Origin: an uncultured Verrucomicrobiota bacterium
GTDB lineage: Bacteria; Verrucomicrobiota; Kiritimatiellia; CAIQIC01; Lenti-01
Assembly: GCA_964647595.1 (NCBI GenBank)
Contig: CAZYGH010000016.1
Span: forward strand, 16,368-80,367
Direction of reading: 5' to 3'
DNA: 64,000 nt
In this document: positions 1 through 64,000 of the stretch, piece after piece
Layout of the letters: every line of letters begins with the position of its first letter
How positions within the stretch are numbered: position 1 is the first letter of the stretch
Program-made: the position numbers and the translations under genes
Notes under the pieces: model-generated
Seen by the model: the letters and a program-made list of their open reading frames with translations, nothing else
Told to the model about the DNA's origin: nothing
The model's database searches: none

Positions 1-3000
1 CGATATTCCACCGTGGCACCCCACACATTGGTAATGGCGGAAGCCGAGCTGGCCACATTCGTCCAGACACTACCTTCCTTCTTCTGCCACTGCCACGTCA
101 CCGAACCGGAGACATTGGACGCACTGGCGCTCAACACGCTGGATACGCTCTGCGTCACGGTCGAAGGCGTGAACGCCACCGTCACGACGGGTTGTACCAC
201 CGTCAAGGTCGCCTGCACCCAAGCACTTGTGGAGTTGAAGCTGTCCACCGCCTGCACACGATAGTCCACGCTACCATCCCACTGATTCGTAATGACGGGG
301 TCTGTCTCGCTGCGGGCAGACCATTCCCCGCCAGGCGAATATCGCCACTGCTGGAAGTAGGTGTACGTTCCGTAACCATTGGTGGCAACGGCCGTCAGCA
401 CGGAATTCGACCCGCGCAACACATTGGTTGGCGAGAAGGCCACGGACACCGAAATTTCCGACGCCATCACCGTCAGCGTGGCCGCCGCGCTCCACTCACT
501 GGTCACGCTGTTGGCGTCAATCGTCCGCGCACGGTAATCCACATCAAACGGCCAGATATTGGTAATCGCCGAGGTGGTATCCGGCTGATTCGTCCACACG
601 CCATCCACTAGGCGCTGCCATTCATAGGCGACGGTTCCAGACGCATACTGCACGCTGGCGCTGACCACGCTCGACATGCGTTGAGTCACGGTCGAGGGCG
701 AGAACGAAGCGGTGACGAGAGGTTGCACCACTCCCAGAGTTGCCGCCGAGCTCCACGCACTGGTGGAATTGAAACTATCCACCACCTTCACTCGATAGTT
801 CACGCTTTCCGCCCAGACGTTGGTCACGACGGCATCGGAATAATCTGAAGAAGACCACTCCACATCCCCGGTGCGCTTCCACTCGTAGCTGTAGCTATAC
901 GGGGCCGTGCCATTGCTGACCACAGCCGTCAGCACGGAATTGGAACCGTTCCAAACATTGGTCGGCGAGAAGGACACGCTGGCGGAGATGATCGAGGGCA
1001 TGACCGTCAAGGTCGCGGCCGAACTCCACTCGCTCGTCACGCTGTTGGCATCGATCGTCCGGGCGCGGTACTCAATGGTGGAGCCCCACACGTTGGTGAT
1101 GGCCGCGCCGGTGTCGGCCACGTTGGTCCACGTAGCGCCAACCTTCTTCTGCCATTGATAGGTCAACGGACCCGTTGCATTCGTCACAGCTGCGGCCAGA
1201 ACGCTTGAAACGCTCTGGGTCACCGTCGAGGGAGAGAAGGCCACGGTCACTTCGGGTTGCAACACGGTCAGGGTGGCCATCGTCCATGCGCTTGTGGATT
1301 GGAAGCTATCCACCACCCGCACACGGAAGTCGACATTAGATGCCCAAGCGTAGGTGGTCACGGGAGACGTGGCGCTCGACGACATCCAATTGGTTGCCCC
1401 ATCGCTCCAGCGCCACTGGTAGGCATACGCATAGGGAGCCGTCCCGTTCGTCGGAACAGCCGTCATGGTGCTCTCCACGCCGCGAATCACATTGGTCGGA
1501 GAGAAACTCAGGCCTGCCGCAATCGCCGAAGGCAACACCGTCAGCGTGGCCGAAGCCCAATCACTCGTCACACTATTATCATCGGTGCTACGAACGCGGT
1601 ATTCGATCGTCTCAGGCCAGACGTTGGTGATGGCACTTGCCGTATTGGTCACACTCGTCCAGACGCTACCCACCTTCTTTTGCCACTCGTAGGTCACAGC
1701 ACCCGTCACGTTGCTCGCGCTCACGCTCAACACGCTCGCCACACTCTGCGTCACGGTCGACGGATTGAATCCAACGGTCAGCACAGGTTGCACCACCGTC
1801 AACGACGCCAGCGCCCATGCGCTGGTGGAATTGAAGCTATCCACCGCCTGCACACGATAATCCACGCTGGCATCCCACCGATTGGTCACGATTGGATCGA
1901 TCTCGCTCCTCGCAGACCATTCCCCGCTGGGCGAATACCGCCACTGCTGGAAGTATGTATAGGTTCCGTAGCCATTGGTGGCGACGGCCGTCAGTACAGA
2001 ATCCAATCCGCGCAACACATTGGTCGGCGCAAAGGCCAACTGCACAGCAATTGCAGAGGGCAAAACCGTCAGCGTGGCCGCCGAGCTCCATTCGCTGGTC
2101 ACATTGTTGGCGTCAATAGTCCGCGCACGATAGTCCACATCGGACGGCCACGTGTTCGTGATGGCCGATGTTGTGTCGGGCTGATTCGTCCAAACGCCGT
2201 TCACAAGCCGTTGCCACTCGTAGGCAACAGGCAGGCTCGCAAATGACACGGCAGCGCTAACCACGCTCGATATGCGCTGAGTCACTGTCGCAGGCGAGAA
2301 CGAGGCAATCACCTGAGGCTGAATGACCGTCACGGTCCCCACAGAACTCCACGCGCTGGTTGAATTGAAGCTGTCAATTACCTTCACGCGATAATCCGTA
2401 CTGGATTGCCACAGATTGGTTACAACCGCATTCGAATAGCTGGATGAAGCCCAACTCACGTCTCCAGTCAACTTCGATTCATAGATGTACCGGAAAGGAG
2501 CCGTCCCGTTGCTGACCACGGTCGTCATCACGGAATTGGATCCGCGCCACATACTGGCCGGGGAGAAGGAGACGTACGCAGAGATGATCGAGGGCATCAC
2601 GGTCAGCGTAGCCGCCGTGCTCCACTCACTGGTCACGTTGTTGGAATCGATCGTCCGCGCACGGTACTCAATGGTGGAACCCCACACATTGGTGATCGCC
2701 GCACCCGTATCGGTCACGTTCGTCCAAACTGCACCCACCTTCTTCTGCCATTGGTAGGTCAGCGAGCCGGTCGTATTCGTCACAGTGGCGGCCAGAACGC
2801 TGGACACGCTCTGGGTCACCGTCGAGGGAGAGAAGGCCACGGTCACTTCGGGTTGCAACACGGTCAGGGTGGCCATGGTCCACGAGCTCGTGGACTTGAA
2901 GCTGTCCACCACCCGCACGCGGAAGTCGACATTCGACGACCATGCATACGTGGTCACCGGCGAGGTCGAACTGTGAGGCAACCAATTGGTTGATCCATCC

Positions 3001-6000
3001 GTCCAACGCCACTGATAGGAATAGGTATAGGGTGCCGTACCATTGGTCGGTACCGTCGTCAAGGCACTCTCCACGCCGCGAACCACGCTCGTCGGGGAGA
3101 AACTCAACCCCGCTGCAATGGCGGAGGGCATGACGGTCAGAGTGGCGGTGGCCCAATCGCTGGTCACGGCATTTTCATCCACGCTACGAACGCGATAATC
3201 CACCGTGGAAGGCCAGACATTCGTGATCGAGCTTTCCGTATTGGTCACGCTCGTCCAGACGCTACCCACTTTCTTGCTCCACTCATACGTGACAGCACCG
3301 GTCACATTGGAAGCGCTGACACTCAATACGCTCACTTGACTCTGCGTCACCACGGAAGGTGTGAATCCCACCGTCAGCACCGGCTGCACCACGGACAAGG
3401 AGGCCAAAGCCCAGGCGCTGGTCGAGTTGAAGGTGTCGACCGCTTGCACACGATAATCCACGCTTCCATCCCACCGATTGGTGAACACGGCAGGAATGGT
3501 GCTCTTGGCGGACCACTCGCCCGCAGGAGAATAGCGCCACTGATGGTAATACGTGTAGCTTCCATATCCATTCGAAGCCACAGACGTCAGCACGGACTCG
3601 AACCCTCGCAACACGTTGGTCGGAGAGAACGACAGGCTCATCGCAATCGCCGACGGCAACACCGTCAGGGTGGCGGTTCCACTCCAAGGACTGGTCACGC
3701 TGTTGGCATCGATGCTTCGCGCACGATAATCCACATCCGTGGCCCATACATTGGTGATGGCGGAATCCGTCCCGGCCATGTTCACCCAATTTCCATCCAT
3801 CAGCCGTTGCCACTGGTAGGTCACGGGGGCGGTCGCATTGGTGACGGTCGCACTCAACACGCTCGAATGGCTCTGCGTCACCACGGAAGGCGAGAAAGTC
3901 AAACTCACTTCGGGCTGACGAATCTGTAGCGTGGCCGCCGCGCTCCAAGCACTGGTCGAATTGAAACTATCGACGACTTGTACGCGATAATCCACGTTCG
4001 AAGCCCACGCATTCGTCACAATGGGTGTCGTATAGGATGCCGATGCCCACTCACCGGTGATGCCACTCCAGCGCCATTGGTAGGCATAGGTATAGGGAGC
4101 TGTTCCATTTGTCGGAACAGCCGTCATCACGCTATTCACACCACGAACCACATTGGTCGGGTCGAACGAAAGTGTTGCCGCAATTTCCGACCCCATCACC
4201 GTCAACGTAGCCGAATCGCTCCACGCGCTGAGCAACCCGTTTGTATCCAGGCTGCGGGCACGATATTCAATCGTGGACGGCCACACCTTGGTAATCGTGT
4301 CTTCGACATTGGTGATGCTGGTCCAAATACTACCCGCCTTGTACTGCCATTGGAAGGTGGGCGACCCAAGCACATTCGTCGAGGTTGCCGTCAGCACGCT
4401 GACCTGACTCTGCGTCACCACGGAAGGACTGAACGCCACCGTCACCGCAGGCTGCAACACGGTCAGGGAAGCTTCTGCCCAGGCGCTTGTCGAATTAAAG
4501 GTGTCCACCACGCGAACACGGAAGTCCACGCTGGATGTCCAGCGGTTGGTTCGTTCCGGCGTATTCAGGGTTGTCGAAGTCCACGTGCCCGTGCTACCCC
4601 AACGCCACTGATAAGAATAACTATAGGGCGCCGTTCCATTGGTGGGAACAGCCGCCAAAACGCTCTGTTCGCCATTTAGCACCGTGCTCGGTGTGAAGGA
4701 CAAGCTCGCCGAAATCGCGGAGGGCAACACAATCAGTGTGGCTGAAGCCCAATCACTCATTGTTCCATTTTCATCCACGCTACGAACGCGATATTCCACC
4801 GTGGAGGGCCACACATCGGTGATCGATGAGTTGGTTTCCGTCACACTCGTCCACGACGCGCCCACCTTTTTCTGCCACTGATAGGTCACCGCGCCGATTG
4901 CATTGGTCACGCTCGCGCTGACCACGCTCGACTGGCTCTGCGTCACGGTCGTCGGGGTGAATCCCACCGTCACAACCGGCTGAACCACCGTCAACGCTGC
5001 CACACTGCTCCATTCGCTGGTTGCGCTAAAGCTGTCCACCGCACGCACGCGGAATTCGATGTTGGATGTCCACTTGTAGGTGGTTTCTGCCGTGGTGAAC
5101 GTGGCCGCGGTCCAATTGGTCACTCCGGTCCAGCGCCATTGATACGAATACGTATAGGGCGCGGTTCCATCGGTTGCCACCGCTGTCAACACACTTTCCA
5201 CACCGCGAAGGACATTGCTCGGCGCAAATGAAAGGCTCGCCGAAAGCGACGAAGGCAACACGGTCAACGTGGCGGCCGAGCTCCATTCGCTGGTCACGCC
5301 GCTGGCCACGCTCCGGGCGCGATAATCCACCGTGGCGGGCCAAATGTTGGTGATGGAGGAATCGGTTTCCACCACATTCGTCCAAACGGTTCCCACCTTT
5401 TTCTGCCACTGATACGTGGCTTCGCCGATGGCATTCGTCACCGTTGCACTCACCACGCTCGACTGCCCCTGCGTCACACTCGTCGGCGAGAAGCTGACCG
5501 TCACAACGGGTTGAGCAACCGTCAACGTGGCTTCCGCCCAATCGCTGGTCGCACTGAACGCATCCACCGCACGAACACGGAAATCGACACTGGATGACCA
5601 ACGGTTGGTCCTGACGGGATCGGTTAAGGTCGTGGAGCTCCAGGTACCCGTTCCGCTATATCGCCATTGATAGGTGTACGTGTACGGAGCCATTCCGTTC
5701 GTGGCAGAAGCTGTCAAAACGCTTTCTTCGCTACGAATCACATTGCTCGGATTGAACGACAAGCTAGCCGAAATGGCCGAAGGCAACACGGTCAACAAAG
5801 CGGCCTCGCTCCAATCACTCGTCACGCTGTTGGCATCTACGCTACGCGCACGAAATTCCACACTGGATTTCCAGGTGTTGGTTCTCTCGGGATCGGTGAA
5901 CGCCGCCGAACTCCACGTTGCCCCGCCGGGCAAACGCCATTGATAAGAATACGTATAAGGTCCTGTTCCGTTCGTCGTCACGGCGCTGAGAACGCTGGGC

Positions 6001-6850
6001 TCGCTCTGGTTGACAGTCGCCGGAGAGAAGGCCACGGTCACCGTCGGTTGCACCACGATCAACGTGGCGGCTTCGCTCCACGCGCTGGTGGACTTGAAGC
6101 TATCGACCGCCCGAACGCGAAAATCAACGCTGGACGTCCAAGCGTTGGTTCGGGCGGGTTCCGCAAATGTCGTGGAGCTCCACGCTCCAGTTCCCGTATA
6201 GCGCCATTGATAGGTATAGGTGAAGGGGGATGTTCCATCGGTGACAACGGATTGCAAAACGCTGGACTCGCCGCGCAAGACGGTCGAAGGAGTAAATGAA
6301 AGCGAAGCGGCAATGGCAGAAGGCAACACGGTCAGAGTGGCGGGAGCGCTCCAATCGCTGGTCACGCTGTTGGCATCCACACTACGAACGCGAAAATCAA
6401 CCGTGGATTTCCACTTGTTGGTTTTCACTGGATCCGAATACGGCGCATTCGCCCAAGCGCTTGTAGCGTTGGCGCGCCATTGGTAAGTCAAGGTGAAGGG
6501 AGCCGTTCCGTTCGTCACAACTCCGCGCAACACGCTCTCCTGACTCTGCACGACCTCGGCCGGCGTGAACGACACCGAAGCCACCGGCTGCAGTACCGTC
6601 AACGTGGCTTCCGACCAAGCGCTGGTGGCACTCAGACTGTCCACCACGCGAACGCGGAAATCCACGCTGGATGTCCATCGATTGGTCCTCTCTGGCGTGT
6701 TCAAGGAAGTGGACGACCACGTTCCCGTTCCGGTTAGCCGCCACTGATACGTGTAGGTGTAGGGTCCGGTGCCATTCGCGGCGGTCGCCGCCATCACACT
6801 CGACTCACCGCGCACAACCGTGCTCGGCGAGAAGGAAAGGCTAACCGTTT
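1..6850. repeat. Intragenic tandem domain array: five type-A domains, then alternating B/A pairs (~532 bp period) with a 1596 bp super-period
   Basis: QW codons recur about every 266 bp. B-type domains at ~87, 619, 1152, 1682, 2215, 2748, 3281, 3811, 4347, 4875 and 5405. A 70 bp exact match links 1211-1280 and 2807-2876. Confidence 0.9.
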
Positions 6851-6956
6851 GTGCCAGTGCCGGAGAGGATACGGCAAGCGCTACACATACTAGCGCTAAG
6901 AAAAGCCCCAAACTCCAACGTCCTGTCCCACTTTGAACCCACTGACTATTTTTCAT
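1..6956 (-). CDS. Giant secreted Ig-like/PKD-like repeat surface protein (>=2318 aa, 3' end beyond the window edge; not in the ORF track)
   Basis: ATG at 6956 reads MKNSQWVQSGTGRWSLGLFLALVCVALAVSSPALA-QTVSLSFSP (signal peptide). The same frame reads ...TNVWGATVEYR at the left edge, and the ORF track lists no stop-terminated ORF in this frame. About 26 Ser/Thr/Val/Trp-rich domains of ~88 aa (motifs YQWR/YQWQKK, TNxW, V[DE][FY]RVR.VD, S.W...TLTV). Confidence 0.9.
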   Translation of the reverse strand, partial: MKNSQWVQSGTGRWSLGLFLALVCVALAVSSPALAQTVSLSFSPSTVVRGESSVMAATAANGTGPYTYTYQWRLTGTGTWSSTSLNTPERTNRWTSSVDFRVRVVDSLSATSAWSEATLTVLQPVASVSFTPAEVVQSQESVLRGVVTNGTAPFTLTYQWRANATSAWANAPYSDPVKTNKWKSTVDFRVRSVDANSVTSDWSAPATLTVLPSAIAASLSFTPSTVLRGESSVLQSVVTDGTSPFTYTYQWRYTGTGAWSSTTFAEPARTNAWTSSVDFRVRAVDSFKSTSAWSEAATLIVVQPTVTVAFSPATVNQSEPSVLSAVTTNGTGPYTYSYQWRLPGGATWSSAAFTDPERTNTWKSSVEFRARSVDANSVTSDWSEAALLTVLPSAISASLSFNPSNVIRSEESVLTASATNGMAPYTYTYQWRYSGTGTWSSTTLTDPVRTNRWSSSVDFRVRAVDAFSATSDWAEATLTVAQPVVTVSFSPTSVTQGQSSVVSATVTNAIGEATYQWQKKVGTVWTNVVETDSSITNIWPATVDYRARSVASGVTSEWSSAATLTVLPSSLSASLSFAPSNVLRGVESVLTAVATDGTAPYTYSYQWRWTGVTNWTAATFTTAETTYKWTSNIEFRVRAVDSFSATSEWSSVAALTVVQPVVTVGFTPTTVTQSQSSVVSASVTNAIGAVTYQWQKKVGASWTSVTETNSSITDVWPSTVEYRVRSVDENGTMSDWASATLIVLPSAISASLSFTPSTVLNGEQSVLAAVPTNGTAPYSYSYQWRWGSTGTWTSTTLNTPERTNRWTSSVDFRVRVVDTFNSTSAWAEASLTVLQPAVTVAFSPSVVTQSQVSVLTATSTNVLGSPTFQWQYKAGSIWTSITNVEDTITKVWPSTIEYRARSLDTNGLLSAWSDSATLTVMGSEIAATLSFDPTNVVRGVNSVMTAVPTNGTAPYTYAYQWRWSGITGEWASASYTTPIVTNAWASNVDYRVQVVDSFNSTSAWSAAATLQIRQPEVSLTFSPSVVTQSHSSVLSATVTNATAPVTYQWQRLMDGNWVNMAGTDSAITNVWATDVDYRARSIDANSVTSPWSGTATLTVLPSAIAMSLSFSPTNVLRGFESVLTSVASNGYGSYTYYHQWRYSPAGEWSAKSTIPAVFTNRWDGSVDYRVQAVDTFNSTSAWALASLSVVQPVLTVGFTPSVVTQSQVSVLSVSASNVTGAVTYEWSKKVGSVWTSVTNTESSITNVWPSTVDYRVRSVDENAVTSDWATATLTVMPSAIAAGLSFSPTSVVRGVESALTTVPTNGTAPYTYSYQWRWTDGSTNWLPHSSTSPVTTYAWSSNVDFRVRVVDSFKSTSSWTMATLTVLQPEVTVAFSPSTVTQSVSSVLAATVTNTTGSLTYQWQKKVGAVWTNVTDTGAAITNVWGSTIEYRARTIDSNNVTSEWSTAATLTVMPSIISAYVSFSPASMWRGSNSVMTTVVSNGTAPFRYIYESKLTGDVSWASSSYSNAVVTNLWQSSTDYRVKVIDSFNSTSAWSSVGTVTVIQPQVIASFSPATVTQRISSVVSAAVSFASLPVAYEWQRLVNGVWTNQPDTTSAITNTWPSDVDYRARTIDANNVTSEWSSAATLTVLPSAIAVQLAFAPTNVLRGLDSVLTAVATNGYGTYTYFQQWRYSPSGEWSARSEIDPIVTNRWDASVDYRVQAVDSFNSTSAWALASLTVVQPVLTVGFNPSTVTQSVASVLSVSASNVTGAVTYEWQKKVGSVWTSVTNTASAITNVWPETIEYRVRSTDDNSVTSDWASATLTVLPSAIAAGLSFSPTNVIRGVESTMTAVPTNGTAPYAYAYQWRWSDGATNWMSSSATSPVTTYAWASNVDFRVRVVDSFQSTSAWTMATLTVLQPEVTVAFSPSTVTQSVSSVLAAAVTNATGPLTYQWQKKVGATWTNVADTGAAITNVWGSTIEYRARTIDANSVTSEWSSAATLTVMPSIISASVSFSPTNVWNGSNSVLTAVVSNGTAPYSYSYEWKRTGDVEWSSSDYSDAVVTNVWAESVNYRVKVVDSFNSTSAWSSAATLGVVQPLVTASFSPSTVTQRMSSVVSASVQYASGTVAYEWQRLVDGVWTNQPDTTSAITNIWPFDVDYRARTIDANSVTSEWSAAATLTVMASEISVSVAFSPTNVLRGSNSVLTAVATNGYGTYTYFQQWRYSPGGEWSARSETDPVITNQWDGSVDYRVQAVDSFNSTSAWVQATLTVVQPVVTVAFTPSTVTQSVSSVLSASASNVSGSVTWQWQKKEGSVWTNVASSASAITNVWGATVEY

Positions 6957-7283
6957 TTTTTGCTCTCCGTGACGCGATCCTTGCGAATTATACTCACACG
7001 ACACATCCCTGTGTCCAATACTTATCGGCCATTTATTTAAATTCCTATACTGTTTTATTTCAGGCTCTTCTAAAGACGCCTTTCAAACGAAAAAGGGGCA
7101 AATTTTTCCACACAAACAACGCGAATCGGACATAACGGGTTCGCAGAAAAAATGTTAAGTTGAATCTTCCCCCAATAGGGCTCTTTCCATATTCGGGAAG
7201 CCGAATTCCCCCTTCGGCGATCCCTCCCCCTCCACCTCCACCCGGTCAGGCCAAAGCATAAGGGTTTCAGTGTCACGCTGTTC

Positions 7284-8336
7284 CTACTTTCTAGCTTCAA
7301 CGTAAAGAGATGCAGTCGGCCTGGTTTTGTCGAAAATCTTTGTATTCCGCAGCGGTGGAGCGAAGCTTTGACCATAGCCCGAGCGAAATACTTCTCGAAA
7401 CCCGACCTCCAACAGGGCACGACTCATTTTTTCATAGCTCCACCAACTGATATGGCTGGAGGGGCCCTGCCGTTGCAAATCTGGATTGCACCGACTGGAG
7501 CAATAATTCAGCGCTTCATTCATCGGCAACGTCGAAAACAACTCGTCCACCTGTTCATCCCCGATCCGCTCGGTCGTGGAACTCACATGCAGAGTCGAGA
7601 CATGGCTGGCAAATCGCCACAAAAACAACTGCTGAATCGACGCTTGGTTTAAGGGCCTGTTGAACAAATGCTCAAAGTTGCCCGGACGAGAATAAAAATC
7701 TCGCCATGAATAGTAAGACCAATCGCGATCTTGATAGGCCCGATATTCCAGCAGGATATCGGGAGTCGACGTGCGAAAATAGCCGCCGGGCTTCAAAATC
7801 CGAAACGCCTCCAGCAACACGTGCCGAACGCCTTCGTCCGGCAAATGCGATAGCGCATGACCGGAATAGACCAACTCGGCGCTGTCGTTTCCAACCGGAA
7901 AGGGCTCCCTTCTCAGCAGGTCCACATCAATGAATCCCGCATCCGCCCTCAAGGGATCACCCCATCCCGCAGCTCGATCCACCGCCGTCCAATAGGGATG
8001 CCAGAATTTTCCTGGCGCCAGGTTGTAGAAGCGACGAAAGCGCAGGCTTTCCTCAGGATAGCGACCCTCATAGGCCGCCTGATCGTCGGGTTCCCCGTTT
8101 TCATTGATCACAACGAGCGGGGCCGCCTTTGGCTTGACCATTGGAGGCGGCTTCGAAGGCAAAATTGGGCGCGCCAAGTCCACAATACCTTCCGAGGAAT
8201 CAATTTTTCTCACCAGGTACTGCGGTCCCATCGGAAAACCGAACCCATACGGCAATAAGCCGGGCTGTCGGCAAACGATTCGGCAGGAAAGTGTTTGACT
8301 GTAGGTTTGTGATTCCATCTTGTGTGCGCTTCTCAA
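7284..8336 (-). CDS. Class I SAM-dependent methyltransferase (Methyltransf_11-like); start codon uncertain
   Basis: DLLRREPFPVGNDSAELVYSGHALSHL...LLEAFRILKPGGYFR is the typical motif II/III region of type-11 methyltransferases. Confidence 0.7.
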   Translation of the reverse strand: MRSAHKMESQTYSQTLSCRIVCRQPGLLPYGFGFPMGPQYLVRKIDSSEGIVDLARPILPSKPPPMVKPKAAPLVVINENGEPDDQAAYEGRYPEESLRFRRFYNLAPGKFWHPYWTAVDRAAGWGDPLRADAGFIDVDLLRREPFPVGNDSAELVYSGHALSHLPDEGVRHVLLEAFRILKPGGYFRTSTPDILLEYRAYQDRDWSYYSWRDFYSRPGNFEHLFNRPLNQASIQQLFLWRFASHVSTLHVSSTTERIGDEQVDELFSTLPMNEALNYCSSRCNPDLQRQGPSSHISWWSYEKMSRALLEVGFREVFRSGYGQSFAPPLRNTKIFDKTRPTASLYVEARK

Positions 8337-8397
8337 AATCTATGGGTACGCACTTGTGGCTATCGGCAGTTTGAATTGAATCCTTAAGACTTCTCCT

Positions 8398-11300
8398 TTA
8401 TTCCGGTGGGGAGAACCAATTTGTGCCGTCGTGGGTTACCCAAATCGTGTAATAATTGGGTTGGCTCGGACTCAGCCCGGTGTGCTGGAAGACTTGATTT
8501 GTACCGCGATACAGCTCACTGCCGTCATTCGTTGTCGCCGGATAGGCGGAATCCGACGTGTGAAGCAAGACTTCAGACGACTGCATGCCGATGTTGGTGG
8601 GATTGATCCAGCGCAGATAGACGTTGTTGGTCAACGCCGTGGCCTGGAACCAAAATGCCTCATAGACACGATTCGTATAGACTCGTCCAAGCTGATTGTT
8701 ATCCAGCCGGATTTCCAGCATGGAGGGGCTACACACCGAATTGACATACGCGCGGAAGGTGTAGACCACCGCATTGGTGATCTGCGGGATATTCGCAAAC
8801 ACGACATTGGTCGCCTCGCCTATTCCCAGGATGCCCACCGTATTGGTCAAGTCCGACGCCTGCCCGCACGAGGCGGAGGTCGATCGGTTAAGCCAGCCCG
8901 ACAGCTTCACGGGTGCGGTACTGGCCGCCGTGCCGCGGTTGCTGACCGTCACCGTGGCTTGGAACGGCACATTCATCACCTGAATCCTAGACACCACCAG
9001 ATCCGGCAACGCCTCCGTTTCAATGGGCGTTCCCACTGCAAAAACGCCACCTTCATGTGCCCCGTCGACAGCCTGCACACCCCACACAAGCTGCGTGCCG
9101 GCCGGCAAATTCCGAAGCGTCCATTCGCGCCGATATTGTGCATTGCCCTTGGTTACGATCTTCCGCCGCCCCGTACTCAAGTCAGCGTGGGGACTCATCA
9201 CCGCCACCGGGTTGCTCGCCACTCCCACATACAAGTTATACGTCAGCGTGCTGGAAGGTGTGAAGTCGTCCGTGGCCGCACTCCAACTGAAAATCACCTC
9301 GTTGCCATTGGTCAATCGGGCGCTCAAGCCGCTAGGCGCACCCGGCGGTGCATTGGAAACGGGCGACAAATTTCGGAACACAGCGCTGGTGTAGCCGTTG
9401 GTGGCCAAACCGGAAACCGCCAAATCCAAATCGCCATCACGGTCGGCATCGGCCATGGCCATGCCCGAAATCCGCAAGCCGGGAATTTGCGTAGGCTGAA
9501 CGCCCAGCGTTCCATTGCGGTTGGTGTACACATTCACGGACCGCTTGTTGCTCTCGTTCTCGCCCGAGGTCACCAAATCTTGCCACCCGTTGTTGTCCAG
9601 GTCACCCCACTCGCAGTTTCCGAGCCACAGGGACGTCAGCACATCGGATGACCGGGTAAACAGCGTGGGGGTGCCCGTGAACCGATAAACTTCGCTAACC
9701 ATTCCGCTGTTACCATACCCGGTCTGCGCAAAATCAGGCCAGCCATCGTTGTTGTTATCGCCAAAGCTTAAACCGCCATAGGCCGACCCATTGACGCCTG
9801 CCAACGGATAATTCGTCAGCACACCCTCGATGTTCCGATACAAGCGCGCCGTCTTGCCCGTCCCCGTGTCGCCGGTCATGATCAGGGCCAGCCAGCCGCT
9901 CTTATCCATGTCCACCCATGAAATCTGCCCATTTTGCAGGGGGGCCAGATTGAAGTTCACCGATGTGAACCGCCGATTGCCATCGTTGCGATAGAGCTTG
10001 CTGACCGCCACTGTGCTTCCAAAGCCGGAGATGGCCAAATCCAAATCGCCATCGTTGTCGTAGTCGCCCCACGCCAATCCACCGCTGATGGTGCCCGTCA
10101 GGCTAACCGCCACCTCCACAAACGACCCGTCTTGCTGGTTGCGATAAATCTTGGTGACCGCCCCCGTTCCGCTCATGCCCGAAACCGCCAGATCAAGCCA
10201 GCCATCGTTGTCGCAATCGCCAAAGGCCATGTTTCCAGACTCCAGTCCAATCAGCCCCGCTTGCATATTGGTAAAAGCACCTCCACCCAGGTTCCGGTGA
10301 ATCTCGGTGAAGCGATTGGTTCCATCTGTGCCCAAAATCGCTAAGTCTAACAGTCCGTCGTTATCCACATCTCCCCATGCCAGAGAAGATCCCGCCAAGT
10401 CGCGGAAATTAGCGCGAGCGTTGATATACGGATTCGTTGCCGGACACGTTCCCTGAATGGCGAATTGATACAGTCCGTTCGTGTGATACGTATCGTCGCT
10501 GCCGATTTGCACCAACGCCCTTCGCGTATTCACCACGCTCGGGAAAAACTCGATTTCAAATTCAACCATCTCTCCCGGCTCGACAGAATCTACGGGTTGC
10601 TGCACCACCGTAAAATCGCTCGTGTGCTCGCCTGCGATGACCACCTGCGGCGTCCCCGTCAGCGTCAGCAAAAAACTTCCCGCATTGGTGATGGCAAATC
10701 GACGGCGCAGCGGCGTATTCCCATAGATTCCGAAGTCGGTACCCGTCGCCAGCGCCGGATTCGTGCTGCCATTGGCGATCCACGCCTTGTTGGTACCCAG
10801 TACCCGCATCTCCGATTGCAACCCATCGCCTCCCAACCAAAGCGCATACGGGTCGTCATCGGGATCATTGTTTTCCACAAAGAACAGCGTGCTGCGAATT
10901 CCCTTGGCCTGCGGATCAAAGCGAATTTCCAGCTCGGTCGATTCGCCCGGATTCACCACGGCGTTGGATGGCGCGGTGATCAATTCAAAATCATCCGCAT
11001 GTCCCCCCTGCGGCGAGACGCCGCTGATTTCCAGTGGCCCATCTCCCGCGTTGGAAAGCGTGAACACATGCGTCGTCACGCCCGTTCCCACGTGAACGCC
11101 ACCAAACCAAGCGCCGTTCTCCGCCGCCATATTCGGGTCGCCATTCACGATCACCTCGCCATTGGTGCCGATGATCTTCAGATCGGAAATCGGTAGACTC
11201 AAGGCGTTGATTCGCGTGGCCACAAACCGAACCCGTCGATCAATTTTGACCACCGGTCCCGACTCGGACGCATTCAAATCAAAGGCGATGTTGCTGACCG

Positions 11301-11832
11301 CCGAGCGCGAAAACCACGCGCCGGCCGCAGTTTTTCCCACATTGCTCACCACGCGCAGATTGCGCTGGGTGCCGCCGCCCGCATACAGCCCACCAGCCGA
11401 AATCGCCGAATTTGAACCCTCCTCCGCCGTATATCCCCGGCGCAGCGTAAAGCCATCCAGCACCCCGTTCGTCATATACACGCTACGAACCGCCGAGGTT
11501 CCAAGAAGCGATTCTTCCGAATGCGGCGCACCCTCAATCACCGTATAGCGAAGACCGTTCACGCTACGCAACGTAATGGGCCGCGTCAGACGCGCGCGCG
11601 CCGCAAGCCCCCCCGCCATCGCGCTCCCGCTTCGATACACGCCATTGGTCACCCAAATGGTTTCGCCGTTGGTCGCCGCGCTAATGGCCGCCGTCAAATT
11701 CGTCGCGGCCGTCTCCCACGTGCTATACGGCGCGGTATGCGATCCCCAGTGCGACACGTAATGCGTCACCCCGTTTGCCACCAATGGGCAAACGAGCAGA
11801 ATCAGGATCAGAATGACGTGTCTCCATCGCAT
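8398..11832 (-). CDS. Secreted multidomain FG-GAP/VCBS-repeat protein (N-terminal beta-helix-like segment, two ASH/choice-of-anchor-D-like Ig domains, FG-GAP propeller, FN3, CARDB-like, conserved C-terminal domain)
   Basis: Signal peptide MRWRHVILILILLVCPLVANG. Repeated WGDxDNDGxLDLA motifs; two I.GTN...I.NG...P...GT.FG domains; APGAPSGL...FSWSAATD (FN3); LPDLVV (CARDB-like). Confidence 0.85.
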   Translation of the reverse strand: MRWRHVILILILLVCPLVANGVTHYVSHWGSHTAPYSTWETAATNLTAAISAATNGETIWVTNGVYRSGSAMAGGLAARARLTRPITLRSVNGLRYTVIEGAPHSEESLLGTSAVRSVYMTNGVLDGFTLRRGYTAEEGSNSAISAGGLYAGGGTQRNLRVVSNVGKTAAGAWFSRSAVSNIAFDLNASESGPVVKIDRRVRFVATRINALSLPISDLKIIGTNGEVIVNGDPNMAAENGAWFGGVHVGTGVTTHVFTLSNAGDGPLEISGVSPQGGHADDFELITAPSNAVVNPGESTELEIRFDPQAKGIRSTLFFVENNDPDDDPYALWLGGDGLQSEMRVLGTNKAWIANGSTNPALATGTDFGIYGNTPLRRRFAITNAGSFLLTLTGTPQVVIAGEHTSDFTVVQQPVDSVEPGEMVEFEIEFFPSVVNTRRALVQIGSDDTYHTNGLYQFAIQGTCPATNPYINARANFRDLAGSSLAWGDVDNDGLLDLAILGTDGTNRFTEIHRNLGGGAFTNMQAGLIGLESGNMAFGDCDNDGWLDLAVSGMSGTGAVTKIYRNQQDGSFVEVAVSLTGTISGGLAWGDYDNDGDLDLAISGFGSTVAVSKLYRNDGNRRFTSVNFNLAPLQNGQISWVDMDKSGWLALIMTGDTGTGKTARLYRNIEGVLTNYPLAGVNGSAYGGLSFGDNNNDGWPDFAQTGYGNSGMVSEVYRFTGTPTLFTRSSDVLTSLWLGNCEWGDLDNNGWQDLVTSGENESNKRSVNVYTNRNGTLGVQPTQIPGLRISGMAMADADRDGDLDLAVSGLATNGYTSAVFRNLSPVSNAPPGAPSGLSARLTNGNEVIFSWSAATDDFTPSSTLTYNLYVGVASNPVAVMSPHADLSTGRRKIVTKGNAQYRREWTLRNLPAGTQLVWGVQAVDGAHEGGVFAVGTPIETEALPDLVVSRIQVMNVPFQATVTVSNRGTAASTAPVKLSGWLNRSTSASCGQASDLTNTVGILGIGEATNVVFANIPQITNAVVYTFRAYVNSVCSPSMLEIRLDNNQLGRVYTNRVYEAFWFQATALTNNVYLRWINPTNIGMQSSEVLLHTSDSAYPATTNDGSELYRGTNQVFQHTGLSPSQPNYYTIWVTHDGTNWFSPPE

Positions 11833-11839
11833 TCATTCC

Positions 11840-12349
11840 CTACGGTTCAGCGGTCTTCCTGCACTCCACCGACCACCACACATTCGTGCCCGTTGTAAAA
11901 TTCGTAATGACGATACCGATGCGATATTGATTGCTCACCCACGAAGACGTCCACACCGCTGTTTCCACGCCAACGGCGGTGGCCTGAATTTCGTTAACGA
12001 CCGTATACGTGTCCCACGCATCGTTCCATTTGGAACGAACGAGCTGCGCATCGGCGTCGCCGCCGTCGGTTTGCAGACGAACGGTTTCCAGTTCGCCCGT
12101 CCACCGGAAAGCCGGAGCCCACACCACGCGATTGGACTGCGCTCGGAAGTCCACCGTGCCCCCCACGCTGATGAGTTCCGAGGGCCACGTGGTATGCACC
12201 ACACCGCCCATCTCGATGCCCGTCACGCGAAGAGCCCCGATGTGGTTGGTGCCCAGCCCATCCTCCACCGCTGAGGCGTCCCACGCCCAAAGGCCCATCA
12301 TTCCCACAAGAATGCCTGCAAAAACGGCCAAATGGAGCGTGGGTTTCAT
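11840..12349 (-). CDS. Secreted hypothetical protein sharing its mature N-terminal motif with the upstream fibre protein
   Basis: Start refined to MKPTLHLAVFAGILVGMMGLWAWDASA at 12349. The mature chain starts AVEDGLGTNHIGALRV. 7 bp gap to the downstream gene. Confidence 0.8.
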   Translation of the reverse strand: MKPTLHLAVFAGILVGMMGLWAWDASAVEDGLGTNHIGALRVTGIEMGGVVHTTWPSELISVGGTVDFRAQSNRVVWAPAFRWTGELETVRLQTDGGDADAQLVRSKWNDAWDTYTVVNEIQATAVGVETAVWTSSWVSNQYRIGIVITNFTTGTNVWWSVECRKTAEP

Positions 12350-12375
12350 TCTGACTATTTTCAATTCTCTTTTCC

Positions 12376-15300
12376 TTACGGGGCTGGCACCGTGCGGAAC
12401 ATTTCGCGCCACGCCGAGCCATCGTAGAGGAACTGAATGATGTGCCCGCTCTTCAATGTGAACGAAATGCCGCCCGCCAACACGAGACCCGTGCCATCGT
12501 CCAGTTTCAGCGTGTTGGTGTTATCCGTGCCCTGCAACGTCAACATCTGCCCAGGCGAGCCAGCCGCAATCTGCGGATTGGCGGAAATATCGACGGCGCC
12601 ACTATTGCCCCGCACCTTCAGATACGACCGCTGAATATGCGTTGCGGTGAGGCCCGTGCCCGCCGCAATCTGCGTTTCATCCGACGGCGTCGTGACCACA
12701 GCACCCGCAAACGTCACTTTGGCCGTGACGGACATCGTGTCCACCGCAATATCATTGCCCAGCACCATATTTCCACCCACGGTCAGATTTCCGGCCGCAT
12801 CCACGTTGCCGCCGGCATTCACATTCCCTTCGACGCCCACGCCGCCTTCCAGCACTAGCGCGCCCGTATCCTTGTTCGTCGAGGCCGTCGTGGAGGCAAT
12901 CGCCACCGCACCCGTCACCCCGAGTGCGCCGCCCACTTGGAGGTTCTTCTCCACCCCCACGCCACCTTCTACAATCAGCGCTCCGGTATCCTTGTTGTCG
13001 GCCTGCGTCGTCGCCGCAACCGTCACCGCGCCGCTCGCTGTCAAGGTTCCACCGGCCGTCACGTTGCCAGACGCATCGGCCTTGAAAGAACCCGTGTTGG
13101 TCCAGGCCGATCCGTTCCAGCGCAACAAATCATTAGCCGCCGTACCTGCCGCCACCGAACTGCTCAGCTTGCTGTCCACATAGCCCATTGTGGCCGCGTG
13201 GGACGCATTGGTCGGTGTGGGAACCACCACGAAATCGCTAAATGTTTTGACGCCGGCAATGCTCTGAGCCCCATTGGTCCGGACCACCGAAGCATCCACC
13301 GCAATCGCATCCGCCGAGACCGTGATACCATCTCCCTGCCCGACCGCGATCGCCGCCGCGCCGCCACCCGTCAAACCCGCGCCCGCCGTGGTGGCCGCCA
13401 CGCGCAAATTGTTGGCCCCATCGCTTTCCAACCCGGTACCCGCCAAATCCGCCGCTTTGGCCTTCACTTCCAAGCCGACGATTTCGATACCATCGCCCGC
13501 CGTGTACGTGCCCGGCGAGGCAAACTGCGCAAAGGTGATATTTTGCGAACCCACCGCCGCCGTCGGCGACGTGCAAATCCACGCCGTCCCGCCATTGGCC
13601 GTACCTTGCGCGACGAAGACCGCCGCACCGACCAAATGCGCCGTGTTGGTCATGTCCGCCGCTCGCACCGGAGCTATGCCCGCGCCTTGAATCACATAAA
13701 GCCCATTGGCCGTCGCATCGGTTTGATTCTTGAGCAAGACGCGATCGCCCGCCAACAAGGCCACGCCATCCAATGTGTTGCCCGCGCTGACACCGGTCAA
13801 CGCAGCCACATTGCCCGTGCCTGCCGCCTTCACGGCTTGTTTCCACGACAACCCGTTAATCGCGCTATCCACATACAACTTGTTTGCCGCATCCGTGTTG
13901 GCCGTTGGTGTGCCCAGGCCCGTCACCCGGAAATTGCCCATCGCCAAATTCGTCGCCGCCGTGCCATTGAAGGTGATCGTGTCGCCGCTGGTGTCGCCCA
14001 GCACCACATTTCCCTGCACCGCCAAGTCGCCCGCATTGGTCTGCGCACCGGTCACATTTAATGTTCCCGCCACGCTGGCCTTCCCCTGCACCACCACGTC
14101 CGAGGTATTGGTCTGGATACCCGTCACTTTCAGAGTTCCGCCGACCGCCGTATTGCCCGTGGCATCCACCGTGAACGCGCTGGTGTTCGTCCACGCCGAT
14201 CCATTCCAACGCAGCGAATCATTCGCCGACGTACCGGCCGCCACCGAGCTACTCAGCTTGCCATCCACATAGCCCATCGTGGCCGCGTGCGACGCATTGG
14301 TGGGCGTCGGCACCACCACAAAATCCGTGAACGTTTTCACGCCGGCGATCGACTGCGCACCATTCGTGCGAACCACCGAAGCGTCCACCGTCACCGCGTC
14401 GCCCACCACGGCAATGCCGCTACCCGGATTCACCGCCAGCGCCGTGGCCCCGCCCCCCGTCAACCCGTCGCCCGCCGCCGTCGCCGCCACGCGAATATCA
14501 CCGCCGTTCACCTCCAGCCCCGATCCAACAAAATCAGCCGGATTCACCGAGAAGGTCAATCCGCTCAAGCTCATGCCATCTCCCGCCGCATACGTGCCCG
14601 GCGACGCAAACTGCGCAAATGTAATCGCGCCCGAGCCCACTGTTGCCGTCGGCGATGTGCAGACCCATGCCGTACCCGCATTGACTGTGCCTTGCGCCAC
14701 AAACACCGCCGCGCCCACCAAATGTGCGGTATTGGTCATATCGCTCGCCCGCACGGGAGCAATGCCGCCGCCCTGCACCACATAGATTCCGTTGTCGGCT
14801 GCCGTCGTCTGGCCCCGCAACAAAATGCGATCATTTGCCAACAGAGCCACGCCATCCAAGGTGTTGCCCGCGCTGGCCGATGTCAACGCCGCCACATTGC
14901 CCGTGCTCGCCACTCGAACGGCTTGCTTCCACGACAGCCCATTAATCGCGCTATCCACATACAACTTGGTCGCCGCATCCGCACTTGCCGTTGGCGCACC
15001 CAACCCCGTCACCCGGAAATTGCCCATCGCCAAATTCGTCGCCGCCGTGCCATTAAACGTGATCGTGTCGCCGCCGGAATCGCCCAGCACCACATTCCCC
15101 TGCATCGCCACATCGCCCACATTGGTCTGCGCGCCGGTCACCCGCATCGTACCCGCCACACTGGCTTTTCCTTCCACCACCACATCCGACGTGTTCGTCT
15201 GAATGCCCGTCACTTTCAGGTTGCCGCCCACCGACGTGTTGCCGGAAGCATCTACCGCAAGCCCGCTACTGTTGGTCCACGCCGTGCCCGTCCAGCGCAA

Positions 15301-15807
15301 TGTATCGTTGGCCGAAGCCCCCGCCGCCACCGAACTGCTCAATTTGCCATCCACATACGCCACCGAGGCCGCATGCGTACTGCTGGTCGACGTCGGCACC
15401 ACCACCTGATTGGTGAACGTGATCGGCCCGCCGAGCTGAAATGCGCCGGACGTTCGCACCACCGTGGCATCCACCGCCACGGCATCGGCCGTCACCGTGA
15501 CGCCATCGCCCGCCCCCACGGCCAATGCCGCCGAACCGCCACCAACCAAACCGTCGCCCGCCACCGCCACCGCGATTTTTCCGGTCGTCACGGCATTGCT
15601 TTGAATCATCGCCGTTGTGATCGACTGATTCGTCAGCGTGCTGGTGGAAATTTCCTGCCAGGTGCCAATCCTCTCGTTGTTGAGCAGGATCCCATCGTAC
15701 ACCTTCAGCGTACGCACATGGTTCGTGCCCAACCCATCTTCAACAGCCACCGCCTGCACCACCGCCAACAGCACATAGGTCAGCATCAGACTCAGCGTTT
15801 TTTTCAT
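12376..15807 (-). CDS. Secreted phage-tail-fibre-like / trimeric fibrous protein, Gly/Ala/Thr/Val-rich, with internal ~362 aa repeats
   Basis: Start refined to MKKTLSLMLTYVLLAVVQAVA (GAGGA RBS upstream). DAATKLYVD/HAATMGYVD neck-like motifs and SWKQAV...DGVALL..DR.LL..QT....NG.YV modules, which I recognise from phage fibre proteins (recall, not a search). Confidence 0.8.
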   Translation of the reverse strand: MKKTLSLMLTYVLLAVVQAVAVEDGLGTNHVRTLKVYDGILLNNERIGTWQEISTSTLTNQSITTAMIQSNAVTTGKIAVAVAGDGLVGGGSAALAVGAGDGVTVTADAVAVDATVVRTSGAFQLGGPITFTNQVVVPTSTSSTHAASVAYVDGKLSSSVAAGASANDTLRWTGTAWTNSSGLAVDASGNTSVGGNLKVTGIQTNTSDVVVEGKASVAGTMRVTGAQTNVGDVAMQGNVVLGDSGGDTITFNGTAATNLAMGNFRVTGLGAPTASADAATKLYVDSAINGLSWKQAVRVASTGNVAALTSASAGNTLDGVALLANDRILLRGQTTAADNGIYVVQGGGIAPVRASDMTNTAHLVGAAVFVAQGTVNAGTAWVCTSPTATVGSGAITFAQFASPGTYAAGDGMSLSGLTFSVNPADFVGSGLEVNGGDIRVAATAAGDGLTGGGATALAVNPGSGIAVVGDAVTVDASVVRTNGAQSIAGVKTFTDFVVVPTPTNASHAATMGYVDGKLSSSVAAGTSANDSLRWNGSAWTNTSAFTVDATGNTAVGGTLKVTGIQTNTSDVVVQGKASVAGTLNVTGAQTNAGDLAVQGNVVLGDTSGDTITFNGTAATNLAMGNFRVTGLGTPTANTDAANKLYVDSAINGLSWKQAVKAAGTGNVAALTGVSAGNTLDGVALLAGDRVLLKNQTDATANGLYVIQGAGIAPVRAADMTNTAHLVGAAVFVAQGTANGGTAWICTSPTAAVGSQNITFAQFASPGTYTAGDGIEIVGLEVKAKAADLAGTGLESDGANNLRVAATTAGAGLTGGGAAAIAVGQGDGITVSADAIAVDASVVRTNGAQSIAGVKTFSDFVVVPTPTNASHAATMGYVDSKLSSSVAAGTAANDLLRWNGSAWTNTGSFKADASGNVTAGGTLTASGAVTVAATTQADNKDTGALIVEGGVGVEKNLQVGGALGVTGAVAIASTTASTNKDTGALVLEGGVGVEGNVNAGGNVDAAGNLTVGGNMVLGNDIAVDTMSVTAKVTFAGAVVTTPSDETQIAAGTGLTATHIQRSYLKVRGNSGAVDISANPQIAAGSPGQMLTLQGTDNTNTLKLDDGTGLVLAGGISFTLKSGHIIQFLYDGSAWREMFRTVPAP
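13100..15357. repeat. Two tandem ~1086 bp (362 aa) repeats plus the start of a third within the fibre gene
   Basis: YVD[GS]KLSSSVAAG..AND.LRW recurs at ~15340, ~14255 and ~13165. ttaatcgcgctatccacatacaactt occurs at 14942 and 13856 (offset 1086). Confidence 0.9.
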
Positions 15808-15849
15808 GTTCAGTCCTCGTTGGTTTTTTGAAAGGGTTGTTTTCATACG

Positions 15850-16533
15850 TCAGTTGTCCCATCGGTTCTGGCTACGGTTGATCTCCACCCAGTTGAGGGT
15901 GCTGTCGTCATAAATAAATTGAATGGTGTCGAACGCCCCCAAATGGAACGGCTGGCCCAGCATCGTGCGAAGCCCCGTTCCGTTCACCAGCGCCACCTTG
16001 TACGAGTCCGACACTCCTTGAAGCGTCAACAACTGCCCGGGCGCGCCCGCCGCGATTTGCGGATCGCCCAACGTCACCGGCGTTGTCGCTCCCCTCACGC
16101 GGATATACGAACTCATCGGCTGAATGGTGCTGCCCACCACCAACAACAACTGATCATGCTTCGCAAGACTTTGCCGTCCCATCTGCACCAAATTCGTATT
16201 CACCAACGTGCCATCCACCACCAAATTGGAATGAACCTGCAAGCTGCCTTCCATGTACGCGCTACCCCACCCCGACGTGACAACCCCCGCCCCCGTCAGA
16301 TTCGTCCCGAACACCGCAAACCCGCCCACCTGCAAATCCGGGTCGGCCTTCGTCGCGCTTTGCCCAAGGGCCGAAAAGGCCGAAGCGGCAATAAACAACA
16401 TCACCCATGCGGCAGTTCTTGCCGCACGCGAAAATGAAAATCGAGGACGCTCGCGAGCAAGCGCGCCCTCAACATATTCCGCGGATGATGACCACGTTCT
16501 CAACACATATTCCTGCCGTCGAATAGGAAACAA
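15850..16533 (-). CDS. Hypothetical exported protein sharing its C-terminal domain with the fibre protein; start uncertain
   Basis: Hydrophobic segment AAWVMLFIAASAFSALG. The C-terminal SYIRVRG...PQIAAGAPGQLLTLQG...GTGL...IQFIYD...W.E..R matches the fibre protein C-terminus. Confidence 0.75.
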   Translation of the reverse strand: MFPIRRQEYVLRTWSSSAEYVEGALARERPRFSFSRAARTAAWVMLFIAASAFSALGQSATKADPDLQVGGFAVFGTNLTGAGVVTSGWGSAYMEGSLQVHSNLVVDGTLVNTNLVQMGRQSLAKHDQLLLVVGSTIQPMSSYIRVRGATTPVTLGDPQIAAGAPGQLLTLQGVSDSYKVALVNGTGLRTMLGQPFHLGAFDTIQFIYDDSTLNWVEINRSQNRWDN

Positions 16534-16738
16534 ACGCTACAGCACACGAATACTCTGCTCCGATTGTGTAAAATTACACTTTTTTGCGACCCATTGCCAT
16601 ACATAATCTTAACTTTTCACATCGTTTCACGCCCCTTTGACCGCACGGGGACATCCATGAGAAGCATGGGGGATGCCACGCCACACCGGAACGCGGGCCT
16701 CATTCCCGCATTCCAAACAATATTGTTTCACCGTTCGC

Positions 16739-17674
16739 CTACATCCGGCGGTCGGGCTTCCGGAGAACAATGCGGACTTCGCTTCGCGGAATATCCCCTT
16801 CGAGGGCGGTGCGCAACGACTCGATGGTGTCGATGACCTCCCCAACGCAACAAGCAGGATCAAAGCTAAGCCCGATCTCGATAAAAATCCGATTCCCCGA
16901 TCGCCGCGAGCGGACATCGTGAAACGTGTCATAGCCGTCATAATGTTCAGCCAGCCTCTTCATTATCTTGAGCTGCAAATCTTCGTCCAGCGTGCGATCC
17001 AGCAAGTCGAAAAAGGATTCGCGGATGACCGGTACATACGAGCCGATGGCATAGAACACATAGACCAGCGCACAGAGCGGATCGATATAGACATCCCACG
17101 ATTGGGAACGGAAGACCAGTGTCAGAATCAGGGCCATCATCATCGCCGCGCTTGAGACCGTATCACTACGGCTATGTCGCCACTGCATGTCGATCAGTGG
17201 AGAGCGCGTTTGGACAGCCAAACGGCGAGTCCTCCACCACAGCCAAGCGTTAATGGCCACCGATGCGGCCTGAACCGCGATGCCGGCCACCGTGAAGCCC
17301 TCATTCAACTCCACCGGGCGGAGCAGGCGATACACCGAAAAGCCACCCAGCACACTCAGTCCAAGGATATAGCAAATCGCCCCAAAAAGACTCCCCACCC
17401 GCTCCATCTTGCCCGGGCCGTAATCGTAGTCCCGAACGTCGCCCTTCCGGATGGCACGCAGGATGCGAAGGGCCACGCCCTGCGAAACGAAACTTTTGGC
17501 ATATTCCAGCATGTCCGACAGCAACAGCATGGAACCCGACAACACCGCCACCGCCACACACGGAAGGAAGGTGGCCAGATCCACCAGCAAACAAATCCAG
17601 ACTGCACGCTCCTCGCGGTGCGCGTTGCTCTTGTCGGTCTGACTCTCAGCCTTGTTCACCATATCGAAACCCAT
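16739..17674 (-). CDS. Cation diffusion facilitator (CDF) family transporter
   Basis: Six hydrophobic segments, HSRSD in TM5, YIDPLCAL, and C-terminal HDVRSRRSGNRIFIEI cytoplasmic domain. Confidence 0.85.
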   Translation of the reverse strand: MGFDMVNKAESQTDKSNAHREERAVWICLLVDLATFLPCVAVAVLSGSMLLLSDMLEYAKSFVSQGVALRILRAIRKGDVRDYDYGPGKMERVGSLFGAICYILGLSVLGGFSVYRLLRPVELNEGFTVAGIAVQAASVAINAWLWWRTRRLAVQTRSPLIDMQWRHSRSDTVSSAAMMMALILTLVFRSQSWDVYIDPLCALVYVFYAIGSYVPVIRESFFDLLDRTLDEDLQLKIMKRLAEHYDGYDTFHDVRSRRSGNRIFIEIGLSFDPACCVGEVIDTIESLRTALEGDIPRSEVRIVLRKPDRRM

Positions 17675-17756
17675 ACAGGACTGTCACACATGCCCGGACT
17701 CTACATCCAACCGCCTCCCGATGACCAGCACCCCGTTGCCGCCCCGAAAAAAACAG

Positions 17757-17828
17757 TTTTCCACAGTGTGGAAACATTTTTTCCATTGTGTGGAAAAAAC
17801 GCGAAAAAGTTTTCCATACTGTGGAAAC
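17757..17828. repeat. 72 bp element of three 19 bp palindromic units (TTTTCCA[CT]-N3-GTGGAAA[AC]), copy 1
   Basis: Units at 17757, 17779 and 17810. The reverse complement matches 56414-56485 at 65/72 nt. Confidence 0.9.
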
Positions 17829-18099
17829 TCTTGCAAAACTCCACAGAATACGGCCGGGATGGAACCCGGCCCTCCAGACAAGCGCCAACATGCACCGTCT
17901 TTTCCTCTGGAGGGACGACCTCCGCGTCGTCCGGGTTCGTCTTGAAAGTTCCCCTCGGATAGTTTGGACACAACCTTAAGGCCTTTTTTGATAATTTAGA
18001 AAAATATACCCCCTTTACAAATAGAAGGACAGGGTCTAGCGTTGACTCGCAGGATGGATGTGCAGGAGAGCGTGAATGGTCGAATCCGGACAACAGGGT

Positions 18100-19647
18100 A
18101 TGGCGCGACACACGGCCAGTTGGGCGGTGCGGCTCTGTGCGGGTTTCGCCCTGTGGATACTGGGGATTTCAACGGCTGTTGGACAAGATCCGCTCGATCT
18201 TTTTTCGCCCTCACCCGTCTCCCCTTCTGCACGTAAAACGACTGCCGCAACCGACACGCATCCGCTCGATATCCACTTTGAGGCGTTGCTTTCCGGTGCC
18301 GTTGTTTCCAACACGCTGATTCGGTGCGAGCCGGAACCCGGCATTTTTTTCACGGCCCGCGTCAGCCGCATCGAGACGGATGTCAACGGCACCCTCACGC
18401 TCTGGGCTCCGTTGGAGGGTCGCGAGTTCGCCCACTTTTCGTTGTCGGTGACCGAAAACCAAGCGCTGGGCGAAATTTTGTTGCCGGACGAGCAACGGCG
18501 TTATGTCATTCGCTTCGACGCCGCAAACAATCAAAACGTGGCGGGAACGTTGACGGATGAACAGGTCGATGAGCTTCCGTCCAGCCCCTCGATTGTGCCA
18601 CCCCTCCCCAGTCCCACTGTTTCCAACGCAAAAAAAACATCGCTACCCCTGTCGGATATCGCCAATGACGGCAACACCGTCATCGACCTGCTCATCGTGT
18701 ATACACCCGCCGCCGCCACGTGGGCGGGCGGCACGGCGGGCATCAACAACGTCATCGCCCAAGCCATGTCTCGTGCGCAAACGGCGATGGATAATTCCCA
18801 TATCGCCATCACGTTCCGTTTGGCTCATTCCACCCAAATTTCGTATACGGAAAGCGGCAGTTCCAACACCGATATCGATCGCCTGCAAAAAACCTCCGAC
18901 GGCCATATGGACAGTGTTCACACCTTGAGAAACCAGTACGGCGCCGACATTGTCACCCTCATGACCACCGCCAGCGACACCGGCGGGTTGGGCTATTTGC
19001 TGGACAGCACCAGCGGCATGCCCACCTATGCGTTCAATCTCACGCGTGTTCAACAATCTGCCACCAGCTATACGGTCATTCACGAAGTCGGTCACAACAT
19101 GGGCGCGCACCACCACAAAGCCCAAACGGTTCAGCCCGGCCCCGGCCTCTATAGCTATGCGGCGGGCTGGCGCTGGACCGGCACCAACGGCCTGCGCTAT
19201 TGCTCCGTGATGAGCTACGACAGCGGCACCTATTTTTCCGACGGCCTCACCCATACCCGCGTGGGCTATTTCTCCAACCCCAACGTGAATCATCAAGGCG
19301 TGAGTACCGGGGATGCAGCCAACGGCGACAACGCGCGCACTCTCAGCAATATCCGCGGCGTGGTTTCAGCCTACCGGGCCGCCGCCAGCCTGCCGTTTTG
19401 GTGCAGCGCCACTCCCCTGAACAATCAAATTCAGTTGCGCTGGGAAGATCCGCTGGAATGCGGTTTTTCCTCCAAGATCGTCCACATCCGAAGCGGTTCC
19501 ACCAATTATCCCGCCGCCACCAACCAAGGCACCTTTGTGTATCAGGGAACGGCCGATTCGTTCTTGCACACCAACCCGGTTTCCCGACAACCCAACTATT
19601 ACACCATTTGGCTTTCCAACGACGGCGCCACGTTCGTCGAACCTTGA
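18100..19647 (+). CDS. Secreted metzincin zinc metallopeptidase (reprolysin-like/M12B-M72 type) with conserved C-terminal domain
   Basis: HEVGHNMGAHH zinc motif, CSVMSY Met-turn, IDLLIVYTP and FSNP motifs. Signal peptide MARHTASW...ISTAVG (ATG 18100 preferred over 18076). Confidence 0.85.
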   Translation: MARHTASWAVRLCAGFALWILGISTAVGQDPLDLFSPSPVSPSARKTTAATDTHPLDIHFEALLSGAVVSNTLIRCEPEPGIFFTARVSRIETDVNGTLTLWAPLEGREFAHFSLSVTENQALGEILLPDEQRRYVIRFDAANNQNVAGTLTDEQVDELPSSPSIVPPLPSPTVSNAKKTSLPLSDIANDGNTVIDLLIVYTPAAATWAGGTAGINNVIAQAMSRAQTAMDNSHIAITFRLAHSTQISYTESGSSNTDIDRLQKTSDGHMDSVHTLRNQYGADIVTLMTTASDTGGLGYLLDSTSGMPTYAFNLTRVQQSATSYTVIHEVGHNMGAHHHKAQTVQPGPGLYSYAAGWRWTGTNGLRYCSVMSYDSGTYFSDGLTHTRVGYFSNPNVNHQGVSTGDAANGDNARTLSNIRGVVSAYRAAASLPFWCSATPLNNQIQLRWEDPLECGFSSKIVHIRSGSTNYPAATNQGTFVYQGTADSFLHTNPVSRQPNYYTIWLSNDGATFVEP

Positions 19648-19659
19648 GAAGGAACCGAT

Positions 19660-20376
19660 ATGAAAAAATGGCTACAACTCGCGGCTCTACTCGGATGCTG
19701 GGCCCCGCTGGCCTCCCACGCCAACGATGCCGGCGATCTGGTGTTCCCCACCGATTTCACGGATTACGTCCGCTGGGAAGTTCGCTACGAGAATCTGCAC
19801 CGCGACATCAAGGTCACCTCCGAATCGCCGCGCGCCGATGACCGGCTGAATGCCGACGTCCTGGCGCTGAAAGCCAACCTCGGCTGGATTCCCAATGTGC
19901 GGCTCGATTTCGAAGTGGGCGGCATGCAAACCGACAGCGGAAGTCCCGCGCTACTGGGCGGCGCCGGCTTGCGCTATCTGGCCTTCGATCATGGCCCGTG
20001 GCGCGTGGGCGGTTTCGGACAGTTGCAATATGTGGCCAATCTGTCCGACAAACAAGATTTGGTCGGCGTGGGCAACGTGGATGTGGATTACAATCTGTTA
20101 GGAGTGGATATCGGGGCGCTGGCCTCCTATCGGTTCCGGGTGGCCGATCAATTTGCCGTGGTTCCCTATGCGGGGCCCCTCCTCTCGCTCATGCGAATGA
20201 GCGGCGATATTCAGGAGTCGGCCCGATCCGGCGAAAGTTATGAAGCCAAGGAAAGCCAGTTCTTTGGCGCGGCCGTCGGTGTTAGTTTGGAATCCGAAGG
20301 GGTCAATGGCATTCGGCTGGAAATGCGCCTGTTCGATGCGGTGAGCATTTCTCTTGCGGCAGCCTACGTGTTTTAA
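19660..20376 (+). CDS. Putative outer-membrane beta-barrel protein
   Basis: Signal peptide MKKWLQLAALLGCWAPLASHA, amphipathic alternating strands, C-terminal ...SLAAAYVF (terminal Phe). Confidence 0.7.
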   Translation: MKKWLQLAALLGCWAPLASHANDAGDLVFPTDFTDYVRWEVRYENLHRDIKVTSESPRADDRLNADVLALKANLGWIPNVRLDFEVGGMQTDSGSPALLGGAGLRYLAFDHGPWRVGGFGQLQYVANLSDKQDLVGVGNVDVDYNLLGVDIGALASYRFRVADQFAVVPYAGPLLSLMRMSGDIQESARSGESYEAKESQFFGAAVGVSLESEGVNGIRLEMRLFDAVSISLAAAYVF

Positions 20377-20403
20377 GTTGGCCGATACGGAAAGGAGCAT
20401 CTC

Positions 20404-21117
20404 ATGGAAGTGGCTGGAACCATCAATCTATTTCGTAACATGAAGGAAACGATCGAGTTTTCTCCCATCGCCGTCGAGCAGCAAGGCCGCGAAGCCTCCC
20501 CCGACAAGACCAGCCGAACAGCGGAAGCAGACGCTTCTCGCGAGGACACGTTCACGCTCTCCGATCGCGGGCGCGCCGTCGCCGAACTCGAACAACCCGG
20601 TGCCGTCCAAAACGAACAGGCCAGCGTCGAAAAAGAACAGGACAACCGCGAGACCGAGGAAAAAGAGAAGGAAAAGCAGGAGACCCAAGACGGCGAAGAG
20701 AAGCCCCGCGCCGAGTCCAGCACCCAAGTCACTCCAGAAGAACAACAGGTCGTGGACGAATTGCGCAGCACGGATCAAAAAGTGCGCACCCACGAGCAGG
20801 CCCATGCCGCAGCGGGCGGCCACAACGTGCGCTACGAATACGAAACCGGCCCCGATGGTCGCCAATATGCGGTGGCAGGAACCACCGATATTGATATTTA
20901 CGCCGCCGGAAATGACCCCGATGGCAAAATGGCGCAAGCCCAGAAAATGCGTTCTGCCGCGCTGGCTCCGGCCGATCCGTCCGGCCAAGATTTAGCCGTC
21001 GCCGCCAAGGCCACGCGCCTCGAAATGGATGCCCGCCGCGAAAAAGCCGATGCCGAGCTCGAAGAAATGGTGAGCGCCTCCTCCTCCCAAACCAAGCAAC
21101 TGATCTACGACTTCTAA
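20404..21117 (+). CDS. SprA-related family protein (putative HExxH metalloprotein)
   Basis: Acidic low-complexity N-half, then D.KVRTHEQAHAAAGG...YEYETGPDGRQYAVAG...ALAPADPSGQDLAVAA, the family signature. Confidence 0.8.
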   Translation: MEVAGTINLFRNMKETIEFSPIAVEQQGREASPDKTSRTAEADASREDTFTLSDRGRAVAELEQPGAVQNEQASVEKEQDNRETEEKEKEKQETQDGEEKPRAESSTQVTPEEQQVVDELRSTDQKVRTHEQAHAAAGGHNVRYEYETGPDGRQYAVAGTTDIDIYAAGNDPDGKMAQAQKMRSAALAPADPSGQDLAVAAKATRLEMDARREKADAELEEMVSASSSQTKQLIYDF

Positions 21118-21149
21118 CCATTGGCCGTTGGAATGGATCCCAGTTGAAC

Positions 21150-22272
21150 TTACTGAACCGCTTCGCCGCGATTCTGCTTCAGCCAGGCCTCAATAAAGAG
21201 ATCCAAGTCCCCGTCTAACACCGCATCTGCCTGCCCCGTCTCCGCCTCGGTTCGATGATCCTTCACCATCGTGTATGGCTGCAACACATAGGAGCGAATC
21301 TGGTGTCCCCACGCAATCTCGCCTTTGTCGCCATAAAACTGTTCCATCTCGCGGCGCTTTTTGTCCTGCTCCAACTCGTAAATCTTCGCGCGCAGAATTT
21401 TCATCGCCTTGTTGCGGTTCGATCCTTGGCTACGTTCCGCCTGGCAGGCCACCACAATGCCCGTCGGTAAATGGGTCAATCGAATCGCGCTATCCGTCTT
21501 GTTGACGTGCTGCCCCCCCGCCCCGCCCGACCGATATGTATCCACCCTCAAATCTTTTTCGTCAATCTCCACCACGATGTCGTCGCTGATTTCCGCCACC
21601 ACATCCAGCGAAGCAAACGACGTATGCCGCCGCTTGGCCGAATCGAACGGGCTAATGCGGACCAGCCGATGCACGCCCCGCTCCGCCTTCAAAAAACCAT
21701 ACGCCCATGGACCGCTCACCATCAGCGTCACGCTCTTCACCCCCGCCTCATCGCCGGGCTGAAAGTCCACCGTCGACACCGTAAAACCGTGTTGCAAACA
21801 ATAGCGGTCATACATCCGCAATAGCATCGCCGCCCAATCGCACGACTCCGTCCCCCCCGCGCCCGCATGCAAGGTCAAAAACGCATTATTCGCATCAAAA
21901 CGCCCGATCATCAGCGATTGCAGTTCCACCTGCGCATATTGCGCTTCCAGTTTTTTTAACTGCTTATCCAGATCCAGTACATCCGGATGGTCCTCGGCCA
22001 CGTGCCCCTCCGCCTCCAAGAGGCCAGCCATCAACTCCAGCTCCTCCTGCCCCGCCACGAGTTTCTCGTACGGCCCCGTCACCGCCTCCAACCCGTTCTT
22101 CTTCTCGATCAACGCGCGCGCCGCTGCCGCATCGTTCCAAAAGTCCGGCGTCGACATCTGCTGCGTCAGTTCCTCAATCGTTTTCTTTTTGCCAACAACG
22201 TCAAAGATAACCTCTCATTCCTGCGAGGTGTTCTTTCAGGGTCGCCAATCGCGATGAAAGCTCGTCCAACAT
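21150..22272 (-). CDS. prfB: Peptide chain release factor 2, expressed via +1 programmed frameshift
   Basis: ATG 22272 gives MLDELSSRLATLKEHLAGMRGYL, then CTT TGA C, and the +1 frame continues DVVGKKK...MSTPDFW. SPF anticodon-mimic and GGQ motifs are present. Confidence 0.95.
22200..22215 (-). promoter_or_regulatory. RF2 autoregulatory +1 frameshift site with internal SD-like sequence
   Basis: Minus strand reads AGA GGT TAT CTT TGA C (compare E. coli AGG GGG TAT CTT TGA C). Confidence 0.93.
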
Positions 22273-22284
22273 ATTTCCTTTTCT

Positions 22285-22360
22285 GAGGTTCAGAGGTTCA
22301 CGGTTCAGGGTTCACGGTTTCCCGTCAATTCCCATCCTGCAAATCCTGTTCATCCTGTCA
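22285..22360. repeat. Two short tandem arrays between lnt and prfB (GGTTCA x4 at 7-8 bp spacing; ATCCTG x3 at 9 bp spacing)
   Basis: gaggttca gaggttca cggttca gggttca cggtt at 22285-22319; ATCCTG at 22334, 22343 and 22352. Confidence 0.7.
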
Positions 22361-23893
22361 AAAAACTCTCTGCTTCTTTCGTTTCCACATCGCCGTCGCC
22401 AGCCACAATATCGTAGCCACCGCACAAGCGATGCCATACATATCCCCGAAACGGGTGTAGAACGTCAAGGACATCCCATCCGACGGCACGGCCACATCCG
22501 CCCACAACACCCCGGGTCCCGCCGTTTGCCCTTTTTCATCCGACAACACGGACGCCACCCGTCCCGAAGGCTCAATCACGCACGTCACCCCCGTGTTGGC
22601 CGCCCGCACCAGCGGCACGCGGTTTTCCACGGCCCGCAACACCGCATTGCGCATATGTTGCCTCGGGGCCATCACGTCATCAAACCATGCATCATTCGTC
22701 ACATTCACCAACATCCGCGCCCCATCCCGCACATCCGCCCGCGCCAGAGCCGGCAAAATGTCCTCAAAACAAATCAACGGTGACAGCGGAATCCGCCCCT
22801 TGCCCGCCCGGAATACAGCGCCCTCTTTTCCCGACGAAATGCTCACCGGCATTCCCATCGCCAACCGCCAACTCCACGGAATCCAGCTCTCCATCGGGAT
22901 AAACTCACCAAATGCCACCAGATGCCGCTTGTCATACTCCCCCACCATGCGCCCCTCTTCATCAAACAAAAAGGCGCTGTTGAAGTAGTTGGGCTCACCC
23001 GAATCGAGCGTCGCCAAATCCAACGACCCCGTCAGAATCTGCGTTCCATTGGTGCACAAATTCCAAACCAACGAATAGCTCAGCTCGCTATTGCGCACCT
23101 CGTCTGGCAGCGCCGTCTCCGGCCAAATCACAACCTCCACCCTCGGATCGGCCTGCGCCTGAAGCGTCAGTTCCTTCAATCGGGCATAAATCATTTTGAT
23201 TTTGGCCGTGACCCACTTTTCATCCTGCGGAATCGCCGTCTGCACCAGCGCCACCCGAATCGAACGTTTCGGCGTTTCCAGCCGCTCCACCCGCCATGCC
23301 CCCCAGCCCAGCACCGCCACAACCGTCACGCCACAAAGCGCCCAAGCTCGCCACTCCCGCCGCTCCACCACCGCCCACACCACGACCCCGTTCACAAACA
23401 CCGCCAACCCCGACACCAACCAAACCCCTCCCACTTCCGCCAATTGGATCGCCGGCAACCACGGTGTCAGCCCCACCCCCAGTAAATTCCACGGAAATCC
23501 GCCACCAATCCATCCTCGTAAAAACTCGCCCCCGCACCACACCACCGCCAGCGAACCCGCAAACCCCGCCGCCCCCCCTCTCCAGCGATTTGCGACCCAA
23601 ATCGTCGGCAGCACAAAAAGCGCACAATACGCACTCATGAACACCCAGCCCAACACCGTCACATGCGTCAACCATCGGATGCTCAACAGCCAAAACAGAA
23701 ACCCCGACACCCACCCCATCCTCATCGCCATCCGGAACGACACGCGCCTCGCCATCCCCAACACCGGCACGAGCGCCACACCCGTTGCCCACGCCCACTC
23801 CAACGGTGAAAATACCGCAAACAAAAGAAACCCCGACACCACGGCACAAGCCGCCGCCAGCCATTCTTCTCGATTGGAAGCCGTCATCTTCAT
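22358..23893 (-). CDS. lnt: Apolipoprotein N-acyltransferase (start 23893 or 23923; the ORF track extends to 23992)
   Basis: GGFPWNLLG, IWPETA (catalytic E), YDKRHLVAFGEFIP (K), LICFED (C), NVTNDAWF, RAVENR, RAANTGVT. Confidence 0.93.
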   Translation of the reverse strand: MKMTASNREEWLAAACAVVSGFLLFAVFSPLEWAWATGVALVPVLGMARRVSFRMAMRMGWVSGFLFWLLSIRWLTHVTVLGWVFMSAYCALFVLPTIWVANRWRGGAAGFAGSLAVVWCGGEFLRGWIGGGFPWNLLGVGLTPWLPAIQLAEVGGVWLVSGLAVFVNGVVVWAVVERREWRAWALCGVTVVAVLGWGAWRVERLETPKRSIRVALVQTAIPQDEKWVTAKIKMIYARLKELTLQAQADPRVEVVIWPETALPDEVRNSELSYSLVWNLCTNGTQILTGSLDLATLDSGEPNYFNSAFLFDEEGRMVGEYDKRHLVAFGEFIPMESWIPWSWRLAMGMPVSISSGKEGAVFRAGKGRIPLSPLICFEDILPALARADVRDGARMLVNVTNDAWFDDVMAPRQHMRNAVLRAVENRVPLVRAANTGVTCVIEPSGRVASVLSDEKGQTAGPGVLWADVAVPSDGMSLTFYTRFGDMYGIACAVATILWLATAMWKRKKQRVF

Positions 23894-24018
23894 TGGCCGG
23901 GCATTCTGCCACACCCTTCCCATCCCGCAACCCTCGATTTCTGCCCATACCACCCCCCGGGCTACTTCATCTGCAATAGCCCCGATCAACAATGATACGA
24001 CTTATGGCAAAGAGCCGT

Positions 24019-24285
24019 CTAGATTCCAGCACCGCCCTCGAAAACGCCCGACAGTTCGTGCAACGTGGCATCTTCGTCCGGCCCCTCTGCGGTAACATTC
24101 AAAAAGGTCCCCTTGACCGCACCCAACGTCAGCAACTGCAAAATGGAATTGGCATTCGCAATGGGACACCCTTCGCACGTCACCCGCACGTCCGAGCGGT
24201 GCTGTTGCACGGTCTTCACGATTTCGGCCGCCACCCGCAGGTGAACACCGCCTTCGTTTTGGACAACCCATTGGCTTGTTTTCAT
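24019..24285 (-). CDS. ptsH: HPr family phosphocarrier protein
   Basis: From MKTSQW (24285): His15 in GGVHLRVAA, regulatory Ser in NANSILQLLTLG, and AEGPDE. Contains an unusual CEGC. Confidence 0.85.
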   Translation of the reverse strand: MKTSQWVVQNEGGVHLRVAAEIVKTVQQHRSDVRVTCEGCPIANANSILQLLTLGAVKGTFLNVTAEGPDEDATLHELSGVFEGGAGI

Positions 24286-24355
24286 GTTTTCATTTGCTTT
24301 TTGAGGGCAGGCACGACATCCCGACATTCGAGATGCCGTGCCGACTGTGTGGGAC

Positions 24356-25648
24356 CTATGAAACCGTTTTCTTCAAGGCTTGATCGATATCGGCCTGAAT
24401 ATCTTCCAAATCCTCCAAGCCGACGGACAAACGGATATAATCTTCCGTGACACCTGCCTCCGCTTGCTCTGCGGCCGTCAACTGCTGATGCGTGGTGGAG
24501 GCCGGGTGAATCACCAAACTCTTGGAGTCGCCAATGTTCGCCAAGTGCGACAACAGCTCCACAGAGTCGATGAATTTCTTGCCGGCTTCCTTGCCGCCTT
24601 TGACCCCAAAGCCCACCAACCCGCCGAACCCTTTCTTCAGGTATTGGATAGCATTCTCATGACTAGGATCGTCCGATAACCCCGGATACACCACCCAACT
24701 CACGAGCGGATGTTGCTTCAGCCACTTTGCAATGGCCAACGCATTTTCCGAATGGCGCTTCTGGCGAAGGGGCAAAGTCTCCAAGCCCAACAAAAACTCA
24801 TGAGCATTGAACGGGCTCAGCGCCGCGCCCATGTCACGCAACAATGTCACTCGGACCTTCAAAATGAAGGCCACATTGCCCATGCCGGGCACATCGCCCA
24901 GCGCATCCCAAAACTGTAATCCGTGGTAACTGGGGTCGGGATCTGTGAATTCCGGAAACTTACCGTTGTTCCATTTGAACTTTCCCGAATCCACAATCAC
25001 GCCGCCCACCGATGTCCCGTGGCCGCCGATGTATTTCGTGGCCGACGAAGCCAAGATATCTGCACCATGATCGATCGGACGAACCAACCCAACTCCAACG
25101 GTGTTATCCACCACCAACGGCAACCCGTTCTCGTGGGCAATCTTCGCGATCGCGTCAAAATCCGGCACATCCAACTTCGGATTTCCAATGGTCTCAATGT
25201 AGATCGCTCTCGTCTTGTCGGTGATGGCTTTTCTAAAATCCTCCGGATGGCGCGAATTCACAAACCTCACGGTCCGCCCCAACTTGGGGAAGGTGTGATG
25301 AAGAAGCTGATACGTACCACCGTAGAGGTTGTTGCCAGCCACAATCTCGTCGCCCAGACGTGTGATAGCCAACAAGGCATAGGTGATGGCCGCCTGCCCC
25401 GAAGCCACGCCTAGCGCACCGGTTCCACCTTCCAACGCAGCCACCCGCTTTTCAAACACATCGGTCGTGGGATTCATCAACCGCGTGTAAATGTTTCCAA
25501 ATTCTTTCAGCGCAAACAAATTGGCGGCGTGCTCCGAACTTTTGAAAACATAGGAAGAGGTTTGATAAATCGGAACCGCGCGCGAACCGGTGGTGGGGTC
25601 GGGCGTCTGTCCGGCATGTAAGGACAATGTGTGGATTCCTTGGCTCAT
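24356..25648 (-). CDS. metY: O-acetylhomoserine aminocarboxypropyltransferase (sulfhydrylase)
   Basis: [29 protein letters not shown] (PLP Lys), [21 protein letters not shown]. Confidence 0.93.
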
Positions 25649-25770
25649 TCTAATTTCTCCTGTTGGCGTGTATTGTTAAACGGTTGGTGAATGGAATGCG
25701 ACAATAAGCAATAAGGCCAAATGCCTTTGGGGCGGCGCAGGCCATTGGCATCCAGTGTAGGGCGTTGCCC

Positions 25771-25827
25771 TTACCTGAACCCAATGGCCCATCTCATGGA
25801 AGAGCAAATTCTGCAATCAATGTTCAT
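25771..25827 (-). other. Candidate 18 aa leader peptide MNIDCRICSSMRWAIGFR upstream of metY, overlapping RNA stems
   Basis: ATG 25827 to TAA 25771. Two Cys and an internal Met. A 9 bp stem pairs 25740-25748 with 25781-25789, with an inner hairpin at 25759-25771. Confidence 0.5.
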
Positions 25828-25875
25828 GTTCTACGTTATTCTCGTTTTATCCAGTTAATCTAGCGAATGAGTAGA

Positions 25876-25903
25876 ATATTATCCAAGGCCGCCTCATTGT
25901 CAA
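25876..25903 (-). promoter_or_regulatory. Sigma70-type promoter for the leader/metY/HPr unit
   Basis: TTGACA-16 nt-TAATAT on the minus strand. Confidence 0.5.
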
Positions 25904-25939
25904 AAATAATTTTTGTATAAATTCTTTAATTCTGTCGTA

Positions 25940-25968
25940 TTGACAACGCCAAAGTCATAAAGGATAGT
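25940..25968 (+). promoter_or_regulatory. Sigma70-type promoter for cysK
   Basis: TTGACA-17 nt-GATAGT, about 50 bp before the cysK ATG, in an AT-rich divergent intergenic region. Confidence 0.55.
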
Positions 25969-26017
25969 ATTTCTATAGTAATTAACGTTTATAAATGAAA
26001 CCCACAAGGAACTCCAC

Positions 26018-26977
26018 ATGAGCAGAGTTTATCAAGACAACTCAGAATCGATTGGCAATACCCCCCTCGTTCGCCTCAACCATGTCACTCAGGGCGCAAA
26101 GGCCACCGTCCTGGCGAAGATCGAAGGCCGCAATCCCGCCTATTCCGTTAAATGCCGCATTGGTGCCGCCATGATTTGGGACGCCGAAATTCGTGGTCTA
26201 CTCAAGCCCGGTGTCGAAATCGTGGAGCCCACCAGCGGCAATACCGGCATTGCGCTGGCATATGTGGCGGCGGCACGGGGCTATAAACTCACGCTCACCA
26301 TGCCCGAAACCATGAGCATCGAGCGCCGCCGCGTCTTGGCCGCTCTCGGCGCCAACCTGATCCTTACTCCGGGCCCAGAGGGAATGAAAGGTGCCATTAA
26401 ACGCGCCGAAGAACTTGCCGCTTCTGACCCCGCTCGATACTACCTCCCCCAACAATTCAAAAATCCAGCGAACCCCGCGATACACGAAAAAACTACGGGT
26501 CCTGAAATCTGGAACGACACCGATGGCGACATTGACGTCCTCGTAGCTGGCGTCGGCACCGGCGGCACCCTTTCGGGAATTTCGCGATTCATTAAACAGA
26601 CCAAGGGTAAAAAAATAATATCCGTTGCCGTGGAGCCCAAGGAAAGCCCCGTCATTACTCAGCACCTCGCCGGACAAGAACTCAAACCCGCTCCCCACAA
26701 GATCCAAGGTATTGGCGCCGGCTTCATCCCCGATACGCTCGATCTGTCCATCGTGGATCGCGTTGAGCAAGTCGATTCCACCGAGGCCGTTGAAATGGCC
26801 CGGCGCCTCGCCAAAGAAGAAGGCATCCTGGTCGGTATCTCTTGCGGTGCCGCCGCCGCCGTCGCCGTGCGCCTCGCCAAACGGGACGAATTCGCCAACA
26901 AAACCATCGTCGTTATTCTCCCCGACGCTGGCGAGCGCTACCTCTCCACCGTACTGTTTGAAGGCATCGGAGGCTGA
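26018..26977 (+). CDS. cysK: Cysteine synthase A
   Basis: [18 protein letters not shown] (PLP Lys), [35 protein letters not shown]. Confidence 0.96.
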
Positions 26978-26993
26978 TCCACGATTCTCATCG

Positions 26994-27023
26994 CCCCCAA
27001 CTCCGAGTCACTTCGGAGGGGGG
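26994..27023. terminator. GC-rich hairpin between convergent cysK and murB
   Basis: ccccc-aa-ctccga-gtcact-tcggag-ggggg; no clear U-tract. Confidence 0.5.
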
Positions 27024-27077
27024 GGACTACGTGATTTTCAAGCGGACGCATCTTCTTTTCACATTGGCTCAAAACAA

Positions 27078-27968
27078 TCAAACCTTTCCCCAAACCTGCA
27101 CTTCCGGCTCAAGGGCGAAACCAAATTTTGCCTGAACGGCTGACGCCATACGCGACGTCAGCAGGATTACATCCCGCGCCGTTGCCCCGGGACCAGCCAT
27201 CACAATGTTCGCATGCTTCTCAAACACATAGGCTCCGCCCTCGCGCATCGCCTTGGCTCCTGCTTCATCCAAAAATCTGCCCGCCGCACGTCGATGCCCC
27301 CCCGCCTCTTCTGGCGGTAAATTCTTAAAAAAACTGCCTGCCGTCGGCAACACACGCCAATCGGGATGCTTCTCCCGCCGCATAGCCAAAATCTTCTCCC
27401 GCTCAGCGCGTTCCTGGGCGCGGTCTCCCGCTCCGACGCATAACCACGCCCTCACCACCACATCCCCTGTCTGCTGGAGCGAAGAGCAACGATACCCAAA
27501 CACCAGATCCTCGCGCGGCAACACCCGTGTCATCCCTGCGCGAGTCAGCACTTCCACCCGATCCACAACATCGCCCAATTGCGAGCCAAATGCTCCCGCA
27601 TTTCCGCAAATTCCGCCACCCACCGTGCCGGGAATACCCGACGCAAATCCAAGTCCCGTCCGCCCCTCTTCTGCAGCAAATTGCGATACGGCATCCAACG
27701 CCACCCCAGCCGAAACTAACATCGTATCCCCCTCCAATCGGCAATCCGGCAACTCCGTACAGACGCGCAAAACCGCCTCCGGAATCCCCTCATCCGCCAC
27801 TAGCACATTCGATCCTCCCCCCAATACACGCCACCCCACCCCCATCGCGTTCCATTCGCGAATGACCTTGGCCGCCGTCCCCGCATTCGGCACCGTCACC
27901 AACTCGCGACAAGCCCCCCCCAGTCGAAATGTTGTAAAATCGGTTAACCACTCTTTCATAGTCTTCAT
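27078..27968 (-). CDS. murB: UDP-N-acetylenolpyruvoylglucosamine reductase
   Basis: LGGGSNVL, GIPGTVGG...NAGAFG, FGYRCS, TAGSFFKN, KHANI, LEPEV. Start refined to MKTMKEW. Confidence 0.92.
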   Translation of the reverse strand: MKTMKEWLTDFTTFRLGGACRELVTVPNAGTAAKVIREWNAMGVGWRVLGGGSNVLVADEGIPEAVLRVCTELPDCRLEGDTMLVSAGVALDAVSQFAAEEGRTGLGFASGIPGTVGGGICGNAGAFGSQLGDVVDRVEVLTRAGMTRVLPREDLVFGYRCSSLQQTGDVVVRAWLCVGAGDRAQERAEREKILAMRREKHPDWRVLPTAGSFFKNLPPEEAGGHRRAAGRFLDEAGAKAMREGGAYVFEKHANIVMAGPGATARDVILLTSRMASAVQAKFGFALEPEVQVWGKV

Positions 27969-28091
27969 CCTACGCCATCCCCTCCCCCCCACGCCAGCCT
28001 TTTGCCATGGCACTCCTCTTGTACAAGCCTGAAATCCCCTTGCCTTTTGAAGGAGACTTCCCCTTATCCCTCAAACCCTCAAAAGGGCTCT

Positions 28092-28105
28092 TGTTTTATA
28101 AAACA
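28092..28105. promoter_or_regulatory. Perfect 14 bp palindrome TGTTTTATAAAACA (copy 1)
   Basis: An identical copy lies at 33483-33496. Confidence 0.6.
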
Positions 28106-28156
28106 CGGGCCATTTTGTTTCCACCCTCAAACCCTGTATGCTTCTTTCTAGAAATC

Positions 28157-28176
28157 ATTTTCCACCGGTGGAAAAT
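28157..28176. promoter_or_regulatory. Perfect 20 bp palindrome ATTTTCCACCGGTGGAAAAT
   Basis: Same arms as the triple-palindrome units but with a 2 nt rather than 3 nt spacer. Lies in the divergent murB / large-gene intergenic region. Confidence 0.55.
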
Positions 28177-28316
28177 CCGATTCCCGTGGCATCGAGTGAT
28201 GGCGAATTTGCGCCAAAATCTTTTGCCGTACCTCTCTCCAATTCTCATTTACTCAAAAAACCAATCTTGCATTTTCGACACCACAGGGACAGGATAAATC
28301 CAATCTCATCCGCCGA

Positions 28317-31300
28317 ATGAATTCACAATTCTCATTTCTTTCCTTCGGATGCCGTCGACTCTTTTCATGGGCAACGCTCCTTCTCGTTGTCTGGATCGCG
28401 TCTCCCCTCGTCGAAGGCCGTGACATTCGCGTGGCCACCTACGATGTCGACAACGGTATCGGTGCCACCAACAGCGCAGAATTTGCCGCCACTCTAGCCG
28501 TGCTGACCCGAATACATGCCGACATTGTCTGTTTTCAATCCGTGAAGACCAATGACTTTCCGGCATGGTCAAATCTCATTGTGGAACTGGGATATCCATT
28601 CTCCGCTCTCGGCGATGCCGGCCCCTTCTCCGGCGGATTGCACAATGGTTTTTGTAGCCGGTTTCCAATCCTCAACACATTCAACATCACCTCCCCAACC
28701 GGCGCCGTAGAATTCTCGCGCCTTCCCTTTCGGGCTGTCTTCGATGTGCCCCATACCGATCGCCCGTTGGTGATCTGGAACATGCACCACAAGCAGGGAT
28801 ATCTTCAAATCGACTTGTTCCGGCGAGCCATCGAAGCTCACCGCATCGTACAGGACATCGCAGCATATCTCTCCGCCAACCCGGACCATGGCGAGTATCT
28901 ACTCGTCGGCAATATGGGCGATGACATTCGCTCCTCTCAACTTCGCGATGAATTCGAATGGCGGCAACCCACGGGCGCACCCACAGACTACGTCCTCGGC
29001 TCCGACATCACCTTTCCGGTGCCCTACTCCATGTTCCCAACGGACCGCTATTCCGACGCCGGACAAGGCTTGCTGCCCCTCTCCGCCTATTGGGAAGGCA
29101 CCAACTCCCCCATCACTCGCCCCTCCTCTAGCGATTGGTTTGATTATATTTTCCTGAGCCCCGCCATCGCCCACCACGCGCTCGGCTCTCCCACGGGCGA
29201 GGTCTACTATTCGGTGATGGACTCGGGAGGGGGCCTCGCCAAACAAGGGTTGCCCCTGCCCGCCGAAACCTCCACCAACGCTTCCTCGCATTTGCCCGTC
29301 TTTGTCGACCTCCACATGGATAACCGTAGCATGACGCAACCCCCTACGGGCCTGTCTGTCATCGGCGAGGAAGGCGGCCCCTTTGACCCAAACCACAAGA
29401 CCTACACCCTCACCGTAACCAATGAACTCACCACCTCGTGGACCGCTGAGGCCAACGTCTCTTGGCTCTCGCTCGATGCAACCCATTTCAACGTCGAATC
29501 GTCTGTCCCTTTCCCCATCACGGTCTCGCTGAACGCTCAAGCCTCCACGCTTTCCCCCGGCATCTACACGGGTATCGTCACCTTTCACAATCTGACTCTC
29601 GACATCGCCGAAATCCGTTCCGTCGCCCTCACCATCCGCGACCAACTGGAGGTCTCGCCAACCCTTGGATTCTCCTCCAGCGGCACCGTTGGCGGACCCT
29701 TCACTCCCGAATCAACCCTTTATGTCCTTACCAACAAGAGCGCGACATCCATTTCCTTCACCGCAACCGCCACCCAAAACTGGATCACGCTTTCCCCTGC
29801 CAGCGGAACCCTCGCAGGAAATTCGTCCGTCGAAATTTCGCTCCAACTCAACAGCCAGGCCCATTCCCTCGCCTACGGAACCTATACGAACACCGTTACC
29901 TTCTCGAACCAATCCAGCGGTTTGATTCATACCCGCCCCATCCATCTGACCGCCAACGGCGGTTTGTGCGATGCGGTTGACCGCTGTGAGCTCACATGGA
30001 CCACCGGCGGAAATGCAAACTGGGTTTACCAAACCAAGGACACCTTGGATGGAATCGATGCGGCGCGCTGTGGAACCCTCACCACCAATCAGAACACGTG
30101 GATGGAAACCGCCGTGATAGGCCCCATGCAAGTGCATTTCCACTGGCAAGTGTCCTCACGAGAAACTCACCCGCTACGCTTTTTGGACAACGGAACCGTG
30201 AAACGCAAAATCGGTGGCGGCGTGACATGGACCAACGAGGCCTATCAAATCGGAAGCGGGGTTCACACCTTGCGCTGGGACTATGTCACAACCGAATATG
30301 TGCCCCAAGGCTCCAATGCCGCATGGGTCGATCGCATCGCCCTCGACGCCCTCCTCGTCAATCCCTCCAACGCATGGGGCTCCGGCGGAGTCTCTGGCGG
30401 CCCCTTCACCAACACGACTCGGCAATATGTCATCACCAATGCCGGAAACGACACCCTACGGTGGAACGCCTCTTCCTCGAGCAACTGGATTTCAATAACC
30501 CCCGATAACGGTGAATTGCTCGCCCACCAAAGCGTCACCGTAAATCTGGAATTGAGCACCAACGCCTACGATCTGCCCCCCTCCACGTACGAAAACCTTG
30601 TCACATTTTCCAATCTCTCCACCGAGTTTTTTGTTGTCCGCCCGGTCAGCCTTGTTGTCCGCAGTTCGCTTTCGCTCACGCCAATCCTCGCCATGCTTTC
30701 TTTCACCGGCTTCACCGGCGGCGGCCCCTATTCCCCCCTCACGCAAACCATGTCGATCTCCAACCGAAGCCAACGAAGCTGCACGTGGGCCACCATTCCC
30801 ACCAATTGGGTAACCATGGAACCCTCCAGTGGCACGCTCGCCCCCGGAAGCAATCAAATCCTTTCCGTCAGCATTAATACCAACGCCAACTCCTTGCTCC
30901 CCGGACCTTATTTTTCTGACCTCTCCACCTACAATCCTCCTGCACAATCTGTGCCCTATTGCACGGCCTCCTTGACACTCCAAGAATCTCTCGCCCTCGC
31001 CTCGCAAATCAGTTGGATTCCATCTGGCCCCAGCGGCGGCCCATTCAGCCCGCCCTCTCAAATCTATGTCATCACCAATCGAAACTCTGTTGCTCAAAAT
31101 TGGGCTGTTTCCAGCCCTGCCGACTGGCTGTCGTTTGATCTTTCCAGCGGAACCATCGCTGGCACCTCCTACGTGGCTATCACCGCCTCAGTGAACTCGA
31201 ATGCCACACTCCTCCCCAACGGCAATTACACCAACCTTCTTCGTTTCACCGATCTCCACAACGGCGTCACCTTCACCCAAACCGTCATGCTGGCTATCGG

Positions 31301-33428
31301 TGCTCCGTTTTGCGAATCCATCGAAGCCTGCCATCTGAATTGGGTCTCCGGCGGCAATACTCCATGGTTCGCCCAAACGAATGTCACGCAGGATGGCATC
31401 GATGCCGCCCGCAGCGGCGCTATCACCAATCGGCAACACACGTGGATGCAAACCACCGTGACCGGTCCACGCCTGTTGGATTTTTACTGGCGCACCGCCT
31501 CCACCACCAACCTCAATTATCTGCGCTTTCAGATCGACGGTATCACTCGCGCTGAACTCTCCGGCAATACCACATGGGTTTCTCACTCCACCGAAATCAC
31601 CTCTGGCGTACATACCCTCCGCTGGGTGTTCACGAATTCCTTTTCTTCCTCCGGAACCAACGCCGCATGGGTCGACCACGTCGCGCTCGATGGCCTCTAC
31701 GTCACCCCCACCAACAAGTGGGGCGCAGGTGGACCTTCCGGCGGCCCGTTCACCAACACAACCCGCCACTATGTCCTCACCAATTCAGGAACCTCCACGC
31801 TCCACTGGTCGGCCTTGACCCAAGGATCGTGGATTTCCGCCACCCCCGCCAGTGGAGAATTAGCTGCCGGACAATTCACCAACGTGGTCCTCAGCCTCAA
31901 CACCAATGCACGCACCTTACTTTCGGGCAACTACACCAACTTCATAGCCTTCTCCAACCAGACCTCCGGCAGAAAACTCTCCCGCCCCACCTCCCTCTCC
32001 GTTCAAAACTCGCTCTTCGTCACGCCCTCCAGCGTCCTCTCCACCGGTTATGTCGGCGGAGCCTACACTCCAGCCTCCCATACCTTGACCCTCTCCAACA
32101 GTGCCATCACCGCCGTTGCCTGGTCCGTTCGCACCAGCGCGGCATGGCTCACCCTAACCCCGACCAACGGCACTCTGGGCCCAACCTCCACCATCCCCCT
32201 CACTGTCGCCCTCAACACCAACGCCAACTTCTTACAAGGCGGCACGCGCTCCATCCCCCTCTTCTTCACCAACACCACCATGCGCCGAACCTTGAATACA
32301 ACCGTTGCCCTCAACCTACAAGAAGCCCTCACCTTTTCAACCAATCCCATCTCCTTCGTTGGTCCCGTGGGCGGCCCCTTCGACCCTCCCGCACCGGTTT
32401 TTGTCCTCACCAACCGCAGTGATTCCGAACAAATCTGGAGCGCATCAAATTCAACATCGTGGCTCCTACTGGAACCCGCCAGCGGTACCCTCCCCCCCAA
32501 CTCCACCCTGTCCGTGATCGCCACACCCGTCAGAGCCACTCCCATGGGTTCCTATTTTACCCGAGTCTCCTTCTCCAACCTTCTGAATGGCTTTGCCGCC
32601 GCCAAGGATTTTTCCCTCGTCGTCGGTTGCACCTTCTGCGAAGCCCTCGATGCCTGCTCCCTCGACTGGACGCTTGGCGGCGCTTCTCCCTGGCTCTTTC
32701 AAACAAATATCACCCATGACGGCATCGACGCGGCCTGTAGCAGTATCCTCACCAACGACCAGGAATCCTGGATTCAAACCTCTGTGACTGGCCCTGGCAC
32801 TCTCACCTTTTGGTGGAGTGTCAGCGCCCGGACGAACTACCACTATTTGGAATTCTTCGTCAACGGCACCCTCACCAATCGCATCACCGACATCGTGGAC
32901 TGGCAACAAAAAGTCTTCACCCTCACCTCCGGCGTTCATACGCTCCGTTGGCGCTACAAAAAATACAACGCCGGCACGCCCTTCGGTAGTGACCGCGGCT
33001 GGATCGATCTCGTTAACTGGGCCCCCCTCTGCACCACCCGAGGCGTACCCATCGGCTGGTATCAGCAATTCGGACTCAACCCCTCCACCAATGGAACTTG
33101 GAACGACCTCGATACCCTCCCCACCGCCGCTGGCACCCCCCATTGGATTCAATATGTCGCCGGCCTCAACCCCACGAATGCCCTCGACACCTTCCGAATT
33201 CTGGCCGTTCGCCAAGGGGCCGGACAACCTCTTCAAATCGAGTGGTGGGGAGGCACGAACGGCCCCACAAGCCCCTACATCATCCAAAGCACGCTTGACG
33301 TGACCAACGGCACTTCTTGGGAATCCATCGATATCAACCCACGCGCTGACGGCATGAATTCTTGGACAGCCCCAAACCCCGCCACCACCACCCGCTACTA
33401 CCGCATCCGAGCCACCCCGTCCCCCTGA
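28317..33428 (+). CDS. Large secreted protein: degenerate endonuclease/exonuclease/phosphatase domain, eight BACON-like Ig domains, three Cys-pair beta-sandwich domains and a PVC-type C-terminal domain
   Basis: Signal peptide. EEP-like ATYDV/CFQSV/GNMGD/FDYIF/SSHLPV. Eight G.xGG[PA][FY]x[PN] domain starts and three C-x5-CxLxW[TV]xGG domains. Ends YVAGLNP...RYYRIRATPSP. Confidence 0.85.
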   Translation: MNSQFSFLSFGCRRLFSWATLLLVVWIASPLVEGRDIRVATYDVDNGIGATNSAEFAATLAVLTRIHADIVCFQSVKTNDFPAWSNLIVELGYPFSALGDAGPFSGGLHNGFCSRFPILNTFNITSPTGAVEFSRLPFRAVFDVPHTDRPLVIWNMHHKQGYLQIDLFRRAIEAHRIVQDIAAYLSANPDHGEYLLVGNMGDDIRSSQLRDEFEWRQPTGAPTDYVLGSDITFPVPYSMFPTDRYSDAGQGLLPLSAYWEGTNSPITRPSSSDWFDYIFLSPAIAHHALGSPTGEVYYSVMDSGGGLAKQGLPLPAETSTNASSHLPVFVDLHMDNRSMTQPPTGLSVIGEEGGPFDPNHKTYTLTVTNELTTSWTAEANVSWLSLDATHFNVESSVPFPITVSLNAQASTLSPGIYTGIVTFHNLTLDIAEIRSVALTIRDQLEVSPTLGFSSSGTVGGPFTPESTLYVLTNKSATSISFTATATQNWITLSPASGTLAGNSSVEISLQLNSQAHSLAYGTYTNTVTFSNQSSGLIHTRPIHLTANGGLCDAVDRCELTWTTGGNANWVYQTKDTLDGIDAARCGTLTTNQNTWMETAVIGPMQVHFHWQVSSRETHPLRFLDNGTVKRKIGGGVTWTNEAYQIGSGVHTLRWDYVTTEYVPQGSNAAWVDRIALDALLVNPSNAWGSGGVSGGPFTNTTRQYVITNAGNDTLRWNASSSSNWISITPDNGELLAHQSVTVNLELSTNAYDLPPSTYENLVTFSNLSTEFFVVRPVSLVVRSSLSLTPILAMLSFTGFTGGGPYSPLTQTMSISNRSQRSCTWATIPTNWVTMEPSSGTLAPGSNQILSVSINTNANSLLPGPYFSDLSTYNPPAQSVPYCTASLTLQESLALASQISWIPSGPSGGPFSPPSQIYVITNRNSVAQNWAVSSPADWLSFDLSSGTIAGTSYVAITASVNSNATLLPNGNYTNLLRFTDLHNGVTFTQTVMLAIGAPFCESIEACHLNWVSGGNTPWFAQTNVTQDGIDAARSGAITNRQHTWMQTTVTGPRLLDFYWRTASTTNLNYLRFQIDGITRAELSGNTTWVSHSTEITSGVHTLRWVFTNSFSSSGTNAAWVDHVALDGLYVTPTNKWGAGGPSGGPFTNTTRHYVLTNSGTSTLHWSALTQGSWISATPASGELAAGQFTNVVLSLNTNARTLLSGNYTNFIAFSNQTSGRKLSRPTSLSVQNSLFVTPSSVLSTGYVGGAYTPASHTLTLSNSAITAVAWSVRTSAAWLTLTPTNGTLGPTSTIPLTVALNTNANFLQGGTRSIPLFFTNTTMRRTLNTTVALNLQEALTFSTNPISFVGPVGGPFDPPAPVFVLTNRSDSEQIWSASNSTSWLLLEPASGTLPPNSTLSVIATPVRATPMGSYFTRVSFSNLLNGFAAAKDFSLVVGCTFCEALDACSLDWTLGGASPWLFQTNITHDGIDAACSSILTNDQESWIQTSVTGPGTLTFWWSVSARTNYHYLEFFVNGTLTNRITDIVDWQQKVFTLTSGVHTLRWRYKKYNAGTPFGSDRGWIDLVNWAPLCTTRGVPIGWYQQFGLNPSTNGTWNDLDTLPTAAGTPHWIQYVAGLNPTNALDTFRILAVRQGAGQPLQIEWWGGTNGPTSPYIIQSTLDVTNGTSWESIDINPRADGMNSWTAPNPATTTRYYRIRATPSP

Positions 33429-33471
33429 TTCTCCCTGCCTCCCCCTCACCCCACCCCAGCAGCCCCCCAAC

Positions 33472-33507
33472 AAAATGGATACTGTTTTATAAAACAATAT
33501 CCATTTT
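33472..33507. promoter_or_regulatory. 36 bp near-perfect palindrome centred on TGTTTTATAAAACA (copy 2)
   Basis: aaaatggata-c-tgttttataaaaca-a-tatccatttt; one mismatched pair. Confidence 0.65.
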
Positions 33508-33619
33508 TGTATCCTTTGCTCCTTTCGTAACCTGCCCGACCTCTCCTTCACACCAAGATCCTAACGTTTCCTGTTTTCATCTGGCAGACCTTCTGGCATC
33601 GTTAGCTTCTCGATCCTAC

Positions 33620-34711
33620 ATGACACCCCCTACTCCATCTTGGCGCGCCTCTGCGGGAGGCCACTTGTTTTTGGCTATCGTTCGCGGCGAAGCCACAGCG
33701 GATCTCCCGCCAACCGATGGCGAAGCCTTGACCGAGGCATGGCGGCTAGCCAAAGCCCAAGGGCTGGTTCCGCTGGTTTCCCAGTTTGTGTTGAATCACC
33801 CCGATCTGGACTGGGCCCCGGATCTCCTCGTCGAGGCCAAAAAAGTGCGGGATTACGCCCTTTTCCGAAATGTTCAGTTGATGGCCATGCTAGGCAAAAT
33901 TCAAAAAACACTCGAAGGGGGCGGCATTCCTTGGATTTCCATGAAAGGACCCGTGTTCACCGAGCAATATGCCGGGAGCCCGACCCTGCGGCTGAGTAGC
34001 GATCTCGATGTTCTGGTGCATCCACAAGATGCGCAGAAGGCGGACGCCCTCTTTCGCGGAATGGACATCACATGCAAAAAGCCCATCCGTCCAACCACGC
34101 GCTGGCTGGGTGTTCAACAGCATGAGCATTCGTACTACTCGGCCGCTCCACGCTTTCTGATTGAATTGCACTGGAGCTTGGCCAGCGAGTGCTATGAAAT
34201 CGTGAACTCAGAGATGGCATTCCGTCGATCCCGAATCGCCAAGGTGGGCGGAGGCTCCTTCCCCGTTCTTTCACCGGAAGACACCCTTCTTTTTGCCGCG
34301 ATGCACTCTCTTGGGCACCGATGGTCGCATTTTTACCACGTCAAGAATCTCGATTGGATTCTACACGAAACGCTCCCAGGTCAGGCCGGTCAAAAGAACC
34401 CCCGCACGTTAGACTGGGATTACATTCTCTACGCGGCAGCCAAAACCCACAAAACTCGAGCCCTCTTACTGGGGCTTTCGCTTGCACACGAAGAGCTATC
34501 CGCGAAACTTCCCGAATCGATCCACAAGCAAATCGATTCGGCCCCAGCCTTGCCCCGCCTGCGGGCGCTGGTCGCCGAGAATTTCCGTGGCGCGGGACCC
34601 GAAAAATCCTCTTGGCAAACGTTGCTTTTCAAATGGCGGGCGCTGGAATCCCGTCACGACCGAATGGAGCTTTTCTTTCGGGCATTGGTCACGCGCCTGA
34701 TCTGGCGATAG
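33620..34711 (+). CDS. Nucleotidyltransferase family protein (NTP_transf_5-like)
   Basis: MKGPVF...Y...LRLSSDLDVLV, IELHW, LSPEDTLLFAAMH. Start refined to MTPPTP (33620); the upstream ORF extension is low-complexity intergenic DNA. Confidence 0.75.
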   Translation: MTPPTPSWRASAGGHLFLAIVRGEATADLPPTDGEALTEAWRLAKAQGLVPLVSQFVLNHPDLDWAPDLLVEAKKVRDYALFRNVQLMAMLGKIQKTLEGGGIPWISMKGPVFTEQYAGSPTLRLSSDLDVLVHPQDAQKADALFRGMDITCKKPIRPTTRWLGVQQHEHSYYSAAPRFLIELHWSLASECYEIVNSEMAFRRSRIAKVGGGSFPVLSPEDTLLFAAMHSLGHRWSHFYHVKNLDWILHETLPGQAGQKNPRTLDWDYILYAAAKTHKTRALLLGLSLAHEELSAKLPESIHKQIDSAPALPRLRALVAENFRGAGPEKSSWQTLLFKWRALESRHDRMELFFRALVTRLIWR

Positions 34712-34758
34712 TCGAGTTGTTCCCGCGTTGGTTCGAAAGGCCATCCGTTTTGTGACGA

Positions 34759-36162
34759 TCAGCCGTTGAGCCTATGTTTCAACATGGGACCAACGTCTTC
34801 GACATCGCCCGCCCCCACCACCAACACCCAATCGCCAGCCTGCCAACGCGAAGCCACGCGGTCGGCGGCATCAGCCAGATGGGTGGCCAATTCTGCCGAC
34901 GCACCGCCATGCCGCTGAAAATGCTTCAGCAGATCCTCCGAGGTCCCCCCGGCCAGTGGCGGCTCGCTCGCCGCATAGACCGGGGCCAAAATCACACCCG
35001 CCACGCCGTCAAAGGCTGGCGGAAAATCTGCGCCCAGCGCCAAGGTGCGAGTGTAGCGATGGGGCTGGAACACCGCCCAAATTCGCGAGGCACCCGCCTG
35101 ACGCGCCGAATCAATCAGCGCCCGAATTTCAGAGGGATGGTGCGCGTAATCGGCCACCACTCGAATCCCTCGAGCCTCCACCACCGGCTCGAAACGGCGC
35201 TTCGGAAGTAAAAAAGTCTCCAGCGCCTCGCAGGAGGCCTTCAGAGTCATTCCACAGTGGTCGCAAGCCGCCAACGCCGCCAGCGCATTCAGCACGTTGT
35301 GGCGGCCCGGCAGCGGCAAAGAAAGGGTTGCCATTCGCCCCCCGGAGACGCAGACCGTAAAGCGCGTTCCCATTCGATTCGGCTCAACCGTCACGGCACG
35401 AACCGCCGCCCGCTCGCAAAACCCATAAGAGACCCCATTCACCGCCTCTCCCACGCGCACGGCCTCGGAATCTTCAGCACAATAGATGACCGTCCTCGCC
35501 TGTCGCGCAAAAGAGCGGAAGCAATCGACCATCGCTTCTTTCGAAGCGAAATGCTCCATGTGGTCAAACTCAATATTTGTGATGACAGCCAGTTCGGGGT
35601 GATAATACGCCAATGTTCCATCGCTTTCATCGGCTTCGATGGCCAGCCACTCCGATTGTCCGATGCCTGCCGGGGCCCCATCCGGCGGCAGTTCCCCACC
35701 AATACACCACGAAGGTTCTGCACCGCCCACACGAAGAATGTGCGCGATCATCGAGGACGTGGTCGTCTTGCCGTGTGTGCCGGAAACAGCAATGGTTTTC
35801 CACAGGTCCGCCAACACGGGAAGCACCTGCCCCCGCCGATACAAAGGAATGCCCCTGTTCTCTGCCGCCACCCGTTCGACATGACCCGGTTGCAAAGCGG
35901 GACTGAAGATGGCCCAATCTACACCCTTCAGATGAGCCACATCATGCCCCGTGGTCACCGGAATGCCGCAGGCGCGCAACCATTCCATGGTTCGCGGTGC
36001 CCCGCCATCACAGCCCGTCACGTTCAACCCCTTAGCCGCCAGCAGGCGCGCCACGCCCGCCATGCCAATGCCTCCTACGCCCATCAAATGAACGGACGAA
36101 CCCGGCGTCTGAATCCAGCGCCGGATCGCGTTGCGCCAATCCGTTTCGCCTACTGTGGTCAT
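34759..36162 (-). CDS. murC: UDP-N-acetylmuramate--L-alanine ligase
   Basis: HLMGVGGIGMAG, VSGTHGKTTTS, EADESDG, TNIEFDHM, DYAHHPSE, FQPHRYTRT. The start overlaps the murG stop (ATGA). Confidence 0.95.
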   Translation of the reverse strand: MTTVGETDWRNAIRRWIQTPGSSVHLMGVGGIGMAGVARLLAAKGLNVTGCDGGAPRTMEWLRACGIPVTTGHDVAHLKGVDWAIFSPALQPGHVERVAAENRGIPLYRRGQVLPVLADLWKTIAVSGTHGKTTTSSMIAHILRVGGAEPSWCIGGELPPDGAPAGIGQSEWLAIEADESDGTLAYYHPELAVITNIEFDHMEHFASKEAMVDCFRSFARQARTVIYCAEDSEAVRVGEAVNGVSYGFCERAAVRAVTVEPNRMGTRFTVCVSGGRMATLSLPLPGRHNVLNALAALAACDHCGMTLKASCEALETFLLPKRRFEPVVEARGIRVVADYAHHPSEIRALIDSARQAGASRIWAVFQPHRYTRTLALGADFPPAFDGVAGVILAPVYAASEPPLAGGTSEDLLKHFQRHGGASAELATHLADAADRVASRWQAGDWVLVVGAGDVEDVGPMLKHRLNG

Positions 36163-37247
36163 GGCTTTCTTGCGCACGCCTCCACCAGAGAGGCCAACGC
36201 GTTTGTGCCATCTTTCACGCCCTCTCGATGCGCCGCTTCCCGAAGACGAGCCAACCGTTCCGGCTTTCGCACCGTTTGCGCCAGATAGCCCTCTAACCAT
36301 TCTGGAGTCAAATCGGATTCCGCCACGACATCCGCCGTTCCACGCTTTTCCAGCGCACGGGCATTCGCCGTTTGATGATCCATGGCCGCGCTGGGGTACG
36401 GTACAAACAGCGCGGGCATCCCAAAGAAGGCCAACTCCGCACAGGTGGATCCCCCGGCCCGACAAATAGCCAGATCCGCTTCCTGATACAGCGGCGCCAT
36501 ATATTTTGTGAAGGCGACCACCTCCGCTTCCACTCCGCCTGTGCGATAGGTTTCCCTTACCGACACCTCGTCCTCTCGCCCCGTCAAATGCGAAACCGCC
36601 ATTTTCACTCCGCTTTGTTGAAGCCGCGTCAACGTCTCGGTCACCACTTCGTTTAAGCGATGGGCGCCCATGCTTCCCCCCACCACCAGCAAGCGAAATG
36701 GCGTGTGAACAACGGACTCCCGCGGAGGCAATCCGCGCGCCGCTTCCGTCAGTTCCGCACGCAAGGGAATTCCCACGTTCGTCATCTTCGCCTTGCGCAG
36801 ATGATAACGCGTTTCTTCAAAGCCTGTCGCAACCGCCGCCGCCACACGCGAAAACAAACGTACAGTCCGACCGGGAATCACATTGGCCTCGTGAAGTACG
36901 ATCGGCACCCCCAGCAGGCGCGCGGCTCCACACGGTCCGACCGAGGCATACGACCCCATGGCCAACAGAACGTCCGGCCGATCCTTTCGCATGATGGATC
37001 GGCATTGATGAATGGCCTGAAAAAGTTTGAGACCCGTTTGCAATGACTTCAGCGAAATTCCAGATGGAAATCCCCGCGCCGGCACTTGCACCACCGGCCC
37101 GTCCCAGTCCTTCAATGCAGATTGCTCGGTATCGCGCCCGGTCATCCACAGAGTCACCTCATGACCACGACTCAGCAACTCCCGCGCCGTCGCTAATCCC
37201 GGAAACACATGTCCACCCGTTCCGCCGCACGCCACCGCCACCTTCAT
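36159..37247 (-). CDS. murG: Undecaprenyl-PP-MurNAc-pentapeptide GlcNAc transferase
   Basis: GGTGGHVFPG, HEANVIPG, GGSMGA, CRAGGST, HQTANA. The start overlaps the ogt stop. Confidence 0.95.
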   Translation of the reverse strand: MKVAVACGGTGGHVFPGLATARELLSRGHEVTLWMTGRDTEQSALKDWDGPVVQVPARGFPSGISLKSLQTGLKLFQAIHQCRSIMRKDRPDVLLAMGSYASVGPCGAARLLGVPIVLHEANVIPGRTVRLFSRVAAAVATGFEETRYHLRKAKMTNVGIPLRAELTEAARGLPPRESVVHTPFRLLVVGGSMGAHRLNEVVTETLTRLQQSGVKMAVSHLTGREDEVSVRETYRTGGVEAEVVAFTKYMAPLYQEADLAICRAGGSTCAELAFFGMPALFVPYPSAAMDHQTANARALEKRGTADVVAESDLTPEWLEGYLAQTVRKPERLARLREAAHREGVKDGTNALASLVEACARKP

Positions 37248-37756
37248 CGAATCACTCCCTCTCCCGCCAATAACAACGTCTTCCAGGCCAACCCTGCGGA
37301 AAAACCGCCAATGCGCCCTCCCGCCGCCACAGCACGATGGCAAGGCACAAACAACGGAAACGGATTAGCACCACAGGCACTGCCAGCCGCACGAGCAGCA
37401 CGCGGATGGTCGGCCAACCGGGCCAGTTCTGAATAGGTGCGGGTACTGCCTCTTGGAATCTGTAGCAATGCCCTCCAAATCGCGCGACGAAACTCTGTCG
37501 CACCAGCCAGACCGGTAGCGTCCAACGGCGGACATCGTTTCGGCTCACGCCCCTCCAACACTGCGCAAGCAAAATCAATGGCCCGCCGCAACACAGATGT
37601 GGCCGCAGGAATGTTCAGAATTCTAAAGGAATTGGAGGGCGCATCCACCATCGGCAAGCGGCAGGCCACCACACCGCAATCATTCGCGTCGATACACACC
37701 CTCCCCCATGTTGTCTCCAGTGTCGCAGTCCGGAGATTCAATCCTCCGCTACTCAT
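37244..37756 (-). CDS. ogt: Methylated-DNA--protein-cysteine methyltransferase
   Basis: IPRGSTRTY..LA, RAAGSAC..NP, PCHR active site, GGFSAG...K..LL..E. Confidence 0.9.
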   Translation of the reverse strand: MSSGGLNLRTATLETTWGRVCIDANDCGVVACRLPMVDAPSNSFRILNIPAATSVLRRAIDFACAVLEGREPKRCPPLDATGLAGATEFRRAIWRALLQIPRGSTRTYSELARLADHPRAARAAGSACGANPFPLFVPCHRAVAAGGRIGGFSAGLAWKTLLLAGEGVIR

Positions 37757-38304
37757 GTGATCATCTTGAACAGAATGAATCCCAGCATCAGCACCATGCC
37801 CATCATGAACACGGCGCGAATGCGCTGGCTTCCCTGTTCTTTACGGGCTTCGCGCACACGCTTCAGGCCCGTCGTTCCAAAATAATTCCGGAACCGATCA
37901 TACTGTGGCTCCATCAGTTTATTCGAAGGGACTTGTGTACTAATCGCGGGCCGCAATAAATCCGTTCGCTGGAGCCGAGGCATCACCACCCGCTTGGTCT
38001 CCAACCCATCTGGCCCTGGAGAAAAATCCAACGTGGTTTCATTCTCCGGCGATTCTGCCGAATGGATTTCCACGACATGCACACCATCCAACCCGATGCC
38101 ATAAGAGCCCGCAACCGCTTGGGTTCGACGAACATCGGGTGTCGCTGTTCCTCGCCACTTGGGCTCGGGTGGCAACAAGTCGGCATCCGGAACGGAATCC
38201 GTCCAACGTCGGACGGTCTCCACTTGTTCGCGCAAGCGAACCTTCTCGCGCTCGATCTCGCGCAAGCGCCGCTCCCACGCTGTTTGTTTTTGAGAAATCG
38301 CCAT
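37753..38304 (-). CDS. Hypothetical protein with N-terminal coiled coil and C-terminal TM helix
   Basis: ERRLREIEREKVRLREQV; C-terminal RIRAVFMMGMVLMLGFILFKMIT. ATGA overlap with ogt. Confidence 0.7.
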   Translation of the reverse strand: MAISQKQTAWERRLREIEREKVRLREQVETVRRWTDSVPDADLLPPEPKWRGTATPDVRRTQAVAGSYGIGLDGVHVVEIHSAESPENETTLDFSPGPDGLETKRVVMPRLQRTDLLRPAISTQVPSNKLMEPQYDRFRNYFGTTGLKRVREARKEQGSQRIRAVFMMGMVLMLGFILFKMIT

Positions 38305-38307
38305 TCT

Positions 38308-39060
38308 TTAGGCCCAGAAATAGGAGAACAACATCCACAACAATGTCAAAACCGCCATCGACACGATCAACGGAAGCGTGAAGGCAAAACCCGCTCGCAG
38401 CCAATATCCAAATCCTTGGGAGACTCTCGCAGAGGAAACCAACGTATCCTCAAACGTCAGGGGACTCGAATGTTCGACCACGGCACCCGGCGCTTGCGGA
38501 TGAATCGCCTCTATCTTCGCCAATGACTTGTTGTAGTCCGAACGAACATTTTCTAGCAAAACTAAAGCGCGATTCAGTTCATCAAGCAAGTTTTCATCCG
38601 CCCACTCCGACTCGTTCAGCGTTTCGACTTCGTCCAAACGCTCGCGGAACAAACGGCGCGTTTCTTCAAGCAGTTGGCACAAGCGCTCAGACTGCAAACG
38701 CTCTTTCTCCATACGGACAAGGCTTTCGTTGAGCCGATCCTTCAGCTCACGACGCCCCACATCAAACGCCTCTTGCTTCTTGCGCATCTCTTCGAGGGTG
38801 CGCCGCTCCCGTTCCAATTCCTCTTGGCGGGCGCGAAGCCGATCTAGCTCCTGCGTTTTATCCACCATTTGCTCCGTCACCTCTTGCTTGTGGCGCGACA
38901 AATGCGTCAGCGTCAAATCAGAAACCGGACGGTTCGGTAAATCGCGGGAAGACGGAATGAATCCATCTCGAGGTGCTCCTCCGTTCTCTCCATTCAACTT
39001 AATTTTCAGCGCGGCCTCGCGCTCGCGAACCAAATCCTCATCAAAAAAATCGGTGCCCAT
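38308..39060 (-). CDS. Hypothetical coiled-coil protein with C-terminal TM anchor
   Basis: Long E/R/L heptad region; hydrophobic C-terminus FAFTLPLIVSMAVLTLLWMLFSYFWA. 3 bp gap to the next gene. Confidence 0.75.
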   Translation of the reverse strand: MGTDFFDEDLVREREAALKIKLNGENGGAPRDGFIPSSRDLPNRPVSDLTLTHLSRHKQEVTEQMVDKTQELDRLRARQEELERERRTLEEMRKKQEAFDVGRRELKDRLNESLVRMEKERLQSERLCQLLEETRRLFRERLDEVETLNESEWADENLLDELNRALVLLENVRSDYNKSLAKIEAIHPQAPGAVVEHSSPLTFEDTLVSSARVSQGFGYWLRAGFAFTLPLIVSMAVLTLLWMLFSYFWA

Positions 39061-39075
39061 GTCCTTTGCTCCTGT

Positions 39076-39795
39076 TCAATCCTTGGGAATCGTAATCTGG
39101 GTTCCAACGCGCAAATTATTGGCGTCGGACAATCGTTCCCGATTCGCGTTGAAAATCATTTTCCACTTCGCAGGCGTTCCAAAATATTTGGTAGAAATCG
39201 TGGCCAGATTTTCTCCCGCCTGCACAATGTGAACCTGAACCGTCGGCGCATTTGTCGGCGCTACCGGAGAGGAAAATTGAAGTGGAATTGCCCTCGTTTC
39301 CACCGAAGCAGTGGGTTCTGATTGTGCGAGGGAACGTGGGGATCGCAAACTGGATAATTCCTGTTCCAACTTTTGAATGCGGGCATCGCGTGCGCGCAAA
39401 TCCTTCTTCCACTCTTCCGGCGACTCGTGAATCTGTGCAGCAAACGAAATTCGGCAGTGCTGAATCAATTGTTCGATCACGGCGCGATTTTCTGAATCGG
39501 GACGCAGTTGCAAATAGCGTTGGTAATGATAAATGGCCCCCACGTAATCTTGGCGGAAATTATCCAGCATCAACCCCAGCTCGCGATGGGCCAACGCCAA
39601 ATCAGGACGGCGATTCACCGCCTTTTCGCACAGGGCAATGGCCCCATCGATGTCTTGTGCATTTTTGGCCGCCTCTGCACGGCGAAGATAGCGGTCCCGC
39701 GCCTCTCGCCGCTCATCCGAAATGCGCCCGCAACCCACGATCAGCAGGAGACAAAGCCCCATCCACACGCTCATCTGAATCGCATTTCTTCTCAT
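39076..39795 (-). CDS. TPR + LysM domain lipoprotein
   Basis: Lipobox LLIVG-C, TPR-like helices (AHRELG..L...AIYHYQRYL), and C-terminal LysM HIVQAGENLATIS.KYFG...W..I..AN...L.VGTQI.IP. Confidence 0.85.
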   Translation of the reverse strand: MRRNAIQMSVWMGLCLLLIVGCGRISDERREARDRYLRRAEAAKNAQDIDGAIALCEKAVNRRPDLALAHRELGLMLDNFRQDYVGAIYHYQRYLQLRPDSENRAVIEQLIQHCRISFAAQIHESPEEWKKDLRARDARIQKLEQELSSLRSPRSLAQSEPTASVETRAIPLQFSSPVAPTNAPTVQVHIVQAGENLATISTKYFGTPAKWKMIFNANRERLSDANNLRVGTQITIPKD

Positions 39796-39852
39796 GCGCG
39801 TCACCGTAGCAAATCCGCCCCCGAAATCAACAAGCCTTCCCCAGATACATAC

Positions 39853-39886
39853 AAAAAAAATCCACCCCCGGAATTCCGGGGGTGGA
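39853..39886 (-). terminator. Rho-independent terminator of ppdK
   Basis: Perfect 26 bp palindrome tccacccccggaattccgggggtgga followed by T8 on the minus strand. Confidence 0.85.
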
Positions 39887-39917
39887 CGCAGGTCAAATCC
39901 TTGTGGAAATGCCTAGT

Positions 39918-42665
39918 TTACTTACCCAAGGCCGCCTGAGCCGCCGCCAAACGGGCGATCGGCACACGGTACGGCGAGCAGCTCACGTAGTTCAATCCAG
40001 CCTTGCAGCAGAACTTAACCGAGGTGGGGTCGCCACCGTGTTCGCCGCAAATACCGCACTTGAGATCCGGACGGGTGGCGCGACCCTTCTTGACCGCCAT
40101 CTCCACCAACTGGCCCACACCCGAAGCATCCAACGTCAGGAACGGATCCACCGGCAGAATCTTCTTGTCCAAATAGTCAGGCAAGAAGGAGCCGATGTCA
40201 TCGCGGCTGAAGCCGAAGGTCATCTGGGTCAGGTCATTCGTACCGAAGCTGAAGAACTCTGCGCTCTCCGCCACCGCATCAGCCGTGAGGGCCGCGCGAG
40301 GAATTTCAATCATGGTTCCGACCATGTACTTCTGCTTGGACTTCTTGGCTTTGATGACTTCGTCCGCCGTCTTGCGGATGATGTCGGCGCAATAATCCAA
40401 CTCGGCCTTGGTGCCGATGAGGGGAACCATGATCTCCGGCATCACCTTCTTACCAGTCTTGGCGACGTTGCAAGCCGCTTCCATGATGGCGCGGGTTTGC
40501 ATGACGCACAATTCCGGATAGGTGATCGAGAGGCGGCAACCGCGATGACCCAACATGGGGTTCATCTCGTGCAACTTCTTCACGCGCGCCGCCACGACTT
40601 CCACCGTCGTGTTCATGCGCTTGGCCATTTCTTCCTGACCCGCCGCATCCTGCGGAACGAACTCATGAAGAGGCGGATCAATCAAACGGATCGTCACGCC
40701 AAAGCCATCCATGGCCTTGAAGATGCCTTCGAAGTCGCCCCGTTGCAACGGCAGCAACTTGACCAAGGCCTTCTCACGAGCCTTGAGATCTTCCGCCAAG
40801 ATGAACTCGCGGACGGCCCAAATGCGGTCGCCCTCGAAGAACATGTGTTCGGTACGGCAAAGGCCAATGCCTTCAGCGCCAAACGCGCGTGCGGCCAAGG
40901 CATCCTTCGGACTGTCGGCGTTGGTACGAACATTAATCTTGCGATATTTGTCCGCCCAGTCGCTGATCTGCTTGTACATCTGGTAGATGGGGTGCTTCTG
41001 GGCTTCCTTCTTGCCGCCCACCACCGCGCTCACCACCGGGCTGTTTTCCGTGGGAATCTGGCCCACAAAGACCACGCCCGTCGATCCGTTCAAGCTGATC
41101 CAATCGCCTTCATTCAGCGTCGTTCCGCCGGCGGAGATCGTCTTGCTCTTGTAGTCAATCGTCAGGTTTCCTGCGCCCGCGATGCAGCACTTGCCCCAGC
41201 CACGAGCCACAACCGCCGCATGGGAGGTCATGCCGCCGGTGCTGGTCAAAATACCCTGCGCCGCCCACATTCCACCGACGTCTTCCGGGCTCGTTTCGTG
41301 ACGAACCAAGATGACCTTCTCGGAAGGATTCGCCTTGATGGCCGCTTCAGCGGTCGCCGCGTCAAACACGATTTTGCCAACGCCAGCGCCAGGTCCAGCA
41401 GGCAAGCCCTTGGTTAGCGCAACGGCCTTCTTCTCGGCCGCGATGTCAAAGATCGGGAACAGCAACTGCTCAAGATCCGATCCCGTGACCGTCGCAATGG
41501 CCTGATCCGGCTTCAGAATCTTCTTCTGCGGCTTGCCCGTGTAGAAATCCTTGCCTGTGGCCATTTCAACCGCCCAACGAACGCCGGCCAAACCGGAACG
41601 CTTCGCATTGCGGGTCTGCAACATCCAGAGCGTACCCTGCTCAACGGTGAATTCCACATCCTGCGGATACTTGTAATGCTCTTCGAGCTTCTTCATGATC
41701 GAGCGAAGTTGCGCATGCGCCTTGCCCCAGATCGGGCTCTTCTCGGCGGGCATTTCGTCGATGTGCTTCGGCGTACGAATGCCGGCCACCACATCTTCAC
41801 CCTGCGCGTTGACGAGATATTCGCCCATGGGCTCTTCCGAGCCGGTCGACCCATCACGCGTGAATGCCACGCCCGTACCCGACTCATCGCCCATGTTGCC
41901 ATAGACCATGGAGCACACATTGACCGCCGTGCCCAGCAGGCCGGTCACCTTGTTGATCTGGCGATACTTGATCGCGCGCTCGCCGTTCCAGCTACCGAAC
42001 ACGGCGTTCACAGAGGCCAGCAACTGCTCCATCGGGTCCTGAGGGAAAGGCTTCTTGACCTTCTTGAGGTACACCTTCTTATAAATTTCGCACAATTCCT
42101 TGAGCTGATCGGCCGTCAGATCGGTGTCTTCCTTGGCACCATATTTCTGCTTCAGCGCGGTCATTTCCACTTCGAAATCGTGGTGGTCCAAACCCGTGGT
42201 CGGCCCCATCACCACATTGCCGAACATGTCGATGAACCGGCGATAACAATCCCAACCCGTGCGGGGATTCTGTGTGCTCTCGATGAAGCCCAACACGGAC
42301 TTGTCATTGAGACCCAAATTCAAAACGGTGTCCATCATGCCCGGCATGGAAATCGCCGCGCCGGAGCGCACCGAAACCAACAGCGGATTCTTGGGATCAC
42401 CCAATTTCTTTTTCATCTTGGATTCGAGCTTCTTGAGCTGGGACTTCAGTTGCTCGAGCATGCCATCGGGATATTGATTGTTGTGCGAGGAATAATACGC
42501 GCAGGCTTCGGTCGAAACCGTGAAGCCAGCAGGAACCGGCAAACCCGCATTGGCCATTTCAGCCAAATTCGCGCCCTTGCCGCCCAGCAATGCTTTCATT
42601 GTCGCATCGCCTTCGGTGTTCTCTTTGCCGAAGCCGTAAAAATACACATACTTCTTTTTCGCCAT
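39918..42665 (-). CDS. ppdK: Pyruvate, phosphate dikinase
   Basis: LLGGKGANLAEM, SVRSGA..SMPGMMDT, GGMTSHAA (phospho-His), GLCRTEHM, FSFGTNDLTQ, CGEHGG. Confidence 0.97.
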   Translation of the reverse strand: MAKKKYVYFYGFGKENTEGDATMKALLGGKGANLAEMANAGLPVPAGFTVSTEACAYYSSHNNQYPDGMLEQLKSQLKKLESKMKKKLGDPKNPLLVSVRSGAAISMPGMMDTVLNLGLNDKSVLGFIESTQNPRTGWDCYRRFIDMFGNVVMGPTTGLDHHDFEVEMTALKQKYGAKEDTDLTADQLKELCEIYKKVYLKKVKKPFPQDPMEQLLASVNAVFGSWNGERAIKYRQINKVTGLLGTAVNVCSMVYGNMGDESGTGVAFTRDGSTGSEEPMGEYLVNAQGEDVVAGIRTPKHIDEMPAEKSPIWGKAHAQLRSIMKKLEEHYKYPQDVEFTVEQGTLWMLQTRNAKRSGLAGVRWAVEMATGKDFYTGKPQKKILKPDQAIATVTGSDLEQLLFPIFDIAAEKKAVALTKGLPAGPGAGVGKIVFDAATAEAAIKANPSEKVILVRHETSPEDVGGMWAAQGILTSTGGMTSHAAVVARGWGKCCIAGAGNLTIDYKSKTISAGGTTLNEGDWISLNGSTGVVFVGQIPTENSPVVSAVVGGKKEAQKHPIYQMYKQISDWADKYRKINVRTNADSPKDALAARAFGAEGIGLCRTEHMFFEGDRIWAVREFILAEDLKAREKALVKLLPLQRGDFEGIFKAMDGFGVTIRLIDPPLHEFVPQDAAGQEEMAKRMNTTVEVVAARVKKLHEMNPMLGHRGCRLSITYPELCVMQTRAIMEAACNVAKTGKKVMPEIMVPLIGTKAELDYCADIIRKTADEVIKAKKSKQKYMVGTMIEIPRAALTADAVAESAEFFSFGTNDLTQMTFGFSRDDIGSFLPDYLDKKILPVDPFLTLDASGVGQLVEMAVKKGRATRPDLKCGICGEHGGDPTSVKFCCKAGLNYVSCSPYRVPIARLAAAQAALGK

Positions 42666-42749
42666 GTTTTTCTCCGTGTTGATACAGCCCTATTGGGCTT
42701 TTTTTATTAAATCCAAACCACGCCACGTCGGCGTGAAAAAATCTGGGCA

Positions 42750-42778
42750 ATCATCCGCCCCTCCTCCCGGTTTGTCAA
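42750..42778 (-). promoter_or_regulatory. Sigma70-type promoter for ppdK
   Basis: TTGACA-17 nt-GATGAT on the minus strand, just downstream of the rpoC terminator. Confidence 0.55.
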
Positions 42779-42825
42779 GCCATTGACAGCGTTTTCCCAC
42801 ACACGAAACGATTTACCTTTTGCAC

Positions 42826-42857
42826 AAAAAAACGGCCCGGAAAAAATACCGGGCCGT
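42826..42857 (-). terminator. Rho-independent terminator of rpoC
   Basis: acggcccgg-N8-ccgggccgt followed by T7 on the minus strand. Confidence 0.85.
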
Positions 42858-42891
42858 GAATCAGAAGCACTCGCCTCTGAAGCAGGGGGGG

Positions 42892-45800
42892 TTAGGCATC
42901 CACCGAATCCGCTGCCGCCGTCGTGGGCAACTGGTCGCCCAACAACTCTTCAGCCGCGATCGGCTCCGCCAATGGAACCAGCTTGATGTTGCGGTACATC
43001 GAGAAGCCCGTTCCAGCCGGAATCACATGACCCATGATGACGTTTTCCTTGAACCCGTGCAGGTTGTCCACGCGCGCCAATGTGGCCGCATCGGTCAATA
43101 CCCGCGTCGTGTCTTGGAAAGACGCCGCCGAGATGAAACTCTCCGTCTCGAGCGAGGCCTTGGTGATGCCAAGCAACAGCGGGGTCGCTTCGGCGGGTTT
43201 GCGACCTTCTTCGGCCACACGCCGATTGACTTCCAAGAAGGTCTGCTTCTCGATCTGCTCGCCCCACAGGAATCCCGTATCGCCGGGCTCTGCAATGCGA
43301 ACCTTGCGAAGCATCTGGCGCACGATGATTTCGATGTGCTTGTCGTTGATTTCGACACCTTGTAGACGGTACACTTCCTGCACTTCGTTCACGAGGTATT
43401 CCTGTAGTTCCTGAGGACCGCAAACCTCGAGAATTTCCTGCGGAACGACTGGCCCTTCCGTCAGCGGTTGACCCTTCTTCACGCGGTCGCCAGCATACAC
43501 CACAATGTGCTTATTCAGCGGGATCAAATGCTCTTCAGTGTCTCCCGTAATCGCATCGCGAACCAACAGCTTGCGACGGCCACGAGCGTTTCCGCCCATT
43601 TCGACAATACCGTCGATCTTGGCGATTTCGGCAGCATCTTTCGGCTTGCGAGCTTCGAACAGTTCGGCCACGCGTGGCAAACCACCCGTGATGTCTTTTG
43701 TTCGAGCCTGCTTGCGCGGGGTCTTGGCAATCACTTCGCCGGCGTACACCTTCTCGCCCTTGTCCACCACCACGTGGGCACCAGCCGGAACGGTGTAGGA
43801 ACCCAACACTTTCTTCGAGTCCGCGGCATCGCGAATGAGCAACTGGGGATGAATTTCATCTCGGTGCTCTAACACCACCAAGTCTTCCATTCCCGTGGCT
43901 TCATCCACTTCCTTGCGAACGGTCACGCCAATGATAAAATCCTTGGTATCCATCACGCCGGAGAACTCGCTCAGGATTGGCACGTTGTAGGGATCCCACT
44001 TTGCTACCGAGGTGCCTTTTTTGACGGGTGCACCATCTGCAATCGCCAAAATACTGCCCAAGGCCACCGTGTGGCGCTCCAGCTCGCGTCCATCCTTGTC
44101 GTACAACCCGACCATGCCGTTCTTGTTCAGAACGATGTTGTTTCCGTCGGGGCCCGGAACCGTGTACAGCTCTTCATACTTCAGGACACCGTCATGCTTG
44201 ACGGTGATTTCGGGCTGTTTGAATGCGCTCTGGGCCGTACCACCAATGTGGAACGTACGCATCGTCAACTGCGTGCCCGGTTCACCGATAGACTGCGCAG
44301 CAATGATGCCCGTGGCCTCGCCCAGCACGGCCTGCTTGCCGTTGGCTAGGTTTCGTCCATAGCACTTGGCGCAGATTCCGCGCTTCGACTCGCAGGTGAG
44401 TACGCTTCGGATCTTCACGCTCTCGAGCTCGGCTCGGCGGACCTTCTCCACCACCTTCTCGTCGATCTCGTAGCCCGCCGAAACAATGATCTCGCCTGTG
44501 CGCGGATCGCGGATGTCATCCACCGCCGTACGGCCGAAAATGCGTTGAGCCAAAGGAACCAGTTCTTCGTCCCCTTGCATAATCGCATGCACTTCGATGC
44601 CGTTTAGCGTGCCGCAATCCTGTTCGACCACGATCACGTCCTGCGACACATCCACCAGCTTGCGGGTCATGTATCCGGAGTCAGCCGTCTTCAGCGCGGT
44701 ATCGGCCAATCCTTTACGTGCACCGTGAGTCGAAATGAAATATTCCAACACACTCAAGCCTTCGCGGAAGTTGGCCAAAATCGGGCGCTCAATAATTTCA
44801 CCGGAGGGCTTGGCCATCAGCCCGCGCATACCCGCCAACTGACGAATCTGCTGGCGATTACCGCGCGCACCCGAGTCCACCATCATGAACAGCGGGTTCA
44901 CTTCGATGCGTGACTCATTAAACTCCATCGCCCGGAACATCTGGCCGGCGATCTCGTCGGTCGCGTGGGTCCAAATGTCGATGATCTTGTTGTAGCGTTC
45001 GCCGTCGGTGATGATACCTTTGCGATACTGAGCTTCGACTTCGGCCAAGGACTTGCGCGCGGTTTCGACGGTCTTCACCTTCGCTTCCGGAACAATCATG
45101 TCTACGATACCGACCGAGAACCCAGCCGAGGTAGCGCTTTCGAACCCCAGATCTTTCACGCGATCCAGCGTCTTCACGGTTTCCTCGTGCCCCGCCACCT
45201 GATAGCAATGGCGAATGAGCTCTTCCAATTTCTTTTTGGGCACGGGGGCATTGAAGAATCCCATGTTGTCCGGCCAGATTTCATTGAAGAACACGCGTCC
45301 CACGGTCGTGGAGATGACGGACTGATCCTTCATTCCATACCGAGTCTCGACCTGATAGTCTGGATTCTTGAAACGAATGCGATCATGAATCTTCAGCACA
45401 CCCTCGTCATAGGCCGTGTGAACTTCTTGCTCATCACCGAAAATCGGCAAATGTTCAATAGCCCCCGGAATCTTGGGCTGGCGGGCACGGATACGCTCCT
45501 GCTGCGACTCCAACGTCAGATAATAGCAACCCAAGGCAATATCCTGCGTCGGCGTCGTGATCGGCTTTCCGCTTGACGGCGAAAAGATGTTGTTCGGCGC
45601 CAGCATGATCAGTTTGCTTTCCATCTGAGCTTCGATGGAGAGCGGCACGTGAACCGCCATTTGATCGCCGTCGAAGTCGGCATTGTACGCCGTACAAACG
45701 AGCGGATGAATTCGAATGGCTTCACCTTCGATCAATACCGGTTCAAAGGCCTGAATCGACAACCGATGCAACGTCGGGGCGCGGTTCAGCATGACCGTGT

Positions 45801-47058
45801 GGCCGCGCGTCACCTCTTCGAGAATATCCCAGACCTGATCTTCCTCGCGCTCAATCATCTTCTTGGCGCTGCGCACGGTGTGCACCACACCCATCGCCTT
45901 GAGACGGCGAATGATGAAAGGCTCGAACAAAACGAGGGCCATCTTCTTGGGCAGACCGCATTGGTTCATGCGCAGGTTCGGCCCGATCACGATGACGGAA
46001 CGACCCGAGTAGTCCACGCGCTTGCCGAGCAGGTTTTGACGGAAACGACCCTGCTTACCCTTGAGCATATCGCTCAACGACTTCAGGGGGCGATTGCCAG
46101 CACCCGTCACGGCACGTCCATGACGACCATTGTCAAACAAGGCATCCACGGCCTCTTGCAACATGCGCTTCTCATTGCGAACAATGACATCCGGCGTTTT
46201 GAGTTGCAGCAGGTTCTTGAGACGGTTATTGCGGTTGATGACGCGGCGATACAAATCGTTCAGATCGCTCGTCGCAAAACGACCACCCTCAAGCGGAACC
46301 AACGGACGCAGATCCGGAGGAATAACCGGCAACACTTGCAACACCATCCATTCCGGACGCGTATGACTGGTGCGGAAAGAATCCAAGATCTTCATCCGCT
46401 TGGTCAGTTTCTTGCGAGTCTGCTTGCTCCGAGTGTTCTCCATCTCGGTCTCAAGCTGTTCCAACTGTTCTTCGAGTTCGATTTTCGCCAGAATATCGCG
46501 CACACCTTCGGCACCCATGCGGGCCACAAAGGTCTCGCCATACTTCTCCAGGGCCTCGCGATATTCATCCTCGTTCAGCAACTGGCGCTGCGTCATGGGC
46601 GTGTCGCCCGGATCCACCACGATATAGTCTTCGTAGTAGAGAACGCGCTCCAGCTCGCGGGAACTCATATCCAAGACCGCCGCTAAACGACTCGGCGCGC
46701 ACTTGAAAAACCACAGGTGGGAAACCGGAACGGCCAGTTCAATATGCCCCATCCGCTCGCGGCGCACCCGCGCCAACGTCACTTCCACGCCGCAACGATC
46801 GCACACAATATTCTTGTGCTTGATTCGCTTGTACTTTCCGCAAGAACACTCCCAGTCCTTGGTCGGTCCGAAAATACGCTCACAGAACAAACCGCCCTTT
46901 TCTGGCTTGAATGTGCGGTAGTTGATGGTCTCGGGGTTCTTCACCTCGCCATGGCTCCAAGACCGAACGGTCTCAGGCGAGGCAAGGGTAATCGTCACAT
47001 AATCGAATCCGGGATGGGCTTCCGTCTCAAAAATCGGCTTAACGCTGGTGTTGTCCAT
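42892..47058 (-). CDS. rpoC: RNA polymerase beta' subunit
   Basis: [12 protein letters not shown], zinc finger [27 protein letters not shown]. Confidence 0.99.
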
Positions 47059-47116
47059 CGTGGGCCTCCTATCGGTTCAAAGGTTCATCATTCAAGGTGG
47101 CAAACAGTAGCAAGGC

Positions 47117-50100
47117 TCAGGCCTCTTCGCGGCGCTGCACTCGGATGTCCAAAGCCAAGCTTTGAATTTCCTTCATCAGCACGTTGAATGATTCCGGCAC
47201 TCCCGCTTCCAAGGAATTCGTTCCCTTGACAATCGACTCATAGATGCGGGTGCGGCCGGCCACATCGTCGCTCTTCACCGTGAGCAACTCTTGCAACGCA
47301 TACGCGCAACCATAGGCCTCCATGGCCCACACTTCCATTTCGCCGAAACGCTGTCCGCCATACTGCGCCTTACCACCCAGCGGCTGCTGGGTCACAAGAC
47401 TGTAGGGACCAACGGCACGAGCATGAATCTTGTCGCTCACCAAGTGGTGGAGCTTGAGCATGTAAATCACACCCACCACCACCCGCTGGTCAAACGGATC
47501 ACCCGTCCGCCCATCGTAGAGAATTGTCTTTCCATCATCCGGCAGATTGGCCTTCTTCATCATCTCCCAGATCTTGGATTCAGGGCATCCATCAAATACA
47601 GGACTGGCCGCATGAAGACCCAACACCTTACAGGCGATACCCAAATGCGTCTCGAGCAACTGTCCCACATTCATACGGGAAGGCACACCCAACGGATTCA
47701 GGACAATGTCCACCGGCGTTCCATCCGGCATGAAGGGCATGTCTTCCTCAGGAAGAACACGCGCCACCACACCTTTGTTTCCGTGACGTCCGGACATCTT
47801 GTCACCCACGCTCAGCTTCTTCTTGCTGGCAATGTAGACCTTGACCTGCTTGATGATGCCCGTCTCGGCTTCTTCTCCGCTCTCCAGGCGCAAGGCCATG
47901 TTTTCGCGGTCGTCCTTCAACTGAGCAAACTTCGAACTGTATTCGCCAATAATGTTGCTGATCTTCTGCTGAATCGGACTCGGATCGATGGCAATCACGT
48001 CATAAGCCGCCGCCAACTTGCGAAGGAGCGTCTTGGTGATCTTGCGGTTGGCGGGAATGATGATCTCACCCGTTTCGCCGTTGACCACATCCAACGGAAT
48101 CTTTTCGCCCAACAAGATGTTCGACAACGCATCAGTCAGATTCTCGGTGATTTCCGACTCGCGCTTATCAAACTCCTCCAGCATCTGCTTCTGCTGTTTG
48201 CGACGTTCATTCGCGCTCATCTTCGTGCGCTGAGGCAAATCACGGGACGTGGTCTTCACATCCATCACGATTCCGTAAGTTCCGCTCGGAACCGTCAGGG
48301 AGGTGTCGCGCACTTCTGCGGCCTTCTCGCCGAAAATCGCACGCAACAACTTCTCTTCCGGGGCCAACTCGGTCTCGCTCTTGGGCGTGATCTTGCCCAC
48401 CAGAATATCGCCAGGCTTCACTTCAGCGCCGATTCGGACCACACCGTCCATTCCGAGGTTCTTCAGGGCTTCTTCGCCCACGTTCGGAATGTCACGCGTG
48501 ATTTCTTCAGGACCCAGCTTGGTGTCGCGCGCACCGCACTCGAATTCTTCGACATGCACGGAAGTGAACACATCCTCCGATACGAGGCGCTCATTGAGCA
48601 AGATCGCATCTTCGAAGTTGTATCCACACCACGGCATGAACGCCGCCAGCACGTTGCGACCCAGGGCCAACTCGCCGCCATCGGTCAGCGGACCATCGGC
48701 CAACACATCGCCCTTCTTAATCTTCTGACCCTTTTTGACGATGGGACGCTGATTAATACAAGTGCCTGCATTCGAACGAGTGAACTTGCGAAGCTCGTAG
48801 GACTGATACTCTTCCTGGGGCGTCTTCTTGGTTGGCACAACGCCATCCTTCGAGATGACAATCTTGTCCGCCGACACATAGGCCACCTTGCCCGCTTCTC
48901 GAGCAATGCTCATCACGCGGCTATCTCGAGCCACACGGGCCTCAACACCCGTCGCCACGTAGGGGGCTTCCGCACGCAACAATGGAACGGCCTGACGCTG
49001 CATATTCGCACCCATCAAGGCGCGGTTAGCATCATCGTGCTCCAAGAACGGAATCAAACCGGCCGCCACGGAAACGACCTGCTTCGGCGACACATCCATG
49101 TAGTTGGCCCGACTGGCTTCTACTTCGAGAAACTCACCGCGCCAGCGTGCCGCTACCGTCTCGCGTTCAAACGAACCGTCCGCGTTCAGCGGCGCATTGG
49201 CCTGCGCGATCACGTAGTTCTCTTCCTGATCTGCCGTCAAATAATCGATGACCGTCGAAGAAACCTTCCCGTCCACCACTCGGCGATAGGGCGTCTCAAT
49301 GAAGCCAAACTCATTCACACGCGCAAACATCGAAAGCGACGAGATCAGACCGATGTTTGGACCTTCCGGCGTCTCAATCGGGCAGATGCGCCCATAGTGA
49401 GACGAATGCACGTCGCGAACTTCAAAGCCCGCACGCTCACGGCTCAACCCTCCGGGACCGAGCGCGCTCAAGCGCCGCTTGTGCGTCAACTCCGCCAGAG
49501 GATTCGTCTGGTCCATGAACTGCGACAACTGGCTACGACCAAAGAAATCGCGAATCACCGCTGCCAACGCCTTGGGGTTGATCAACTTTTGCGGCGTGAG
49601 TTTCTCCGCCTGCTGATCGAACACCGTCATGCGTTCGCGCACGAGGCGCTCCGTGCGGGCCAAACCCACGCGACATTGATTTTCAACCAGTTCGCCCACC
49701 GTACGGATACGGCGACTGCCCAGATGGTCAATATCGTCGATCGTCCCCTCGCCCTTCCGCAGATTGATCAAATACTTGACCGCCGCAACAAAGTCTTCTT
49801 TTTCCAGCACCCGGCTCTCGTTCTTCGCATCGAGGCCCAACTTCTGCTGGATTTTATAGCGACCCACGCGGCCCAAATCATAGCGACGAGGATCAAAAAA
49901 TATGCGCTTCAACAACTGGCGGGCATTCGACGTGGTCGGAGGATCACCCGGACGCAATTTGTGATAGATATCCTTCAGCGCATCATCCGCGCTGGCGGAG
50001 GAATCCTTGCGAACGCTCTTCAGCAAGAGACCCGCATCCCACGTCACATTTACAACCTCCAAGGAGGCAATACCGGCAGCCTGCAACTGCTTGAGCAAAT

Positions 50101-50866
50101 CCTTTGTCACCGGCTCAAACTTCTTGACCAGAATGGTCTGGCTGTCCGCATCCACCACGTCGGCTTTCACCACGCGATTTTCAAGTTGCTCGGCCTTGAC
50201 CTTCGCCACGTCGATCGTCTCGAACGTGTAAAACAATCCCAGCAACTCGTCATCCGTTCCGTAGCCCAAGGCGCGGAGGAAAGTCGTCGCCAAAAATTTC
50301 CGGCGGCGTTTTTTGCGGTCTAAATAAATATTCAGCAAATCCGAGGTGTCAAACTGGACTTCCACCCACGATCCACGATCTGGAATGATCCGGAACGAAT
50401 GCAACAGCGTGCCGTTCGCATGAACCGACTGCTCAAAGCAAATGCCGGGCGAACGGTGCAACTGACTGACAATGACGCGCTCGGCACCATTGACAATGAA
50501 CGTGCCCTGCTCTGTGATCAGGGGAACTTCACCCATGAACACGGTCTCTTCACGCACTTCAGCCTGATTTTTCAGGCGAAACGTCACATGCAAAGCCGCC
50601 GTATGCGACTCGCCTTCCTTCAAACTTTCAAAGGCCGATTGCTTAGGCGGCGTAATTTCGTACTTCACGAAATCCAAGGTGCAATTTCCATCGTAGCTTT
50701 CGATGGGAAACACTTCTTTGAAAACCGCTTGCAGACCCACGGCGCGGCGCTTCATGGGCGCGGCCTCCATCTGCAAAAAATCGCGATACGAGCGGGTTTG
50801 GATCTCAATCAGATCCGGGAGCTCGATCACATCGGACAACTGGCCAAAATTGATTCTCTCAACCAT
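47117..50866 (-). CDS. rpoB: RNA polymerase beta subunit
   Basis: [45 protein letters not shown] 50866 with an AGGTG RBS (GTG 50875 is an alternative). Confidence 0.99.
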
Positions 50867-50974
50867 CCGGGTCACCTATCGTTCAAGGGTGGAAAACCGC
50901 ATAAACCAAAAGACAGGCACACCCCGAGCGCGCTAGAAGCGCCCCGGGGCGGCCGTCACACGACATGTAGGGGA

Positions 50975-51370
50975 CTACTTGATGGTGACTTTTGCACCAG
51001 CAGCCTCAAGCTGCTTCTTGATCTTCTCAGCTTCGTCCTTGGCCACGTTCTCCTTGACTGCCTTCGGAGCGCCTTCGACCAAGTCCTTGGCTTCCTTCAG
51101 CCCCAGGCCCGTGATCGCGCGGACTTCCTTGATGACCGCAATCTTCTGCGCGCCAGCTTCCGTCAATTCCACCGTGAATTCCGTCTTCTCTTCCGCCGCA
51201 GCCGCGCCGCCAGCAACCGGGGCCGCCGCCGCCGCCACAGGAGCCGCCGCAGAAACACCCAAACGGGTTTCCAACGCCTTCACCAACTGCGAAAGTTCCA
51301 GAACCGAAATCGTCTCGATCCAGTCCACAAATTCCGCCATCTTGCCTTCGAGTTTCACTTCATCTGTCAT
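50975..51370 (-). CDS. rplL: 50S ribosomal protein L7/L12
   Basis: EEKTEFTV.L...[25 protein letters not shown]. Confidence 0.98.
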
Positions 51371-51432
51371 GGGTTTGATCTCCTGATCCTTGTTTTTTTA
51401 AATTCGTGATTGTTCTTGGTTTCGCCCTGTGC

Positions 51433-51951
51433 CTAGGCAGCACTCTTCTTGTCTGCGGCAGCCTTCAGCACATACACCAGGCTCGCCAGTTTTTGGCTCA
51501 TCACGCCAACCAAATTCGACATCGGGGCCGCGATCGTCCCGACCAACATGCCTTGCAACACCTTCTTCGGCGGCATCGTCGCCAAGGCTTCCACATTCGC
51601 AACCGACAACACCGCACCATCCATGTGGCCCAGCTTGACGGCCGGAATCTTGTTGGCCTTGGTGAACTCGCGAAGCGCTTTCGCCGTCGCCGCCACATCG
51701 CCCGATCCAAACACCAAAGCCGTTGGTCCCTTCAGTCCAGCCTCGATTCCCGTATAGCCCAACTCCTTCGCCACCACACGGAACAAGCGGTTTGGCACCA
51801 CTTGGAACCGTGCTTCGGTCTCCCGCAGCTTGCGCCGCAAGGAAGCCGTCAGGGTCGTATTCATCTTCGTGAAATCCGTCAGAATCACATACGTCGACGA
51901 CGACAGTTGATCCTTGATTTCCCTAACAATCGCCTCTTTTTCCGGTCTCAT
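51433..51951 (-). CDS. rplJ: 50S ribosomal protein L10
   Basis: MRPEKEAIV...LRRKLRE...NRL...GPTALVF; lies between rplA and rplL. Confidence 0.95.
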   Translation of the reverse strand: MRPEKEAIVREIKDQLSSSTYVILTDFTKMNTTLTASLRRKLRETEARFQVVPNRLFRVVAKELGYTGIEAGLKGPTALVFGSGDVAATAKALREFTKANKIPAVKLGHMDGAVLSVANVEALATMPPKKVLQGMLVGTIAAPMSNLVGVMSQKLASLVYVLKAAADKKSAA

Positions 51952-51978
51952 TGTCTTGTCTCCAATCCTTGGGGGGGC

Positions 51979-52671
51979 CTACGCCGTCTCGCGGGGATCC
52001 AGGCGGAGCCCAGGACCCATGGTCGAGGTAATTGTCGCACGGCGAATGAACAAGCCCTTTGTTGCCGCAGGTCGCGCTGCATTCAAGCCATCAATCACCG
52101 CTTTGCAGTTGCCTTGCAACGCCGCCACTTCGAACGACATCTTGCCAAACGGCACCATGACGTTCCCATTGCGATCCATACGAAATTCCACTCGGCCCGC
52201 CTTACAGGCCTTTACCGCCGCCGCCGTGTCTTCGCTGACGGTGCCGGTCTTCGGGTTGGGCATCAAACCACGAGGTCCGAGTACCTTACCCAATTTGCGC
52301 ACTTCCTTCATCGCGTCCGGCGTGGCCACCGCCACATCGAAATCGGTGAATCCACCCGATACCTTCGCAATCATGTCTTCATAGCCCACTAAATCTGCGC
52401 CAGCCGCACGAGCCGCATCGGCCGCAGGACCATTCGCAAACACGAGCACCCGTACCGTCTTACCGGTGCCATTTGGCAACGTCACCGTGCCGCGGACAGC
52501 CTGATCGCTCTTTGTCGGATCCACACCTAGACGGAAGGCAATCTCTGCCGTTGCGTCAAACTTGGTTGTCGGATTGTCCTTCAGGAACCGGATTGCCCCC
52601 TCCATCGTATAGAGAGTTTCCTTGTCCACCTTGGACGCCGCCTTCGTATATTTTTTACCGTGAAATGCCAT
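51979..52671 (-). CDS. rplA: 50S ribosomal protein L1
   Basis: KFDATAEI..RLGVDP..SDQAVRG, LGPRGLMPNPKTGTV. Confidence 0.98.
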   Translation of the reverse strand: MAFHGKKYTKAASKVDKETLYTMEGAIRFLKDNPTTKFDATAEIAFRLGVDPTKSDQAVRGTVTLPNGTGKTVRVLVFANGPAADAARAAGADLVGYEDMIAKVSGGFTDFDVAVATPDAMKEVRKLGKVLGPRGLMPNPKTGTVSEDTAAAVKACKAGRVEFRMDRNGNVMVPFGKMSFEVAALQGNCKAVIDGLNAARPAATKGLFIRRATITSTMGPGLRLDPRETA

Positions 52672-52680
52672 GGCTACGCC

Positions 52681-53103
52681 TTACTCCACTTCGATTCCCA
52701 TGCTTCTCGCTGTGCCCGCCACCATGCGCACCGCATGGTCCTCGTCGCTCGCATTCATGTCCTTCGCCTTCAATTTGACGATCTCCATCAACTGCTTGCG
52801 CGTCACTTTGCCAACCTTGTCGCGGTTCGGCACACCCGACCCCTTGGCAATTCCCGCCGCCTTTTTCAGGAGCGAGGAAGCCGGAGGGCTCTTGGTGATG
52901 AAAGTAAAGCTCTTGTCTTGATAGACCGTGATCACCACAGGGATGACCATTCCAGCTTCCTTCTGTGTCGCCGCATTGAATTCCTTGCAGAACGCCATGA
53001 TATTGACGCCCTGCTGACCCAACGCTGGCCCCACCGGAGGCGCAGGATTCGCCTGTCCCGCCGGGATCTGTAGTTTTACTATGCCTGTAACTTTTTTCGC
53101 CAT
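52681..53103 (-). CDS. rplK: 50S ribosomal protein L11
   Basis: [29 protein letters not shown]. Confidence 0.98.
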
Positions 53104-53119
53104 AAATTTCCACCCGGGC

Positions 53120-53671
53120 CTATTCGCCCCTTTCCACCTGCCAATATTCCAATTCCACTGGTGCCGGACGCCCGAAAATCGAGACCGACACCTTCAGTTT
53201 CCCGCGTTCCGGGTCCACTTCCTCCACCAAACCGCTCAGACTCAAGAACGGACCGTCTGTAATCTTAACCGATTCGCCCGGCTCAAAGACCACTTTGGGC
53301 TTCACCCGATCTTTCTTCTCTTCGATCTGCTGCAGAATCTTTTCCACTTCATCCGGGCGCAACGCCACAGGACGATCGCCGCCAATGAATCCAATCAACC
53401 CCGGCGTCGCTTGGATGAAGGTCCACGGCTTTTCCATGAGTTGCTTCGCCTCATCATACAAGGCCATTTCGATGAGCACATATCCCGGAAAAAACTTCCG
53501 CGTCAGCGTGGTACGCTTACCTTGCTTGACCTCAGAAACCTTTTCTGTCGGGATGAGCACCTCTCCAATATACTCCTGCATCTCTTCGATCTGGACGCGC
53601 TTGGAGAGATTCTCCTTCACTTTCCCCTCTTGACCCGAGAGGGCGTGCAATACATACCACTTTTTATCCAT
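53120..53671 (-). CDS. nusG: Transcription termination/antitermination factor NusG
   Basis: [25 protein letters not shown] motif [23 protein letters not shown]. Confidence 0.97.
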
Positions 53672-53693
53672 GACGCCGGTTTCTCCCCCTGCC

Positions 53694-53894
53694 TTAAATC
53701 ACCAGCCGGATCAGCTCACGCAGCACGACATCGCAAACCGCCACGAAACCGCCCAACAATCCAACGGAAATGATCACCACCACCGTTGAATCGAACAGTT
53801 CCGGACGCGTCGGCCAAGCACACTTTTTCAGCTCGGCGTTCACCTCGCTGAAGAATGCGCGAATTCCTCCGATGCTCTCTGCAATCTTGCTCAT
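53694..53894 (-). CDS. secE: Preprotein translocase subunit SecE
   Basis: FFSEVNAELKKCAWP plus one TM helix; lies between tRNA-Trp and nusG. Confidence 0.92.
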   Translation of the reverse strand: MSKIAESIGGIRAFFSEVNAELKKCAWPTRPELFDSTVVVIISVGLLGGFVAVCDVVLRELIRLVI

Positions 53895-53948
53895 ATCTCT
53901 GCTCGCCTTTTCGTATCCAGGTTTCTAGCCGCCACTCCCCATTGGGAT

Positions 53949-54025
53949 TGGCAGGCCAGGAGGGACTTGAACCCCCAACAACCGGTTTTGGAGACCGGTG
54001 CTCTGCCAAATTGAGCTACTGGCCT
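53949..54025 (-). tRNA. trnW: tRNA-Trp (CCA)
   Basis: AGGCCAGTAGCTCAATTTGGCAGAGCACCGGTCTCCAAAACCGG...GTTCAAGTCCCTCCTGGCCTGCCA; cloverleaf with encoded CCA. Confidence 0.97.
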
Positions 54026-54059
54026 GTGGGCTACTTGCCGTAAACGGTCGTCCGTCTGC

Positions 54060-54212
54060 CTACTTCACTTCGCGGTGCACGGTGTGCTTCCGCTCAGACG
54101 GACAATACTTCTTCAACTCAAGACGCTCCGTCTTGGTCTTTTTGTTCCGGCTGTTGACATAGTTGCGGCGCTTGCACTCCGTGCAGGCCAATGTGATGTT
54201 TTCTCTGGGCAT
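54060..54212 (-). CDS. rpmG: 50S ribosomal protein L33 (50 aa, below the ORF-track cutoff)
   Basis: Manual translation: [50 protein letters not shown]. Confidence 0.96.
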
Positions 54213-54287
54213 AATTCAAAACTCCAGATGCGGGGGTCTTGAGGCGGACTCGTTTCCGGCCCGCCTCACGACCTTCCCGGAATCTCT

Positions 54288-55496
54288 TTATTCCACAATT
54301 TCCGACACCACGCCGGCGCCGACCGTGCGGCCGCCTTCGCGGATGGCGAAACGCATGTTCTTCTCCATGGCGATCGGGGTAATCAATTCAACATCCATGT
54401 CGATGTTGTCGCCCGGCATCACCATTTCCACGCCTTCTGGCAACGTCACGTCGCCGGTCACATCCGTGGTGCGGAAGTAGAACTGCGGACGATATCCCTT
54501 GAAGAACGGCGTGTGGCGACCACCTTCTTCCTTGCTCAACACATACACGCTCACCTTGAACTTCTTGTGAGGCTTGATCGAGCCGGGCTTGGCCATGACC
54601 TGACCGCGCTCCACATCTTCTTTCTTCAGACCGCGAAGCAACGCACCGATGTTGTCGCCCGCTTGACCTTGATCCAGCAACTTGCGGAACATTTCCACGC
54701 CCGTCACCGTCGTCTTGATCGTGTCGCGCAACCCAACGATTTCAATTTCTTCGCCGACCTTGATGATTCCGCGCTCCACGCGACCGGTCACCACTGTTCC
54801 ACGACCTTCGATCGAGAACACGTCTTCGATCGGCATCAGGAAAGGCTGGTCCAATGGACGCAACGGCTCTGGAACAAATGTGTCAATAGCATCCATCAGC
54901 TCTTGGATGCACTTGGAATCGGGACCATTGGGATCCTTCGAGGCGATCGCCTTGATGGCGCTACCGCGAATGATCGGAGTCGTGTCGCCGGGAAAATCGT
55001 ACTTCGTAAGCAACTCGCGGATTTCCATCTCGACGAGATCCAACAGTTCCGGATCATCCACCGTGTCAACCTTGTTCAGGAACACCACAATCGCGGGCAC
55101 ACCCACTTGGCGGGCCAGCAGGATGTGTTCACGGGTCTGGGGCATCGGACCATCGGAAGCACTCACCACCAAAATGGCGCCGTCCATCTGCGCAGCACCG
55201 GTGATCATGTTCTTGATGTAATCCGCATGACCGGGGCAATCCACGTGAGCATAGTGACGGTTGGCCGTCTGGTATTCCACGTGCGAAGTCGCGATCGTCA
55301 AGATTTTGGTCTTGTCGCGGCGACCCTGCGACTCAGAGGCCTTGGCCACCTGATCGTAGCTGATGTAGTTCGCCAAGCCCTTCAAGCTCTGCGTATAGGT
55401 AATCGCTGCCGTCAGCGTCGTTTTGCCATGGTCCACGTGGCCGATTGTGCCGACGTTCACATGGGCTTTTGTCCGTTCGAATTTATCCTTAGCCAT
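54288..55496 (-). CDS. tuf: Elongation factor Tu
   Basis: [21 protein letters not shown]. Carries the insertion [20 protein letters not shown]. Confidence 0.99.
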
Positions 55497-55578
55497 GGAT
55501 TGTCTCCCTAGGTTATTTCTTTTTTAAATTCTTGGCACCGCTTCCGGTGCTCGTTTCTTTCCACACTCAAATTTGATT

Positions 55579-55654
55579 TGGAGCCTGCGAGCGGGATTGA
55601 ACCGCTGACCTCGTCCTTACCAAGGACGTGCTCTGCCAACTGAGCTACACAGGC
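55579..55654 (-). tRNA. trnT: tRNA-Thr (GGT)
   Basis: GCCTGTGTAGCTCAGTTGGCAGAGCACGTCCTTGGTAAGGACGAGGTCAGCGGTTCAATCCCGCTCGCAGGCTCCA. Confidence 0.97.
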
Positions 55655-55819
55655 ACGTTGCGCTCCAATTTCCCGCTGTCCATCGACAACACGGGCACAA
55701 GACATAACGAAACCGAACCTAGGGATTCCCGGAGAGGCTCGGAAAGCGCTAAATCTTGTGTCTGACCGCTATTTTCCCCACTTGAAACCATTTACCGACG
55801 GATTCAAATGTTGCGCCGC

Positions 55820-55847
55820 ATCATACCTGCGCCGAACCCCATGTCAA
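55820..55847 (-). promoter_or_regulatory. Sigma70-type promoter for the tRNA-Thr-tuf operon
   Basis: TTGACA-16 nt-TATGAT on the minus strand, with an AT-rich upstream tract. Confidence 0.7.
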
Positions 55848-55932
55848 CTTTTTTTGAAAAATATTTTGGTGCCGCCAACATTCTTTCAAAAATGACTGAT
55901 AATCCGAACATCCCTCTTTCTTCGTTCACCCT

Positions 55933-56274
55933 TTACTTCGCGTGAACTTTGAACTTTCCTGGACCTTGGTTGCTGATCCGAAATCCCGTCACGTTGCGAT
56001 TGGAGCCCAAATCAATGTCCTGCTTCTCACCCTTGTTAAAACGACGCGCTACGCGAATCTCCGTTTTGGCCGCACCTTCACGAATCCACAAGGTGTTGAT
56101 CAACACAGAACCATCGGTACACTCAATTTCCACTGTGCGGATATAGCGATTCACGGCCAATTCGGTTGCGTCTGCTTTCGATCCCGCCACAACCTCGGCT
56201 ACGGTTCCCCACTCCGCAAACGCGACCGTCCCGCACCACACCGTCAAAACCAATGCCAACAGAAACTTCTTCAT
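55933..56274 (-). CDS. Small secreted hypothetical beta-rich protein (possibly DUF2541/YaaI-like)
   Basis: MKKFLLALVLTVWCGTVAFA signal peptide. IRTVEIEC..GSV.IN...IDLGSNRNVTGFRI resembles DUF2541 (weak recall). Confidence 0.7.
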   Translation of the reverse strand: MKKFLLALVLTVWCGTVAFAEWGTVAEVVAGSKADATELAVNRYIRTVEIECTDGSVLINTLWIREGAAKTEIRVARRFNKGEKQDIDLGSNRNVTGFRISNQGPGKFKVHAK

Positions 56275-56381
56275 CCTTTTCTCCAGTTTGTGTTCAGACC
56301 CAAAGTCCAATTCGTGCGTACCTCTACCACAAGCCACGCCCCCACGCAAATCCTTCTTGCGCGCCGCCCCACCCCCTTAAA

Positions 56382-56407
56382 CTATCACAATTAATTAACT
56401 GTGATAG
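56382..56407. promoter_or_regulatory. 26 bp near-perfect AT-rich palindrome CTATCACAATTAATTAACTGTGATAG
   Basis: One mismatched pair; lies 6 bp from the second triple-palindrome copy. Confidence 0.55.
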
Positions 56408-56413
56408 CTCACG

Positions 56414-56485
56414 TTTTCCACGCAATGGAAAAATGTTTCGCGATTTTTCCACACAATGGAAAAAATGTTTCCACACTGTGGAAAA
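56414..56485. repeat. 72 bp triple-palindrome element, copy 2 (inverted relative to copy 1)
   Basis: Units at 56414, 56445 and 56467. 65/72 identical to the reverse complement of 17757-17828; the last 42 nt are identical. Confidence 0.9.
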
Positions 56486-56572
56486 CTGTTGTCCCCCTTC
56501 TTGGCCCGATGAAGAGGAGCCCCATCTTTTGGCTGGCCTCGATCCCGTGTTTTGCGCCATAAGGAACAAGTA

Positions 56573-57637
56573 ATGAAAAATACACCTCCCACATCTACCC
56601 TCTCCCGCCCGCTCTATGCTGTACTGCTCGTGATCGTGGCCGTTCTCCTCTACCTCCTTGCGCAGCCCAAGCCCGGCCTGCGCATCCTCCATCTCGATCC
56701 CGTGCTGGCCCCAGACCCCGACGCGAACGGGCCCGCCATTCCAGAGCGAATTCGCGTGGCTACCTACAACCTCGAACACTTCACGGATGGTCTCAACGAC
56801 GAGCCCGAACGTACGCCCGACGTCTTCATGACGCATGCTCGCGGTGCCGCCGAAATCATTTCTGAAGCCAATCCCGACATTCTTGTTCTGCAGGAAATCG
56901 AAAATGCGCGCACCCTCGAATTTCTCAACGACCAATTGGAACACCCTTACGCCTACATCTATATCTCCAAATTGAGCCACTCTTCCGGCGAAAAGGAAAA
57001 ATTAAATCTGGCCTTGCTGTCCCGCTTGAGTCCGTCTCTTGTTCGCCAGCTTGGTTTTTCCAACCTCGATGGCGCCGGGCGACCCACTCGCGGAACGCTC
57101 TGTTCTGAATTCGATTTAGGCGACGACTTCCGCCTGCTGGTCTATAACATCCATCTCAAATCCAATTTTGGCGAAGCCCCCAAAAATCAAGCGCAACGGG
57201 CCATCGCTCTCCATCACATTGCGGCCGACGTGATCTCCGAAACCCTTCAGAACATGCCCAACTCCACCGCCACGCTTATCCTCGGGGATACCAACGTAGA
57301 TCCCGACACCATCCAATTCGCGACCGATCCCTCCCTTGAACCTTTGGCTGGCGCCTATCGTGATCTATGGCGCGGACTCCCGATCGAGGAACGAACCACC
57401 ATTCCTACGCGGCTGGCGGGCGAAACGGGTGATACGAATTTGGTATTCCATCCCTCCGCGTTTGACCGCGTCTTTGCCTCCCGCAACATCAGCACCGGTG
57501 CTGTCTGGCGCGTATCCCAACCGGTCTCTATTCAAAAGGGGACGGACACGTCCAACAATCTCACCCCACCCGGATTCAACGGCCACATCTCAGACCATTT
57601 TTTGGTCTATGTGGATTTGACAAAAGATCAGAATTAA
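56573..57637 (+). CDS. Membrane-anchored endonuclease/exonuclease/phosphatase family protein (canonical active site)
   Basis: N-terminal TM helix; ATYNLE, LQEIE, HLKS, GDTN, FDRVF, SDHFLV. Confidence 0.85.
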   Translation: MKNTPPTSTLSRPLYAVLLVIVAVLLYLLAQPKPGLRILHLDPVLAPDPDANGPAIPERIRVATYNLEHFTDGLNDEPERTPDVFMTHARGAAEIISEANPDILVLQEIENARTLEFLNDQLEHPYAYIYISKLSHSSGEKEKLNLALLSRLSPSLVRQLGFSNLDGAGRPTRGTLCSEFDLGDDFRLLVYNIHLKSNFGEAPKNQAQRAIALHHIAADVISETLQNMPNSTATLILGDTNVDPDTIQFATDPSLEPLAGAYRDLWRGLPIEERTTIPTRLAGETGDTNLVFHPSAFDRVFASRNISTGAVWRVSQPVSIQKGTDTSNNLTPPGFNGHISDHFLVYVDLTKDQN

Positions 57638-59421
57638 CGGGTTTCTGCACCGCTTTCAACGCGTAAATATTTTTCCATGCCGCACCAAAAGTCGTGGCGC
57701 TGATAATTGTGCAGGTGCGCGTGCCGAACGCTAAAAGCCATCGGATAGGCCGTAAGAATCCACGGACAATCCTCCATCACCACAGCGGTCGCCGCCTGAC
57801 AAAGGGCCTCGCGCTCAGGCGAATCCGGCAAGGCGATCATCTCCCGATAGAGCCGATCGAAATCCTCGCTGTGATAGTTGGATCGGTTCGGCCCCGGAGA
57901 CGCATTTTCGCTTGCAAACAGTTGTAGAAAATTCTGTGCATCTGGATAATCGCCCAACCACGTCAGGCTGAACAATTGCGCCTGCCGGCGTTCGATTTTC
58001 TTCAGCAGCGCAGGCCAATTATTGTAGCTGGGCTCCAACACCACGCCGATGCGATCCATAAAACTGGCCATCAATTCTGCCGCCTGCCTCGTCTCCGGAT
58101 TATCCGCCGAGCCTAACTCCAGCGTCAGCTTGAGGCGTCGGCCCGTCGCGGGATCTTTTCCTTCCGGATATCCCGCCTCCGCCAGCAATTGCTTGGCTCG
58201 CTCCAGATCGAATGGAAACGGCGGCTCTTGTTCCGAATGCCCGGCCACACCCGGTGGCACGGGTCCGTTCGGTGTCATCAGTCGGCCATTCTGAAAATCT
58301 TTCCATTGGGCAGAATCAAACGCACAAGTCAGCGCTTGGCGAAGTTTTTTATTGTTCCCCACCACGGCATCATCCATGTTGAATGCCGTGTAGGAAATCG
58401 ATAACTGCGGCGATTTGCTCAACCCGATTCCGCGCTCCAACAAATCCGGCCGGAGTTCTTTTTCAGGCGTAATAATGCTGTCCCACTGGTCGCGACTCAC
58501 ATCCACCCGATCCAGTTGCCCGGAAAGAAACATCAGCCATGACGTCGAGGGATCTCCCACCACCGAATTCACAATTCTTTTTGCAATCGGTAGCGGTCGC
58601 CCGGCATCGGGCCCTGGCGCGTGAGCGGGCATGAGTTCCACTCGCCCCGTTTGCGCCCACTTTGGATTTTCGCGATATTCATAGCGATAGTTCTGCCGCG
58701 CTGACGCCAACACATAGGGGCCCGTGCCAACCGGATGATTTACAAATTCTTTCCCGTACGCCTCCACTGCCTCGCGCGGCACCACGAAAGCATAGGGCAT
58801 CGCCAACACCCACGGCATTTGGGGATACGGCGCTTTCAGTCGAATTTCAACTTCATGGGTGCCGACCGCCCGCAAGCCTTCGATGGGAGAGTCATAGTCG
58901 GTAGGTGCATCGCCACGGCTGGCCTCACGAAACTCATCCAGCCCCACGATCTTTCCGCGAAACACCCAATATCCCCCAGAGCCCACCTTCACATCCGCTA
59001 TCCGCAAGATGGAGTAAACCACATCCTGCGCGGTCAACTCCCGCCCTTGGCCACCCGTCTGGGTGAAACAAGAATCATCTGTGAAATAGATGCCTTTGCG
59101 CAATGAAATCCGCCACACAAGACCCTCTTCCGACACATCCGGCATGGAGGCCGCCAGCAACGGCTCTACGCGATACGGACGGTCCCAATAGGCATATTGC
59201 AACAACCCCTCATAGACCTTCCCCACCGCCAAGATCGAAGCTTGATCGCCCGCATGGGCTGGATCGAATCCGCGAATGCGGTCGGTCGTCAATCGCAAGG
59301 TCGGCACATCCTCACGGAACAAGGTCTCGGCTTTTTTGCAACCACCGACGGCGACGAGCAAACAAAATAAAATCCCCGCGCAAATACTGCGCGGGGACAG
59401 GATCGATCGGACGATCTTCAC
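57634..59421 (-). CDS. ABC transporter substrate-binding lipoprotein, family 5 (OppA/DppA-like)
   Basis: Lipobox VGG-C; FDPA, VYEGLLQY..., PVGTGPY, KKLRQAL, YHSEDFDRLY. Confidence 0.88.
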   Translation of the reverse strand: MKIVRSILSPRSICAGILFCLLVAVGGCKKAETLFREDVPTLRLTTDRIRGFDPAHAGDQASILAVGKVYEGLLQYAYWDRPYRVEPLLAASMPDVSEEGLVWRISLRKGIYFTDDSCFTQTGGQGRELTAQDVVYSILRIADVKVGSGGYWVFRGKIVGLDEFREASRGDAPTDYDSPIEGLRAVGTHEVEIRLKAPYPQMPWVLAMPYAFVVPREAVEAYGKEFVNHPVGTGPYVLASARQNYRYEYRENPKWAQTGRVELMPAHAPGPDAGRPLPIAKRIVNSVVGDPSTSWLMFLSGQLDRVDVSRDQWDSIITPEKELRPDLLERGIGLSKSPQLSISYTAFNMDDAVVGNNKKLRQALTCAFDSAQWKDFQNGRLMTPNGPVPPGVAGHSEQEPPFPFDLERAKQLLAEAGYPEGKDPATGRRLKLTLELGSADNPETRQAAELMASFMDRIGVVLEPSYNNWPALLKKIERRQAQLFSLTWLGDYPDAQNFLQLFASENASPGPNRSNYHSEDFDRLYREMIALPDSPEREALCQAATAVVMEDCPWILTAYPMAFSVRHAHLHNYQRHDFWCGMEKYLRVESGAETR

Positions 59422-59425
59422 CCGG

Positions 59426-59959
59426 TTAGTCCTGATGCGCCGACTCGCCCTCCGTCACGGGCTCCGCCACGGCAGGCATTTCTTCGACGACCACCGTCTC
59501 CTCCACCACCTCCGGCGCGGCCACGGGGGCAAGCTCTCCCGCTTCGCCCATCTGCAAGACGACAGGCTCCGCGGTTTCGCTGGATGTCACCACCGGCAAC
59601 GCCTCAGCCGCCATCGGCGAGGGCTGCATCGGAGCCGTCGCCATCGGAGCACTCGGCGCCGCCATCGGCATTTCGCGATCGGCCTTCTCCATCACCGAGC
59701 CGCTACTCGATCCGCCACGGGCAAACAAAATGCCCAAGACAATCGTCGTCACCATGAACACCGATGCCAGCGTGACGGTCATGCGCGTCAGCACATTTCC
59801 GGCCCGGCTGCCAAACAAGCTTTCGCCCACTCCCCCACCAAAAGCCATACCAAGGCCCTGATCCTTGGATTTTTGAGCCAAGATCACCACGATCAACAAG
59901 AACGCGGAGAGAGCCTCGACGATCAAGAGAACACTTTTGAGAATTGAAAGAATGGACAT
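59426..59959 (-). CDS. secG: Preprotein translocase subunit SecG with a long acidic/Pro-Ala tail
   Basis: VILAQKSKDQGLGMAFGGG..ESLFGSRAGNVLTRMT; directly downstream of tpiA. Confidence 0.9.
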   Translation of the reverse strand: MSILSILKSVLLIVEALSAFLLIVVILAQKSKDQGLGMAFGGGVGESLFGSRAGNVLTRMTVTLASVFMVTTIVLGILFARGGSSSGSVMEKADREMPMAAPSAPMATAPMQPSPMAAEALPVVTSSETAEPVVLQMGEAGELAPVAAPEVVEETVVVEEMPAVAEPVTEGESAHQD

Positions 59960-59995
59960 GCTGTTTTGCTCCTGCGGCTAGAAAAGCCCGATGTT

Positions 59996-60757
59996 TTAGA
60001 CTGCGGCGCGGACAATGTCAATGAACGACTTGGCGTCGAGGGCCGCGCCGCCGATCAAACCGCCATCAATGTCGGGCATCCCGAACAGTTCCTTGGCGTT
60101 GTTGGCCTTGACACTTCCGCCGTATTGAATGCGGACGCCTTGCGCCACCGTGACATCATACAGGCTCGTCAAAACCGAACGAATCAAGGCATGAACATCC
60201 TGCGCCTGTTGGCTGGTGGCCGTCTTGCCGGTGCCGATGGCCCACACGGGCTCATAGGCGATCACGGAATCCAACAGTTCTTTCGCGGAAAGCCCGGCCA
60301 AACTGCCTTTCACCTGCGTAGTGATGACACTTTCAACCTGGCCGCCCTCGCGCTCCTGCAGGGTCTCGCCCACGCAGATGATCGGATGCAGGCTCGAAGC
60401 CAATGCGGCCTTGGCCTTGCGATTGACGATCGCATCGGTCTCGCCAAAATACTGACGGCGTTCGCTGTGCCCCAAAATCACATAATGGCAATACAACTCG
60501 CGAAGCATTCCCGCCGATATTTCGCCGGTATAGGCCCCATTCTTTTCCCAGTGCATGTTCTGCGCACCCAAGTCGAGGTGGGATCCTTGAACCAAACCGC
60601 TCACCGTGCTCAACGCGGTGAATGGAGGACACACCACCACTTCCACTTCGCGGAAATTGGCCAAGTCCGCCTTCAGCGCATTCACCAGAGTCGTCGCCTC
60701 GGCGGTGTTCAAATTCATCTTCCAATTACCGGCCACAATTTTCTTACGCATATTCAT
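59996..60757 (-). CDS. tpiA: Triosephosphate isomerase (start 60757 or 60751)
   Basis: AGNWKMN, GAYTGEIS, GHSERR, AYEPVWAIGTG, YGGSV, LIGGA. Confidence 0.98.
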   Translation of the reverse strand: MNMRKKIVAGNWKMNLNTAEATTLVNALKADLANFREVEVVVCPPFTALSTVSGLVQGSHLDLGAQNMHWEKNGAYTGEISAGMLRELYCHYVILGHSERRQYFGETDAIVNRKAKAALASSLHPIICVGETLQEREGGQVESVITTQVKGSLAGLSAKELLDSVIAYEPVWAIGTGKTATSQQAQDVHALIRSVLTSLYDVTVAQGVRIQYGGSVKANNAKELFGMPDIDGGLIGGAALDAKSFIDIVRAAV

Positions 60758-60790
60758 CCTTTTCTTTTCAGGTCGTTGAGGAATTCAAAA

Positions 60791-62035
60791 TCACTTCGTA
60801 TTCAAAGCCGCCACACCGGGTAGCTCTTTGCCTTCCAGGAACTCGAGGCTCGCGCCACCGCCCGTGCTGATGTGCGTCATCTTCGGAGCCAAGCCACTCT
60901 TGTTCACCGCACTCACGCTGTCGCCGCCACCGATGATGCTCGTGGCCCCACTGTCGGCCACCGCTTGGCAGACGCCCAGCGTGCCCGCCGCAAACGGCTT
61001 CATCTCGAAACAGCCCATCGGACCGTTCCAAACCACCGTCTTGGCGCCCTGGATCGCGGCCGCATACAACTCCGTGGTCTTGGGACCAATATCCAGCGCC
61101 ATCCAGCCCGCCGGAATGTCGTTGCCGACCACCTGCGTGGCCGCCGCCGCATCAAATTTGTCCGCCGCCACGTTATCCACGGGCAACAGAAACTGCTTCC
61201 CGTTGTCTTTGGCCTTTTGAATCATCTCGAGAGCATAGTCGAGCTGATCCAGTTCGCACAGCGAATTGCCCACATCGTGACCCTGCGCCTTCAAGAAGGT
61301 GTAGGCCATACCGCCGCCGATGATCAACGTGTCGACCTTGTCTAGCAGGTTCTTCACAACCGCCAGCTTGTCGCTGACCTTCGCACCGCCCAAAATCGCC
61401 ACAAACGGCCGCACGGGACTATTCACCGCACCGCCCAAATAGCGCAGTTCCTTCTCCATGAGGAAGCCGGCCACGCTCACGCCAATGTACTTGCAGATCA
61501 CCGCCGTCGAGGCGTGCGCGCGATGCGCCGCGCCAAACGCGTCGTTCACAAAAATCTCGCCATACGAAGCCAACTTCTGGGCCATGGCCTTCTGCTTTTC
61601 TTTCAGCTCGGCCTTCTTGGCTTTGAGCTGCTCGTCGGTCATGTCGTCAGTCTTCTTGACCTTGGCTTCTTCCTCTTTGTAGAAGCGCGTATTTTCCAGC
61701 ACCAGCACGCCGCCGGGCTTCAGCGCCGCCACCTCGGCATCCGCCGCTTGGCAATCTGCCGCAAACGCCACGGGCTTGCCCAACAACTTGGACAAATGGT
61801 CGGCCACAGGCTTCAGGCTAAACTCGGCCTCGTAGCCCTTCCCTTTCGGGCGGCCCAAATGGCTCATCAGCACCAAGCTTGCGCCCTGCTCTAGAACGTA
61901 TCGAATCGAAGGCAACGCCGCCGTCACGCGCGTATCGTCACTGATCACGCCGTCCTTGATCGGCACGTTGAAGTCCACGCGCATCACGACGCGCTTTCCG
62001 CCCAAATCCACATCCTTCAAGGTCTTCTTGTCCAT
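60791..62035 (-). CDS. pgk: Phosphoglycerate kinase
   Basis: [45 protein letters not shown]. Start refined to MDKK (AGGAG RBS). Confidence 0.98.
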
Positions 62036-62122
62036 TTTTCGATTCTCCTGCTGTTGCCTGCCATCGCGAAACATTCCGCCGGAGCCATCGCTCCGGCGGA
62101 ATGGTGAGTCAGCGAAGCGTCC

Positions 62123-63230
<1,108 letters not shown>

Positions 63231-63273
63231 TCCCGCAATAGCAAAAATATTCCCATAAAAAACGATTTACTCA

Positions 63274-63318
63274 CACCAAAAAGAAAACGGCGAAAGCATC
63301 CCAGCGTTCCGCCGTTTC
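63274..63318 (-). terminator. Probable intrinsic terminator after the antiporter gene
   Basis: Minus strand AAACGGCGGAACGC-TGGGA-TGCTTTCGCCGTTT followed by TCTTTT. Confidence 0.5.
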
Positions 63319-63341
63319 CACACCAGGCGTGAATTGGAACC

Positions 63342-64000
63342 CTATTCGTCCCGCCCGCCACCCGGCATCAGCCGTGGCAACAGAATCAGTCCCGCCACAA
63401 ACGCCACGCTTGTGCTCGCCAAACCCGCCCACATGCTGTGGCTCAAGCCCACCACCAAATGGCCAATGCCCGCACAGAACATCACAAACAAGGCATACGG
63501 AGCCTGCGTCGTCACATGTTCCAACAACGGACAGCCGGCGCCGATCGACGACAAGATCGTCGTGTCGGAAATCGGCGAAGCGTGGTCGCCCAACACCGCC
63601 CCGCCCATGACCGCACCGCACGAGGCCAACACCGCCGGCAGCAACAACAGCGGATTTCCCGTGGCTTCCGCCACCGCAATGGAAATCGGGATACTGATCG
63701 GCAACATGATCGCCATGGTGCCCCAGCTCGTGCCCGTCGAGAACGAGATCATGCCCGAAATCACAAACAGCCCCAGGGGCAGGAAGCTGCCGGTCATGCC
63801 ACTCCGCTGCACCAGTTCGGCCACGAACTTTGGCAGGCCCATGCCGCCATCGGCGGGTGCACTCTTGATCACGGAACCAATCGTCCACGCCATCGCCAAA
63901 ATGATCAGCGCCGGCACCATGCTCTTGATGCCGTTGACGAAGGCTTCGCCCGCCGCGCGCATCGAAAATAACCGCCGCGCCAGCATGTAGGGATAGCTGA
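63342..64000 (-). CDS. Na+/H+ antiporter NhaC family protein (C-terminal part; runs off the right edge)
   Basis: ISFSTGTSWGTMAI..PI, GAVLGDHASPISDTTILSS.GAGC..LEHVTTQAPYA. The frame is open to the window end. Confidence 0.88.
   Translation of the reverse strand, partial: SYPYMLARRLFSMRAAGEAFVNGIKSMVPALIILAMAWTIGSVIKSAPADGGMGLPKFVAELVQRSGMTGSFLPLGLFVISGMISFSTGTSWGTMAIMLPISIPISIAVAEATGNPLLLLPAVLASCGAVMGGAVLGDHASPISDTTILSSIGAGCPLLEHVTTQAPYALFVMFCAGIGHLVVGLSHSMWAGLASTSVAFVAGLILLPRLMPGGGRDE

Follow-up and report, generated by a model that had tools for sequence, protein, structure and literature searches.

A lineage-specific C-terminal FN3-fold module on unrelated exported proteins of Kiritimatiellae-type bacteria, a possible envelope handle

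Introduction

Two otherwise unrelated exported proteins encoded in one stretch of DNA (64,000 nucleotides, hereafter the window) from an uncultured Verrucomicrobiota bacterium end in the same domain of about 85 residues, which raises the question of what this shared module is and what it does for the proteins that carry it. Kiritimatiellae are anaerobes that occur in abundance and break down sulfated polysaccharides. The ways in which their exoproteins are displayed or released appear to be little known, and literature searches for a C-terminal or FN3 sorting domain in this group returned no description of the module.

Results

The two proteins and their modules are encoded as follows:
8398..11832, minus strand: gene D, 1144 aa, exported (signal peptide; hydrophobic N-terminus), with choice-of-anchor D / HYDIN-type Ig, FG-GAP repeats, a weak internal fn3 region, a CARDB-like region and a C-terminal FN3-type module
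8398..8655, minus strand: tail module of D with the FN3 fold, covering residues 1060-1144 and the stop codon, ending ...FSPPE-stop
18076..19647, plus strand: protease, 523 aa, exported, a reprolysin-like (M12, Mep72-like) zinc metalloprotease with the motif HEVGHNMGAHH
19396..19647, plus strand: tail module of the protease with the FN3 fold, covering residues 441-523 and the stop codon, ending ...FVEP-stop

The D module is coding on the minus strand only, and a plus-strand translation of 8398-8655 is meaningless. When the last 85 residues of D are compared with the last 83 of the protease by BLASTP, 36/83 positions are identical and 48/83 positive, with 0 gaps (E 3e-25). The remainders of the two proteins (1057 and 438 aa) share no significant similarity, the best match reaching E 0.009 over 25 residues, which upholds the preliminary description of a gap-free tail match between otherwise unrelated proteins. 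A tblastn and HMM scan of the window in all six frames detected no third copy; weak tblastn matches at 25.3-26.2 kb fall inside genes for PLP enzymes and are dismissed as chance. Against the family profile described below, the D and protease modules score 128 and 117 bits, respectively, and the weak generic fn3 region inside D is separate from the tail module and is missed by this profile. The naming of the choice-of-anchor D family (NCBIfam) implies that proteins of this family from other lineages terminate in a variety of known anchor signals.

The AF2 model of the module has a pLDDT of 94.9 and a pTM of 0.83, and its top 50 Foldseek matches in the PDB are all FN3-type domains or FN3-containing proteins (TMq 0.52-0.70), with TM values of 0.6-0.7 to monobodies, tencon and fibronectin FN3. 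The module is therefore predicted to be a seven-stranded, independently folding FN3 beta-sandwich, in agreement with an earlier suspicion of an FN3-like fold. Among 96 copies, W20 and Y73 never vary and G81 is kept at 97%; placed on the DSSP strands of the model, these residues fall on strand B, strand F and the F-G turn, respectively, and would be conserved FN3 core residues. A motif of the type L.P....YY..V....G is present in the family, conserved loop motifs include YPA..DG, GTN and HTGLTPGQ, and in our reading most of the conserved motifs map to canonical core positions of FN3. Mean column identity across 49 copies is 55%, a high value for a module that has been shuffled. Spacers of the generic FN3 type usually show poor conservation and vary in placement.

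Existing domain models cover the module poorly. The two window tails match no Pfam family at E<=1 and are covered by no NCBIfam model; among the 49 family members, Pfam fn3 (PF00041) is found in 8 at E<=1 (best 3.7e-5) and Pur_ac_phosph_N (PF16656) matches weakly in 16, while a PDB sequence search gave only marginal FN3 matches (fibronectin, titin, Eph receptor). Neither the two tails nor the 49 members match the T9SS CTD models (Por_Secre_tail, type B) in Pfam or NCBIfam at E<=1, known sorting-domain models in the two collections gave no matches, and Pfam showed no match to PPC (PF04151). A tail of the PEP-CTERM or LPXTG type is likewise absent, the chains ending in ...DGTNWFSPPE (D) and ...DGATFVEP (protease) with no hydrophobic stretch.

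The extent of the family was determined by an exhaustive HMMER profile search of 1.84 billion proteins, which returned 919 matches; the census rests on this search rather than on word-seeded protein searches, which yielded one (tail as query) and seven (49-sequence profile) short proteins. The per-domain scores are bimodal. Among the best 150 proteins, a strong class comprises at least 94 with one copy each (75-126 bits); in 77 of these 94 (~82%) no more than 6 residues separate the module from the C-terminus, and in the other 17 it is internal. The weak class consists of 57 proteins with tandem copies at 10-48 bits, which are ordinary fn3 repeats, and the weaker relatives in general are tandem repeats of the ordinary fn3, DUF4959 or Pur_ac_phosph_N type. 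The genomic copies behave similarly: in 19/22 the stop codon follows within 2 aa, and 3/22 are internal, with 52-323 aa downstream of the module. Internal copies make up about 15-18%, and the domain downstream of them is an FG-GAP propeller or an FGE-sulfatase domain; some sit between a protease and the propeller, others precede the sulfatase domain. C-terminal copies finish the chain with P, PP, PPP or PPE in 54/80 cases. The earlier expectation of many profile matches, nearly all of them C-terminal on signal-peptide proteins, is borne out in part, but strict C-terminality does not hold; the opposing expectation, that the profile would simply recover ordinary FN3 domains, applies in part, since tandem fn3 repeats are matched at low per-domain scores only.

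These data bear on a rival explanation in which the module is an ordinary FN3 domain with no sorting or anchoring role, a spacer or a substrate- or ligand-binding appendage spread by domain shuffling, whose C-terminal bias is historical. The FN3 fold itself, the sequence links to fn3, Pur_ac_phosph_N and the fibronectin and titin entries of the PDB, the existence of tandem relatives and the internal copies beside FG-GAP propellers or FGE-sulfatase domains are all consistent with it. It is harder to reconcile with single, mostly terminal copies in which the stop follows directly after strand G, with the high column identity and conserved loops across unrelated carriers, and with the presence in D of a separate generic fn3 region outside the family profile. 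On balance, this explanation is considered rather unlikely.

The carriers are diverse, with 61 Pfam families represented in 62 proteins, and include C25, C10 and M12 proteases as well as FG-GAP/VCBS, beta-helix, Kelch, TIG and CARDB proteins. By a crude heuristic, ~72% of the near-full-length carriers have an N-terminal hydrophobic segment. A genome scan with one narrow peptide pattern, derived from an 8-sequence alignment and fitting only 25% of family members, located 16 loci in 10 metagenome-assembled genomes (MAGs), at 2-4 loci per MAG, and all of them belong to PVC bacteria labelled Kiritimatiellae, "Verrucomicrobiota" or "Lentisphaerae". As far as sampled by this pattern in 10 MAGs, the subfamily is confined to Kiritimatiellae-type PVC bacteria. 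The proposal that a lineage-specific module is appended to unrelated exported proteins is borne out by these loci and carriers, and the family shares with the class of sorting and anchoring domains its many unrelated signal-peptide carriers, its several copies per genome and its restriction to one lineage. Taken together, the module is a distinct, lineage-specific FN3 subfamily, not previously described, that occurs mainly as a C-terminal appendage.

The protease gene is followed by two genes, the first of which was examined as a possible partner of the module:
19660..20376, plus strand: small outer-membrane beta-barrel, 238 aa, with a signal peptide and the C-terminus ...AAAYVF; OMP_b-brl 29.1 bits against a cut-off of 28.7
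20404..21117, plus strand: PF12118 'SprA-related family' protein, 237 aa, the conserved partner gene of the barrel

The open reading frame coordinates confirm that the barrel starts 12 nt after the protease stop, and the barrel had been proposed to recognise the module. PF12118 is an uncharacterised family, which we take to be distinct from the T9SS translocon SprA/Sov. The order of module-bearing protease, barrel and PF12118 gene is kept in the window, L015 and L023/L024, in keeping with such a partnership. Against it, L018 and L019 have the barrel and PF12118 pair but no module gene within 5 kb, the barrel adjoins an intimin-like protein instead in L021/L022, and a barrel homologue is missing from the 6 kb around each of 15 other module loci, among them the protease orthologue L006 and every D orthologue. 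The barrel is tied to the PF12118 gene rather than to the module; recognition by this barrel is highly improbable, and its role as a general receptor mechanism is largely refuted. All-against-all clustering of open reading frames at 17 loci revealed no recurrent neighbour of the module genes beyond the synteny of the D orthologues, which is in line with the ordinary FN3 domain described above, and no T9SS genes (SprA/Sov, PorV, PorU, PorK-N) were seen in the 64-kb window or in the 6-kb flanks of the loci.

The neighbourhoods also bear on whether the module could be a true outer-membrane secretion signal like the T9SS CTD, recognised and perhaps cleaved by lineage-specific machinery. Such a signal would account for a terminal beta-sandwich of this size on diverse signal-peptide cargo, including C25, C10, CARDB and FG-GAP proteins, and for a lineage-restricted family with several paralogues per genome. 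In Bacteroidota, C25 (gingipain-type), C10, CARDB and FG-GAP proteins often bear T9SS CTDs. The internal copies, however, conflict with a signal that needs a free C-terminus, no sorting-domain model matches, and neither the window nor the surroundings of any module gene revealed such machinery. To our knowledge, T9SS is confined to the FCB group, and we know of no T9SS in the lineage of the module. The secretion inventory reported for Kiritimatiella glycovorans comprises Sec, Tat and T2SS, which also speaks against this mechanism. A secretion signal is accordingly possible but seems unlikely.

The D module is 65% identical to that of a D orthologue (L003) and 43% identical to that of the protease in the same genome; concerted evolution of the modules within a genome is therefore ruled out, because module identity follows cargo orthology. 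Among D orthologues, the module is better conserved (62-65% identity) than the passenger (48-50%). Among protease orthologues, conservation of the module does not exceed that of the catalytic part.

Discussion

The module probably represents a common binding or anchoring handle. A more specific proposal, which we regard as tentative though quite plausible, is that it serves as a shared envelope handle that binds one common partner and keeps exoproteins at the cell surface. In such a scheme, the module would have been fused long ago, one per protein, to many unrelated Sec-exported proteins of the lineage, normally as the last domain, so that the polypeptide stops directly after strand G (..P, ..PP). 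The carriers would leave by Sec export and then probably by type II secretion, after which the module may bind one shared envelope partner, either a surface polymer or a surface protein, and thereby retain or organise the carrier exoproteins at the cell surface. Non-covalent anchoring or targeting of this kind would be workable also in the minority of proteins where the module is internal. The handle is supported by the strong tail match on unrelated proteins, the single, strong and mostly terminal copies, the diverse cargo, the choice-of-anchor D domain carried by D and the preferential conservation of the module among D orthologues. It is weakened by the lack of a recurrent neighbour beside the module genes, by a fold that is also the generic FN3 spacer and adhesion fold, by conserved motifs that mostly belong to the FN3 core, and by the protease orthologues, in which the module is kept no better than the catalytic part. 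A further possibility, to which we give little weight, is that the module is the cargo tag of an unrecognised Kiritimatiellae surface-sorting or anchoring system, built on FN3 and functionally comparable to the T9SS CTD or PEP-CTERM/exosortase.

If the module is a true tag, shared by dozens of different exported proteins, it would make the surface and secreted proteome of the lineage easy to recognise from sequence, offer a means of finding the receptor or machinery, and possibly supply a portable display tag. Should it be no more than a conserved FN3 appendage, it nevertheless constitutes a new and well-defined domain family, one that merits a Pfam or NCBIfam model.

Several known systems resemble the module in part. 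Its fold is that of fn3 (PF00041), Pur_ac_phosph_N (PF16656) and DUF4959 (PF16323), with which it has the strand-B Trp and strand-F Tyr in common; these generic FN3 relatives are tandem and internal, whereas the module is single-copy, mostly terminal, far more conserved and lineage-restricted. The T9SS CTD of Bacteroidota (Por_Secre_tail, TIGR04183) is, like the module, a terminal beta-sandwich of ~80-90 aa on unrelated Sec-exported proteins, but the module has no sequence match to it, FN3 domains and not T9SS-CTD structures top its fold search, and some of its copies are internal. PPC (PF04151) is likewise a small C-terminal beta-sandwich, found on secreted peptidases of several catalytic types; in contrast, most module carriers are not peptidases, and the module lacks a Pfam match to this family. 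Finally, PEP-CTERM/exosortase, LPXTG/sortase, GlyGly-CTERM and MYXO-CTERM signals are also C-terminal, lineage-specific and present in multiple copies per genome on diverse exported proteins; unlike these short tripartite signals, the module lacks a signature motif, a transmembrane helix and a basic tail; its last element is instead a folded beta-strand, after which the chain closes with P or PP.

Two unrelated carriers of a shared C-terminal module

Gene D and the protease gene encode proteins that end in the same domain of about 85 residues (the module).

8398-11832, minus strand: gene D, FG-GAP protein, 1144 aa
18076-19647, plus strand: protease gene, M12 metalloprotease, 523 aa

The common tail on two otherwise unrelated proteins, claimed in the preliminary description, is confirmed: the tails align without gaps at 36/83 identical and 48/83 positive residues (BLASTP, E 3e-25), and the best match outside them reaches E 0.009 across 25 residues. 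The position given there for the D tail, 8398-8655, is right on the minus strand and wrong if read on the plus strand. D begins with a hydrophobic stretch resembling a signal peptide and contains a choice-of-anchor D (NCBI name)/HYDIN-type Ig domain, FG-GAP repeats, a weak match to generic fn3 and a CARDB-like region, and the protease is a reprolysin-like M12/Mep72-like metzincin with the motif HEVGHNMGAHH. No third copy of the module was found in the 64 kb window, whose other genes include the chromosomal housekeeping genes rpoB, rpoC, tuf, murC, murG, ppdK, pgk, gap, prfB and lnt.

Upstream of D, three genes run in the same direction (11840-16533, minus strand) and have in common either an N-terminal 'AVEDGLGTNH' or a C-terminal 'IAAG.PGQ.LTLQG...F.Y' module; in three compared loci (L002, L003, L004) they keep their synteny with the D orthologues. 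Two further ORFs lie elsewhere in the window.

about 11840-12350, minus strand: ORF of ~170 aa
12376-15846, minus strand: 1156-aa protein with long internal repeats and phage lower-baseplate BppL_N-like matches
15850-16533, minus strand: 227-aa ORF
17174-17962, plus strand: 262-aa ORF without a Pfam match, overlapping a cation-efflux (CDF) gene (16739-17674, minus strand) and probably not a real gene
28317-33428, plus strand: 1703-aa signal-peptide protein with six BACON_2 matches

The 1703-aa protein ends in a different beta-rich tail of ~100 aa (...TFRILAV...YYRIRATPSP), which could be another lineage-specific C-terminal module.

A divergent FN3 subfamily

At E<=1, both tails are without a match in Pfam and NCBIfam. 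A HMMER search of 1.84 billion representative proteins with a profile of three sequences (both window tails and the metagenomic orthologue P0001) gave 919 matches at E<=1e-3, of which 295 reach E<=1e-10, and local re-scanning of the best 150 of the 919 separated two sharply distinct classes.

Table. Classes among the re-scanned matches
Close family: 94 proteins; 1 copy each; 75-126 bits per copy; 77 end <=6 aa from the C-terminus, 17 have sequence beyond
Tandem relatives: 57 proteins; 2-13 copies each; 10-48 bits per copy; mostly internal

The tandem repeats are ordinary fn3, DUF4959 or Pur_ac_phosph_N domains in Pfam. The close family has the consensus F.FRA.ALTN.V.LRW.DP..CG.....V..R..T..YP....DG...Y.GTNQ...HTGLTPGQ.YYYTIWVS.DG..F..PP and a mean column identity of 55% across 49 copies whose carriers are otherwise unrelated, and in 54 of 80 terminal copies the chain stops at P, PP, PPP or PPE right past the last strand. 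Among the 49 members, weak sequence matches to Pur_ac_phosph_N (16/49) and fn3 (8/49) were seen, and a PDB profile search returned only marginal fibronectin, titin and Eph-receptor matches.

The AlphaFold2 model of the D tail, built from the 49-sequence alignment, is very confident (pLDDT 94.9, pTM 0.83). All 50 best PDB matches listed by Foldseek are FN3-type domains or FN3-containing proteins (TMq 0.52-0.70), including monobodies, tencon/fibcon, fibronectin, contactin and neogenin, which places the D tail in the FN3 superfamily by fold; in our reading, the conserved motifs mostly fall on canonical FN3 core positions. The module thus forms an FN3 subfamily that is divergent and tightly conserved. 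It appears undescribed: neither Pfam (2025) nor NCBIfam (release 20) has a model for it, and literature searches returned nothing relevant. Its fold is known, as is the concept of a beta-sandwich shared at the C-terminus. A generic FN3 appendage without a sorting role seems somewhat less likely than the binding handle favoured below and more likely than a secretion signal.

Carriers, lineage and position

The 62 terminal-class proteins of at least 250 aa contain 61 Pfam families.

Table. Examples of these families, with the number of proteins
FG-GAP: 9
HYDIN-type Ig: 7
CarboxypepD_reg: 7
TIG: 6
CARDB: 6
Peptidase_C25: 5
Reprolysin M12: 5
Peptidase_C10: 4
Beta-helix/NosD: 4
PEGA: 4
Kelch: 3
SdrD_B: 3

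A crude hydropathy test places a hydrophobic segment at the N-terminus of 39 of 54 near-full-length members (~72%). Scanning a single genome for each GTDB species with the peptide pattern [QA][PT][YNS]YYTIW[VL] yielded 16 confirmed loci in 10 MAGs (2-4 per MAG), all labelled Kiritimatiellae, uncultured Verrucomicrobiota or 'Lentisphaerae bacterium GWF2_57_35'. Because the pattern matches just 24 of 96 family members, the true copy number per genome is probably several-fold higher. With the window and the wastewater-metagenome locus L001 included, 19 of 22 copies end <=2 residues from the stop codon, and the other three, in tandem genes of L011, are followed by 52-323 aa. The nearest genome, CAYNHA01 (binchicken_co229_252), encodes versions of D and the protease with 85-88% identity to those of the window.

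Module-bearing genes also occur side by side, two in L008 (1-8478) and three in L011 (2-7230); the latter have an internal architecture, with up to ~320 aa after the module, and two of the three end ...AFTAQTIVTGPP. At L001 4720-4722, an in-frame TAG replaces a Tyr codon of the window's D gene, so that the orthologue is called as 1017-aa and 102-aa (P0001) products; a pseudogene, a polymorphism or an error in sequencing could explain it.

The neighbouring barrel

Two genes follow the protease.

19660-20376, plus strand: small OMP beta-barrel, 238 aa, 12 nt downstream of the protease
20404-21117, plus strand: PF12118 'SprA-related family' gene

The barrel scores 29.1 bits against the OMP_b-brl cut-off of 28.7, a borderline match, and ends ...AAAYVF. 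Its recognition of the tag, as proposed earlier, does not hold generally, and coupling of the module to it is highly improbable. The protease adjoins it in the window, and a module-bearing reprolysin precedes it elsewhere only in L015 and L023/L024. Its homologues (49-86% identity) are followed by the PF12118 gene in seven loci (window, L015, L018, L019, L020, L023, L024), have no module gene within 5 kb in L018 and L019, and are preceded by an intimin-like (IAT_beta) protein in L021/L022; the other 15 module loci, among them L006 with its 52%-identical protease orthologue, have no homologue within 6 kb. The PF12118 pairing, the module-free barrel loci and the 15 loci with no barrel within 6 kb rule it out as a general receptor, and it may have a specific relation to the window protease. 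The barrel-PF12118 pair (19660-21117) frequently has a DegT aminotransferase/epimerase pair and a sigma-54 activator in its vicinity.

A possible sorting signal or binding handle

Each carrier has one copy, mostly at the C-terminus; the carriers are diverse signal-peptide proteins, several are encoded per genome, and the module is highly conserved and restricted to one lineage. C-terminal sorting domains of other lineages were recognised by such a pattern. A true outer-membrane secretion signal, served by lineage-specific machinery, would fit these traits, as well as the better conservation of the tail (62-65% identity) than of the passenger (48-50%) among D orthologues. C25 and C10 peptidases, which bear T9SS CTDs in Bacteroidota, carry the module here, and D bears the choice-of-anchor D domain, whose homologues in other lineages end, as we take it from NCBI naming, in different known anchors. 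Such a signal is nevertheless unlikely. The tag had been thought strictly C-terminal, but the module is internal in 17 of 94 close members, which a free-C-terminus or cleaved signal would not tolerate and a binding module would. FG-GAP repeats lie beyond it in 8 of the 10 such proteins scanned, usually in the order C10 peptidase, CarboxypepD_reg, module FN3, FG-GAP; in P0133 Pfam finds no domain past the module, and in one other it precedes an FGE-sulfatase domain. All-against-all ORF clustering of 17 loci found no recurrent neighbours except module proteins and D-specific synteny. Module identity tracks cargo orthology and not genome (D tail 65% to L003, 43% to the same-genome protease), so that the fusions are old and vertically inherited, and nothing points to co-evolution with a genome-specific receptor. 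Most of the conserved motifs, by our reading, also sit in the FN3 core.

A recurrent arrangement (P0129, P0133, P0137, P0115, P0086) joins a Spi inhibitor I69, C10 peptidase, CarboxypepD_reg and module FN3, mostly then FG-GAP/W_rich_C. This order hints, speculatively, at a functional link between module and FG-GAP propeller, comparable to the propeller-FN3 pairing of integrins.

The module is a lineage-specific FN3-fold subfamily occurring once per protein, usually terminally, on many unrelated exported proteins, and we tentatively favour, at somewhat under even chances, a common binding or anchoring handle, which accounts for strong conservation, terminal bias and tolerated internal copies alike. 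Carriers would be exported by Sec and then probably cross the outer membrane via a type II system; the module would then bind a common envelope component, keeping or organising them at the cell surface. The K. glycovorans genome is reported to encode Sec, Tat and T2SS (PMC5148204).

Comparison with known systems

The family is well defined, lends itself to testing and is a marker for the exoproteome of a little-studied lineage, its function being one that we infer. Its scores do not qualify it for Pfam fn3, and it is not a PPC domain. Unlike T9SS CTDs, it matches no T9SS model, is not always terminal and has no visible machinery in the window or beside the module genes; unlike PEP-CTERM/LPXTG-type signals, it lacks a signature motif, a helix and a basic tail. 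The likeness to T9SS CTDs and PPC domains lies in mode of use, not in ancestry demonstrable by the methods used.

What the first reader, a model, noticed from the sequence alone, without database searches (positions are those of the whole stretch)
12242..15747. Identical 10-residue mature N-terminus AVEDGLGTNH in two adjacent, otherwise unrelated proteins
Seen: B reads A-VEDGLGTNHVRTLKVYDGILLNNERIGTW (15718-15747) and C reads A-VEDGLGTNHIGALRVTGIEMGGVVHTTW (12242-12271), both right after the predicted signal-peptidase site. The DNA differs at synonymous positions (gct gtt gaa gat ggg ttg vs gcg gtg gag gat ggg ctg), so the peptide appears to be under selection rather than recently duplicated. 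Inference: an N-terminal assembly, strand-donation or export tag, analogous to pilin N-terminal extensions or curli N22 targeting peptides.
Basis: partly seen in the sequence, partly recalled or inferred. Interest (0 to 1): 0.65.

Follow-up and report, generated by a model that had tools for sequence, protein, structure and literature searches.

The report
N-terminal joint of a modular fibre
The ten shared residues start a conserved ~35-residue module that opens many secreted, phage-tail-fibre-like proteins of Kiritimatiellota-type bacteria. The module is almost always encoded directly after a gene ending in one particular beta-sandwich domain, so the proteins probably plug together end to end into a multi-protein surface fibre.

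Summary
B (1143 aa, phage-fibre-like repeats) and C (169 aa, jelly-roll) both carry VEDGLGTNH directly after an AxA signal-peptidase site. The ten codons differ by six synonymous and no non-synonymous changes. Nothing else in the two proteins is alike.

The motif heads a ~35-residue N-module with no Pfam, NCBIfam or PDB match. It is conserved in all B and C homologues, in a third family (F), and in about 30 further protein clusters of 157-1244 aa. In every case it sits at the predicted mature residue +1.

The new finding is a synteny rule. For 36 of 38 N-modules, the gene immediately upstream ends in a ~110-residue beta-sandwich (Pfam PF25692, Phage_depo_C). B and the upstream gene D both have this domain. 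Operons read C-domain-only (D), then N-module plus C-domain (B), then N-module-only (C).

The best reading (about 0.55) is that the N-module docks on the C-domain of the preceding protein, giving an ordered base-shaft-tip fibre assembled after Sec export. The docking is inferred from gene order only. A single-chain AlphaFold test was inconclusive.

An export tag, a plain folding nucleus and a shared third-party anchor fit the data less well.

The parts
15850..16533 (-). Gene D, the 'base' protein. It has a signal peptide, a conserved ~100-aa N-terminal region (PDLQVGGF.VFGTN...) and the C-domain. It has no N-module. The exact start codon is uncertain (TTG 16533, GTG 16404 or ATG 16401).
15862..16158 (-). 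C-domain of D, a PF25692-like beta-sandwich. It ends 115 nt upstream of B's N-module.
   Evidence: Local HMM E 6.5e-40. BLASTP against the B C-terminus, E 1e-16. Spacing.
12376..15807 (-). Gene B, the 'shaft' protein of 1143 aa. It has phage head-decoration- and tail-fibre-like repeats and carries both the N-module and the C-domain.
   Evidence: phrog_2647 at 3.5e-77 and other phage virion and fibre PHROGs. Pfam BppL_N..
15745..15807 (-). Sec signal peptide of B (21 aa, ending AVA before V).
   Evidence: Read from the sequence. AxA statistics over 68 relatives.
15640..15747 (-). N-module of B (A-VEDGLGTNHVRTLKVYDGILLNNERIGTWQEISTS). The finding's motif is its first 10 residues.
12382..12717 (-). 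C-domain of B (Pfam PF25692 Phage_depo_C: 28.6 bits against a cut-off of 25). It ends 111 nt upstream of C's N-module.
11840..12349 (-). Gene C, the 'tip' protein of 169 aa. It has a signal peptide, the N-module and a jelly-roll beta-sandwich, and no C-domain.
12164..12271 (-). N-module of C (A-VEDGLGTNHIGALRVTGIEMGGVVHTTWPSELISV).
   Evidence: It is not packed in the AlphaFold monomer model (pLDDT below 50 for residues 25-37).
11855..12175 (-). Jelly-roll core of C (residues 59-165, pLDDT about 90).
   Evidence: Foldseek gives generic jelly-rolls: phage cement protein 7dou, CBMs, TNF/C1q and Ena 7a02, all at E about 1e-3 or weaker.
8398..11832 (-). Gene E, an FG-GAP/ASH-Ig protein of 1144 aa that starts 7 nt after C. 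It keeps this position after C in other genomes but has neither the N-module nor the C-domain. Its role in the fibre is unknown.
   Evidence: Pfam. (synteny in L001, L002, L019, L020, L029). (no module hit).

Best explanation
VEDGLGTNH is the free mature N-terminus of a ~35-residue N-module that acts as the 'plug' of a protein-protein joint. The 'socket' is the C-terminal beta-sandwich (PF25692-like C-domain) of the protein encoded immediately upstream. Each subunit is exported on its own by Sec and its signal peptide is cut at AxA, which exposes Val1. The subunits, probably trimers like phage fibres, then join head to tail in gene order. D is the base and has only a C-domain. B is the shaft and has both an N-module and a C-domain. 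C is the jelly-roll tip and has only an N-module. The two joints (D with B, and B with C) use old, distinct sub-types of both module and domain, which would fix the order and prevent B-B polymerisation. Shown here: the motif and module, their strict N-terminal position, their conservation, their spread over many protein architectures, and the gene-order rule. Inferred: physical docking, trimer state, extracellular or surface location, and the function of the whole fibre.
For: (1) The module is conserved and terminal. All 25 C homologues and 11 B homologues keep it directly after the signal peptide. A 36-position profile searched against 1.84e9 representative proteins finds about 32 clusters with the whole module, all at residues ~14-65 of proteins of 157-1244 aa, and never internal. 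The AxA site lies directly before +1 Val in 64 of 68 proteins. (2) Gene order. For 36 of 38 non-redundant N-modules whose upstream DNA is visible, a gene ending in the C-domain stops 83-437 nt upstream. Conversely, every C-domain gene with visible downstream DNA is followed by an N-module gene, except the solitary gene in L036/L037. An N-only gene is never followed by another N-module gene. Operons read C | N..C | N, or C | N, so the numbers of sockets and plugs are equal. (3) About 20 of 32 N-module clusters also end in the C-domain. Those that do not end in 'tip' domains instead (C jelly-roll or F domain). (4) The first genes (D, X) are exported fibre-like proteins that lack the module, which argues against an export tag or a general folding nucleus. 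(5) In the AlphaFold model of C the module is not part of the jelly-roll (pLDDT below 50). This fits an extension that needs a partner. (6) In the one phage that has the C-domain (MW202898), it ends a 305-aa protein whose first 129 residues are the usual podovirus tail-fibre anchor. A 917-aa C1q-like receptor-binding protein with no anchor of its own follows. In that phage the C-domain therefore sits where a docking platform is expected. (7) There is no gene conversion. Modules cluster by type across genomes, and the two window copies differ only synonymously within the motif.
Against: No direct evidence of binding exists. A single-chain AlphaFold 'read-through' construct (B-type C-domain, natural linker and signal peptide, then C; locus L029) folded both beta-sandwiches well. 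It left the module at pLDDT 53-59 and gave pTM 0.44, so no confident docking. PF25692 domains in phage depolymerases are not known as docking platforms. The phage protein downstream of the C-domain gene has no N-module by HMM. There are two exceptions to the gene-order rule: L024 (an unrelated gene upstream) and the solitary N+C gene in L036/L037. Gene adjacency alone cannot separate a linear chain from other kinds of co-function. How Sec-exported pieces would cross or attach to the outer membrane is unknown.
Confidence: 0.55

Rival explanations
1. Shared anchor (branch model). All N-module proteins bind one common base, either a cell-envelope component or only D's C-domain. B and C would then hang side by side, and B's own C-domain would be a free distal tip.
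For: The first 9-10 residues are nearly identical in all families, as expected if they all fit one site. Bdellovibrio MAT fibres share a conserved domain right after the signal peptide that is presumed to bind a surface element (PMC10769870). Klebsiella phage secondary receptor-binding proteins use a conserved docking peptide on a branching domain (PMC6872550, PMC13352976).
Against: This model does not predict the strict alternation or the equal numbers of C-domains and N-modules. No operon of the form C-only, N-only, N-only was seen, and N-only genes are never followed by another N-module gene. The terminal genes lack the C-domain and the first genes lack the N-module.
Confidence: 0.15
2. Intrinsic structural cap or folding nucleus. 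The module is simply the first repeat unit of the fibre and starts trimerisation or caps the beta-structure, with no separate partner.
For: Profile positions ~13-36 match tandem repeats of the type LTNVxxITLGGExRTNWP in large fibrous proteins of other phyla, for example P0047 with 46 stretches and P0048-50 and P0065. The second half of the module is therefore an ordinary fibre repeat unit. AlphaFold models it as two short beta-hairpins.
Against: C has no fibre shaft yet keeps the module. D and X are fibre-like but lack it. The most conserved part (VEDGLGTN) is not part of the widespread repeat. This model does not explain the gene-order rule.
Confidence: 0.12
3. Export, sorting or processing tag. 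The new N-terminus would be recognised by an outer-membrane translocation or attachment system, or by the neighbouring M12 protease.
For: The exact placement at residue +1 in all 68 proteins would suit recognition of a free N-terminus. An M12-type metalloprotease and an FG-GAP protein are conserved nearby.
Against: D and X are co-exported members of the same operons and lack the tag. No dedicated secretion genes are seen in the operon. All known bacterial surface sorting signals of this type are C-terminal (own knowledge). The rule tying the module to an upstream C-domain is not expected for a tag.
Confidence: 0.08

Closest known systems
Serial joints of phage long tail fibres (T4 gp34-gp35-gp36-gp37, with the gp38-type tip adhesin of T2/S16-like phages); own knowledge
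   Same: Several fibre proteins encoded by adjacent genes join end to end in gene order. A small distal protein binds the C-terminal end of the long fibre protein. The domains of B, D and C are phage-fibre-like.
   Different: Here every piece has a Sec signal peptide and the locus is cellular, with no other phage genes in the window. The joint uses one reusable pair (N-module and PF25692-like domain) at every junction. No sequence similarity to the T4 proteins was found or tested.
Anchor-branch receptor-binding proteins of Klebsiella podophages: a conserved N-terminal docking peptide of RBP2 binds the branching domain of RBP1 (PMC6872550; PMC13352976)
   Same: A short conserved N-terminal peptide is shared by otherwise unrelated fibre or spike proteins. 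It serves to dock them on a domain of the protein encoded just upstream.
   Different: The socket there is a T4gp10-like branching domain, not PF25692. Assembly there is cytoplasmic and on a virion. There is no sequence relation, and no N-module was found in IMG/VR.
Bdellovibrio MAT (mosaic adhesive trimer) fibres (PMC10769870)
   Same: They are cell-encoded, signal-peptide-bearing, phage-tail-fibre-like trimers on a bacterial surface. They have a conserved element directly after the signal peptide and swappable beta-sandwich tips. The Bd2133 fibre tip (8ond) appears among the weak fold matches.
   Different: The MAT N-terminal element is a ~130-aa beta-rich domain on single-chain fibres. Here it is a ~35-aa module tied to a C-terminal domain of a second protein, which implies multi-protein fibres. 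Homology was not tested directly.
N-terminal extensions of polymerising subunits: the chaperone-usher Nte donor strand and the Bacillus Ena N-terminal connector
   Same: A short extension at the mature N-terminus of a beta-sandwich subunit links it to the neighbouring subunit. The Ena jelly-roll (7a02) is among the weak fold matches to C.
   Different: No chaperone or usher genes are present. C's fold is modelled as complete without the module. The module has no Cys. The units are heterologous and ordered, not a homopolymer.

Membership tests
Pfam PF25692 Phage_depo_C (for the C-domain of B and D) | Score above the Pfam gathering threshold of 25 bits | tested here: met
   B's last 135 aa score 28.6 bits, E 2e-6. 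16 of 21 C-domains from B, D, X and N+C proteins match at E up to 0.01. Full-length D and X alone are below the cut-off.
Any curated family for the N-module (Pfam, NCBIfam, PHROGs, PDB sequences) | A significant match over residues ~22-60 of B or ~28-62 of C | tested here: not met
   No Pfam, NCBIfam or PHROG hit covers the module. The profile against PDB sequences gives a best E of 0.031, on an unrelated LRR protein.
Chaperone-usher or donor-strand pilins | An incomplete Ig-like fold that needs a donated strand, with chaperone and usher genes in the operon | tested here: not met
   The C core is modelled as a complete jelly-roll at pLDDT ~90 without the module. Operon neighbours are an FG-GAP protein, a methyltransferase and a CDF transporter, with no PapD or usher Pfam hits.
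Type IV pilin-like N-termini | A prepilin peptidase site (G|F/M...E5) followed by a hydrophobic helix | tested here: not met
   The site is a signal peptidase I AxA site, and the mature start VEDGLGTN is polar.
Curli-type N22 targeting | CsgG/E/F-type secretion partners and a Q/N-rich amyloid repeat core | tested here: not met
   No such Pfam hits were found among the seven neighbouring proteins scanned. B and C have no amyloid repeats.
Bdellovibrio MAT fibre family | A conserved ~130-aa beta-rich domain after the signal peptide, with or without a Peptidase_S74 C-terminus | not tested
   No MAT sequence was compared. B, C and D have no S74 hit, and the module is only ~35 aa.
Phage tail-fibre-like proteins (for B) | Homology to virion fibre or decoration protein families | tested here: met
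   phrog_2647 at 3.5e-77, phrog_11518 tail fibre at 2.4e-13, and Pfam BppL_N at 38 bits against a cut-off of 25.8. The context is nevertheless cellular and the proteins carry signal peptides.

The most novel reading that the evidence does not exclude
PVC-type bacteria (Kiritimatiellota and relatives, plus at least one 31% G+C lineage) build a previously undescribed kind of surface appendage. It would be a multi-protein, phage-fibre-derived filament whose subunits are exported separately by Sec. The subunits would then self-order outside the cytoplasm through a reusable plug-and-socket code. The plug is the free N-terminus VEDGLGTN, and it would insert into the PF25692 beta-sandwich of the previous subunit. 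Base, extender and tip modules could be swapped like building blocks.
Probability: 0.35. Interest if true: 0.8.

Novelty: new variant of a known kind. Interest (0 to 1): 0.62.

Why it matters
If the joint is real, it defines a simple, portable rule for ordered assembly of heteromeric fibres after secretion: a ~35-residue plug and a ~110-residue socket. It would assign a function to a Pfam domain (PF25692) that is so far only a structural label. It would give a handle on uncharacterised surface structures in Kiritimatiellota, a little-studied group known for polysaccharide degradation. It would also extend the theme of cell-encoded phage-like fibres (Bdellovibrio MAT proteins) to multi-protein assemblies. 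The plug-socket pair could serve as a protein-engineering connector.

Tried and rejected
The rest of the genome could not be scanned for further copies, and no whole-genome co-occurrence test with an outer-membrane channel was possible.

(2) AlphaFold docking test. A natural in-frame read-through of L029 (B C-domain, TAA read as Gly, signal peptide, then C) was folded with a block alignment. Both domains folded, but the module stayed at pLDDT 53-59 and pTM was 0.44. The result is inconclusive, and no coordinates or PAE were available.

(3) IMG/VR scan for the module found no relatives. A profile search of PDB sequences found nothing for the module or the C-domain.

(4) tblastn of an X-type C-domain against phages found no match. 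The B-type C-domain gave one phage hit, and the protein downstream of that hit has no N-module by HMM.

(5) I considered recent duplication or gene conversion between B and C. It is rejected, because modules cluster by type across genomes and the window copies differ synonymously.

(6) I considered that C is a copy of a domain of the giant repeat protein at 3-6956. This was not pursued, and no similarity was evident on reading.

(7) Three of the 16 genome-collection hits (Microbacterium, Spirochaetaceae, Saccharofermentans) are internal and not preceded by a signal peptide. They match my estimate of about 4 chance hits and were discarded.

(8) I considered that L033 might be a phage. Nine of the ten neighbouring proteins scanned have no PHROG hit, and the tenth has only weak DNA-binding or regulator matches (E ~3e-4).
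Full report
**Observation.** The window carries a minus-strand run of tightly spaced genes. D is at 15850-16533, B at 12376-15807, C at 11840-12349 and E at 8398-11832. B and C both start with a Sec-type signal peptide ending in AxA (AVA and ASA), followed by VEDGLGTNH. The back-translated motif occurs only at these two places in 64 kb, and none was expected from shuffles. BLASTP finds no other similarity between B and C. Across the ten codons there are six synonymous and no non-synonymous differences. The only correction is that the similarity continues, more weakly, for about 30-36 residues up to a conserved Trp.

**What the proteins are.** B is built from phage head-decoration- and tail-fibre-like repeats (phrog_2647 at 3.5e-77, a tail-fibre PHROG, and Pfam BppL_N). 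C has no family match. AlphaFold with 25 homologues gives a confident jelly-roll for residues 59-165 (pLDDT about 90), while residues 25-37, which include the motif, are below 50 and unpacked. Foldseek finds only generic jelly-rolls: a phage cement protein, CBMs, TNF/C1q and Ena, all at E about 1e-3 or weaker. D shares its last ~100 residues with the C-terminus of B (E 1e-16). This C-domain belongs to Pfam PF25692, Phage_depo_C. B's last 135 aa score 28.6 bits against a cut-off of 25, and 16 of 21 such domains match. E is an FG-GAP/ASH protein. No phage genes were recognised around the operon. The neighbours include prfB, lnt and a CDF transporter, identified from the ORF translations.

**Conservation and position of the motif.**
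- All 25 C homologues (about 169 aa, down to 46% identity) keep A-VEDG[LQM]GTN[HYV] directly after the signal peptide. G31, G33, T34 and N35 are invariant, against a mean column identity of 66%.
- All 11 B homologues keep AVEDGLGTNHVR.L[KR]. One is labelled Kiritimatiellae bacterium.
- A scan of one genome per prokaryotic species with the 27-nt degenerate pattern gave 16 loci. Thirteen come from Kiritimatiellae, Verrucomicrobiota or Victivallales MAGs or an unclassified MAG ('bacterium'), and in all of them the motif follows a signal peptide. Three are internal chance hits, close to my estimate of about four.
- This scan revealed a third family, F (~260 aa: coiled-coil repeats plus a head-decoration-like end), with the same start.
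- A 36-position profile of the module (A2) was searched against 1.84e9 representative proteins and gave 85 hits. About 32 contain the whole module, always at residues ~14-65, in proteins of 157-1244 aa with varied architecture.
- The remaining hits are multi-stretch matches of profile positions ~13-36 to tandem repeats of the type LTNVxxITLGGExRTNWP in very large fibrous proteins of other organisms. The second half of the module is therefore an ordinary fibre repeat unit. The first 9-10 residues are what is special.
- In 68 module-bearing proteins, position -1 is Ala in 64, position -3 is Ala in 49, and +1 is Val in 61. The module always begins at the predicted mature residue 1 and was never found internally.
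- No Pfam, NCBIfam, PHROG or PDB sequence matches it. It was not found in IMG/VR.

**The gene-order rule.** I built local HMMs of the N-module and the C-domain and scanned the six-frame translations of all loci fetched.
- For 36 of 38 non-redundant N-modules with visible upstream DNA, a gene ending in the C-domain stops 83-437 nt upstream.
- Conversely, every C-domain gene with visible downstream DNA is followed by an N-module gene, except the solitary gene in L036/L037.
- The usual operon is a triad. The first gene has only the C-domain (D, or a 400-450-aa X protein). The second has both N-module and C-domain (B-like, 230-1244 aa). The third has only the N-module (C jelly-roll or F).
- Dyads of the form X then F also occur. 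The same grammar appears in a 31% G+C contig (L033).
- No N-only gene is followed by another N-module gene, so sockets and plugs are equal in number.
- About 20 of the 32 module clusters also end in the C-domain.
- The exceptions are L024, where an unrelated gene lies upstream, and a solitary N+C gene in L036/L037.
- Modules fall into old types. B-type modules are 67% identical across genomes but only 40-46% identical to the C-type module of the same genome. The D-type and B-type C-domains likewise form separate groups.

**Interpretation.** The simplest account is a plug-and-socket joint. After Sec export and cleavage, the free N-terminal module of each protein docks on the C-terminal beta-sandwich of the protein encoded before it. 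This gives an ordered fibre of D (base), B (shaft) and C (tip).

This account explains four things:
- why first genes lack the module although they are exported;
- why last genes lack the C-domain;
- why the module is never internal;
- why it is unpacked in the monomer model of C.

One phage supports the socket idea. In MW202898 a 305-aa tail fibre protein consists of the common podovirus anchor domain (residues 1-129, shared with Pelagibacter, Ralstonia and Pseudomonas podophages) plus the C-domain (1.7e-19 with the local HMM). A 917-aa C1q-like receptor-binding protein without an anchor of its own follows. That downstream protein has no N-module by HMM, so the parallel is partial.

**Direct test attempted.** In L029 the B-type gene and the C gene are in the same frame, separated by a single TAA. 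I folded the read-through (C-domain, natural linker and signal peptide, then C) with a block alignment of 38 rows. Both sandwiches folded (pLDDT 84-92 and about 90). The module formed two short hairpins (ASVE/TNHV around a DGLG turn) but stayed at pLDDT 53-59, and pTM was 0.44. Docking is therefore neither shown nor excluded. Monomer modelling of what are probably trimers, with no access to coordinates, is a weak test. Against predicted viral structures the model matches collagen/C1q-type and tail-fibre tip domains (64 hits at E up to 1e-3). Against the PDB it gives only weak hits, including the Bdellovibrio Bd2133 fibre and a tailspike depolymerase.

**Rivals.**
- A common anchor (branch model) fits the near-identity of the first ten residues. 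It does not predict the alternation or the equal counts.
- A mere structural cap fits the repeat-like second half. It does not fit C, which has no shaft, or D and X, which lack the module.
- An export or sorting tag is contradicted by the exported D and X proteins without it, and by the absence of dedicated secretion genes in the operons seen.
- Chaperone-usher-type strand donation, type IV pilin and curli N22 readings fail their defining features (see the membership table).

**Comparison with known systems.** By mechanism, the nearest systems are the serial joints of T4-type long tail fibres and the conserved docking peptide and branching domain of Klebsiella podophage receptor-binding proteins (PMC6872550, PMC13352976). 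By setting, the nearest are the Bdellovibrio MAT fibres. These are cell-encoded and signal-peptide-bearing, have a conserved element directly after the signal peptide, and have swappable tips (PMC10769870). The difference here is one reusable N-module/PF25692 pair at every junction of a multi-protein, Sec-exported, cellular fibre. I found no description of this and no curated family for the module. I rate it a new variant of a known kind.

**Limits.** Binding, oligomeric state, cellular location and biological role of the fibre are all inferred.

Noticed in passing
window 8398-8650 (-) and 19400-19647 (+): The FG-GAP protein E and the M12/reprolysin-like metalloprotease (18076-19647) end in a similar ~75-aa stretch (...LRW.P......S.V......S..YPATTN.G...Y.GT......HT......PNYYTIW...DG..F..P). 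Similar protease and FG-GAP genes lie near the D-B-C operon in L019 and L029.
   Followed up: partly
window 15846-15852 (-): D's stop codon (TGA) is followed by one codon and then an in-frame ATG that opens the long B reading frame, so D and B share a frame. This arrangement is not conserved in L006, so it is probably coincidence.
   Followed up: partly
L019 5699-8055 and L021 5761-7982: Directly upstream of D in two related contigs lie genes whose products read like PseB/FlaA1-type dehydratase and PseC-type aminotransferase, enzymes of nonulosonic-acid sugar synthesis. This hints that the fibre proteins may be glycosylated. The window instead has a SAM-methyltransferase-like ORF (7284-8336) after E.
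   Followed up: no
proteins P0047-P0050, P0054, P0065: Very large proteins from other organisms, for example P0047 (4617 aa, 46 matched stretches), consist of tandem ~32-aa units of the type ...NWS.Y.A...VD.....LTNV..ITLGGE.RTNWP. No Pfam family covers them. The second half of the N-module is one such unit.
   Followed up: partly
L036 10001-10963 and L037 1242-2204: A 320-aa protein with both N-module and C-domain stands alone, between a phosphoketolase gene and a histidine-kinase gene. It has no C-only or N-only partner nearby. It may self-associate, or its partners may be encoded elsewhere.
   Followed up: partly
L033 8283-10743: The same C | N+C | N triad occurs on a 31% G+C contig full of unannotated small genes, with essentially no PHROG hits. 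The system is therefore not confined to high-G+C Kiritimatiellota-like genomes.
   Followed up: partly
L030 (phage MW202898) 4368-7998: A podovirus tail fibre protein consists of the standard N-terminal anchor plus the PF25692-like C-domain. A 917-aa C1q-like protein follows, whose N-terminus has a hydrophobic, signal-peptide-like stretch (MFNKILIAIVFIITCLNAF-SDGNTS...). That is odd for a virion protein.
   Followed up: partly
L004 958-3686 and L017 3147-6990: In two MAG contigs the B-type gene is split into two overlapping reading frames, with the N-module part and the C-domain part separated. This is either a frameshift or pseudogene, or an assembly error.
   Followed up: no
L007 2469-5876, L013 2715-3950, L015 1-512: X-F dyads are followed by a ~1135-aa protein with a long Ala/Lys/Glu-rich, coiled-coil-like region and a C-terminus ending ...GGTVGLHF. 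That ending resembles an outer-membrane beta-barrel signature, so this protein is a possible envelope anchor for that fibre type.
   Followed up: no
window 3-6956 (-): A giant exported protein of at least 2318 aa is made of ~90-aa Ig-like repeats of two alternating types. It runs off the window edge and lies on the same strand, downstream of the fibre operon.
   Followed up: no

Follow-up and report, generated by a model that had tools for sequence, protein, structure and literature searches.

A dispersed repeat family of phased 19-bp palindromes in Kiritimatiellia-type bacteria

Palindromic repeats and phased binding sites in bacteria

Enterobacterial REP elements are bound by the host proteins IHF and gyrase. 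The repeat described here, found twice in the window (the whole stretch of 64,000 nucleotides that was analysed), resembles REP, BIME and REPIN elements in its short palindromic units, high copy number, mostly intergenic position, clustering in arrays and lineage specificity, as well as in its occasional in-frame intragenic copies and the G·T-type asymmetry of one strand. REP/BIME/REPIN elements, however, are GTAG- and CGTC-tagged and RAYT-associated, whereas our module has neither tag, its arms are AT-rich and its hairpins weak. Furthermore, REPINs are inverted doublets with variable spacers, whereas the units of the module have the same polarity at fixed distances of 22 and 31 bp; unlike REPs, the module does not prefer gene 3′ ends, no RAYT lies within the window, and its arrays persist at orthologous sites, their spacing conserved. 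GTAG REPs occur intragenically in Opitutus terrae (PMC3733652, PMC3116915). Rickettsia palindromic elements (RPEs), which are longer and CGTC-tagged (PMC3733652), are also inserted in frame in coding genes and tolerated there as extra peptide segments; unlike the module, they are not found in phased arrays, and the two share no sequence similarity.

The module has palindromic dimer sites two or three whole helical turns apart on one face of the DNA, a cooperative-binding geometry that it shares with NrdR, ARG and Lrp arrays. NrdR boxes are two palindromes 31-32 bp apart, ARG boxes are two 18-bp palindromes 21 bp apart, and the sites of Lrp/FFRP arrays are about 3 turns apart. A genome has few such sites, placed in promoters that belong to a defined regulon and conserved upstream of orthologous genes, whereas the module is present on at least hundreds of contigs, in any context, with no regulon and a different motif. 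Noc-binding sites, parS (ParB family), DUS/USS and HIP1 are chromosome-wide marks, near-invariant short palindromes scattered along the chromosome and also within genes, with a specificity that co-varies with lineage. The module half-site, TTTCC(A)C, resembles those of parS (TTTCAC) and of Noc-binding sites (TTTCCC); the 3-bp central insert in the module palindrome makes a ParB/Noc geometry unlikely, and ParB/Noc, DUS/USS and HIP1 marks are single sites, unlike the 22/31-bp arrays. The phased-palindrome family has apparently not been described earlier in the searchable literature.

Two copies of a many-copy family

Copy A (17757-17828, + strand) and copy B (56414-56485, inverted) are 65/72 identical, as the sequence-only reading had reported, and its further observations are borne out: three 19-bp palindromes in each copy, two perfect TTWTNCACA matches in each, and a position in divergent intergenic regions with the same end at similar distances from the starts of a CDF and an EEP gene (Table 1). 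The palindromes, here P1 to P3, have centres 22 and 31 bp apart, and P1 is at the end that faces these two genes. The homology reaches 5 nt beyond the P1 side (AACAG; in copy B, P1 is followed by its reverse complement, CTGTT), making the copies 70/77 identical. All six matches to TTTCCAY-N3-RTGGAAA in the window fall within copies A and B; dinucleotide shuffles of the window gave a mean of 0.07 matches and reached six in 0/100.

Table 1. Coordinates of the two module copies and of the features around them
Feature	Position	Strand	Details
CDF cation-efflux gene	16739..17674	-	Pfam Cation_efflux + ZT_dimer; 83 bp from copy A P1 end
Copy A module	17752..17828	+	AACAG, P1 17757-17775, ATT, P2 17779-17797, 12-nt spacer, P3 17810-17828
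Copy A 12-nt spacer, P2 to P3			AACGCGAAAAAG
Unrelated high-copy short repeat, same gap as copy A	17896..17959	.	GC-rich hairpin GGACGAC-CTCCGC-GTCGTCC 17913-17932
Secreted M12B/reprolysin-like metalloprotease gene	18076..19647	+	Pfam Reprolysin_3/4/5; 248 bp from copy A P3 end
Small exported 113-aa protein gene	55933..56274	-	Copy B P3 side; without Pfam family
26-bp palindrome CTATCACAATTAATTAACTGTGATAG	56382..56407	.	6 bp from copy B P3
Copy B module, inverted	56414..56490	-	P3 56414-56432, spacer, P2 56445-56463, AAT, P1 56467-56485
EEP-proximal blocks CTTTTGGCTGGCCTC ... TTTTGCGCCATAAGGAAC	56526..56567	+	Between module and EEP start codon
EEP (endonuclease/exonuclease/phosphatase) family gene	56573..57637	+	Pfam Exo_endo_phos; 88 bp from copy B P1 end

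Copies A and B almost certainly belong to one many-copy dispersed repeat family, found throughout Kiritimatiellia-type (Verrucomicrobiota) bacteria. In a metagenome run resembling the source of the window (X1), 183 contigs match the module at copy A and 172 at copy B, with homology stopping at 17752-17756 and 17827 and at 56413/56414 and 56485-56487, respectively, and an unrelated wastewater run holds a further 135. In these metagenome contigs homology breaks off exactly at the module ends and the flanks differ. The doublet pattern occurs at no fewer than 111 loci in ~30 Verrucomicrobiota/Kiritimatiellia MAGs, a 31-mer from the window itself is present in 34 metagenome contigs, and one short-read contig ends within the module; copies from other species match the module at 92-97% identity. 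The density of arrays in the window is low (2 per 64 kb). The proposal that the copies are a REP/MITE-like repeat is supported in essentials by this high-copy dispersed family with sharp ends, although the features that define REP and MITE membership were not found.

The family unit is the 19-bp palindrome TTTTCCA-YRSYR-TGGAAAA, and the common 72-bp module consists of P1, a 3-nt linker, P2, a 12-nt spacer (family consensus AtCGCGAAAAat) and P3. Successive palindromes are spaced, centre to centre, by 22 bp (97 cases) or 30-32 bp (105), with a few at 41-43 bp and none at other distances within the allowed range of 20-47. Since 22 and 31 bp correspond to ~2 and 3 helical turns, all sites lie on one DNA face. 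The most frequent array pattern is '= 22 > 31 >', 45 of 52 triples have one polarity and 2 the reverse, and T..G pairs are consistently on one strand of the module. In each arm, variation is confined to the inner bases, the outer seven being invariant, as expected of a dimeric protein site; lineage variants occur in L114 (TTTTCCG..CGGAAAA) and, at an orthologous site, in L161 (TTTTACGT..ACGTAAAA). The module is open in all six frames and can therefore be tolerated within genes. Indeed, arrays are sometimes in frame within genes; examples from relatives are an amidohydrolase gene and an ABC permease gene.

Arrays occupy tandem (44), divergent (17) and convergent (14) gaps in proportion to availability (baseline 274/66/71), and have a gene start beside them 90 times and a gene end 85 times, with no relation of module orientation to the neighbouring genes; these positional statistics come from a crude in-house gene caller and from loci ascertained by the palindrome pattern itself. 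Isolated triples in related genomes turn the P1 side toward a gene start 11 times and toward a gene end 9 times, showing no orientation preference, and at n=2 the shared orientation and similar gene distance of copies A and B are no more than chance. The 111 array-flanking proteins fall into 139 Pfam families with no common theme. The family is thus one of many copies with sharp ends, indifferent to gene starts, gene ends and orientation. A regulatory role had been among the proposals of the sequence-only reading, with the proviso that many copies free of positional or orientation bias would speak against it; the related genomes hold many copies and show no bias, and by that standard the regulatory reading falls.

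Arrays are kept at orthologous sites across species while their spacers drift. The gap upstream of pheS holds arrays of 3-8 palindromes in five species (flanking genes 70-88% identical), in which spacer sequences differ and the 22/31-bp spacing is preserved, and an amidohydrolase gene carries an in-frame array at the identical codon position in two species. Copy B, in turn, is an addition, specific to its lineage, to a promoter region that is otherwise conserved, because the orthologous gap upstream of EEP has no array in four relatives with the same EF-Tu/EEP synteny and the EEP-proximal blocks downstream of copy B are conserved. The EEP orthologues of the syntenic relatives are 65-82% identical, and two of them have arrays downstream. 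Among the CDF orthologues (61-74% identity), an upstream array of different form is present in one and a downstream array in another, and two have none; no conserved array arrangement was found at these genes.

Proposed docking sites and competing explanations

On balance, we think that the family is probably a REP-like dispersed repeat of helically phased docking sites for a putative dimeric DNA-binding protein. We infer the binder of the arrays; an abundant dimeric protein of this kind would dock cooperatively, which would allow arrays to persist, and the arrays would be marks spread across the chromosome, or architectural sites, and not gene switches. New copies would arise when whole modules are copied to new sites, arrays may grow or shrink by gain or loss of 31-bp units, and the CDF and EEP genes would be affected only incidentally, if at all. 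Copies A and B are neither a dedicated switch for their two neighbouring genes nor a DnaA site. The operator array suggested by the sequence-only reading survives in its generic form, phased docking sites for a dimeric protein that are independent of these genes, which is the mechanism favoured here; its gene-specific form does not, given syntenic EEP promoters without an array, no conserved CDF arrangement and 139 Pfam families.

A possible but unlikely alternative is a miniature mobile element of REP/REPIN or MITE type that is purely selfish, has no host function and is mobilised in trans by a transposase whose gene lies elsewhere (RAYT/IS200-type, on single-stranded hairpins). It would account for the high copy number, sharp ends and unrelated flanks, for the lineage-specific occurrence at the EEP promoter, for the fixed polarity (45:2) with G·T-compatible pairs on one strand, and for module-level identity, spacers included, within and between genomes. 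Indeed, the 65/72 identity in the window, spacers included, and the 92-97% cross-species identity fit recent mobile copying at least as well as binding-site selection. The six open frames would make such an element tolerable in genes, and intragenic REPs are known in a verrucomicrobium, Opitutus terrae (PMC3733652). However, the module has no GTAG/CGTC tag, no target-site duplication and no terminal inverted repeats beyond its palindromes, arrays are not biased to gene 3′ ends, and same-polarity units at fixed 22/31 bp are not inverted REPIN doublets. Furthermore, deeply diverged species keep arrays at orthologous sites, with spacing held and spacers drifting, and a transposase was found neither in the window nor among the top 25 families listed for the 111 flanking proteins.

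A strand-specific hairpin would be consistent, too, with the fixed polarity and the T..G pairs on one strand, and the module might act as RNA or single-stranded DNA, through hairpins in a 5′ or 3′ UTR or in the form of a small RNA, and so influence the stability or translation of mRNA. As single-stranded DNA, the entire module folds at -18 to -21 kcal/mol (z -3.7 to -5.8), the T..G strand weakly tends to be the sense strand (33:19, p = 0.07), and one metatranscriptome contig carries P2-P3. Nevertheless, we regard such a role as improbable, as lone hairpins are weak (-4 to -5 kcal/mol), the conservation is of sequence and not of pairing, with invariant arms and no compensatory arm changes within the family, and arrays lie in divergent and convergent gaps in both orientations. 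An Rfam search gave no family at threshold, and the placement of A-runs and T-runs is unsuited to an intrinsic terminator.

Arms that are letter-perfect both within and between genes, with lineage-specific variants in L114 and L161, could also mark a genome tag that resembles an uptake sequence or is driven by conversion, spreading through bias in DNA uptake or in gene conversion, but strict helical phasing and a polar module grammar are unexpected of uptake sequences and two arrays per 64 kb is a low density; we consider this very unlikely.

The suggestion of a DnaA titration site, in which arrays titrate or reactivate the replication initiator (datA/DARS-like), is not borne out and has little probability left. 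TTTTCCACA matches TTWTNCACA, giving the two perfect boxes of each copy, and is the DnaA box of a cyanobacterium (PMC4674748), and sites in the hundreds would make a large sink. Across the family, however, the consensus is matched by just 32% of half-sites; box positions 1-7 (TTTTCCA) are invariant, and conservation is lowest at positions 8/9 (C 0.65, A 0.48). Palindromic pairing with 22/31-bp phasing is without counterpart in DnaA-box clusters, copies are dispersed, some within genes, and the GC skew of the window is uniform, with no switch.

A gene-specific operator array, through which a dimeric regulator would co-regulate the CDF exporter, EEP and their divergent partners, is the least probable reading, for although each copy is placed in a divergent promoter region, turns the same end to a start codon 83/88 bp away and has its palindromes phased on one helix face, syntenic EEP orthologues have no upstream array (two have downstream arrays instead), CDF orthologues differ, the flanking genes are unrelated in function, the family has no orientation or position bias, and the module is on >170 contigs of one metagenome.

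Other features of the two gaps

The EEP-proximal blocks, the sole stretch of the gap that is kept in an alignment of all five species, are likely to be the true promoter or leader of EEP, as judged from this conservation. The EEP gene has 167 homologues, the closest of which are 354 aa long; orthologues of this length support the ATG at 56573, and a 113-119-aa counterpart of the small exported protein gene adjoins EEP in all relatives compared.

The 26-bp palindrome beside copy B is a further repeat module, present next to the triple in some cases. Its setting recurs in L034 and L053 (CTATCACTTATAATTATAAGTGATAG, 5-7 bp from P3), a degenerate copy is present in the orthologous L158 gap, and in X1 it reaches a summed contig depth, which is not a copy number, of 325-420 versus 5.6 in its flanks. 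The unrelated short repeat in the copy A gap occurs once in the window, and its summed contig depth is ~1000 in X1 and ~150 in X3, with flanks at 7 and 0.

Geometry of the 72-bp module

The sequence-only reading had described a 72-bp element present twice in the window in inverted orientation, and this description holds. Copies A and B are identical at 65 of 72 positions, each contains three 19-bp palindromes (P1, P2 and P3) with centres 22 and 31 bp apart, and each includes two perfect matches to the DnaA-box consensus TTWTNCACA. The homology continues for 5 further bases (AACAG) on the P1 side and then ends. Gene and domain calls place both copies in divergent gene gaps, with the P1 end 83 bp from the CDF cation-efflux gene and 88 bp from the endonuclease/exonuclease/phosphatase (EEP) gene, the distances originally claimed. 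The pattern TTTCCAY-N3-RTGGAAA matches six times in the window, against 0.07 expected, and all six matches fall within the two copies. The module has a G+C content of 36% compared with 57% for the window, whose genes are all of housekeeping type (rpoBC, ribosomal proteins, EF-Tu, glycolysis, murein synthesis, metY/cysK), and none of the module's six frames contains a stop codon.

Positions of the copies, neighbouring genes and related features (window numbering unless a locus is named)
Feature	Position	Strand	Remark
Copy A	17757-17828	+	72-bp module
Copy B	56414-56485	inverted	72-bp module
CDF transporter gene	16739-17674	-	one side of copy A
M12B-like metalloprotease gene	18076-19647	+	other side of copy A
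113-aa exported protein gene	55933-56274	-	one side of copy B
EEP-family gene	56573-57637	+	other side of copy B
GC hairpin	17852-17871		between copy A and the metalloprotease gene
GC-rich repeat	17896-17959		hairpin at 17913-17932
26-bp palindrome	56382-56407; L034:4153-4178; L053:1453-1478		beside triples
26-bp palindrome, degenerate copy	L158 about 2400-2425		orthologous EEP gap of a relative
In-frame arrays	L011:4921-5013; L087:5019-5059; L013:4386-4457		amidohydrolase (two species) and ABC-transporter permease
TTTTCCG-type palindrome	L114/L115:2385-2403		upstream of a CDF orthologue
TTTTCCAC-type triple	L160:3613-3683		EEP-PAP2 gap
TTTTACGT-type doublet	L161:3604-3660 (= L162:11102-11158)		same synteny as L160
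Large serine recombinase gene	L142:253-2112	-	digester metagenome island

Across the family, the centres of successive palindromes are spaced by 22 bp (97 cases), by 30-32 bp (105 cases) or occasionally by 41-43 bp, equivalent to two, three and four turns of the helix, and no other spacing occurs within the 20-47 bp range searched. The commonest array has the form seen in the window, a symmetric P1 (CCAC..GTGG) followed after 22 bp by P2 and after a further 31 bp by P3, both of the latter being CCAT..GTGG. Among 52 arrays of three palindromes (triples), drawn from at least 25 assemblies, the polarity of the units is alike in 45 and reversed in 2. The 12-nt spacer has the consensus AtCGCGAAAAat, with 0.5-0.9 per column compared with 0.4 in the flanks. 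Longer arrays contain extra 31-bp units in the same polarity, or consist of modules linked via a 30-bp step. The geometry is fixed and the arms are conserved as sequence; the shared grammar, polarity and spacer consensus therefore establish the 72-bp unit as a real element rather than three independent sites.

A promoter scan found no sigma-70-like site overlapping either copy. An Rfam search with the module returned only sub-threshold look-alikes of miRNA hairpins, owing to its self-complementarity. "Terminator-like" scan matches on both copies were rejected, as they consist merely of P1 followed by the T-run of P2.

A dispersed, multi-copy family

The two-palindrome pattern (any gap of 3-30 bp) occurs at no fewer than 111 loci of the public genome collection, nearly all in MAGs labelled Verrucomicrobiota, Kiritimatiellia or "Lentisphaerae"; the window's own contig is not among the 111 matches listed. 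The P1-P2 31-mer of the window is matched exactly in 34 metagenome contigs, none of them from the window's own sample. In X1, a source-like metagenome run that contains 99% of the region's words, 183 contigs align to copy A and 172 to copy B with at least 90% likeness, and the summed contig depth, 6-8 in the flanks, climbs to about 5400-5650 over P1-P2, values that include other organisms and are not copy numbers. The edges of homology in this run are sharp (17752-17756 and 17827 for copy A; 56413 and 56485-87 for copy B), and the flanks outside them differ. Furthermore, an unrelated wastewater DNA run in which the flanks are absent has 135 module-bearing contigs, and whole modules are 92-97% identical between species. 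The module is a copied unit, and two arrays per 64 kb suggest a copy number of tens to a few hundred per genome. Arrays also disrupt short-read assemblies; one short-read contig with an identical CDF gene terminates within the module. Phage and plasmid searches gave no match to the module and an IMG/VR scan found only 2 contigs with it; as a rule, therefore, phages do not carry the element. A metatranscriptome run (X2) yielded one contig on the module and is uninformative on transcription.

Other repeats lie close to the arrays. For the sequence flanking copy A on the right, CTCTTGCAAAAC..., no second copy exists among the collected sequences or in the searched index. Beyond copy A is a perfect 7-bp GC hairpin, GGCCGGG-ATGGAA-CCCGGCC, which was listed as terminator-like on the - strand and has too few T bases in its tail. 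It is followed by a GC-rich repeat with the hairpin GGACGAC-CTCCGC-GTCGTCC, which occurs once in the window and on many contigs of two metagenome runs (summed depths of about 1000 and about 150), some of which place it immediately next to the module's P3 end; this may be a conventional REP-like repeat. A 26-bp palindrome (CTATCAC-N12-GTGATAG) adjoins copy B and triples at two other, unrelated loci, with 5-7 bp between it and the P3 end. It is multi-copy in X1 (summed depth 325-420 versus 5.6), and resembles either a second module within a composite repeat or an independent operator-like site whose half-site is TATCAC.

An island in digester metagenomes (L142 and 22 other contigs among L123-L153; also L019) contains two tRNA genes, a large serine recombinase gene, 1.9 kb of GC-rich DNA lacking recognisable genes and an array of 2-8 palindromes. 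The cargo beyond the array is variable and defence-like (TPR, MazG-like, Schlafen-type helicase with S24 peptidase), and a 100-370-bp segment recurs inverted 3-9 kb away. The palindrome array marks where the constant part gives way to the variable one.

REP-like repeats, operators and DnaA boxes

The proposal of a REP- or MITE-like repeat stands in part: the short palindromes, high copy number and dispersal agree with it, whereas the tag, the 3'-end bias, inverted doublets and target duplication are missing. The units can form stem-loops, although the hairpins are weak (-3.9 to -4.9 kcal/mol as single-stranded DNA). In REPs, one end of the unit bears an unpaired tetranucleotide, GTAG (or CGTC), and most copies lie 3' of genes, where the neighbouring ORFs are convergent or co-directional (PMC3733652). 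Neither copy contains GTAG, CTAC, CGTC or GACG, and the family consensus before P1 is only a weak "AG". The gene context of the arrays, obtained with a simple self-trained gene caller that reproduced sensible genes in the window, matches availability, with a tandem:divergent:convergent ratio of 44:17:14 versus 274:66:71 in all gaps, and the arrays adjoin 85 gene ends and 90 gene starts. Isolated triples point their P1 side toward a start 11 times and toward an end 9 times, and the polarity strand is sense 33 times and antisense 19 times (p = 0.07). In place of the inverted unit pairs of REPINs, the module keeps one polarity (45:2) and fixed 22/31-bp steps. MITEs have terminal inverted repeats and a target-site duplication; direct repeats are absent from the flanks of copies A and B and of 68 related triples. 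No RAYT/IS200-type transposase was found in the 64-kb window or among the 25 most frequent families listed for 111 array-flanking proteins, among which no transposase or DNA-binding family is prominent. REP/BIME/REPIN elements are the closest known kind. Apart from the GTAG REPs of Opitutus, the searchable literature yielded no account of such repeats in Kiritimatiellia or Verrucomicrobia, and the element belongs to an apparently undescribed form of dispersed palindromic repeats.

A gene-specific operator array, another proposal, is not supported. The geometry is similar to that of the NrdR, ArgR and Lrp operator arrays; unlike those, the palindrome family has no regulon. Genes flanking arrays share no coherent function (139 Pfam families among 111 proteins), the commonest family, pheS, being due to one orthologous locus in four species. 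The synteny around copy B (L33, EF-Tu, the 113-aa gene and EEP) is kept in five relatives with 65-87% protein identity, yet the EEP gap lacks an array in all four relatives with DNA (L158-L161) and measures 108-207 bp in relatives compared with 298 bp in the window. The closest of the four (82%) retains the degenerate 26-bp palindrome and, at the position of the module, a single decayed palindrome, GTTTCCACACCGGAAG. In this gap, conservation across all five species is confined to blocks at 56526-56567, which separate the module from the EEP start codon. In two relatives, triple arrays lie directly downstream of EEP instead. One of the two window sites is a lineage-specific gain, and comparison of filled and empty EEP gaps revealed no target-site duplication.

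The synteny around CDF is not conserved, and its orthologues vary: one is preceded at 15 bp by a six-palindrome array, one has a triple downstream, one has no array, and one has only the variant palindrome TTTTCCG-N5-CGGAAAA. Given this variation among EEP and CDF orthologues, the similarity of the 83- and 88-bp distances is best read as coincidence, and this evidence does not justify annotating CDF and EEP as co-regulated. Among close homologues of the 311-aa CDF protein encoded in the window, several (P0002, P0004-P0006, P0020, P0021) are about 500 aa in length, and in some the transporter is fused to a GNAT acetyltransferase domain.

The remaining proposal, a DnaA titration site, is not supported, as only 32% of 796 half-sites fit TTWTNCACA, the copies are dispersed over hundreds of contigs rather than gathered at one or a few loci near dnaA or a GC-skew switch, and GC skew is uniformly negative over the window. 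The last two bases of the DnaA-box consensus (positions 8 and 9) matter most; in the half-sites TTTTCCA is essentially invariant and these are the least conserved positions (C in 65% and A in 48%, respectively), so the key DnaA-box bases are the least constrained in the palindrome family. The uniform skew also places both copies in one replichore, and their inverted arrangement thus shows that orientation is not tied to replication direction. Some incidental DnaA binding is possible, since in a cyanobacterium TTTTCCACA serves as a genuine DnaA box (PMC4674748). Resembling operators and DnaA boxes, the arrays will cause errors in regulon and origin prediction for Kiritimatiellia.

Persistence, coding regions and possible mechanism

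Arrays persist at orthologous sites. In five species whose genes on either side share 70-88% identity, the gap upstream of pheS has arrays of between 3 and 8 palindromes; the arms remain intact and the 22/31-bp steps of whole helical turns are retained, while the spacers are unrelated. Coding DNA also tolerates arrays: two species share an in-frame array at one codon position of an amidohydrolase gene, four palindromes long in one species and two in the other, although the flanking coding sequence is only about 80% identical, and in an ABC permease gene an array separates the two domains. These arrays contribute 14-31 residues, e.g. FSTGWKKSFHRVEK. Across the family, 31-bp units appear to have been gained and lost. 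Intragenic insertion is likewise known for RPEs and for the REPs of Opitutus terrae. Arrays contain 144 stop trinucleotides compared with 254 ± 11 when spacers are shuffled in place, a comparison confounded by the relatedness of copies.

Being open in all six frames, arrays inflate ORF calls, and only 2 of 10 in-gene arrays were confirmed by domains on both sides. Many "inside ORF" calls (e.g. aconitase, IF-2B) were rejected as longest-ORF extensions through stop-free arrays. Such calling crosses arrays and over-extends N-termini at many loci (e.g. L043, where the aconitase ORF is lengthened by about 450 codons, and L055) and in window ORFs 17174-17962 and 56166-56573; stop-free arrays are likely a source of mis-annotated starts in these genomes.

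The palindrome family is large, precisely phased, spread across a bacterial class, tolerant of coding regions and persistent between species, a combination that differs from textbook REPs and regulons and points to either a DNA-binding factor or a copying mechanism not yet recognised. Presumably, each palindrome is bound by an abundant dimeric protein, and adjacent dimers would interact over two or three helical turns, an interaction that would explain why the spacing is held while the spacers drift. As to copying, we saw no target duplication or terminal repeat in the flanks of the copies, and no transposase in the window or among the families listed. A REP-like mobile mechanism may still be involved, given the sequence identity of modules between species and their fixed polarity. 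Docking sites and mobile repeats would be compatible by analogy with enterobacterial REPs, which are mobile and also bound by host proteins. A bolder and rather doubtful extension of the docking-site reading is a chromosome-wide marking system of Kiritimatiellia, in which a putative clade-specific oligomeric protein, its specificity co-evolving with the palindrome, docks on phased arrays at gene boundaries and, where needed, within genes; the arrays would be written and kept by a copying process other than classical transposition, and could mark borders between constant and variable DNA, the serine-recombinase island of the digester metagenomes being an example.

Possible "dialects" of the palindrome are TTTTCCAC, TTTTCCG and TTTTACGT. 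A single TTTTCCG-CGCCA-CGGAAAA lies about 100 bp upstream of a 68%-identical CDF orthologue (L114/L115), with both arms altered symmetrically relative to TTTTCCA..TGGAAAA. Where one relative (L160) has a TTTTCCAC-type triple, another with the same synteny (L161) has a different 19-bp palindrome, TTTTACGT-TCT-ACGTAAAA, present twice, 32 bp apart, with a spacer similar to that of L160; the palindrome may have been "rewritten" in place. This is one locus only, with no further TTTTACGT doublets in 21 kb of the L161 genome. At L054, one TTTTACGT-type palindrome stands in phase beside a normal doublet.
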